NCBI GenBank assembly: GCA_000934665.2
Contig: KZ538794.1
Location: 1-47,106, forward strand
Reading direction: 5' to 3'
Length of the DNA stretch: 47,106 nucleotides
Origin: Catajapyx aquilonaris
Lineage: Eukaryota
Below, one piece after another: positions 1 through 47,106 of the stretch. Below the pieces are notes generated by a model. The model was not told the DNA's origin, did no database searches, and saw only the letters and a list, made by a program, of their open reading frames with translations. The position numbers and the translations under genes are program-made. The stretch's first letter is position 1, and each line of letters begins with the position of its first letter.

Positions 1-63
1 CCTGCCTCTTGCCAAGCTCATGCCCTGTCTGCTGCCTGCTCGAGTACCCCCGCTGTCGTCCAT
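1..63 (-). CDS. Possible first coding exon of an unidentified gene running off the left edge (MDDSGGTRAGSRQGMSLARGR...)
   Basis: The minus-strand ATG at 63-61 sits in a TCCAAG-ATG-G context. The frame is GC-rich and open to the window edge, and AT-rich DNA starts just upstream. Only 21 codons are visible, so no product can be assigned. Confidence 0.35.
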   Translation of the reverse strand, partial: MDDSGGTRAGSRQGMSLARGR

Positions 64-1692
64 CTTGGATTTGACTTCAGCGCCTCTACAGGCCGTGTGT
101 CTCGCGAATTGTCACAATCAAGTCAAACAATTCAAGGATTCAATTATTGAATCCTTGAATCTAAGAGTAGGCAAATGTCCATAACTGAGATTTTTTTACA
201 ACAAAACAATGGAGGAGTGTGATAGTGACAGTTATTTTTGAGTTTTGAACCCCTTTTGTCGCTGGCAAAAATTTATATATTATTATTATTATTATATATT
301 TGATATTTTTCTTAGCTCGTTGGTATGTAGCATTAATTAGCCAATTAGGAAAAAAACTGCAGACAGTTTTTCTTATAATAATTATTCTTATTATTATTTG
401 TATATGAAACCAGGGATATGTAGTAGTTTCACAACACACAGGCAGAAATGTTTGGATGACAGGATGGTGAACAGCCACTTTCAATGAAAAATTATATTTG
501 TGATGTTGTACCAAATTTGCAAATGTGATGTGGTACCACCACTCCAACCAGAGAATGGCAGTGTGGATTTGTGATGTGGTATCATTTCCAGGTGGTGCTG
601 GTGGTTGAATTTTGATAGTTATTTTTGAATGTTTTCAAAATATGTGGAGATTTTCTGATGGTGGAAACTTTCTTGGAGAAGGGAACCCTCACACCTGTAT
701 AATTTTCTTCAGATCAAAAGTTACATTAAGTTAGCATGTAAGGTTTAATTTTCATGCCAATTATTGTTTTGAGTCCTTCTTCCTGCCTCCCTAAGCACAA
801 AGTGACATTGGTTTACTAGAAGTGCTGATTTTAAAATTGGTCCACAAAATTGTTGTCTGTGTGCGAGAGCCAAAATTTTTGGAAAAATTTAACTCCTCCA
901 CTTTTATTGACCTAGTTATCGACCTAGTTCCTGAACTTGTGGCACATGCCTTAATGCGTACATACAGGGTGATCAAACTTTTTTGTCGTTTTAGTTATTG
1001 ACAAATTCGGCCTAAGCCTCCCCAGTGTGATGGTCCAATTGTAAACCAAATTAACACAAGGGTCACAAAATGTTACTTTAGGTCTTTAGGATCAGCATCA
1101 AAGATTTTCTTTCCAAGACCTTTCCAAAACTCAGGAATATCCATGTGAATAATGCCAAAGAAATAAGCCCACCATAGCTGTGTAAGCGTCAACTTGAGTC
1201 ATTTTTGCATCTGTATTATTTCTCCAACCAGAGAATGGCAGTGATGTGTGATGTTACAAAGGTCACAACTGGCTTTGAATTTACTAACAATGAAAGGTTT
1301 GGGTCACAAGTATGTTATCATTCTCTTGTTAAAGCAGTAATAATGCTTGGTTACATTCAGAAGTAGGTATAACTCATAGTTTTGAATGGTATTAATAGTG
1401 TCCAAAAGTGTTTTTAAAATGACAGGGTGAACAACACCCTTGTTAACAAGCCTCAGATAGTATAAGAAATATTCATTTACATGTTTTTGAGAGAGATGTA
1501 CAAGTGTCTGATATGCATTTGACACCATTTTAGCCCATGTACAAGGTGGACCACTTAATTCTGGACAATCATCCCCTAAAATGTCTCTTTATGGTCAATC
1601 CAAAATAAGTAAATGCAGAGTCTCTCATGCCTGTAAGAATTCTCATTGTGAGGGACAGTTCCCTGACACAAATACGATACAGTTGTTTAATG

Positions 1693-1894
1693 TAAAAGTC
1701 TCCGCCATGCGGGGAATTTGGCGCTGGCATGCCCCCACAGCCATCTGCCAGCCACCCGAATGCTAGTCTGCAAACGCCATCTGAGGAAAGGACGGTTTAG
1801 GTTGGTCCCGAAGGCGGCCAACCCGAAGCAACCCCCCAGTAGATGGCTGTGGGGGCGTGCCAGTGCCAAATTCCCAGCATAGTGGAGACTTTTA
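1693..1894. mobile_element. Palindromic MITE with ~54-bp TIRs
   Basis: 1693-1746 TAAAAGTCTCCGCCATGCGGGGAATTTGGCGCTGGCATGCCCCCACAGCCATCT is the near reverse complement of 1841-1894. The loop contains GGTTTAGGTTGG. Superfamily not assigned. Confidence 0.8.
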
Positions 1895-1963
1895 TATACT
1901 GTTAACACAGGGCTAGGCTGGATGTGTCAGGGGGCTGGTCAGGGAAATAATTGGTTGCATGTA

Positions 1964-2536
1964 CAGTGTTGGACATTAATCGCGTCAAACTGCTAGCGAC
2001 ATTTTCCGAAGCGGCAGAAGAACGAATCTTGGTTGCACGGCGTGCACTATCCATTGATAATGGATTCCCCGTGATAGGCGCCTTAGGGGATCATCTTTTT
2101 GTGAACTGACTTTAATCATTGCCTGCACTGTAATGAATTTTGATAGTGGGAGGAAGCAGGAGAACCACGAGAAAACCCACGCGAACACAGAGAGAACCCA
2201 TCGAACCGCTTCCCACATAAGTATCCTCTGTCCGATCCAGGGTTCGAACTCGGGACCTCAGAGGTGGAAGGCTATGGCGCTAACCACTGCACCACGATGT
2301 CGCCTGTTGCACTATCCATTGCTTCAATTAGTTCTTCTGCCGGTTCGGAAAATGTCGCTGAAGCGCTGAAAACTAAACAATGATCTGACATCATCGAGGT
2401 TTCTATGGAAATACCCTCACAGAACAATCTGAGTAAACAGCGTCAGCAAAAAGTAACAATGTAAGAAACGAGGATGCCAGATCGTCGTTTGGTTTTCCGC
2501 ACTATAGCAGTATGATGCGATTAATGTCCAACACTG
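1964..2536. mobile_element. Tc1/mariner-type MITE with TA TSD, carrying a SINE insertion
   Basis: TA|CAGTGTTGGACATTAATCGCGTCAAACTGCTA ... TAGCAGTATGATGCGATTAATGTCCAACACTG|TA (~31-bp TIR). There is an extra internal inverted pair at ~1985-2023 / 2331-2369. Confidence 0.85.
2057..2307 (-). mobile_element. tRNA-derived SINE with a V-SINE-like central domain and 14-bp TSD
   Basis: On the minus strand: A box TGGTGCAGTGG, B box GAGTTCGAACC, then GCGTGGGTTTTCTCGTGGTTCTCCTGCTTCCTCCCAC (resembles the V-domain core). Flanked by the direct repeat TGCACTATCCATTG at 2043-2056 and 2308-2321. Confidence 0.85.
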
Positions 2537-3158
2537 TATACATTGTGTGCTATCAACTGTAGTGCAGTCTTTGCTGAAATGACATGTTCTTCCGTACATT
2601 TTTACAGACGTTAAGGTCATTGAGAAACTGTTGTATTTCTAATGGTTATCTTTATTGTGCGCATGAAACAATACATTAAGAGCTCCAAAAAGTCAAATAA
2701 ATAGACTTATGTTCTTAACCCTGAAGGAATTATTTTGTTTGTTTCAGAATAGGGATTACATCTGTATGGAAGGATTCCAGTTGCTTCACATTAGCACACA
2801 TCTCATGTCTAAAATGGTATTAAAACTGTTAGTGTCACTCTCATAGTCTCTCCTAGAGTGCCGCTTAACTTTAAGGCAAGCTTTTTTTTTTTCCGGATGG
2901 AAATAAGGCAACCTATTTACAGCTCACTGAATCAAAATAAGGCCTCTCCATCACTTAGAAGCGTCTGTACCAAAATAATCACCCCAAGTCCCATTAGTCA
3001 TTTTAAATTACGAACCACATTTTTTATTACCTCCAACTATGATCTGCCAACCAGTCAGAAATTATGCTTGATATTGGAAATAATTCAATGTTGCAGGTCT
3101 GCCTTACATCCTACAACCCAATCCTGTAACACTTTTTTGAGGGATACCGCTGTCAAGC

Positions 3159-6100
3159 TCAGCGCTTGTTGGAGACGATGTTCTTGCATTTGGGTATGTG
3201 TCTCTCTGCAGCCTGCTGGTTGAATTTGCGCTTACAGTGTGGGCACTGAATGTAGTCGGAGTAGTCGGCAGCTGGGGGAGGGGGAAGATCACTTTCCTTT
3301 CCCCCTGCAGCCACATGGGCCTGTGCCTGCTTGGCGTAGCGGATGGTATTTACGAAGTCCTCGTGCTTTTTGCGCCAGTTGTTTGGAGGCTGTAAAACAT
3401 AGGGGTGTGATTAGTTTTTGGTGGTCAGCAGGATGTCTTAGGAGCTATCCATAAATTATATAACGCTTGTATACAAGTACAGTGTGTCATTAGGGGCAGG
3501 GTCTTAATTGCTAGGTATGATTTGGTAGTTAATAACATTTTTGCGTTTTGAGTTTAGTTTAGCCTTTTTCAACATTACATGCAAGAGACAGTCTCAGTCA
3601 CTTGGGCCAATTGTCTCAGACATTAATAATTAGCTTCATTTTCATTGATGATGCTTCCTGTCAAGGAATTCAGTGTGACACAAGCAAATGATAAAAGGGT
3701 ATTGTGATAATGCCGTTATCATGCTCTGTGTTTCTTTTATTTTTTAGGACATAAATTACAGTCGGCATTTTATTGGTATTATTGGGAACATTCATCACAA
3801 TGCCAAATCCAGTGAATATGTGAAGAGGCCAGCAGGCCACAGTGAAAGTGCGCCTGATAGTTGCATTGATATGACTGCTTCAATGCCAATGTTGCTTTCT
3901 TCACATGCAAGGGAAAGCCAGTATTGAAAATTTAATAGAATGGATTGGCCTCTTTGACTTGTTGTAATTGGCATTCCATTTCATTTGACATTTTTTTTGT
4001 GATTTGTGAAATTGGTGCTTTACAGATAGATGCATAGAATTTGAAGATTGGGAAGAATTGTAGGGTGGGGCAAAATTACATTTTACTTTGTTATATAATT
4101 TATGGATATTGATTTTCAACCATGCATATAGGGATGCAGAACCATGCCTGATGTTGGGTAACATGAAGAGAATGTGCAGAACACGAATCGAGCCATGAGA
4201 TTTTCAAGTTGTGGTACCTGTCAGTTGATCCGATGTGGAACAATGACGTATGTTACATTAAATTAGTTCCATAAATATACTCTGCAATTACCTCATATTT
4301 CATAGGCAATAGGCTGAAAATAAAATGTGGCATGTTTCAATGTCAGGTAAAACATGTTTTGCATATATTTAAAAAATGAGGTATTATTTCTGTGCCACTG
4401 GTCATTTTCATTCAGTACCAAATTAGGTTTGTGGAAATTTTAAAAAATTCCAATATCTGATACTATTGCATCTAATTGGTTTGTATTGGGTGCCCCATGA
4501 TGTGATGCACACACACAGTAGTCAAAGAGATTTACCCAACACATGAGTCGCCAGCTGATAAACTGGCGGCAAACATGCTGTGGAGTTGCTGTCTCAACGC
4601 ATGGCTTTCAAATATCGTCAAGAACTGTGATTTGGCAAAAGATTATTTGTAAAATACCTTAGTTGGCAACATTCTGGTGCCCTATGTCATCTCATTTGCT
4701 TTATTTGGAAACTAGTTGGCCATTTCCCTTCCTGGCCCATTTCTCTCAAAAGGAAGAGATGGTACTTTCAACTTAAACCTGCATTAGAATATTATGGAAC
4801 TTGTAAATGCTGCCAGGTGGTTTTTCCTGTCATAAAATAACTTGTCCCAAATTTCAGAGTATCTGAAAAATATTTCAGCTTTCCTGTATGAACCTTGCTG
4901 TAGTTATAAACACCTTGAGTTCTGCACATTTGAGCCAAATTCATGCATGATCCGTAATGAAATTGAATACAGTAGTAAAGATCTCAAATGACATTACCAA
5001 AATAATCTGATTGTTTTGAAAATTACTATTCATATTTATGTACAGTAGCTGCTGAGAGAGAAAAGCCAATGTAAATAATCCTTGATAAAGCGGATAGAAA
5101 TAACAAGCCAAAAACACATCACAACTACCACTCCCAGCAATGATTTCATGAACCAATTAGACATCTCAGACATTGCCTAATAAAAATATCCCACATATGC
5201 AATATTCATCGTTGGCATGCTAAACATGCCAGAATTTTCACTGTACCATATCTTTCCCGTTGCTTTGTAATCCGGCTTGTTGCCGGCTTACCTCAGATTT
5301 TTTCTGAAATTGATTGGTTCAGTGCATATAGAGCAATGTGATGCATGAAAAGTGACACTCACCGGTGGTGGAGGTGCCCCTGGCTTCAATTGACCCGCCT
5401 TGCCTGGAGCAGCCGCTCCCTTTTTGGGCGCTGCTTTCACAAACGCAGCTGCTTCTGTGCCCATGACCCTCATCTTGGTCGAGTCAAACACTTTGGTCTT
5501 CTTAGCTTTGGTCTTTTGACATATGGTTTGATGAGTCGGAAGCCGATCTTCTGCAAAGGTGCGGTTGCAGAACTTGCATGCAGCCAGCTTCTCATTAACA
5601 GCTGCCTGTGCTGCTGCGACAACTCCTGGTACTTTGGGCTGACCACTTTGTGTCGATCCACGAGCTGCTCCTTTTGGGGGAGCTGGCGGTTTGGTCTGAA
5701 ATATCATGTTTATGTTACATGATGGGATCATTGGTCTCTGAAAGGGCATGGGTGACAGATAATGACATATGATGGTCATTAAGACCACCTGCACATTTCT
5801 GGACATATTAATTGATAGGTCATACCGTCATTCCCACGTGGCACCTCCTGAACCCACGTCAAATTTGGCGCTCCAGTTGCCCTTATTTTATGGCTCACTA
5901 TAATTTAGTCCATCACGAGCCTTTTTTTTCCAGCTTTTCGAATTGATTTAGCGCGGTTGCTAACAGTGACGTCAACAACTGGGCGCGTTTGGTAATTGGA
6001 AGTAGGAGGAAGGCCGTGCGATGACGTCATGGGCATGTAGGAATGTCAGAGCGCACCCTGGCTCGGCATAGGTAGCTCAATAGGGAGGGTGGTTTCATAG

Positions 6101-9100
6101 CAAGTCAGGATGGCCGAGCGGTCCAAGGCGCTGCGTTCAGGTCGCAGTCCGGTTCTCCGGGCGTGGGTTCGAATCCCACTTCTGACACACTTTTTTTTTT
6201 TCACCGCTTATTAACTGAAGAGAATTTTTGATAAATTAAATTACCTTGGAAGGCGATTTGGGGGCTGGATGATCCGCTGGTTTCCCATTGGGTATGGGCG
6301 TGTTCCTGGACTGAAATGTACAAATTTTATGAAACACCTACAATTTGAACACAAGGACAATTTTGATTTCTGTAACGCTTATGTAAAAAAAAAAAAGGAG
6401 GGGCACGCATAATTTCACCTACGATCTACCACACACGTTGCTATTATTTGTCTGGCTCAGCTGAGATGGCTCATGAATATTACGCAAGTCCTTGGATTGA
6501 GCATCAAAGGCGTGTCTAGAGATGTCTCGAGAAAGATTAATCGAATCATCTTGTTGACGTCTCGTAAATACCGCATTGGGTGGAGAACCATATTGCTCAT
6601 CTAGGAGTACGTAGGTGCATTTGCCCAACCGAAGATGCCAATGCGTAGAATAAATTATTACGAAGGCAAGTATACGATTTATAGTCCTATATCGTGCAGG
6701 CGGTGACACAGGAAGTGACCTTCAGACAATTAGTACTAATCGTTCTGCTTTTCAAATTTATTACCGTTTCTCCACCTAAACTATAGGGCGTACCATTTAG
6801 ATGCGCTAAATGCACTGCTACTTAGCCTGTTTGGGTCACTCTTCGTGACCTTTCCAAGCACTATTCACCACACTTTCTTCTGAAAAACCCGTCTATCTCA
6901 CCGGTCCACATCCCATGCGTCCATTCACAAACTGAAAGAACTGCAAAGTGCAACAACCCTAGGTTGTTCATCTATGCATAGTATATACCATATCACCATG
7001 GGAATAGATTTTGAGGTTGGAAAAACATGTCGAGTCGTAGACCTATATACTCTTCGACCTCTCAAGGTTCCGGATCCGTCAATAAAATCCACCAAAAGGG
7101 ACGCCCACCTACATGTCATGACAACCCCTTTATGCCAACTTTTTTTTGCACATCAACCCGTTGAGTGATTGATTACCAATAATGTCTGGCACCGATGAAT
7201 TCTATGTGGAACCTATTCCGTTTTCTTTCACTTGCATTTTTCGGAGTCGTCAAATGAACCGCGTGGCACGAACCGGATTGGTATGTCAGATTAGAAGTGC
7301 CAATATGCGCAGAAAAAGACAAGGCGTTGGATTATTAAGCAATTCGTATAACTGACATGTCCTATATCTTCCGGTTGATTCCAATTGGATTAATTGTTCA
7401 TAGCAAATGAGGCGGATTGATAGGTTCAATTACCTTTGAGTGTATGGTCACTTGTGCATAAGTTATGAGATGAGCTGTATTGTGCTGCTGGTTCCTTAAC
7501 CCGTGTGAATAATGCAGGGTTAGAGCTTCGTGCAACTATTCTTTTGCTTACTTTACTGCTTTTCGGGTTTGTGGGTGACCTCATGCCTTGTTTTGAATAA
7601 TAACTAAAGACGTCCTGAGGATAGTGCGGTGCGCACATATCATAAATATGAAGGGCAGCGAAGTGTTTGCCCACGTGATGCTCGGATCTATATTTTTGGG
7701 CTTGAAACTGTGGATTTCGTATCAAAATATACTTACATCGATTTTACACAACTTATATAATGTTGCCCATACTACGTCTTATTCGAAAATTGGGCAATCG
7801 TTACTTTGGAATTGCAGACTAGGCATACAATCGTTCAGGATTGAAGGCTTATCTCAACACGCCTATATATGCCTATAGTGAAGAGTTTTATTTACATCCA
7901 CCTATGCACACGTTGAAATAGGCTCATCACAAAGATAGTAAGATAGACACAATTTATGGCCTCTCCCTATAAAGCAGTAGCAATATATTTCTTCTCATTT
8001 TTTTCTCTCGGGTTGTAAATAATATTGGTACCAGTTTTACTAAATAAGGTATGGGTGGAACACACTGATTACTTACTCCTGTCTGCTCTGAAAGTCAGAA
8101 AGTCCGTATAAAAATAGCCAGGTGACCTTTCACTACAGAACTCACCTAGAGTTTATTGTGTTAGTTAGATGACCATATACCTCCCGTGACCTAACCCTCA
8201 CCGTCTCTAAGCCCATGGTCTAAGCTAGCGGTGGAGGGTCTAATGCTCGGATATGAGCGGCTGTTACGATAAGGTTCAGTGCAGAATAATGTTTGTCCAG
8301 CTGTGAATTTGGCGGAAAATGAGTAAATGACATGGTATTAGTAGCCTGCTATCGGATAGCTCAGGGTTCTTAACCCCTGTGCAAATACTGTATATAGGCC
8401 CCACGGGAACGTTGTTGAATATCCACAGTCGTAGTTAATAATTTAAATACGACCTTAACAGATAATTTTTGAGCATTCCTTGTGCTTACTATTGCAGCAA
8501 TCCTATAAACTGTTCTTACCATTGGAAACTTTTTCTCTAGACAGCTGTAGGCTACTTAAAACCGTGTTAAAGTCTGACTTGTCGCAGATCGATATCACCA
8601 TTGGCGTTTTAAGGGCATCTAACCAAACTGATCTCCCCAAATTGCCAGTTGCTAACGTAAAGATAACGCACATATTTTAATCGATATGAAATTGCCGCAT
8701 GTCGCATGCTACTGTCACCGCGTCAATGTGTAGTTACATTACGAGCTTCATGCAACGAATATTCCTGGTGCCATCAAATAATGTGCCATTACTGTAACGC
8801 CCTACACGGAAAATATTCTCAGCTCGTCCTTTCAACGCCAGTCGCTCTGTTTGCTCGTCACAAAGAACCACTTTCCAAGTTAGTCCTCGCCCACATGCGA
8901 CTGTAAATATTGAACCGCATGCAGACCACAATTCATCAACCGTTGATATAATACCCTTTGACATTCCGAAGTATATCTGACCTTATCCGGCAATCCCCTC
9001 TGTATCTTGACATCCTCCTGTGGCTGTCCCTTGAGCTTGGTGGGCATCGGAGTGCTTGGTGTCCTCCTTCCGTGTGGGGCACTTCTGACCATCCCCCCAC

Positions 9101-12030
9101 CGGAAGTCCTCCTCCATTGCCCCGCATCCCCCATCTCCTGCTGCACCTCCTCTTCCTCTTCGTGGTAGACTCCGTATGAGTCTGAGGGATCGTCCAGCAG
9201 CGGGTTGTACCCATCGTCCTCATAGTATGAGTCATCAGCTCCATTGTGGGCGATCCTGTTATTGGTCTGCTGCTGAGGCATCTTCCTGCTGAGGATCACG
9301 TTGGGCTTGGGAACCGTGGGTTTGCCCATGGGGACGCCCACTGACGCGTTTCGTGAGAAGGTCGAGGGCGCGGGTCCTATCGACATGTTCAGGTCATCCA
9401 TGTCCATTGTTAGGTGGCTACGGGACCGACGCATGTTGGACCGCTGGGCACCGCCGGTACTGCGTTCCAGGCTGACCCCACGCTGTTTGCTACCCTATAT
9501 CGGGAAAAAGCATTCATGCATTACAGTGACTTTTACGTAACGGCCATGTTGTGCCAATCAGCTAATTATACGTGAGTCATCAATCAATTACCTGCGAGGT
9601 ACGGTGTCCGGTCGGGTCACTCTTGGAGCTCATAGTCCGCTGGATAGGGTCCAACGGATAGCTTTTGTCCCATCCCACGGGGCTGGATTTGGGAGTACCG
9701 CCAGTTGCTCGGTGTGCTCTCATCTCCTCAAACATTTGCCGTACCTGTCACGCGAGAAGTCATAACTTATACACTAAATTTAAGTCGGAAATCGAAGGCT
9801 CCAGAGACTCCTGGTACAATTTGGAGCCATCGATTTCACACGGCCTTCAAGTGCAAAGCAGATTGGTTCAAGTCGCTTCTTTTTTTTGGAGTGGGTTGAC
9901 ACACTGTTTGTACATTACTCATCCAACGTTTCATAGCAGGGGGTAATTTATACCTGACGCTATTCATTCGAAATGGCGCCAGAGATTACACGAGATATTG
10001 ATCCTATTTAATGTCTGAATGGCGCAGGAAATGGCTATATCGGTTGGACAATAGGGTTGTCCGTTGCAGATAATACCTTTCCGCCTCCTAAGGAGGAATT
10101 GAGGGAAGAAGGAGCACTGCTTCTTTGCGACATCCTTTGTAGAGTTCTTTGCTGTTGATCCTCCAGCATGGCCAACATCTTCTGCTCCTTCTCCTGCAGC
10201 TGACGCTGCTGAAATTGTGCCTACAAGAGACAAATTGTATCAATGTAGGTGGAAAGTACCGCTGTAAGCACATGTCAAAATAATTTTATCATATCATTCA
10301 TATATGTCGACATCCTAACGGTCCATGGTGACATGCCCTGGTCATGTAACTGTTGCTGTCATAATGAATCTTTTTGCCCAGATATCAAAAAAGGCATTTG
10401 CTGACTCATAGAGTGGAGACACTACAAAGTGGGACACTGTTCACTTCCTCAAGGTCTTGCATGTATCTCCTTATACACGCTGGATCCTGATTTGCATCCG
10501 AGGAGGAGCCGCGATGTAAAAGGCAGATTTACAACCGCCTTTTCAAGTTTGCCATACTTGGAAAGATCACACTTTCACAGAGCAAGTTTCATTTCTTTTT
10601 TGGCTACGAGTTACACATGTATTTAGCATCAGCAGTGTAGAACCGGTACTTTTTGCAAGTGCATTACTGCACTCTTTGGTCCAACACTAATTATGCAATT
10701 ACAGGTGGCCTCGCTCGAGAAGGTTCTAATTACCGGCGTTTTATAGTTATGTACAGAGCAGCCCTTTACACTTTTTGATCCTAATTAGAGGATCGAATAA
10801 GTGGTTCTAGTTTAAAGTATAATGAAAGGGTTGAGTTGCTCGGCACACTTCTAACATCCATGGTTTGCACGCGCGAATTTTTAGATCAGAATTGGCCAAA
10901 TCAATGCCCGCATATCCTTGTCATGTACAAACTCGACTGGAACAACTCGTCTGGTTTGTTAGCATTTAGTAAGACGTGTGTTGATGTCTCGTTGAGTAAG
11001 GAGGATCCAATTTGTCTCGTTTGAACGGAGAGCTGTTGGCGGTGAACAACCTGAGCTGTCCTTTTTGTTGGTCTGACGATTCGTCTCGCCTTCACGGTAC
11101 CGTGACTCTCAGGGTGCGATTCTGAGTAAGGCATATTATCGTGGAAGGGTTTTAGAGAACGTCTGATTTTTAAAAAGGGGTCGGTGCTAAGTTTCTCATT
11201 CATTGTTACTACCAACATATCTTAAGTGGTCTCTTGAGGCCCGAAATTCCCTGACATGCATTTCGTTTCTATAGAGGCAATTGACCGCCTGTTTTATTCT
11301 AAGAATTCTTTTTGTGACAACACGCGCTAGTGGGCGTCGTAGTTAAGTAACAGGAGTGCGTATGAATTAATTTTAATGTAGGCTACCGGTATATGGGTTT
11401 TCCAAAATATTATCATGTAAGTGCCTGGCCGTGGCAATTGCAGATTAGATGCGAATGAAGCTGCCGTGACCCACACTTGGTTGACCACATATGTGTGCCC
11501 TACATAAAAATGTGCACGCTGCTCAAAAGTAATTTACAACTACCAGTACTTAATTGCAAGCACTATGATAGAAAATACTATGGGTCAAGCATTGGAAGGT
11601 TCAATCTCGGGAGTGTTCGATACTTTTGCGGTTTGCTGAGCCTAAATCTCTACGTGATTGTCATAGCTCACGATAGAATCAATACTTTTAGGGCCTATTA
11701 CTGGAAAAGACTACCTTATTTCAAGGCTACTATTGGTGATCTGTACGAGGCGGCCTCTTTATTATTCATATAGGTCAGGTTACATTATTACCCTGAATAC
11801 GCAAAGAAATATTTGGGAGACAAAACAACTATGTAGTTGTCTATCTGTGTCGTAGATAATGAATAAACTATGAAGAAATGAGATCTAACGAGTCATGTTC
11901 CAATTTGTTGGAAGTGCGTACGACACACGCAATAAGCATTTTGAAATTATATACAGAAAATTTGCTGATGTTTAGGCCGTTGTGTGTGCTAAAATGTGTG
12001 CAATTTTTATCCGGAACTCACCGTCATCAT
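3159..12030 (-). CDS. ZC2HC1C: Zinc finger C2HC domain-containing protein 1C-like (FAM164C-type), ~482 aa
   Basis: Exons, all GT-AG and all phase 0: 12022-12030 (MMT, tentative start); 10077-10220 (AQFQQRQLQEKEQKMLAMLEDQQQR...GGGK); 9592-9744 (VRQMFEEMR...GWDKSYPLDP); 8982-9494; 6245-6310; 5363-5695 (C2HC finger CKFCNRTFAEDRLPTHQTIC, then KKTKVFDSTKMRVMGTE); 3159-3389 (NNWRKKHEDFVNTIRYAK...DLPPPP...DYIQCPHCKRKFNQQAAERHIPKC, TGA). Two C-terminal C2HC fingers after a long N-terminus is the 1C-type layout. Confidence 0.85.
6104..6187 (+). tRNA. tRNA-Leu-CAG: tRNA-Leu (anticodon CAG)
   Basis: GTCAGGATGGCCGAGCGGTCCAAGGCGCTGCGTTCAGGTCGCAGTCCGGTTCTCCGGGCGTGGGTTCGAATCCCACTTCTGACA. Acceptor stem GTCAGGA/TTCTGAC, anticodon stem CTGCG/CGCAG with CAG at 6138-6140, long variable arm, TTCGAAT T-loop. 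Confidence 0.97.
6191..6201 (+). terminator. Pol III oligo-T terminator of the tRNA-Leu
   Basis: A T11 run starts 4 nt after the tRNA 3' end. Confidence 0.85.
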
Positions 12031-15000
12031 CTCTGCGTGCAATAATGGGTTCAATTTGGTTGAACTCCGTGCATGTTTGCGCCAGTCTTATGGATTCAGT
12101 CCGTCAGGTAATGTTGCCCGCATAACAATTGTCCCACATGTCACCTGGACAAAGGTCAAGGTCAGCCAGGGGAATCGCAGCTCCAGCAATCACTAGACTG
12201 ATCCATTGGGAAGAATGATGTCCATGTATCTGTGATGTATATGCCGGAGAGGGAAGTGAAGCAGTCTACGTGTCCATAGGCACTTCAGGTCTGGTAATCG
12301 TTGAGCAGAAGGACTTTCACAAGTATACTGCATACCTGTCGGTCGATATACCCCCCATTGGCCGTACACCCAACCTTCTACCCACCCACCCGCCCACGCA
12401 GGTAGACACGCGTGTTGCGCTGTAGTATTGTAATGTCAAGCCGGTAGTAGTGGTCACAACGGGTGACTAATTGTTCCGGGTAACAATTACCAATGTATAT
12501 GTCAAATGTATGAATGGCTTTGAAGCGTTTAATGTATTAAAATGAGCACGTCAAGTATGTATTAGATATCGAGAAAGTTTATGTAACAGGCCTTGAATTA
12601 TATATTATTTTGTATTATGTATTTTTAATTTGATCGAACTTTGTCTCAGCCACGATGTGGATTCACATTTATAGCGTAATTGCATTTAATATAGCAATTG
12701 GTGGCAAAAACACGAACAATTTTGCCATAATATCGAAATTGGTGACCCAGAATTCCGCCGGAGAGTGGGCAGTAATTTTACAGGAAACTGTGCAATCTGG
12801 ATATTGGAAATCCCTACAAGTTGGTCATTTTCCCGGATATCGTGCCATTCTTCTATCAAACTTTAAGCAGACCTTGTCAAAAGGTCACAAGTACAGCAAT
12901 ACACCACATCCCTCACAAACAGCCGGTAAGTGGGCCTATTGGAAAGTACACGATCTTGATCGCCCACTAAATTTGTTCCCATTTTTGCATATGACCTTTA
13001 TACAGTATACATCAGTGTTACAAATGAGCAGTATATTCCTGGAATCGTGACAACTTAATAAATACTGCACCTTAAGTACTGATCAGCCCGCACAATTAGG
13101 ATAAAAGGGTCGAAAGCCAAGCCATCAAGAAAGTGGAAACGTGCCTGTGACCCTGGTGTTTATTAATAATGAACCTTTGCCCAACAGCTTATCACCACAT
13201 CTCTGCCATATCGGCGCTTCCAATATGTAACAGCTCAGGATATTGAATAGGATATGAGATCTTCAGGATAATTCTAGGGTTCCAAACCTGGGGTTATACT
13301 GCTTAATTATACTAGTAGCCTTTGTCATGTATGGTTTGCTATTAATAAAAGCACTCGACTAAATTGCAGGACCTTCTGATGGGACATATTGGACAGCGTA
13401 TATGATAAGACGACACGTGCTGCATTAAGTACTGTGTTTCGATCTGCCTGAGCAGAGATTTCAACAGCACTATAAAAACTGCCTATCGGTTTTAACTGCT
13501 TAGTTTATAGTCTTACACTGCTAGTGCAATTTATGTGCATGCGATTGCCTGGAGCTATACATGCATTTGCAGGCGATGAACCCACGAATGGCCAAGGCCT
13601 TTGGGAATTCCTCTGGTGATTCAACCAACAACACGATTTGATCCTTGCATCCGGAAAAAAACATCATTTAACACAAAAAAAGCTCATCTTGAAGAATATA
13701 TTCTTTCCGGTTCTACACTTCACTGCTATCAACATAGCAATTATTTTACGGTATCCGGAGATGGTATCGGATGAGTGCTGACTGATCCAATTTCATGATA
13801 AATTATATTATAATGACCACCATGTCAACACTGACCTGCATGAGGGCCAATCGAGAGCCACCTTTTGGGCGACCTGATCCCAATCCATCATGGCGACTCA
13901 TGTAGTCCTGCACTAGGGCCATCACTTCCTGAAATTAAAAATGTTCCCATGTAGTTGGGTAAATACATCGGAGGAAGATGCTATAGGCTGGTGTTGCTAT
14001 TGAAAGTTAGAGTGGATCTGACAGTAATTAATGACGACGGATATCCGACATTGCATGATTATATCCTGCCAGTAGATCTATTCTTACATAGTGTTTAGGC
14101 TTTAGCGGCACTTCCTGAGTAAGGAAAAATCACGATGCACGGTTAGCCGACCACGAAGGAAATTCATTGTTAGGACAAAAGGATAATGCCAATTAAGGCT
14201 TCGAGAGCATTTACACAAGTGGGTAGCAGGTCACTGTGACTTCATTACTTTTTGTTGATTTTTTTCTCCCTCCTTCCAGTACTGTCGTGACATGCCAAAA
14301 TAAAAGGACATGTATACACTTTCGTTCTTGGAAAAAGTACACAAAAAAAGAGTTGGAATCATGCAGGCGTTAATTTGAAATAAATAAGGGCCTTCCTGTG
14401 CTCTTGTTAGCGGAACACCTGGGGTTCCACTCTTCTGGGCAGCCTTTTCATGATATACTTTGGCCAACAAAAATTTCGCTTTTGACATATCTACAAAAAA
14501 AATTGTTAGGAACCGACCTCGATTTTGAAAATCGATGTTATTAGAAACCAGGCCGTTCATCCTTAGAGAAAATTCGTCACGTTACATTTCCCCCTGAACC
14601 TTGAATCGCAATTTTTGACAACTGGTTATCCTGTGGTCGATTAACAGTATACTGGCCATAAACTTGACGATGATGTAGGCTTTGACCTCACCTGATGCTG
14701 TACGTAGGAGGACTAGTTGATGCACCGTTGCACTCACACTCTGCACCTCACATTCTGATCGAGACACCTCCTTCTGCGAAACATCCAGCCAGCAAAGTGT
14801 CTGCTTTTCCAGCAGTGGGCTGTATGTGCAACTTGGCCTGACTCAACCCTCGTTATCAACCGCACTGGAGCGAATAGATAGAACCTGGTGCAGTGGCAAA
14901 GACACGGACTATGCTGTTAATCCTACTCCATGACCAACTTTCAAGGCTGCATTCAGTCATTTCGCTGACACTGACCCACTAACTAACTTCATTTTTACCT

Positions 15001-16902
15001 GCATGCACACAAAATTTTAGGGGGGGATCGATGCTTCATTGTGGTGCTGGGAAAGCATAGACCTTGGTGTGATTTCACCGAATCGTGTAGGAGGGTCATC
15101 CGGTGGTTTAAAGGCACCTTCAGGGAAGTACAGGGAATGAAAGGGTTGCTTGACTGACTGGGTTTGCCGAATATGGTCAGTACGAGATGGGTTGTGTTGG
15201 CCAAGGATTCGACATTGGCCTGGTTGGTGTGTGATATACGTACTGTAGCCACGAGGTCGTTCGTGACATGAGCTATATTGGGAATAATTTTTTGTCGGGC
15301 CGATTTTTTGATATGCAAATGATGTCACGATTTGCTGTCATTGTTGGTACTTATGGATATTAATTAAAGACGGTTGTATGGGTTGGGTGGTAGCTAACTG
15401 CCTGCTAATGGATATGGACATAAGGGTTTCTTCAGGTAGGGCTATTCTAAGACTGCTGCATCATTTTTGTCGCCTAATTATACGAAGTACGGCACCAATT
15501 AAGTTTTTGTTGCATTTCGTGTATAGGGAACATCATTCTTCTTGTGATATCACCCGTCAAACAGGATGCTAGACAGCCTAGACGTGTGATGTGATGTAAG
15601 AATATATTCTCCGTACTGTCAGTGCTAACATAAGCACGTTGTAATGAAGCCAATGATGATGTAATTAGCTAAGAAATCGCTCGTTACTGCCTAGTAAAAA
15701 GGAACACACTTTCAGACTCTATTTTTCTCTCTCCTCCCATTTAGTTTATTAGTTCAGTGAAACCTGACAGTCGAGTACCGTCAATGTAGCCATTTCATCC
15801 CGAATGACAGATCCTGCAGACATTTCAAATGACTTTTTTTTTCATATTTCTGGTCGAGGTTAGCCGTAAACATGCGCCAACTTGCCCTGGATATCCTTAT
15901 TCGGCCCTAGGTTTACCGAGAGCGGAAAACAACGTCGTAAATCTGGGGAACAAATCCTAGAATGTTATCCATATTAATCATCCCTAGGCTGTAAAAGTCG
16001 TGACGTACACATAATCAATGAAGAGTTTTCCCTCGACCTGCCAATGACCTTCTGAACTCGTGTTCAGTACGCTATTATTACTGTATAATATTTCGCACTG
16101 GTACAGTACGACAGTCGAGTACAGTACAGCGAACTTGGCCTGAGTAATGTCCGAATGTGTCGGAAGATGTCGCACCATGACTGATTGCGTCTATCCGTCA
16201 CCTGATAGTTCTAATAGAGGGCAGAAGCTACAAGGCCCCCTTACCTACTGTAACGCAATAGTACTGTACACTATGTGCAACCAAGAGCTTGGTGCAACGA
16301 AATAGATCACTTGGCATTATCTTGGAATGCAAGACCCCATGTCCAATGCTAACTAATTATGGCATGGAAATTGATGACATTTTGTATAGTTTGTTCTTGC
16401 ACGCCGTACTCAACTGACACCAATGCTGAAAAGTTGTTGACAATCCCAAACGAAGTAAACACTTTTTCTTATAAATAAACAAGCAGAAAAACACTGTGCT
16501 GACAGAATATTGACAGCTGATAGCTGGCGAGATCTGGAAAACAGGTTGCACCTGGAAACTTAGTCTAATTACTAATGCAGTTCTGGGGAAAACATATGGT
16601 GCTTAAAGTGTTCAGTACCTAGGTTAACGAACATTCAGGATGAATTCTCGATTAACAGGTCATCTTTTTTGCTTTCTTTTCAGGTATCATTTTCAAGGCA
16701 AAGGCTTTTAAAAATTAATTAATTTTCTATGGGATATAGCAATACTTTTTAAACTTCTCACTTATTTTCAGAGCGTCATATTCATATATAATGATATGCA
16801 AATGATATGCACAAGAGGCCTCTGGCTAATTTTATGGGATCCTCTTTTAAATATCTTACCGGATTACAATCAATTGCTGCGCCGTTGAGGGATTTATACT
16901 CT

Positions 16903-17053
16903 CGGAGGCAACAAGAGAACCTTCAGAAAACCTATGCATATGCAAAGAGAACCCATCGAAACACTTCTCACATGAGAAAATTATCAGTCAGATCTGGGAA
17001 TGGAATGGGGAGCTTCTAGTTAGAAGACTTGGGTGATGATAACCACTACACCA
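16903..17053 (-). mobile_element. Degenerate copy of the V-SINE-like family seen at 2057-2307
   Basis: GAGAACC..AGAAAACC..GAGAACCCATCGAA..CTTCTCACAT..TAACCACTACACCA aligns by eye with 2150-2294 in the same orientation. Confidence 0.65.
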
Positions 17054-17387
17054 GTCAAGCAGGAAGAATGTCAGAATTCGCGCTAATGTGATGTTATGCA
17101 TTCCTTCTCAAGTCATATAATATAGTCATTCAGTACGGTTACATCATAAAAGCCAAATGTTCCACTTAAATGTCAATTTGTTACCAAATTTTCACTGTAA
17201 ACTGCTTACTTTAAAAGCATGAAACCTGTGTAACTTACAGCAGATTCACACGGGACCCTAAAAATTTGACATTGTTGACCAGTTTCTGCTTTATTCAACA
17301 TGGCATTTACTGTGAATGCATGTCCTATCCATATGCCCCTTCTCATTAAAAATTCCACAATGGACAGATTTAACTGTAGTTGGAATA

Positions 17388-17689
17388 CAGTAGAACCCCA
17401 ATTATCCTACTCCTGGATTTATCCGACCCTCCTTGCAGCAATAAATTGTTTTCTCATGAAATACTCATCTACACGTTTGTTTTGCGTGAGTTAAATTGTA
17501 AATGCAGTACAGTAGAATGGTAAAAGATAAATACTTCGCTTCTTTTTAGAAAACCATAATATTGTAAGTAGTTATTTCATATTTTTGTTGTGTTACATTC
17601 AAGTTTTTTTACTCCTAGGATTATCCAACCTTTTATGTTATCCAACCATGCCCCCATCCCATGGGTGATGGATAATTAGGGTTCTACTG
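17388..17689. mobile_element. Tc1/mariner (pogo/Tigger-like) MITE with TA TSD
   Basis: TA|CAGTAGAACCCCAATTATCC ... GGATAATTAGGGTTCTACTG|TA. A related copy lies in reverse orientation at 35853-36130. Confidence 0.85.
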
Positions 17690-17843
17690 TAGTTACTTTT
17701 GTGATTATCAAAAGTTATATCTACTAGTATGAGGCTGAATTTAGCCATCTGCCCAAGCTCTAAATTGCAATGGCTTTTTCATTGGAAATGGATCATCACA
17801 CATCAATGATAGAACATACTTTTTGCATCTGGATCCCCTATCC

Positions 17844-18029
17844 CAGCGGTTCCCATCCTCGGGGTCTTATGGCCACAGAAATTGTTTAAAAAAAAATTAT
17901 TTCAAAATGTTTATAGGAATTCTCATCGCGGTGGTTTTTTTCAACACCTACTAACACTCGGGGAGGGGGTCGCAGGTTACTTGACTATCATAAAAGGGGT
18001 CTCGACCCAAAAAATGTTGGGAACCACTG
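17844..18029. mobile_element. hAT (Charlie/Buster-like) MITE, 186 bp
   Basis: TIRs CAGCGGTTCCCA / TGGGAACCACTG. Perfect 8-bp TSD CCCTATCC at 17836-17843 and 18030-18037, with a central TA. Confidence 0.9.
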
Positions 18030-18806
18030 CCCTATCCCCTTGCAGTATGGGTCCGAACAACCTATTATTACCACTAAAAGTAACGCCTTAAAAGCAAGCA
18101 CCTTAGGGGCAAAAAATAGCTAAAAATAGCTAACATTGCCATTGCAACACCCTGTATTTGATAAAGGAGTGATGGACAAGTTCTGGTTTATTTTTAATGG
18201 AACATAATGCACACAAATGGTACATGGCACATTCAATGTGACCTGTGTGTAAGTCAGGCATCATGCTACAATGACCAAAAAGTGTTTTTCTCCACCGCGG
18301 TCTGTACGGCAACAGGCAACGACACTTTTCTCCAAATATATTGCTGAACAGAGGTCACAAGTAACAGTGTGCTGATTTGACAAAAAGAAATAAATACTGT
18401 ACCCTTCACTGCACACACGACAATTCAAGTGCTGACAGTATTGTTTGAAAATAAGTAACAGAAGGCACAAATGAAGTTATCATGGCATTGGACTCTGAGT
18501 GTTTTGCAAACTCCATTTGTGCTCTTGAAGGCAGTTACAACAAAAAAAAAAAGAAAAGAAAAGGGAGGGAGGGGGGAGGGGGTATAGAAGAGTATTGATG
18601 TGCTCTAACATGACCAGTAACATGGTTCATCCTCTGAATATATATGATCTCCCCATTAATGACAACAGATAACATCTCTAGGGAAGGAAAGATACTGGGT
18701 TGGAGCACAGAGTGACATCTGCATAATTATATGGATATGGGGGAATATATCAAAGAGGAAAAAAAAGGGACGCCCTCAACTATGTACACATGCAACGACT
18801 TTGGCT

Positions 18807-19829
18807 TCACTTCCGAAGCCTCTTGCAGGGGGGTGCACGGTTATATTCCAGTAGCTCAACCAGCAGCTCATGTGGCAGGGACTTGGCCTCTTTCCATGCT
18901 GACGTGTGCATGATTTTGTCCAGCTTCATGGACGCCCTCTGTAAGCACACCTTCTTCAGCTGTGTTGCATTATGGTTAGCCGCAAGTGTCAGCATGGAGA
19001 GGACATTGTTCAGCTTGATCCCAGTGCACAGGTGCTGCTCACACATACTCTTCAGGCGTGGCAGGTCATACTTATCTGCTGCCACAAGCAGATCCTCTGC
19101 TACCTGGGCCATCTCAGGTGGCTCCTGGTCAGTATAAATGAACCACACCATCGCCTCCAGTACATCAGGGCTAACATCATTAATATTGATGACGCCAGAC
19201 ATCTTTTCACGCATGTCATGGCGGAACATGGATGCAAAAACGGGGCTCCTTGCAGTCAGTATTAACTTATGGACCTGTATTGTGCGCCCCTCACTCAAAA
19301 GAGCCAAGTCGGCATCTTCTTTACTCTTTAGCAGCTCCTGAAAGTTGGCCACCAGGTTAGGCGGCTCCACGTTGATGATCGACTCAGGCATGGTCTTGAC
19401 TCCCAGATCAACTCTCCCTTGACACACCAGCACCATAGTGTCATTTGGCAGCAGATCATCCTTCCGATCATACAGAACTTTGATGGGAATGAAGTCTCGC
19501 CACCCCCAGTTGTCTGACTCCTTGGTGAAAGTGCGCCCACGTTCAGTCAGCACATAGTCGGTCTTGGTAGAACTCTGGATGGCCATGCTCCATGCCATCT
19601 TCACTTTAAAGTCGTCCGGTGTGGGGCTGTTGTATTTCAGGTAGATGGACAATTCTGGTCCCTTTGTGTAGAGGATCATGTTGACCTTGCCGGGGACCTC
19701 ATTGCAGAGGCTGAAGAGGGACGAGCGGATGGTGTTTCGCTCTTCATCATCTTGCAGGACGCTGAATTTTTCTATCGTCCACTGGAACTGGAAAGGTGCC
19801 TCATTGCGGCTGGTCGTACAGCGTTGCAT
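18807..19829 (-). CDS. Speckle-type POZ protein-like MATH-BTB-BACK Cullin3 adaptor, 340 aa, single coding exon
   Basis: MATH domain (FQWTIEKFS...LSIYL...DNWGWRDFI...DLLPNDTMVLVC), BTB domain (DLALLSEGRTIQVHKLILTARSPVFASMF...FIYTD...LLVAADKYDLPRLKSMCE), BACK helices and a SPOP-type C-terminal NLS (PPCKRLRK). The ATG at 19829 lies 5 nt inside a splice acceptor (CCGTTCTAG at 19835-36). It is too divergent to call the SPOP/roadkill orthologue. Confidence 0.92.
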   Translation of the reverse strand: MQRCTTSRNEAPFQFQWTIEKFSVLQDDEERNTIRSSLFSLCNEVPGKVNMILYTKGPELSIYLKYNSPTPDDFKVKMAWSMAIQSSTKTDYVLTERGRTFTKESDNWGWRDFIPIKVLYDRKDDLLPNDTMVLVCQGRVDLGVKTMPESIINVEPPNLVANFQELLKSKEDADLALLSEGRTIQVHKLILTARSPVFASMFRHDMREKMSGVININDVSPDVLEAMVWFIYTDQEPPEMAQVAEDLLVAADKYDLPRLKSMCEQHLCTGIKLNNVLSMLTLAANHNATQLKKVCLQRASMKLDKIMHTSAWKEAKSLPHELLVELLEYNRAPPCKRLRK

Positions 19830-20238
19830 GATGCCTAGAACGGAGTGATGTGCAATTAGTGAATTGAACCAAAACAACTGGAGTCCCTACATCGCCAGAA
19901 ATGCAAATAAAATGTCACTACAAGGCATATACTTTTCAATTTCATGTCATTTATGAGCCTTGTTTTTGGTCTGTAATTCCATTAGATGGAACTAGGGTCT
20001 TTTAGGCGATAAAATATTTTCCTTAATTTTTATTCCTACTTGATTCAAATTTGGAAATAAGGGCAGGGATGAAAGGTAGCAACTCTGGCTGTATGGTAAA
20101 CAGGAATTCCAAATTGTTACGCATGGATCAAGTGAACAGAATAAACCACTTAAAACCCTGGGCAAGATGGTTTACACCAGATTAAAACTCAGGACATGGA
20201 AAATGATGGTATGGGACATTGCTGCTTCATTTGTTTAA

Positions 20239-20494
20239 CCCTCAGAGACCAGCAAGTAAATGGCAGGTACTACCGAAAAAGCCGACTGCAAGCCTTTTTG
20301 TGATTTTTTTTAAAGCTTTTTAGTCAAGTCCTTGTGACCTCAAAAACACTGTTACAATAAATGCCTACATTTTTCATCCGGAAGCACATGGTGTTGATCT
20401 AAAAGAGGAACAGTCACACAACTGACTCATTAGTGTGGTGGCTTTCTTGCACCTCTACTCTTAACCGACATATCAGTTTGCCAGTCTCTGAGGG
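20239..20494. mobile_element. piggyBac-like MITE, 256 bp
   Basis: TTAA|CCCTCAGAGACCAGCAA ... TTGCCAGTCTCTGAGGG|TTAA. It lies in the inferred 5'-UTR intron of the MATH-BTB gene. Confidence 0.88.
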
Positions 20495-20705
20495 TTAACC
20501 AAAATGGGGTGTGCAATTAAGTCAAAATTTGCCTTTATTTGTGGCAGAAAATATATTGGGGCTGAGGCATGTTCGGCAACCACATGTGTAAGCGACCAGC
20601 CTGGGTCACTTCAACAAACCCGAACCATGCTGTGCTCTATTATCGAGCACCATCTGAGCAGGCTTGACGTACTGTGCCTTGTTGTGAGGTCTGGTTGCAA
20701 CATAC

Positions 20706-20816
20706 TTGCGACTCTGATCCTGGCGAAACAGAGCGAGTGGCGTCTGTTGTGGGCAAATGAAGGGCCCTCTTGCGACCAGACTTCCTCCTTTTTCTCCTGG
20801 TACTGTGCGTGAGGTC
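20706..20816 (-). other. Probable non-coding 5'-UTR exon of the MATH-BTB gene
   Basis: Acceptor CTCTCTAACCTCCAG| at 20817 and donor CAA|GTATGT at 20705. A further upstream donor (ATCA|GTGAGC) is at 20901. No in-frame ATG was found. Confidence 0.45.
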
Positions 20817-20899
20817 CTGGAGGTTAGAGAGTGTACAATCTGCCTGCTTCCAGACCCGACAAGTGAGGCGTAGAGAGGCTACAACTAGTGATGGAGCTC

Positions 20900-21189
20900 A
20901 CTGATGCACCCTGGCGCTGCGCCTCGTCAATCCAGCCAGGAGCCAGCTAGACTACAGCGAGCTATAGCACTGGAGCTAGCTACTCCCTCGCCGCCTCTAG
21001 TCCTCTACCCCTTTCCCCCTCTCCCCGGCTAGCAGCTCCTGCAGGAAGAAGGACAGGGGACGCGTGTCCTTGGTGTCGGGGCGATACAGCAGTCACAGCA
21101 CGTAGCTATTTCACTCGACGTGACGGGGTAACGGCTCTTTACATTCCTGCTGGCAACCCTGCTCTGTCAAAACAAGTGAAGGTGCCATA
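20900..21189. promoter_or_regulatory. Candidate CpG-rich bidirectional promoter between the MATH-BTB gene (-) and MLH3 (+)
   Basis: GC/CpG-rich stretch between the inferred minus-strand UTR exons and the MLH3 ATG at 21190. Contains TGGCAACCCTG at 21151-21161. TSS positions cannot be determined from sequence. Confidence 0.5.
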
Positions 21190-24100
21190 ATGGCGCTCAG
21201 AAATGGAACGGGAGGAGAGGACCTTCGGTGTGGGATCGGGATGGGAGAAGGGAAGGTGGCCAGGGACAGCCCCGTCATCAGGCCACTGCCAGACGACGTG
21301 CGACACAAGATCCGATCGGGACAGGCCATCGACACACCGGCCCAATGCGTGCTGGAACTGGTACAGAGCACAGATTTTAGAATATAAGCTACCACCTATG
21401 TAGAGTAAGCAGTGTAAGCTAGAGCAGACGGGTGGGGGGTGTTTAAATTATTGTACCCCGTTCTCGGGCCCTGGACCCTTTTTAGGGGGGTGGAAATACC
21501 ACCATCTTTTTGGAACCATATAAGATATTGTTTAATTGGTCCAAGGGTAAGTAGGAGGGGATGTGCAAAGTGCGGATACAGTTGACCTTACTGGCGTGCG
21601 GGAGGCGGGAGGGTAGTAGTCATTGGGGCAACGGGCTGCGTCGCAAAGGCAAGGATAAAGGATAGGCGTGTATCCGCTGAAGATAGGTCTGTACCCACAA
21701 GGAAGGAAGGTTAGGCTTGGTTTGGTTAGGTTGGTACAGCATACCCCTTCCAAAATCCAAAAAAATCAATCTTTGCATCCTTGCCTTTGCGACACAGCCA
21801 AGCTGCCCCCAGCCACCACTCACCCTGCTGCCTCCCGCATGCCAGTAGGGGTTACTATTTCCCAAAGTGCAAGTGCAATGTCGCATATTGGTCATTTTGT
21901 GAACTCCCCCGGGTGGATTAGTCTAGCGGAAATTTCCACCCGAGATGAAGGGGGGAACCCCTGGTTGGGTTCGAACCTGGGACCTTAACATCCATGGGCA
22001 CATACTTTACCGCAGCACCACTCTGCCTCCCGAAAGCTGATGGTTATTCTCATGGCAAACCTTTTGCAGGTGCTGAACTCACTTGATGCTGGAGCCTCGT
22101 GCATTGCCATTCGGATCGACCTCACCTACATGAAGATTCAGGTGGTGGACAATGGAAGTGGCATGAGTGAGTCCAACCTCAATTTGGTAGCAACTAGGTA
22201 TGCTACCAGCAAGTGCAAGGATACTGCTGATCTGTGTTCCAATCTGCGCTGGTTTGGGTTCCGGGGTGAGGCTCTTGCCAGCATTCGAGAACTCTCGGGG
22301 ATTCTGGAGATAACGACACGAACTCGTGACCGTAATCCATCTGGTGTTACGTACACTCGCATCTTCACACAGGGACGTGCCCGACCAGCTTCCAAGTCAC
22401 ATAATATACGCCCATCACATGGAACGACTATTACAGTACATGACTTTCTGGCTGCCTTACCTGTACGCAGAGCAAGAGTGAGTCGAACAATTGACTTGGA
22501 GCAGATAAGGCAGTGTGTGCTAGCAACTGCTTTGGTTCACCCAAAGTGTTCATTCAGCGTGCGTGATGACACAACAGGAGCAGAATTGGTGAATCCAGGC
22601 AGAAGTAAGACAATTCCAGATACGTTTTCAAGACTCTTTGGCAGGCACAAAGGTCACAAGCTAGTTCCAGTGTCTGCTTTGGAAGGTGTATTCTGTCTTG
22701 AGGGGTTTGTGTCCAAGGAAGGTGCTGCCAACAAGAGCTTGCAGTTTGTGTATGTCAACCGCCGATTAGTGCTGAAAACACGGATTCACAAGGCCATCAC
22801 TGCAATACTGTCCAAAATGACCTCCCCAGACCAAAGTGCTGTGTTTGCTATCAACATAACATGCCCTCATTGTGAATATGATATATGCTTGGAACCAAAA
22901 AAGACTCTCGTTGAGTTCAGTGACTGGGATGGTGTGATTGCTTGCATTCATAAAGCATTGTCTGAGTTTTTGTGCCGCATTGGGGTGGTTACTAGCCCAC
23001 AGAGAACTCCTGAAAAACAGAAGGTAGATGAAGAACATGAGGAAGATGCACCAGTGCCTGAGTATGCTGATATAGTTACAGCTGTTGACATGTACAGGGT
23101 GTCCCATGGTCTTCCAGTGCATGCTAGGTGCAAAGTTGATAAAGGTGTGCCAGAGGAAATAGCAGTACAGAATATGGATAAGATGGTAGAGGATACGGAA
23201 AAGAATGTGTCAGCTCTAGAACTGTTCAAAAGAGAAATGAAGGACACTTCTTACGATGTTACCCCAGCTGGCTTTAGGATTGAAGTCACTGCACCACCAC
23301 CTTTGAAGAGAGATGTTCGTCAAGAAAAGAGCATGTGTGAGGGTACTAGTCACATTCGTTCCTTCTTCAGCAAAGCTGTGAAGCAGGCACACAAGAGAGA
23401 AACTGCTAGGAAAGAAGTTGGTGAGCTGCAGAAGAAGAAGGCTAAGGTAGAACTGGAAAAGTTTGCATTTAGGAAGTCAAAACCTGGCCAAATACCACCT
23501 ATACTGAAGGCCTTTGAAAGAAGCAGAAGCCAGTCTCAGCAAATTGAACGAAATGCAGTCCAACAAGATGCACCTACAGAGCATTTTGAATTTAACACAT
23601 CACCTGCACCCGCTGAAGAGTGTTCTACTGTGGAGCCAATGGAGAAAGTGGATGCTGTCAGCCAAGAAGAAATCAAGTTGCAGCCATCACCTGTGCAATT
23701 TTTATCTTCAGCAGATTTTATTCAGCCACATGACAGTCCCATTTCAGGGCATCATGCAGTGCTTCACAGTCCGTCAGCAGCCAAGAGTAATGAAGATAAC
23801 AACACCTGGCTAGGTTGCTCAGTGTCTCATCATCATCAGCCAAAGAATGCTGTTAATAATTTGCCTTGTAATGAAGAAGGAATTATGTTGAACCATCAGA
23901 ATGATTTTGATGGGGTTAAAGAGATGGTTAATTGGGAAACTGTCACATCTGTCTTCAACTGGGAAAATTCAAGTATGCCATCATCAAGGATCTCCATAGT
24001 CGTTGGTTCACCCATTATGTATGGAGATGACGTGGGTGAGGGAGAATCAAGTCAAGATCAAGAGCTTCCTTCATCGCAGCCTTTTGAAATTGAGGATACA

Positions 24101-27100
24101 AGTCATCATGCACATGACCTACCCAAAACGCCTACTGAAAGGAATGAAGATGAAGTTATGGAGAGTCCTCCTTTTATTTTACCTACTGCTGCAAGTGAGG
24201 ATTTCCTACCTAATCAAGTAGAAGCCCAACTGCAAGGAAAGAGTATTAGAGAGGAAGACAGGAGCTGGAAAAATCCATTTGTTTTTGAACCGGATCTCCA
24301 GGGTGAAACTTCTCAGGATTCTCCAGTGGAATTCTTAGCTGGACGCGATTGTTCCTTTGTGGAAAGTAGCAAAGAAGATGCCAGAGCAATATTTTCGGGC
24401 CCATTTCATGAAGATGTGCCACTCACAGACTTAGTTATGGACAGTGAGTCATTGAATGTAAGGATGGACAAAGTTGCATTGGAGCCATCAGTTGTACAAA
24501 TATCCAGCACTTTCTTTGAGGCATGCCATGATGCTAAAATGGAAGGATGCAACCAAAGAGTCAGTAGGTCAAGTTCACCACTTTCTGTGTCAGTTGCACC
24601 ATCCATAATGGAGTCGCCAGCTGAGACACCTACAAGAACCATCTGGAATGCAATAAATGCTCTGTCACCTACAAGTGATGTTGGTGTGGATGCCATGTTG
24701 CCAATTGACTCTTCACAGAACTATATTTCTAACACCAAGAGCAGTGAAATGATGCATCTGACTACAAAAGAATTGCCAGGTTTTGAATTATTGACTTCTA
24801 ATAATCAAAGCAGTAAGGTGTCGTCACCTGAGAAGCCAAGCAAAGCTGCAGGACCTGCTAAGATACACAACAATGAAGTAGCTTCTAATCAGAAACAAGT
24901 ACATGATAATGAAGCAATGTTTCCAGAGGACAAATTGCAACGAAAGGAAGTGGAACCTGGTGACGTCAGTGCAGCCGAGGGAGGATGCAATGAGGACGTT
25001 GAAAGGGAAGTAGGAAGTAGGTGGATTGCTGATGTGGACCAATCAGGAAAGACAGTATACATCCACCTGCCCTCAGGAATGTCCTCATATAATCCTATTC
25101 TGCCAGAGACTCCTCAGACCAAAGGAACGGCTACTCTACTGTCACATAAGAAGCTAGCCTTTTTGCCCAGAGGGACATCACCTTTTATGGAAAAGTTAAA
25201 TGTTAGTATGTCGAAACCTACCCCTGGTGGCAGAAAAAGTGAAAATCTGCCAGTTGAGGAAATGCCAGAGTCACTTCTGAACATGCTTGACATCTCAGAG
25301 GATCTGTCTAGTGTCAAATGGAAGACTGAACCATTTGCTCATGAAGCTGAAAGAGGTAAAAACTTTAATATCTTGCTTAGCTAATGAGTAATTACAATGC
25401 TCAGTTTGAATATAATTGGTGACATTCACAAGTATTCTCTCCCATTAATGTGTTTTTAGTACCTGATCGGATGTCTCTTACCCTGGTTTAAATGACAATC
25501 CTTCCTTTCAGATGTTGCAAGTCATAGCCATGTCCTTGTAGCAGATTACAATCCCGAAGACATGTACCCCATTGAAATGGAAATCCTCAATGCATGCGCC
25601 ACAGGCCTGAAAACAGCATCTAGGAGAGTGAACAATGCTATTTTTCCCTACAAGTTTGACAGCAGCTTGTTTGAGAATCTCCAGGTAAGGATTCCAATAT
25701 CACTCCATGAAGGAAGGGTGTTTTTGAGTAATCTGAGAATGTAATTTGTAACAGATTTTGGCATTTGAGGATGAGGGTTACAATTTAATTGTTTTCAAAT
25801 GTGACTTTTTAATGGTGTTGTTTGACTGGAAGGCCGCTGTCAAGTTAGTTGCAGTGATGAATAATGTGTGAATATTTTAGGTTGTGAGGCAGGTGGATAA
25901 CAAGTTCATCCTGGCATTGTATGCAACCACATCAGGTAAAGATCCAAACCTGATCATGCTGTTTGACCAGCATGCAGTGCACGAAAGAATAAGACTGGAG
26001 CAGCTGATCAAAGGTTTGTTGACAATTTTCCTGTCAGTAGCCATCATATTGTTATCATATCCCTATTTTAGACAATGTGGATCAGAAGAATGATGGACAT
26101 CAGTGCGTGAAATCTCTTCACATGGACCCACCGTTACAACTGAGCTTGTCACCATCTGAAGTGCAGTTGATGCAGTCTTATGCCAATGTGTTTGAAGACC
26201 TGGGAGTGACTTTTCAGGTGAAAGATAGCACATGTGTGGTGATACACAGTGCACCTCGATGCATTGTGGAAAGAGAAGCTAGTGAGGTCAGTAAAATTAT
26301 TATTCCAGGGAGTAAATGAATTCAACTGACAAACTTTAGCAGTAATAGAGGGGACCAAGACAAACATATTTCATATAGGAACCCATGTCCGGAAACGCCA
26401 TCTAGAGGTGAGTCATAGACAAGGAACGAGTCGTTCAGACGCATTTCAGGACGCGAGTTCCTATATGAAGTACGTTTGTCTTGGTCCCCTCTATTACCCC
26501 GAGAAGTTTGTTGGTTGAATTCATATACACCCTATAAGGATCAACAAGAGGTAATTGAAATTAGAACTGTAATATGGTGGAACATGCTTTCAGGCAAGAA
26601 ACCGAAGGCCTTCGATGCTGGAAGACCTAATGTTTCAAATGGTACAGGAAAAGCTACACACACTCATGTCGACCAGAGGAGGTGATCGATCTCTGCCAAA
26701 GACACTCTTTAGTGTGCTTTGCTCACAGGCATGCAAAGGTATGTAATCTTGATGACATTTACTGCACACAAGGCATCCAAGAAACTCATATACAGACAAC
26801 TCTTTTCTGGAATTCCTGCTAACCTAAGGTGATAGATCTCAGTGATTGAAGATGTTTTCACTGCTATCAGGTGCAGTCAAATTTGGCGATGAGCTAACCA
26901 CAAGGGAGTGCTGCAAGTTGCTGGAACAGCTGCAGTTCTGCCAGACACCGTTCCAGTGTGCTCATGGTCGGCCAGTGCTGGTCCCACTGGCCAACACTGC
27001 CCATCTGAAAAACTGGAAAACTGCTCAGGTGAGTTTCTCTACTTGCATTCTTTTCATATTTATGAGTTTGGTTCCTTTCAGGTGGAAAAGCCTAAATTAT

Positions 27101-27162
27101 GGAAGCTCCATGTTAAAAGAAGGCCACCACTTACTGATTCTCCACCACCAGATGTTACGTAA
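21190..27162 (+). CDS. MLH3: DNA mismatch repair protein MLH3 (MutL-gamma endonuclease subunit), ~1453 aa, 8 exons
   Basis: Exons 21190-21360, 22070-25355, 25512-25684, 25881-26013, 26072-26286, 26594-26738, 26871-27028, 27082-27162; all GT-AG with consistent phases, 4362 nt in total. GHKL ATPase motifs: [58 protein letters not shown]-terminal motifs: QVDNKFI, endonuclease [12 protein letters not shown] (25965-26000), [21 protein letters not shown]. The start could be the second Met at 21241. Confidence 0.96.
21860..22031 (-). mobile_element. tRNA-derived SINE with a tRNA-iMet-like head, in MLH3 intron 1
   Basis: Minus strand reads GGGAGGCAGAGTGGTGCTGCGGTAA...GCCCATGG...AGGTCCCAGGTTCGAACCC. 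Body motifs GTGCAATGTCGC and AGTCTAGCGGAAAT are shared with 28530-28716. The 3' boundary is approximate. Confidence 0.75.
26306..26534. mobile_element. Tc1/mariner-type palindromic MITE with ~90-bp TIRs, in MLH3 intron 5
   Basis: CAGGGAGTAAATGAATTCAAC...GTAATAGAGGGGACCAAGACAAAC...TTCATATAGGAAC pairs with GTTCCTATATGAA...GTTTGTCTTGGTCCCCTCTATTAC...GTTGAATTCATATACACCCT. TA is present on the right; the left TSD is degenerate. Confidence 0.85.
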
Positions 27163-28529
27163 CTCACTGAATCAAAGTTAAGAATCATGGTATACTAGAT
27201 GGAGGCAATTATATTGCAGGAGCAACGTCACTGGATTATTAAGCAAAGAAAAGCTCATTTAATTGCGATGACCTGGTTCAACATAAAGGGACCTGGATCA
27301 GCAATTTATATGCGCCAATCCCCATTAAGTAAGTCGTTGAGATTTTTGTGTTTTTTGTTGTTGTTTAAGTTTGTGATTGTTGTTTCTCAGAGGACTTACT
27401 TCAGGTGAAACTTGTTTAATTTTGACGCAATCTTTACGTAAAATGACACTGAAATTTGTATATACTGCCTCAAAGAGGTGTGAAATTGACTAGTGTTTGT
27501 ACAGAATAATTTTATAGTAATTTATTATTTATTGTGATCAGGAAGCTTATTGTTACGTTATTACAGTGTTGGTCAATTTATTTATTAAAGAAATGATATC
27601 TTAACTTACAGAATTGTGTAACTGAAAAAGTCAGTCTCACAGCCTTAACTTGTCAATTTGTTAATTATGAGCTCATTATCGACAGGGTCAAGGGCGCATT
27701 GCCTGAGTTCACAAAGAAAGACTTGGTTACTCTTGAATCGGTACATATGGATACACAATGGGGAAGATTTGCTCGCAACATCGTCAAGACATGTCTACAT
27801 AGAGATAGGTTGTTTTGACTTGTCTTGACTAAATACATCACCCTCTGTAAAATATGCACCTAATATTACTTTTGGTGAAATTCATTAGTGATGACGTTCT
27901 TATGCTATTGGATTTTATGCTGCATATGCTGATGAAATTCTCCCACCACTTTCACACTGCCTGATAAGTGATATTAAGTGTATTTACACTAAGGAGCTAA
28001 TGTCAATATCAATTCTGAGGTGTGTGTATTTAGGCAACTTTTCAGATGCTGTCTCTGACAAATCCATTTACACCCTTTATGCCATGAAAGGGTGCCATCC
28101 TGGCTGATAAGGTATTTCTGGGAGGTCAGATAATATTCTTATTAGAACAGCTGGAACTCTGGGACTGGTTGCATTTTTAAAATGTCTGGCTCATTAGTGA
28201 CCTGTTGCATTACGACTGGAGTGCCACAACTCCACAAGCATTAAATAGTCTGAAAAATTTAGCGAAATTTATTACCGTATTGCATCATGGTAATACGTGC
28301 TATACTAGCTATGGGTAAGGCTATATTACCGTATCTTCATTCAAGTGCAGTTTTTCCAGTTTTTCAGACTACTGTAAAAATTATAAAATGAATGTTGTAA
28401 TTGGGTTAGTGCACCACCCATATTGGGCATCTCGCACAGTACCTTTACATTCTTTATGGTGTACTACAAGCATGGTCCTTTTCCGTAATGTCTGGGTACC
28501 CCGAACGAGTGAGGGTTTGCTGGGAGGGG

Positions 28530-28716
28530 AGATGTGCAGGTGCAGGTGCAATGTCGCTTTGTTCTGTCCCAAAGTCTAGCGGAAATCCATCCGAGGCAAA
28601 GCCAGAGACAAGGAATCTCCACACAAAATGAGAAAGAGAAAACCCTGCCTTTGGATCGAACCCGGGACCTTTCTTTCCATGAGTGTGAGTGTTACCACTG
28701 CGCCACTCCGCCTCCC
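28530..28716 (-). mobile_element. Second copy of the tRNA-iMet-like SINE family
   Basis: Minus strand reads GGGAGGCGGAGTGGCGCAGTGGTAACAC...CTCATGG...AGGTCCCGGGTTCGATCC. Shares body motifs with 21860-22031. Confidence 0.75.
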
Positions 28717-28838
28717 TAATGAATGTCATAATAAAAATAGAGTGCTCAGAATTCCTGATGATGAAATTTATCTTCTTTTACAACTCTCAAGACATGAGGG
28801 TGCCTTGTTGTAATACCAAGGGGTGTGAGGAGTAAGTA

Positions 28839-29420
28839 CAGTAAAACTTCTATAAGTCTAAGTTCTCTATAAGTCGAAGAAAATTATAAGCTTGGTTGGT
28901 CACAATGTAAAAGAAAAATAGAAAGATAGGAAATACACTTCCATAACTCGAATTTCTATAACTCGAAGTCCAGGCAGGGCCTTGCGATGGGATATCAATG
29001 CATTTTCTGTCTCCACTTATGTCCAAGTTCATGTTGGCGAGTACGGAAAATTTTCTCATTTCCCGGCCGAAGGGTCTAAAGTAGCTCACATGCACAGAAA
29101 GGCTCAATTACCTGATCTCTGTCTACCAGACGAACCGAAAGAAGTGTTTGACTCGATTGTGACAATTGAATCCTTGAATCTAAGAGTAGGCAAATGTCCA
29201 TAACGGAGATTTTTTTGCAACAAAACAACGAGGAACATTGTAAGTGTTATAATGACAGTTAATTTTAAGTTTTGAACACCTTTTGTCGCTGGATATAAAG
29301 GTAGGCTTCCTTATAGAGTTATGTGCTTAAAAAATTGCAAACTTCTCCAATTCGAAACTTCTAAAACTCGAAGTTTTTTTCCGGTCCCATGGAGATTCAA
29401 CTTATGTAGAAGTTTTACCG
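28839..29420. mobile_element. pogo/Tigger-like MITE with TA TSD and an internal fragment shared with window positions 107-265
   Basis: TA|CAGTAAAACTTCTATAAGT ... ACTTATGTAGAAGTTTTACCG|TA, with repeated subterminal ATAA(C/G)TCGAA motifs. Confidence 0.8.
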
Positions 29421-31480
29421 TATAGTCACCCACCTCTCTCTCTGTCTATCATTCCATCTCTTGCAATTCCTCAATTCCTTTGGAAGGCCCTATTACTAAG
29501 CTGTGATACAGGAAGAGGTCCTCTATGGTCTATGCATGTATTAGCAAGGTCAAGATTGAAGCTTCGTTTTGCCAAAAGGTAGGTGAAAACTAGGTACACT
29601 CACTTAGTTTTGTATGAAAGTACTCAATTACACTTTATTAAATTGGACCTGGTAAAATTGAGAGGCCATCTCTCGTGAGATTGATTGAGATTCAGATTGA
29701 TTATTATTATTATCCCTTGTTGTAAGTATTGGTTCTGAGTTAGTTTGGATTTGGACACTGGATGCCAGGAGTTGCTCTACTTCTTTGGCTGTTAGAGCAA
29801 AAATGATGGTGGTGTGTCTTTAAGAATTCTTCCAGTAAATAGCCTATGGGTTATTGCATCCTGGAAAGAAGCTGCTCAAGGAGTGACATGTAATGTGATT
29901 GTCAATAAGCAAGGTCAGAACACTTGCAGTTTGAGGGATAATTTAGAGAGTTATTTCATTTAGTTACAGATGTTCGGATGATGATCACTTAATAATAGGT
30001 GTTTTAAACCTACCGGTATGCATGTATTGCTAACTGTTGAGTGCAGTGACGATTTCACAGATGGCGCATATTAAGCTGTGCAGGGCGACATGGCGAACAA
30101 ATTTAGAAGCTTTCGATTGGATTGGAGTAGCTCACGTAGCTTATGCGACTACCACATTCCATTCCACGGAATAAATAAATAAGCTAAGTGAAATGACATG
30201 GAAAGTTTACTTTCAGGCAATGTGGCAATAATCACGTCGTGTGAATTGCGATTGCACACTGCACGTGTTAAGTGCGAAAAATGCATGTAGGCCTACATTT
30301 AGGATCGGCAATGCACTATAGGTCAGCTATGCCTATACAACTAGTTTGTATCGAGTAGTGGTGGCTGACGTTTGTCCTATACCTCAGACCTGGTATGGAC
30401 AAACCTGTAGTGGGGCGAAATTTTGAGCTTGCCATATTTAACTGCCAATAATAAAAAACGAAGAAAATTACGGAATGTTGGTTTGATGCAATGCTAGGCT
30501 TCTGATGTGTTACCAGTACGTAAAACAATTACCGGTACTTTGTTCAAGTAGTCTATTTTTAAAATGTCGTCAGCAAACTTAGTTTCTCCATTTTTCCTAT
30601 AGAGGGACTGTCAACTTCTCTTTGGAGGGAAGATCTCGTGATTACGCGAAATAATTTTTCATAAGGAAACATCGACGTGGACTCTTAATTATGTATGATT
30701 ACACAACGAAGTGTATAATACATCTAATTACTGGAGTAGCCAACCCATCAGTCCTTCTTGACTTGACAAGCTGTAATGTCAAGGGTTCCCTGTCAGGATC
30801 GTTTTTCTCTCGGACTTCCGAACTTGTTCATCATAATGCGAGATGGAAAATTGAAACTCAATTTCGTCCCAGCGGTTTTTGCATTGCAGAAATATTTTTA
30901 AATTCGCAATTTTGCAATTTTGCCAATTAAAAACGCAGAACTTCCTAGAAACATTTTATCATTATTTTTTAATTTTTAAGCAATGATAGACGACATTCAA
31001 TTTTTAGAATTTCACACTGTTCACTACAACAGATAATACTGCATAATAAAATTAATGATATTGCAGCACTTGTTGTACGCATTTTCAAATAGGGTAATAC
31101 AACGAGTGGACGATATTAAACTCATTAATCTCGTTACTTTCAATTTAATGAACAGCTGCCATCTCGAAAAATGTGTCACAATTTATGATTGCATAACAAG
31201 TATTTTTTTTTACCGTACTATAGTGCTTCCCGTGGCACCACGTCGTGATTTTAAAATTTTAAATTTTAAAATGAGAATTTGATGTGCGTATTTTTCTCGT
31301 GGTACGGGAATAGGTAGCATAGATTTAAATTTCATTTCCTGTTATGACATTGTAACGAAGGAATTCCACTAAAAATGTGGAGAAATATGATCCTGGAAGC
31401 ACTCTTTTGTAACAGTGCACAAGGTGTAAAACCCTGCAGAACATGTACGTATTGTAGATGTAGTAATTGTGTCTTACCTG

Positions 31481-31608
31481 TACAGGGGGTGGATTCATGA
31501 AATATCGTAAGTAAAATTTTCGTCATAACCGGTAGTAACCAATGGTTACTTTACATCCGGTTGCGACGAAAATTTGATTTACGACATTTGACGAATCCAC
31601 CCCATGTA
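31481..31608. mobile_element. Foldback/palindromic mini-element with Harbinger-like GGGGTGGATTC ends (family uncertain)
   Basis: GGGGTGGATTCATGAAATATCGTAAGTAAAATTTTCGTCATAACCGG pairs with CCGGTTGCGACGAAAATTTGATTTACGACATTTGACGAATCCACCCC. No clean TSD. Confidence 0.7.
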
Positions 31609-32600
31609 TTTCTCATTAAGAAATTGCGTTTGATTCCAGCAATTAATTTTAGTGCAATTCTGCAACTACGGAAAGCCTATTCAGTCAAGAAAATGACCAG
31701 GGAACAGAGCCATTTCACTTTAGACAGGCCATTTCACCGTATTTGGTAAATCTTCCCCTGAGGTATAGTTGCACAATCTGCTCCAACCATTTCACAAAGC
31801 AGTTTGACCACGTGCGCGTCCATTGAGTGAAGCTCGGTTACAACTTGTCTCAAAACCTCAATTCCACTTCCAATTAATCCAAGCATGCATGAGGCCTCCT
31901 CCATTCAGACTGACACACCAACCACATAAATCAAACGTCAGGTCTCAACTCTGCACCAACTGTCCTCTGAATTGTACAGTGGCCACAGATGGCCAAAACG
32001 CTCAGGCATATCTACCCTCGGGGCCTAGAACGTACTACATTGCAGCAAATATTATCCCGCTCCGAGTGGCACGAGTCGTATCTCCAGCAAGCAAGAGAAG
32101 GGAGGAAACAGTGAGAACAAGCCTGGGCTGACATTAATCAGAAGCCACCAACAAAAACCATAACTGTCAGAGAACTGCGCAGCATTGTTCCTCAGCCTTT
32201 ACATCCAGGCTTGCAGACTACAATAGCTAGGCTGCTGGAAACAACTCTCTGCAAGATAAGCTTATATGATGTTTGCGCTGGCTACAGGGTGGGGCCAAAA
32301 ATGCTGACACTCGATAGATAGGCGTATGAGGGGGGAATCCCTAGGAATAAGAAAATGCCTGCCTGCCTCAGGTCTTAACTTCCCTTTTTTTTTTTTCTTT
32401 CTAACTTTGGGAACTTTGGATGATTCCCCGTCACTCAGAACCGTCTATCAAACGCCGGCCTTGCTATTCCGGCTGGCGTCCTTTTATGTCAGATATGTCA
32501 ATCGTTTCAGGTTCTCAGCCTGACTGGGCACCTATTTTTTCGTAGTCAGCAGGAGGAACGGACCAGTTTTATATCAATTGAAAACGGGGCTATTGTTACT

Positions 32601-32697
32601 AAATGTGGGGACGTGAGTTGATTCACCAAATGTGGGGACGTGATTCGCCAAATGTGGGGACGGGGTTCGCCAAATGTGGGGACGGGGTTCGCCAAAT
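32601..32697. repeat. 22-bp minisatellite, ~4 copies (AAATGTGGGGACGGGGTTCGCC)
   Basis: Units start at 32601 (27 bp), 32628, 32650 and 32672. Confidence 0.9.
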
Positions 32698-34082
32698 ATT
32701 CCTTTATTTATTTACTACCAGGTAGCAATGGTTAGGTGTATACCTGACCATATTTTTTTTGTGGCAGATCATATTCTGGAGGGTCTTTTGATAAGCGTGG
32801 AAGTATCGACCAAACTGCAGGTGATACAAAAGGTAATTCCTTTGTGCCCGCCCCCTCTTTTGATGGCGTGTGTATAGTAGAAGGAAGGGAAAAAGGCCAT
32901 GGGCCCATGACATGACATCATATCACACGAGGCAACAGCACGTGAGGCCCTGATGAGCGCTGAAGAAAACTTTTGCTTACCTGTCCGTGGCTACCGATCA
33001 AAGGGGCGGACTTTTGAGGCCTGCCCAGCCAACCAGAGGCACTCCCCTAGTTGCCTTTTACAATGCATTTGCGTGTCCACTGATTAGGGCATGGCGGAAA
33101 AAAATGCTGAGGTAGGAGGAGGGAAAGCATGCTATTTCCCTTCTGGCACAAACATGGCCGCCTCAAAATGGCAATAGGTGAGCACTGGCAAATGGCTGCC
33201 ATGCTGCTACTCCTAGTCCTTCTTCTTCTTACCTAGGTTGCCCACTAAATCATCAGAACCCGTTTCGCCTACGGGGCTAGGAACCCCAAACTTCGGTACA
33301 AATTACTGTAGTTGAGCCTGAGCAACCACGTCCAACAGAAGGCCTTATTACAGGGTGTAAATTATCGGTATGGACAAGTTGATCCCTGTTCATCTTCCAC
33401 GGTGCAATTAAATACGAGGGGGTTCATATTTATGTCGATCTGTTAAGCCTTCGTGTTTAAAAAAAAAAGTAAAATTTAATTGTCCTCTCAGGGCAACTTG
33501 GGGGTCAATTTTTTTTCAGCAATGCTTCGATATGTGCAGTGTCTTCACGAGAACGTAATAATTTCTGGGCCATAACCGTCTGGTGTTTGAAAGTTTTAAA
33601 AAGTTACGATGCTGTAAAAGAAAGGTGTGGGAGGGTATAACACAGGAAACACGTTTCAACGTCGGTTACCTTCAAGGGGTTGGACGCACTTTTTTTTTGT
33701 ATTTCGCTTTTTTGGATGACAAGAAAGGTCAGAGTGAACATGAACTCTTCCAAGTATTTTTTTTTTTTTTTGCATTAAAGTGTACCTCACGCTTCACGGG
33801 AAATGAGCACAACCGTAGCTAGCAACACTGTAATTAAAGTTGCTTATTATTACAAATATTAGGTGGCTGCTTCTAAAATATTTTAAAGTCCAATCAGCAT
33901 AAGCGTGACTTATGTGTATAAGCAAAAGCCATCAATCTGAGAGTCATTTGAAGGTGCGAAAATTACATGGTGTCCCACCCTCATGAAGACGTTTAATTTT
34001 GTCAGCTAGAAATACACTGTAAATAATTTACCACCCTCAAAAAACGGACAGGCCCATACGTTTTTTTATGATTTTTCAAAAA

Positions 34083-34102
34083 AGAGAGAGAGAGAGAGAG
34101 AG
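34083..34102. repeat. (AG)10 microsatellite
   Basis: Read directly. Confidence 0.95.
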
Positions 34103-35852
34103 ATTAACGTCCTAGTCCAGAGACATTTGGGAGCAGGCCCGTGAAGGAAGCTTTCTTGAATTTGAAGCGGGATTAATTCATTTTTAATGCTCCTCTCCCG
34201 GCTCTCTTTTTGCTCATCCGGAAAGCATTACGTTCATTTTTTAATGCCTTGGAAGCGAGGAAATAATGGGTGTTGTAATCCACGCGAAGAAGCGCCAGCT
34301 GTCCAATTCATTGTAAGGAGTATGGGAGTAGCGGCGGTTGCACCAACAGTTTTATGGGAGGGAAAGTCACAAACCTGCACCGTCGCATATCAAAACTTGG
34401 AAGGGGGGGGGGGGGGTTACCTACTCTGTTATTCTACTGTTACGAGCCTTTTTAAGGTTCATCGTGACCAGAAATCTCTGTGGTTTTCAAGTTGAACTAC
34501 GCATCGAGGCATCGGACCTGACCGGTATTTTTTTAAAGACTTGAGCTAGTAGTTAGAGTGAAGAATTAAGGCGAAAATTAATGTTTGATATTGCAGTATT
34601 TTTAGCGTCCAGTTAATTAATGTTACAGATGTTAAGGGATTGAAATTTTAAAGCGCTGCACTTTACAACAAAGTACGTTGTATTTTTTAAATGCAGTGTT
34701 TTAATAACTTTAAGCACAAAAAACTGTGGTTGAATTAAAATTTTATTTCGGCAGATCTAATTGTTTCGGTGTCCAGCCAACAAAGTTATCTGTAGGATTT
34801 CAGAATGGGAATGGATTATGACACTTTTTTTAACGAACAGAAACGGGTTATGAGAAAATGCAGGTGGGGTAATGAATGCGAATGGGCTTTAACTCAGGTG
34901 TGGAATGGATTTTGTGTTCATTCTCATTCATGCCAAGTCTTGTGACTAAAATCATAAACGTTTACCATGCTGTCTTGCATTAATGATACATTGCAGCCAT
35001 CATAGTGAATAGATAATAGTTAATAGTTTAAAATTGTCCAGTAACATATTTAGTCTGACTTGTCAGGTGACAATCTGGAGTAGGACCCTTTTCTACTGCT
35101 GATGTAACAAAGAGCTTTTATGGTGCTGTGTCAGGTGACTGACTGTAGGAAATGGTTAGCCGAGGACTCCCAACTAGGTTTGTCAGTTGTGGCAGGTGAG
35201 TGTAATGACTTGCTGTGGATAGTAAAACTGGGCATGTCACATAACTAGTGCAACTTAACCATTATATTTTCCACTGCGATGTAAAGAGGTCGTTCATAAA
35301 TTACGTGGACAGCTAAGAGAGAGGGAGGACTGGGACATGATGGTATAGTATATAGGCTTGTACTGTACACCTAGGGGGCGCAAATGTCGAGCATCAATTT
35401 TTAGTTTTAGTAGAATAAGAATAACACACGTACAGTACTTACCCTGTACTACAATAGTGTAGTAGTTTGGGCTTACAGGCAACAAATACTCTCAATTTAT
35501 TTTGGCACGTAGTAGAAATAAATACAAATGTTTAAACATAACAAATAGACATTGTCGAAAGAAGGGAGAATCGGGGGGAATAGAAAGGATGGTTGTATTT
35601 TTAAATGTAATTAAGAGCGAGTAGGCCTACATGAAATGCATACACCAAGAGGGGGCCAGAAATGTTCGGAAAATAGTTAAAAAGTGTATAAGAAGTGTTT
35701 TTTTTGTGGACGACCCCAAAGTACATGCTGAAACTGATTTTAGACTCTTTGTGACGTACACAAACCATCTGTCAGAGCCGTGCCCTTCTCAAAATATGCT
35801 ATACTTGGAAATGCAGGGCCCGGCTGATTTTTAGTACAGCAATAAGGAAGTA

Positions 35853-36130
35853 CAGTGGAACCCCGATTATCCGTCACCCACGGGACTGGGGGATCGTCGG
35901 ATAACCGAAAAGGTCGGATAATCCGAGGAGTTAAAAAACTGTAATAAAACACAACAAGAAACATAATTATAAAAACATAAAATAACGTACAATATTATGG
36001 TTTTCTAAGAAATACTGAAGTATTTTTTTACACACACTCTACTGCACTATACTGTATTTACTATTTAACTAAGGCAAAACAAACAAATGCGTTGAACATT
36101 ACAGTATTTCATGAGAAAATCTATATTATT
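35853..36130. mobile_element. Truncated, inverted copy of the 17388-17689 MITE
   Basis: TA|CAGTGGAACCCCGATTATCCGTCACCCA...GGATAATCC.AGGAG...ACAATATTATGGTTTTCTAA...GCAAAACAAAC...AGTATTTCATGAGAAAA matches the reverse complement of ~17450-17689. The second TIR was not found. Confidence 0.8.
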
Positions 36131-37415
36131 AATACCCTACTGTGATGGCGACTATTCCTCCCGATGTGTACTGGGAGTAATGTCAAAATTTAGCCCGCGT
36201 GCCCTATACTATTTCCAAAAAAACCAAAGTTAGTGCAAATACACTATTACAACTGTTTTTGAGCAATATAGTACATCAAAGATGCACAATTTATAAAATT
36301 GAACAACTAATTAATAACAGGCCTGCTGGAAGAGGGATTTTGCACAAGTTCAAGTTGTTGTTGTTGTTTTTTCAAATACTATGTAATTCCGACATGTTAA
36401 TAGTAGAAGCTGACTTTGAGTTCTCCCCCGCTGATTTAGTTTTCTCACTTTTCTGCAGAAACCACAAATTTTGAGTTGTGCTGAGACAGGTGTCGGTATA
36501 GGATAGAGGATCCGCAGTAGTGAGTTTGGAGTAGGGAGGCGCCATAAATAAGGGCATCCACTCTGGTCTTGACACAGTAATTCCAGCTTGTGCTGGCAGC
36601 CCCACCGAAAAAAGAAATCCCGCTGCCTGAAAAAAAAAAGCTCGCTGGTGCTTCTGGCCCGGCTTGATTTGAAAGCTGCTTCCGCGGGCCTGCCCTTTTA
36701 TGATTGGGGGTGGCCAATCCCAGGCTTCGATCACAATAATTTCTCAGACCCCCAACCAAATCACCTGATGGGATGATTGCTACTAATGATGAGTGCATCC
36801 AGTTTGATTGGCTGCTACCTACAATTTTTTTTTTAAAAGGAATTTTCCAGATGCGTCTGAATGCGTCTGGAACGCCCAATTTAAACAGGGGATGGGCAGT
36901 AGAATTGGCGTTGTAGCTCAATACGGGTCATTGCATGCCGTGGTCCCATTTGGCTTAGTTTCGGCTACTTTTCATCCTCCCCCACACCTCTAGTTCACAC
37001 CCGAGGGCGTGCCCTCGTGATAGAGAGGCATTAGTGCCCGCCCCCACCTGGAAACACTGCTTTCACTCTATGAGTTATGGGAGACTCCGGATCTTTTCTC
37101 TGGCTCAATATGAAGACAGCTGGATCCGTTTTTCTCTGTCAGACACAATGGTCTCTGCGCCATTGACTTCGAATCTGACACGTATCACACTGGCCATGAC
37201 AAATGTTACGGGAAGTACATTTGTACAAGGAGCTGCCGGGCTTTGAATTATTCTAGGCTGGGATCTATGCCAAGAAAATAGTATTCGGTAGGTTTGTTAA
37301 CATGAAAATATTTTTTTGAAAGGCTATGTAACTCAGAGGTTAACCCGGTCTGGGTTCCCGCCCGTGGTGCACGTGAAGGTGGGAACACTTATGCCCCCAA
37401 AAATTGTCATAGGTA

Positions 37416-37698
37416 CACAGAAAAATGGATGGGGATGCCCAGTCGAATGACTAGGATGGTTAGTCTATTGCCTACCCTCCTGAGTCAGATGACTATTGCG
37501 CTAGTCAATGTACTGGTGCGCTAGTCGAGAGACTATAGTGCCGCTGGTCAGCTGACGAGTCTCGAGAACTAGCCAGGCCCTAGGGCTAGTCAGCCAACTA
37601 GGCCAGGCTAGTGGGCTGACTATAGTAAAGGCTAGTTTTCCAGTTCAGTCACTTGACTAGGGAAACCTAGTCATTTGACTCGGAAATTTTTCTCTGTG
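37416..37698. mobile_element. Non-autonomous CACTA/EnSpm-like element with an array of TAGTC-N4-GACTA palindromes
   Basis: Ends are CACAGAAAAA / TTTTTCTCTGTG with 2-bp flanks TA/TG. About 11 degenerate palindromes lie inside at ~21-bp spacing. The superfamily call is inference. Confidence 0.6.
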
Positions 37699-37988
37699 TG
37701 GGTTAACATGCAATTTATTTATTTTTGAAAAGTAGCCTACATTATCTTCAAACTATTAAGCATTTTTAATACAAATATTCCAGCATGTTTTTAGACAATT
37801 ATTTACAAAATTCCGAGGCGAGTTAATTATGGCTAAAAAAACCAGTTTTTGCCTTTTTGTGGGACAGGATCGAGTGGGATGAAGAATGAAAGAAACAAAG
37901 TGCGAAGGAGGGCATGCCTTGCGGTTTGAAAATTTGTCACGGGGTTGAGAAGGAGAAAAAAAATCCCTGGGGGTTTTGCAGGTGAGGT

Positions 37989-38069
37989 GGGGGGGGGGGG
38001 GGGNNNNNNNNNNNNNNNNNNNNNNNNNNNNNNNNNNNNNNNNNNNNNNGGGGGGGGGGGGGGGGGGGG
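37989..38069. other. Poly-G tract containing an assembly gap (46 N at 38004-38049)
   Basis: Read directly. Another N sits in the G run at 39840. Confidence 0.97.
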
Positions 38070-40588
38070 ACCTACCTACCTACCTTCATGTGGAACAATG
38101 GCTTTGTTTCGGCTCAGAAATCTGGGCCTCACGTTAATGCACCTAGACACGTCCATCTTTTTGAAGTTGGAAGGTGGAGAGGGGGGGGAGAAGGGGGAGG
38201 AAAGTCTCCCCCTCCCCTCCTTCACGACCTACCAATTACTCCACCTCCTCTAACATACACCATCATTCTCTGGAGCCATTTACAAGCTGTGGTATTTTCT
38301 GGGGACGGTGATGGAATAGTAAGTTATATTGATGCTGTGCACAGCTTGTGGTTTTTAAGACCTGGAACGCCTCCTGACTACGTTTCAAAATGGGAAATCC
38401 TGGAAAATATGAATATAACGGAACGTAATTGCCTACTTGTTCACCATGGTTCCCATGAAGGGAAGGGTCTCATATAATCTCCTAGCTTGCTTTGCGCTCT
38501 ACTGTAGGTCGTTATTACCTGGTAACAATATCCACGTTGTTCCTTTTTTTTTGGCAAGGTTTAATCCCTTTTTGAAATGTGTGAATTTTTCGTGACTATT
38601 CCGTCGTTGCTGCCCTCACTAAAATAATCTTCCTTCTTTGTATGCTCTCATCATAGTCCTTAACATGTTCCTATAGAGGGGGTAGTCTGTGATAATATTG
38701 ATGAAGAAGACTAAAATGAAATTTTTAAAAATTGCATAGTACTAAATACCTATAACATGACATGACTTTTTTTAAAGATAAGGGTAGCCTGCATTGAATA
38801 TCTCCGTTGCTGCAATTTTTTCCAGATTAATCTGGCCCTTTTTGGGGTAATTCGGTAATGAATTTTTTTCCCATCTAATATTTTGAATACTTCGTCACTT
38901 TTGCCCTTTTATATTAGAATTCATCTACTTCCTATACGCTCTACAGCAGGTATTTATTGAATGGTGGTAGGCATCCATTTTTAACTTTAAAAATGTAACT
39001 ACATTATGAATGTAATTTTTAAAATTGTGTCATTATTTCTTATAATTCATACAAGAATATTTAAACTAGTTTTAATCATGCATCCTCGATCTGATGAATA
39101 TTCCAGATATGCCCAGTAGTGCGATAGTGCTACGGGGCTAGTGGGGGTGCTGCTGGGTGCTGGTCGGTTGCGGAGTGGCTGTCAGGTCCTGTTTTGAAGA
39201 GGTGCGGCCCCCGTCGCCGTGAAAAGCTATGATTAGCTTAGCTTAGGGTAAGATGCGGGCGCAAAGATAGCATCTGGAGGAGCCCCGATAATTGCATTGG
39301 TCGCAGCCTCCGTAAATCAGCGGCTTGATTGCAGACCCAGGCCAAGACTGGCATAAGATCCCAGCCACTACTCGCATGGAAGAAGCCAATTTACCTCTGG
39401 GGGATGAAACAGGGAGGGCCTCAGCTACCTATAATATACCCACGGTTATTGCTGAGAAAAAATATATATAAAATTGCGCACGAAACGCAAGTGCGCATTG
39501 TGCAATGAGCTAATTGCGGTTATTTGTACAGGTTGTGTTGAAACCGTGAGAACCCTGAATTAGTACGTCAAAGGATTGCAGCAACAATAACCAGGGAGAA
39601 AATTGCAGTGGCATTGAAAAATGTTTGTTGCCGACTAGTCTATTGTGAGCATATTTTCCAGATGCTAGGACCACCCTCATTTTCTATTACGGTGTCTTAA
39701 TCCACCGAAACCTTACTGGGATAAGCGCCACGAATCAGGACGTAGACTAGAAAAATCCCTATATAAAAATTGTTATTCACAGCATGCGACCCGATAAAAT
39801 AGTGAAGAGAATAATAATATAAAAAGGGGGGGGGGGGGGNGGGGGGGGGGGTTCGGAACAATCAGCGGTCCTGTTTTGGGACGCTTCCGAAATCGCTACA
39901 CGCTCTATTGACAGCGCTATACTAACGTCACAGATGACAAATTGCATGCAATATAGTTTTGTATTCGCTTCGCTTCTTTCCTGCACAGACCTACCACCAT
40001 TCATTCCAGTTGTGACCTGCGGATGTAATTAGCATCAATTGTTTCGCACTATTGTCGCCGGCTTATTCAGTGGAAATTTGCAGCGTGTCGCCTTTCCTGT
40101 CGGCTCCATCGACAAGAATACGAATTATGGCAGTTTCAGAATAATCCCGGCTTTTGTTTCGATGGTGGTCGATTGTTTTACTGATCGGATGTTACTTCCT
40201 TGCAATGTTACGTATTGGGTCAAGGTTCATGTGTCAATTCAGAAATTGCGCGTTATGTGCTGGGGAGGAATGTTGGGTGTTTTTTGGGGGGAACAAGGCC
40301 GGCAGCGCTCCACATATTCCAAGGAAGTTTTGCAGTGGGGTCTAGTCCCTCCTATTCGGCCTTTATTCTTTTCATTTGACGTTGATACCTGGATCCTCCC
40401 TTCCGCTGGCTTGAGCGATGGTTTTGGATGCAGAGGCGTTACCTGGCTTCTATTAATTTACAAACGACCCTTGGGCTTCTCTCGACATCATGGCGAAGGT
40501 TATTTACGGCGGTAATTCATGTGAACGTGGGTTCTAGTCGATGGAAATGGCTGGAATTCTTCAGGGTTGATGATACTGAGAGATAAAT

Positions 40589-41610
40589 GAATCGGTGATT
40601 TTGAAAAGGGCAATATTCCACTAACCCTTTTTTTTCAGGACACAAGAAAAACTGAATATTATTTAAATGGTGTTCTCTATATCAAAAATGTGAAATAGCA
40701 GTTTTATTGTGAAAGTCACGGTGCATTACACCACACTCACCTGTTACCCACCCATCGCTTCACATTGTTGCAATATGGAATTCAAATTGTTGGAATAATG
40801 CCCTTTTCAAAATCAATGTACAATGCATATGTAAAGGAGTTGTATTGTGTACATATTATTTGATTTCCGCCTGGGTCAGGAGGGTCTCTGACCTGCACCA
40901 AGGAAGTGTCTGGCAACCTAACCTCCTGGGGAACAGCACATGACCCATAGCTATGACATTGCACCTTGCACCCATGTTCCCTCCCCAAAAAATCCCAATC
41001 CTTACCCAATGTCCTTGATTCCCTGCACCGGAGTGAAGTACTGAAGTTAACTTAGAAAATTGAGGAAAAATGGTGGTGTACCACCCCCCCCCCCCTATAG
41101 AACCCGTAAGGGTCATCACGGGGTACAATAAAAAATAAAGAAATAATAAGAATAATAATTTGATTGAAACGTACTCGTACAAACATGAGATGATCACAGT
41201 GTTATCAGTCCTCTTTTTCATAGTCACTTTCTTTCTCCTCAGTCTGCCAAGTCATGATATCATAAAAGGTGATGTAGTTTGAATCTACATACTTCATCAC
41301 CTTGGATATGTATTCTATAGCTTTTGAGACATTGATTTGAGACTGAGACTTGATTGGCACCCCATCTTCATAGGCTGTGGTACTTGACATGTCAGGTGGC
41401 AGTCGTACCTTACGAAGCTTACAGGAGGATGAGCGTAGTCACGGAATATTGCCCTTTTCAAACTCAGTGGCATCAGTTCACCGTGACCAGTGTATGGAAT
41501 GATCCCGTTTACAATCCCATTCGATGCATTCCCAAGCATATGATACTTCTGCATCAGCAGTTCATTTTGACAAAAAAATGGAATATTGCCCTTTTCAAAA
41601 TCACCGATTC
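40589..41610 (-). mobile_element. Sola1-like DNA transposon, internally deleted (1022 bp)
   Basis: Perfect 32-bp TIR GAATCGGTGATTTTGAAAAGGGCAATATTCCA (40589-40620 / 41579-41610). 4-bp TSD AAAT on both sides, matching the AWWT preference of Sola1. Internal TIR-like copies at ~40791 and ~41442. Confidence 0.82.
41205..41390 (-). pseudogene. Probable transposase C-terminal remnant inside the Sola1-like element
   Basis: AYEDGVPIK...SKAIEYI...YITFYDIMTWQT plus an acidic tail resembles my recollection of Sola1 transposase C-termini (AY..xVPI...YIP...FY..IL.WPT). No catalytic core is visible. Confidence 0.45.
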
Positions 41611-44600
41611 AAATGTCATGTCGACCAATGTATAACCGAATGGCAGTATTTGTGCCTGAACTTGTCCTTGAACTGATAATAATTTATTTGACACTGTGTG
41701 GACATCTTTGCCATGCTTTTCAGTGTTTTTCTTTTGTGCAAAATGTCATATCAGCTGGACCGAATCGACCGAAAACAAGGAAGACCATGCGAGATTACAA
41801 AGCGAGGTATAGTGTCTGTATGCAAATACTGTATGAATAAATCTAGGAGGGAACAAGAGAATGGGAAAGCAGTAGTCTATGGAGACTGGTTTAAAGGTAA
41901 CTCTCAGATGGTAGAAGGTTCGTAATTACTCGAGATGTGGGGAAATGCAATCCTATAGAAAATTAAATATTTTTTTGCTGCAAGATGGATTTTATGGTTT
42001 TCAATAAGGAGAAAATAATACAGTACAAACTAGGATAACGCTATTTTCTTATTTCTGGGGAAAATAATAGGTTTACTGCACTTTAAAGAAAGGAGGTGAG
42101 GCACGACAGGTAATGTTTGATCGGTAATTAATCACCATTATTTGATGTCCTTGCTTCGATATTGCTTATACTCGTACTTGATGTATAATTGCAGGCTTTT
42201 CATTTTAAAAAAGGCCACAGTTGATAATCATTTCAAAGCAGGGCATTGATTATAAAAGTAGTATTATTGTTTTATGTAAATACGCCGTCATTTTACGATG
42301 TGTCGAGCAATTAAATGTAAATTATAATTTAGAATTTATTCCATAAAGTTATAGTAACAAAATTCTTATTTCGTACATTGACAGAACTAATTTTGACGAT
42401 ATTTTAAATATTTGACATACCGGTATTATATGAGCTTTAGTTATCAAACTGCAACTTTCCCCTGGTGGTCCTGGAGTGAGGGAGAGATTGTCATGCAAAT
42501 GCGTTGTCACAACAACAAATACATGAAAAGAATAAGTGGTTCCAACGCATTGTGTTGAGGAATATGTGAATTGCATCCCGAAACTTTCCATTATCCTCAT
42601 AGATATTGTGGTTGTAACATTTATTTAGTTATTATCATAATTAGTGTTATTACCCTTGGTATTCAAATACAGTAATTTTATCGTGTTCGTACAAAAATGG
42701 CTATACCCTAACGATAGTGGAATCGACTATAATTCTGACTGTGACAGCACTTCTGTAATATTGGCGACCCTAATGAATGGAGCTAATGGGGCTTCATTAA
42801 GCTTATTATTCCACATTGGAAGGAGCCTTCTGGACCTGCATGAAACCGCTCATATACATTAGCTAGATGACCGCATAGTTTGAACCCCAATATCTCCCAT
42901 CACGATCTGCAAAGTTGCAACGCAACTGCACCAGCAGATAATTATCTAGATTAGAAATCAGAAGTGGTTATAGGATAGCCTCGCAGGGGGAGAGCCCAGA
43001 AGAGCTTACACAAAAAAAAAGAAGATGGCGATAGTTTTCATGAGTGGAAGGTAATGCAGGATGCACGAAGGTTATAGGCAGGACTTATCCCATCCTTCAA
43101 TCTGGGGTTGCGACGCAGCTTTCCTTGACATGTGGCTGCCGCTTTGACGATGAACGATGCCTCGTATCCACAGATTAGAAACGGCGATTAGGGCATGCAA
43201 GCCCCTAATTACTAGTTCGGGAATAGAAGGAAGGCCAGCCTAGCTTGGGATTAGGCGCAGCTTCATTGCCGCTTAATTGAGTGAGGGCGCAGCAATAGTT
43301 GGTTCACACGACGCATGCGCCACTCTTTTTCTTTCCAACAGGTCACACAGCCTTCCATCTTGATCTTATGGACAGGAATATTACTATGGCCATAGATTTT
43401 CCCAGGGTTGCGGATCAAATTTCTGTCGATTATTAAATTTTAAGCTGGATGGAGCACTTTTGACCTCAAATTTAGGATGATGTGGGTAATTTTTGTAACT
43501 TTTAGAGGGATTTTTGGCTTGATGGCACTTGATGGGTGATTAAAAGCCTTTATGGTGGGTGTAGGAGGCATATCACGCATGATATGGTCGTAAAACACTT
43601 GTTACGCAAGAAGTCATGCGTCAATGCATCGGTGGATTACCTGAAGTCCGTGAATGACACACATTGAGCGTGCTGTAAAAATACATAAATCGTGGTATTG
43701 CAAACGGCCTTGGTGGCCACAATAATTGAAGAGCATGCTAGGAGGGCGTGTGAATACAATTGTTCCAGCAGTGGATAGTAAAATTTTAACGATTTGTACT
43801 ACGAGAGTTGAAAATATGCGGAAGTTTTGGTGAGGCATATGAAAACGGGTTTTAAAACAAAACCTATATATCCCAGAAAACACGAATATTCAGTGAATGT
43901 TCAGCATTAGACAACGATTTTTTTTAGTTCAAATTTCAAAATTACCGAATGCTCAGTGAATTAGTGAACATAGAGACTTAGGAATAAAATTATACAGTAT
44001 TACAATTGTAAATTCCAATTAATTAATTAATATTTATTAAACTTTATAAGAGTTGGCGAAGTTCCTGACGTTAGAGAATGCGACATATGAACTTTAAATG
44101 AATATTCGGAGGATAATGGGCAGTCACATTCACTGGACATTTGCCTTCTCATTTTATTTAGTTTTTAGAACCCTATTTTTTCACATAAACCTGCACTTTC
44201 TCCTAGTGTTTTAACTGCAGCCTTAAACACATGATATTTCCAGGAACTATACATCAAAACAAAATTGTTGATCAACTCTTTAATAATTCATTTTGGGCAT
44301 AATCATGGAAAGCCGTGTAACTTTTCTCCTGAAGATAGCTTTAAATTGCAACCATACGCAGACATCCTCTGACCTGCGTCGTCCCACGCACATACGTCTT
44401 TTGACCACATAGTTTTTTTTAAACTTTCGAGACCTACGACTTGTTCTGCAGTTATGTCAAGTTAGCACATGCAACTCATGGAATGTTTATGATGTACCAG
44501 CAGCTGCACACATCCCACACGTCACAACTGCGTGTTTGCAATTTCAGTACAAACATTACTGCACTTATTTCGCATGTCCCTAGAACCATTTACGACGCAA

Positions 44601-46565
44601 CCTTTGTGCCTGGCCACTAGTTAACAACAAATACGACTGATTAAACAAACATGGCACGACCAACAAATTTTATGTTGGCATAATTGCATATTATCCTTGA
44701 TGTTAACTTGACCACCTGCTCTTTGACATGCTTTCAACCCATCCAAATATTTCAACTCGAAACAAAACCCAATGAGCAGCCCACCTTCGCAGCCTCATTC
44801 GTATTGGCGACCAATCCCATAAAACGCGGCCATTATCATCATAATAATGCCACTCTCACATACGTGACAACGCATGTGAAGCAGAATCTCTTGACTGATG
44901 ACCGCTCCTGCACATGAACAAAATTACCCCCCTTGAATATTTGTAAGAAAAAAAATTTTAATATTATATACGACAGACTTCGAGGGATTTCCATCGCCAT
45001 TTTGATGTTAATAGATGCAAGCGAAGGCGGGTAGCATTATAAACACTGACCATTATAAAAAATTATAAAACTGAAAAAAAAATTAAGTGGGCGTGAGCTC
45101 AATCTGGTGAGACTGGCCAACCATAAGAGGTTGGCGGCCTGGGAAGCTATGATTAGACCCGGTTTGATAGCATAGGTGAGCTGTCAATTGGCAGGCTGGC
45201 AGGTAACATATCAGGTGCGCTGGGATAGGGTCTGGGCCTTCCAAAATTGGGGAACCGAAGAGGTAATAGCTTCCGCCAGCCTTTTTCCCACACCCCGTCA
45301 AAAAAACCTCTCAGAAAAAAAAAAAGGTGGGCCCAAAATTTTCTTCTCTCAAGCCAAACCTACTTCAAGGCCTGGCTCATGTTATTACAGTGGGATTGAC
45401 GTATGGTATGGAAATTGGGAGGTTGGGCTACAATCTGAAGGGTTATTGACAGGATCCGGCCATTTTGTAAAGTTGCTGGGAAAATGTACGGCCATTATAA
45501 CATTATTAAATTAATTATTAAAATTTGTTGAAAATAATAATAAAGTAATAATTATACAACTCGATTTATTAATAATTGTGGTACAATACACGAATTAATT
45601 ATTTTACATATTAGCTATTAGCTATGCTATTCTTTAAAAATTTTGTAATTTTTTGAGCTTCAACCTTCGTTCCCATACTCCACGCTGCAAAAACATGAAA
45701 TGGCTGCCTTTTGAACCCTCTCTCTCCCCCTCGACTTCCCAGGAGCCATTCTCCACGATTCCCTGCTCAGACACACCATTAATCACATCAAACAGAATAT
45801 TAGCTTCCAAGCTTAATTCTTCGCCTTTTCCATTCCCCCCCTCCTTTTTGCGTGCTAGCTGCACAGGCGCATCCGGATCGTAGGCAAAAAAACGTGGCCA
45901 TAAAAACGCAGCATCAAATTACCCGCAGTTCCGTTGGGTGCAAACTCAAAAGAGTGAAAAAGAGGGCGCTCCCGTACTCTATAACTAGCATAGATTTTCG
46001 CCCTTGAATTTTCCTCACTTCCGGAATGACAAAAAGCGCGACCCCAAAATTCGTAGATAGAATCGTGATAGAAAAATAGAGTATTTTCCCACACCTGGCT
46101 TCCCAGGTAACAAAAAGTCCATTAAGAGGACGGCACACTCTTCATTATAATAATTTGCCTTCCACTTTTCCTTTCTTTGGGTGGAAATGATTTATGCCGG
46201 AAAAGGGAGCTTCTATTTATTAAGGAGCTCAATTTGAGTTCGCGAAAGGACGTTTGCAGCTGGGAAAGGGGAAAAACAATGTACATTGGATTAGAGGCCT
46301 GAATTATTGCTGCGATGACATTATCGTGCTAGGTACAGGCCTATCGTGTCTTTTTCCATATTAGGACATGCCTACCGTGCGGAGAATTAATCACTCGAGT
46401 GAGTAGGCTGTGTGTCGCCAGTCACTGTCTGCATTATTCCTTTTGATATGAAACATATGTCGTTTTGTATTATGCATGTATCGCGTTTTTAGTTGCAGCC
46501 TTGGGGGTGAAATCAGGCTATTAAATCGCGAAGACGTGATCAGTCTAGCTGAACAGACATAGTTA

Positions 46566-46799
46566 ATTCCATCAGACTGCTAGCGACATTTTCCGAGGCG
46601 GCAGACAAGCAAATTGAAGTGGGAGCCGTGCGAATAAGAAATGGTAGCCCTTTGGTGACGTCACTGGCTGGGGACACGCCTTTTCTCCATTGCCTCCCAG
46701 CCTGTGACGTCACTCAAGGCCTACATCTTCTTACTCGCACGGCTCACTTCGATTTGCACTTCTGCCGCAAGCAGTATGACGCGATTAATGTCCAACACC
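46566..46799. mobile_element. Foldback MITE related to the 1964-2536 element
   Basis: Shares ACTGCTAGCGACATTTTCCGA.GCGGCAGA and GCAGTATGACGCGATTAATGTCCAACAC with 1964-2536. The interior is palindromic (GAAGTGGGAGCCGTGCGA...GTGACGTCACTGGCTGGG / CCCAGCCTGTGACGTCAC...TCGCACGGCTCACTTC). The left terminus is damaged. Confidence 0.8.
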
Positions 46800-47106
46800 T
46801 ATGGTCCTGGTGAGCTGATATCGAAAATCGATTGCGATAAATCGATATATCATCTCTTTCATGGGAATTTTTGACGATTGACCAGCCATATTGATATTAA
46901 ATTTTTGATATTTTGAGTACACAACAATACCCGCATGCTCCCCACAATTGCTATTGTAATTGGGTTCAATTAAACCCCGGTAACAAGCCTTCCATGTGAC
47001 TGATGACAGGGTCCGCTTGAAGATCCGGACACACGCGATATCCGGATGCTCCTATACCTATGATTGCGGGCCAACCCCGGGGCCATCTGTAAGTTTGCCC
47101 CCCCCC

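What the first reader, a model, noticed from the sequence alone, without database searches (positions are those of the whole stretch)
3159..27162. ZC2HC1C and MLH3 are divergent neighbours, as at human 14q24.3: candidate ancient microsynteny
Seen: a 1C-type ZC2HC1 gene (-) and MLH3 (+) point away from each other, with ~9 kb between their start codons and one gene between them. Recalled knowledge: in human the order is MLH3(-), ACYP1, ZC2HC1C(+), NEK9, so the same two genes are divergent with one small gene between. Inference: this genome looks invertebrate (53-58 nt introns, very divergent MLH3 linker, MITE and SINE content), so the pair may date from the bilaterian ancestor. Shared germline or testis regulation of a meiotic crossover nuclease and a poorly characterised C2HC protein could explain its retention. 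I am not aware of this pair being described as a conserved block.
Basis: partly seen in the sequence, partly recalled or inferred. Interest (0 to 1): 0.8.

Follow-up and report, generated by a model that had tools for sequence, protein, structure and literature searches.

The report
Ancient MLH3–ZC2HC1C gene neighbourhood
An arthropod keeps the meiotic crossover gene MLH3 next to the cilia-linked gene ZC2HC1C, as birds, mammals, a spider and two bivalves also appear to, so the pairing is probably over 500 million years old, but it is one of hundreds of such old pairs and shared control is not shown.

Summary
Observation confirmed, with corrections. The window (whole contig C1520, arthropod) holds an intact 508-aa ZC2HC1C (-) and an intact 1,453-aa MLH3 (+), divergent, start codons 7,268 bp apart (not ~9 kb). 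The gene between is an intronless MATH-BTB from a family with 119 matches in this genome, not ACYP1. The finger gene groups with 1C (100/99); the genome's 1A paralogue is on another contig. Of 9 other invertebrate genera with both genes placed, 3 look tightly linked (Solemya: consecutive locus tags; Trichonephila: one 137-kb contig, one accession between; Argopecten: same chromosome, 11 accessions apart), 3 apart (Photinus, Gryllus, Nematostella), 3 undecided. Turkey and pig list MLH3-ACYP1-ZC2HC1C. A protostome-deuterostome age is likely (~0.9), inferred from identifiers; orientation outside this window is untested. Co-regulation is unproven: both genes fall in mouse Nrf1-null rods, but here they share no promoter. 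It works like a conserved ancestral microsyntenic pair (Irimia 2012, ~600 known). I found it in no catalogue I could read; Irimia's list was unreadable. The scan had not noted this pair before, but noted four other old neighbourhoods in this genome. Interest 0.33.

The parts
13836..13922 (-). ZC2HC1C first coding exon (start ATG at 13922, preceded by a splice acceptor, so a 5' UTR exon lies upstream)
   Evidence: Profile of homologue N-termini and motif scan; exon ends and frame
10077..10220 (-). ZC2HC1C exon 2, conserved N-terminal Q/E-rich segment
   Evidence: hmmsearch E 3.5e-13
9592..9744 (-). ZC2HC1C exon 3, holds the G.D[RK]..PL.P motif seen in 7 of 7 1C-type and 0 of 2 1A-type references
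8982..9494 (-). ZC2HC1C exon 4, low-complexity linker
   Evidence: open frame with GT-AG ends; no RNA support
6245..6310 (-). ZC2HC1C exon 5 (22 aa, Pro-rich)
   Evidence: phase-compatible GT-AG exon; inferred
5363..5695 (-). ZC2HC1C exon 6, first C2HC finger
   Evidence: PF13913 35.8 bits
3159..3389 (-). ZC2HC1C last exon, second C2HC finger and stop
   Evidence: PF13913 33.8 bits; best named hits are arthropod proteins, many named ZC2HC1C
14691..14691 (-). Strongest splice donor upstream of ZC2HC1C: candidate end of its own 5' UTR exon
   Evidence: only donor scoring at least 6 of 7 between 13930 and 21300; inferred
18807..19829 (-). Gene between: single-coding-exon MATH-BTB-BACK (SPOP-like) gene, 340 aa, acceptor 5 nt before the ATG; member of a large expansion in this genome
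   Evidence: Pfam BTB, MATH_2, BACK_BPM_SPOP; 119 matches in the genome, best other copies 36-41% identical over full length; acceptor
20700..21400 (.). GC- and CpG-rich single-copy stretch around the MLH3 start: candidate promoter shared by MLH3 and the MATH-BTB gene
   Evidence: GC 0.52-0.63 per 100 bp; no other full copy of 20450-21200 in the genome; promoter role inferred
21190..27162 (+). MLH3: exons 21190-21360, 22070-25355, 25512-25684, 25881-26013, 26072-26286, 26594-26738, 26871-27028, 27082-27162; 1,453 aa; DQHA(X)2E(X)4E and FQCAHGRP motifs intact

Best explanation
MLH3 and ZC2HC1C became neighbours in or before the last common ancestor of protostomes and deuterostomes and have been inherited as a pair (about 0.9 for this step). 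The first state was most likely direct, head-to-head adjacency (inferred: Solemya has no gene between; this window is divergent). Unrelated small genes later landed in the gap separately: ACYP1 in vertebrates, an intronless MATH-BTB copy here, where it now faces MLH3 across a CpG-rich stretch. Today the pair is most likely held by a short interval crowded with promoters, which few breakpoints can hit harmlessly, in slowly rearranging genomes, rather than by a functional tie between the two proteins. Shown: genes, orthology, order and orientation in this window; the interloper's family expansion. Read from identifiers: linkage in bivalves and spider. Inferred: ancestral orientation, order of insertions, reason for retention.
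For: Solemya velum MLH3 is ScPMuIL_013525 and ZC2HC1C ScPMuIL_013526, both on a 104,732,328-bp sequence. Trichonephila clavata MLH3 GFR25515.1 and ZC2HC1C GFR25517.1 both on a 137,407-bp contig. Argopecten irradians XP_069118086-088 and XP_069118099 both on a 71,477,355-bp sequence. Turkey order EIF2B2, MLH3, ACYP1, ZC2HC1C, NEK9, TMED10 (PMC8470100); a turbot gene model joins acylphosphatase in front of MLH3, so ACYP1 is upstream on the same strand. Orthology. The genes between are unrelated. The link is dispensable: firefly and cricket keep both genes on different sequences. Here the starts are 7.3 kb apart with a gene between; CpG o/e is 0.31 in MLH3 exon 2 and 0.77 over ZC2HC1C exons 1-4; no NRF1-like or X-box-like enrichment.
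Against: Linkage outside this window rests on locus tags, accession order and equal sequence lengths, not coordinates; RefSeq numbers are only loosely positional (the same two genes are 146 to 1,538 numbers apart in five Schistocerca species), which weakens Argopecten. No invertebrate deuterostome or annelid could be tested. Orientation was seen only here. Against the passive part: Mlh3 and Zc2hc1c are both among the 16 genes down at least 2-fold in mouse rods lacking Nrf1 (PMC9321222), and the last ZC2HC1C intron is CpG-poor too (0.29), so the CpG contrast is not clean.
Confidence: 0.6

Rival explanations
1. Ancient pair actively kept by co-regulation: a shared or bidirectional promoter or enhancer (NRF1/Erect-wing type) drives a meiotic crossover nuclease and a ciliary/flagellar protein together in germ cells; genes that insert in the gap tap the same element.
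For: Both among 16 genes down at least 2-fold in Nrf1-null mouse rods (log2 -1.05 and -1.13), while Acyp1 is not named in that paper's text (it is not among the hits). ZC2HC1C is described as mainly testis-expressed and a ciliary-tip, IFT-associated protein (PMC12029121, passages); MLH3's meiotic role is established knowledge. Head-to-head is the commonest and best-kept orientation of ancient pairs (PMC3514665). No gene between in Solemya.
Against: A gene separates them here and in amniotes; 4 NRF1-like matches against 6.05 expected, none in 13.9-21.2 kb; X-box-like 31 against 29.4 expected; apart in firefly and cricket; the Nrf1 data are from retina, one data set, and whether the two are direct targets was not visible; neighbours often co-vary as a result of proximity.
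Confidence: 0.3
2. Chance re-adjacency: both genes ride on one ancestral chromosome and met separately in vertebrates, bivalves and arthropods.
For: They probably share an ancestral linkage group: in Nematostella they are 670 positional IDs apart amid many genes whose names I recall from human 14q; same chromosome in Schistocerca and Anabrus. The genes between differ.
Against: Per-genome chance 0.002-0.008; two or three hits in 9 genera, chosen by taxon before their identifiers were seen, have a chance of roughly 0.002 or less (hand arithmetic).
Confidence: 0.04
3. The cross-species support is an artefact of reading gene order from identifiers, or of wrong orthology.
For: No coordinates were seen; RefSeq numbering scatters; the tree uses about 140 columns, one mammalian 1C and no ZC2HC1B row; AU rejection of 'window with 1A' is modest (p 0.038).
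Against: A shared 137,407-bp contig bounds the spider distance whatever the numbering; the Solemya tags are consecutive; 1C/1A split 100/99 with a separate 1A paralogue in this genome; architecture and motif agree.
Confidence: 0.06

Closest known systems
Conserved ancestral microsyntenic pairs (CAMPs) of Irimia et al. 2012, PMC3514665 (parts 1-2 of 7 and passages read; supplement unreadable)
   Same: Unrelated genes, at most four genes between, linked in several phyla; head-to-head here, the commonest CAMP orientation (54.8% in human).
   Different: Not a sub-kilobase bidirectional pair such as HSPD1-HSPE1: 7.3 kb and one gene between here. Whether this pair is among the 595 could not be checked; MLH3 is not in the main text.
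Amniote EIF2B2-MLH3-ACYP1-ZC2HC1C-NEK9-TMED10 block (human 14q24.3, recalled; turkey PMC8470100 and pig PMC7700692, passages)
   Same: MLH3 and ZC2HC1C with one gene between.
   Different: The gene between is ACYP1, on MLH3's strand (turbot model); here it is a MATH-BTB gene on ZC2HC1C's strand. No acylphosphatase, IF-2B or EMP24 match lies on this contig; NEK9 was not searched.
Microsyntenic blocks of Robert et al. 2022, PMC8851819 (supplements searched; file 4 cut at 30,623 rows)
   Same: Same kind of ancient local linkage; a centipede C2HC-finger gene of the ZC2HC1 orthogroup is in block 1674, 'Bilateria novel'.
   Different: No row names MLH3 or ZC2HC1C. I could not read the other members of block 1674, so overlap is not excluded.
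Genomic regulatory blocks (trans-dev gene plus bystander)
   Same: Old linkage of unrelated genes.
   Different: Neither gene is a developmental regulator (established knowledge) and the introns are short.

Membership tests
ZC2HC1C (versus ZC2HC1A/B) | Groups with named 1C proteins, apart from named 1A proteins | tested here: met
   1C/1A split 100/99 in a 30-row tree; inside an arthropod 1C group 96/98; window-with-1A rejected at p-AU 0.038; same split in the 75-row tree. No 1B row was available.
ZC2HC1C (versus ZC2HC1A/B) | Finger pair at the C-terminus behind a long N-terminus with a G.D[RK]..PL.P motif (feature drawn from the references in hand) | tested here: met
   Tail of 8 aa after the last finger, against 136-288 aa in 1A-type rows; motif in the window and 7 of 7 1C references, 0 of 2 1A.
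MLH3 | GHKL ATPase and transducer, long linker, MutL_C with DQHA(X)2E(X)4E and a C-terminal CAHGRP motif; best hits MLH3 | tested here: met
   (named hits among the top 120 are MLH3 or generic names, none MLH1 or PMS); one copy in the genome.
CAMP (Irimia 2012) | Two non-paralogous genes with four or fewer genes between | tested here: met
   One gene between in the window and turkey; none by locus tag in Solemya; at most one accession in Trichonephila.
CAMP (Irimia 2012) | Linked in at least four lineages | tested here: inconclusive
   Vertebrates, a bivalve, a spider and this arthropod make four if each invertebrate counts alone, as in the paper, but three phyla only, and on other species than theirs.
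CAMP (Irimia 2012) | Listed in the paper's Table S2 | not testable with these tools
   No supplement readable.
Co-regulated head-to-head CAMP | 5'-5' orientation kept across lineages | tested here: inconclusive
   Divergent in the window; human recalled; strands not available for bivalves and spider.
Co-regulated head-to-head CAMP | Bidirectional promoter, under 1 kb between starts | tested here: not met
   7,268 bp between start codons and a gene between; transcription starts were not mapped, so a far-upstream ZC2HC1C 5' exon is not excluded.
Co-regulated head-to-head CAMP | Co-expression above matched neighbours | tested here: inconclusive
   One mouse data set shows a joint response to Nrf1 loss; no matched control, no expression data for this species.
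Genomic regulatory block | A developmental regulator with enhancers in a bystander's introns | tested here: not met
   MLH3 is a repair/recombination nuclease and ZC2HC1C a ciliary protein; enhancers were not assayed.

The most novel reading that the evidence does not exclude
An uncatalogued bilaterian regulatory unit: one ancient NRF1/Erect-wing-type divergent promoter region couples the meiotic crossover nuclease MLH3 to a ciliary-tip protein in the germ line, has lasted over 500 million years, and has served as a landing site where unrelated genes (ACYP1 in vertebrates, a MATH-BTB copy here, an unknown product in a spider) independently captured one face of the promoter.
Probability: 0.2. 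Interest if true: 0.6.

Novelty: new member of a known kind. Interest (0 to 1): 0.33.

Why it matters
It adds a cross-phylum gene pair that I did not find described, dates it to the protostome-deuterostome ancestor (not adjacent in Nematostella), and gives a synteny anchor for orthology of the poorly studied ZC2HC1C and the fast-evolving MLH3. The separate insertion of unrelated genes into the same gap makes a small natural experiment on promoter capture. If co-regulation were shown it would tie meiotic crossover to flagellum building at the level of one cis-element. As it stands it is one more of several hundred ancient neighbours.

Tried and rejected
RNA: no RNA holder listed for 18700-27200; no reads were laid, so exon joints and transcription starts are unconfirmed. 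Metagenome contigs: 0 of 23 ZC2HC1 loci carry MLH3, but most are short or not clearly animal, so uninformative. Motifs (patterns recalled): X-box-like 31 against 29.4 expected; NRF1-like 4 against 6.05. A start near 12.2 kb for ZC2HC1C: rejected, the conserved first exon is at 13922. The gene between as an ACYP1 equivalent: rejected. A larger block with EIF2B2 or TMED10: no family match on this contig; contig ends hide what lies beyond. A second gene in the gap: none by Pfam. Catalogues: Irimia 2012 supplement unreadable; Robert 2022, no MLH3/ZC2HC1C in the rows held, two files cut; PMC13508932, 0 in 2 files; PMC6292497, 0 in 4 files; PMC9977687, 0 in 2 files, 1 unreadable. Text searches (listings only): ZC2HC1C+MLH3 gave 8 papers, none on synteny by title or abstract start; microsynteny+MLH3 2, unrelated; MLH3+ACYP1 11 listed; MLH3+bidirectional promoter 7; searches added no description of the pair. 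PMC6615865 (passages) names Acyp1 as a predicted testis marker, not Zc2hc1c. Limulus: MLH3 on a 20,892-bp scaffold, uninformative. 8 of 27 MLH3 proteins looked up bore no name; 11 more were from species for which I had no ZC2HC1C.

Full report
What is in the window. The window is the whole of contig C1520 of a 285.6-Mb assembly. A ZC2HC1-family gene lies on the minus strand in seven phase-0 coding exons from 13922 to 3159, giving 508 aa without a stop; its two fingers pass the Pfam zf-C2HC_2 cut-off. MLH3 lies on the plus strand in eight exons from 21190 to 27162, 1,453 aa, with intact endonuclease and C-terminal motifs, and is single copy. Start codons are 7,268 bp apart. Between them is one gene, a single-coding-exon MATH-BTB-BACK gene at 19829-18807 on the minus strand. 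Exon joints are predicted, not confirmed by RNA. The organism is an arthropod by the tree of the finger gene (96/98); I did not place it further.

Orthology. The last exon finds arthropod proteins first, many named ZC2HC1C, then mouse-lemur ZC2HC1C (59%) ahead of fish ZC2HC1A (52%). A second family member on contig C1016 groups with named 1A proteins. Of 87 rows, 12 lacked the two-finger core and were dropped; the 75-row tree splits 1A from the rest at 100. A 30-row subset gives 100/99 and rejects the window gene inside 1A at p-AU 0.038; its bootstrap had not fully settled. Architecture agrees: fingers at the very end, and a G.D[RK]..PL.P motif in the window and 7 of 7 1C references but 0 of 2 1A. 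No ZC2HC1B row and only one mammalian 1C row were available.

Vertebrate order. A turkey gene list runs EIF2B2, MLH3, ACYP1, ZC2HC1C, NEK9, TMED10 (PMC8470100, one passage); a 479-kb pig block holds the same genes (PMC7700692, one passage). A turbot model fuses acylphosphatase in front of MLH3, which puts ACYP1 upstream on the same strand. The strand of ZC2HC1C in human is recalled, not tested.

Other invertebrates. No eukaryote genome browser was at hand, so I used locus tags, accession order and sequence lengths. From 150 unnamed MLH3 representatives, a tree guided the choice, by likely taxon, of 27 MLH3 and 3 ZC2HC1C proteins for look-up; 19 of the 27 bore names. Both genes could be placed in 9 genera. 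Tight: Solemya velum, tags 013525 and 013526 on one 104.7-Mb sequence; Trichonephila clavata, GFR25515 and GFR25517 on one 137,407-bp contig; Argopecten irradians, 11 accessions apart on one 71.5-Mb sequence (weaker). Apart: Photinus pyralis (PPYR_03779 and PPYR_01269, different sequences), Gryllus bimaculatus (GBIM_12507 and GBIM_04023, different scaffolds), and Nematostella (NV2.20040 and NV2.20710; PMC10946136 supplement; the IDs run in step with the older gene numbers and MLH3's neighbours are other genes). Undecided: Schistocerca (same chromosome, 146-1,538 accessions apart in five species), Anabrus (same chromosome), Limulus (MLH3 on a 20.9-kb scaffold). The chance of at most one gene between, on a shared chromosome of 500-2,000 genes, is 0.008-0.002 per genome, so two or three hits in nine are very unlikely by luck. 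Inheritance from the protostome-deuterostome ancestor, with later loss in some insects, is the simplest reading. One cnidarian cannot tell gain after the split from loss in Nematostella.

The gene between. The MATH-BTB gene has 119 matches in this genome (268 candidates, 118 scored), mostly long unbroken frames, often in clusters. The two acylphosphatase matches are on other contigs, as are all IF-2B and EMP24 matches. So 'one gene between' arose separately: ACYP1 on MLH3's strand in vertebrates, MATH-BTB on ZC2HC1C's strand here, none in Solemya. The MATH-BTB ATG follows a splice acceptor, so its first exon lies upstream, probably in the single-copy GC-rich stretch at the MLH3 start; this makes MLH3 and the interloper the likely head-to-head partners today (inference).

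Why it lasts. For co-regulation: Mlh3 and Zc2hc1c are both among the 16 genes down at least 2-fold in Nrf1-null mouse rods (PMC9321222, passages of Table 1 and results); ZC2HC1C is described as mainly testis-expressed and at the ciliary tip (PMC12029121, passages); ancient pairs favour and keep 5'-5' orientation (PMC3514665). Against: a gene separates them here and in amniotes; firefly and cricket keep both genes apart; CpG o/e is 0.31 in MLH3 exon 2 and 0.48 in the MATH-BTB frame but 0.77 over ZC2HC1C exons 1-4, though 0.29 in its last intron; recalled NRF1 and X-box patterns are at chance level. Four unchecked notes of this scan report other bilaterian-age neighbourhoods in this genome, which fits slow rearrangement. 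I give 0.6 to an ancient pair now kept by a promoter-crowded short interval and slow rearrangement, 0.3 to active co-regulation, 0.1 to chance or artefact.

Known and new. It works like a conserved ancestral microsyntenic pair, of which 595 were described; formal membership is open because that list could not be read. I found no description of the pair in the text searches or in the supplements searched, two of which are cut; a centipede ZC2HC1-family gene in block 1674 of Robert 2022 might be the same neighbourhood. Verdict: real and very probably ancient, a new member of a known kind, mechanism unproven; interest 0.33.

Noticed in passing
G000, 119 matches on many contigs (for example C1465, C1607, C1635, C1329); window 18807-19829: Large expansion of single-exon MATH-BTB (SPOP-like) genes, often in tandem clusters, mostly 30-40% identical to the window's copy.
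   Followed up: partly
G000:C1016:18100-19200 (L002): ZC2HC1A-type paralogue with both fingers in one open frame and a very long branch (2.17), far faster than the 1C gene.
   Followed up: partly
window 6104-6188: tRNA-Leu(CAG) gene on the plus strand inside a ZC2HC1C intron.
   Followed up: no
window 26307-26533: MITE-like element with nested inverted arms fills most of the fifth MLH3 intron; others at 1690-1897, 1962-2538, 31481-31608, 46563-46798, and a pair of perfect 33-nt inverted repeats at 40588 and 41611.
   Followed up: no
window 1-90 and 500-1500: A possible minus-strand exon at the contig's left end (open frame after an AG) and a CpG-poor stretch (o/e 0.13-0.23) suggest another gene running off the contig.
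   Followed up: no
window 27200-47106: About 20 kb downstream of MLH3 with no Pfam match in the long ORFs I tested and mostly high CpG o/e; a 22-nt tandem repeat at 32595-32697.
   Followed up: partly
P0166 (turbot): Annotated MLH3 with an N-terminal acylphosphatase domain: probably a merged model or read-through of ACYP1 into MLH3.
   Followed up: partly
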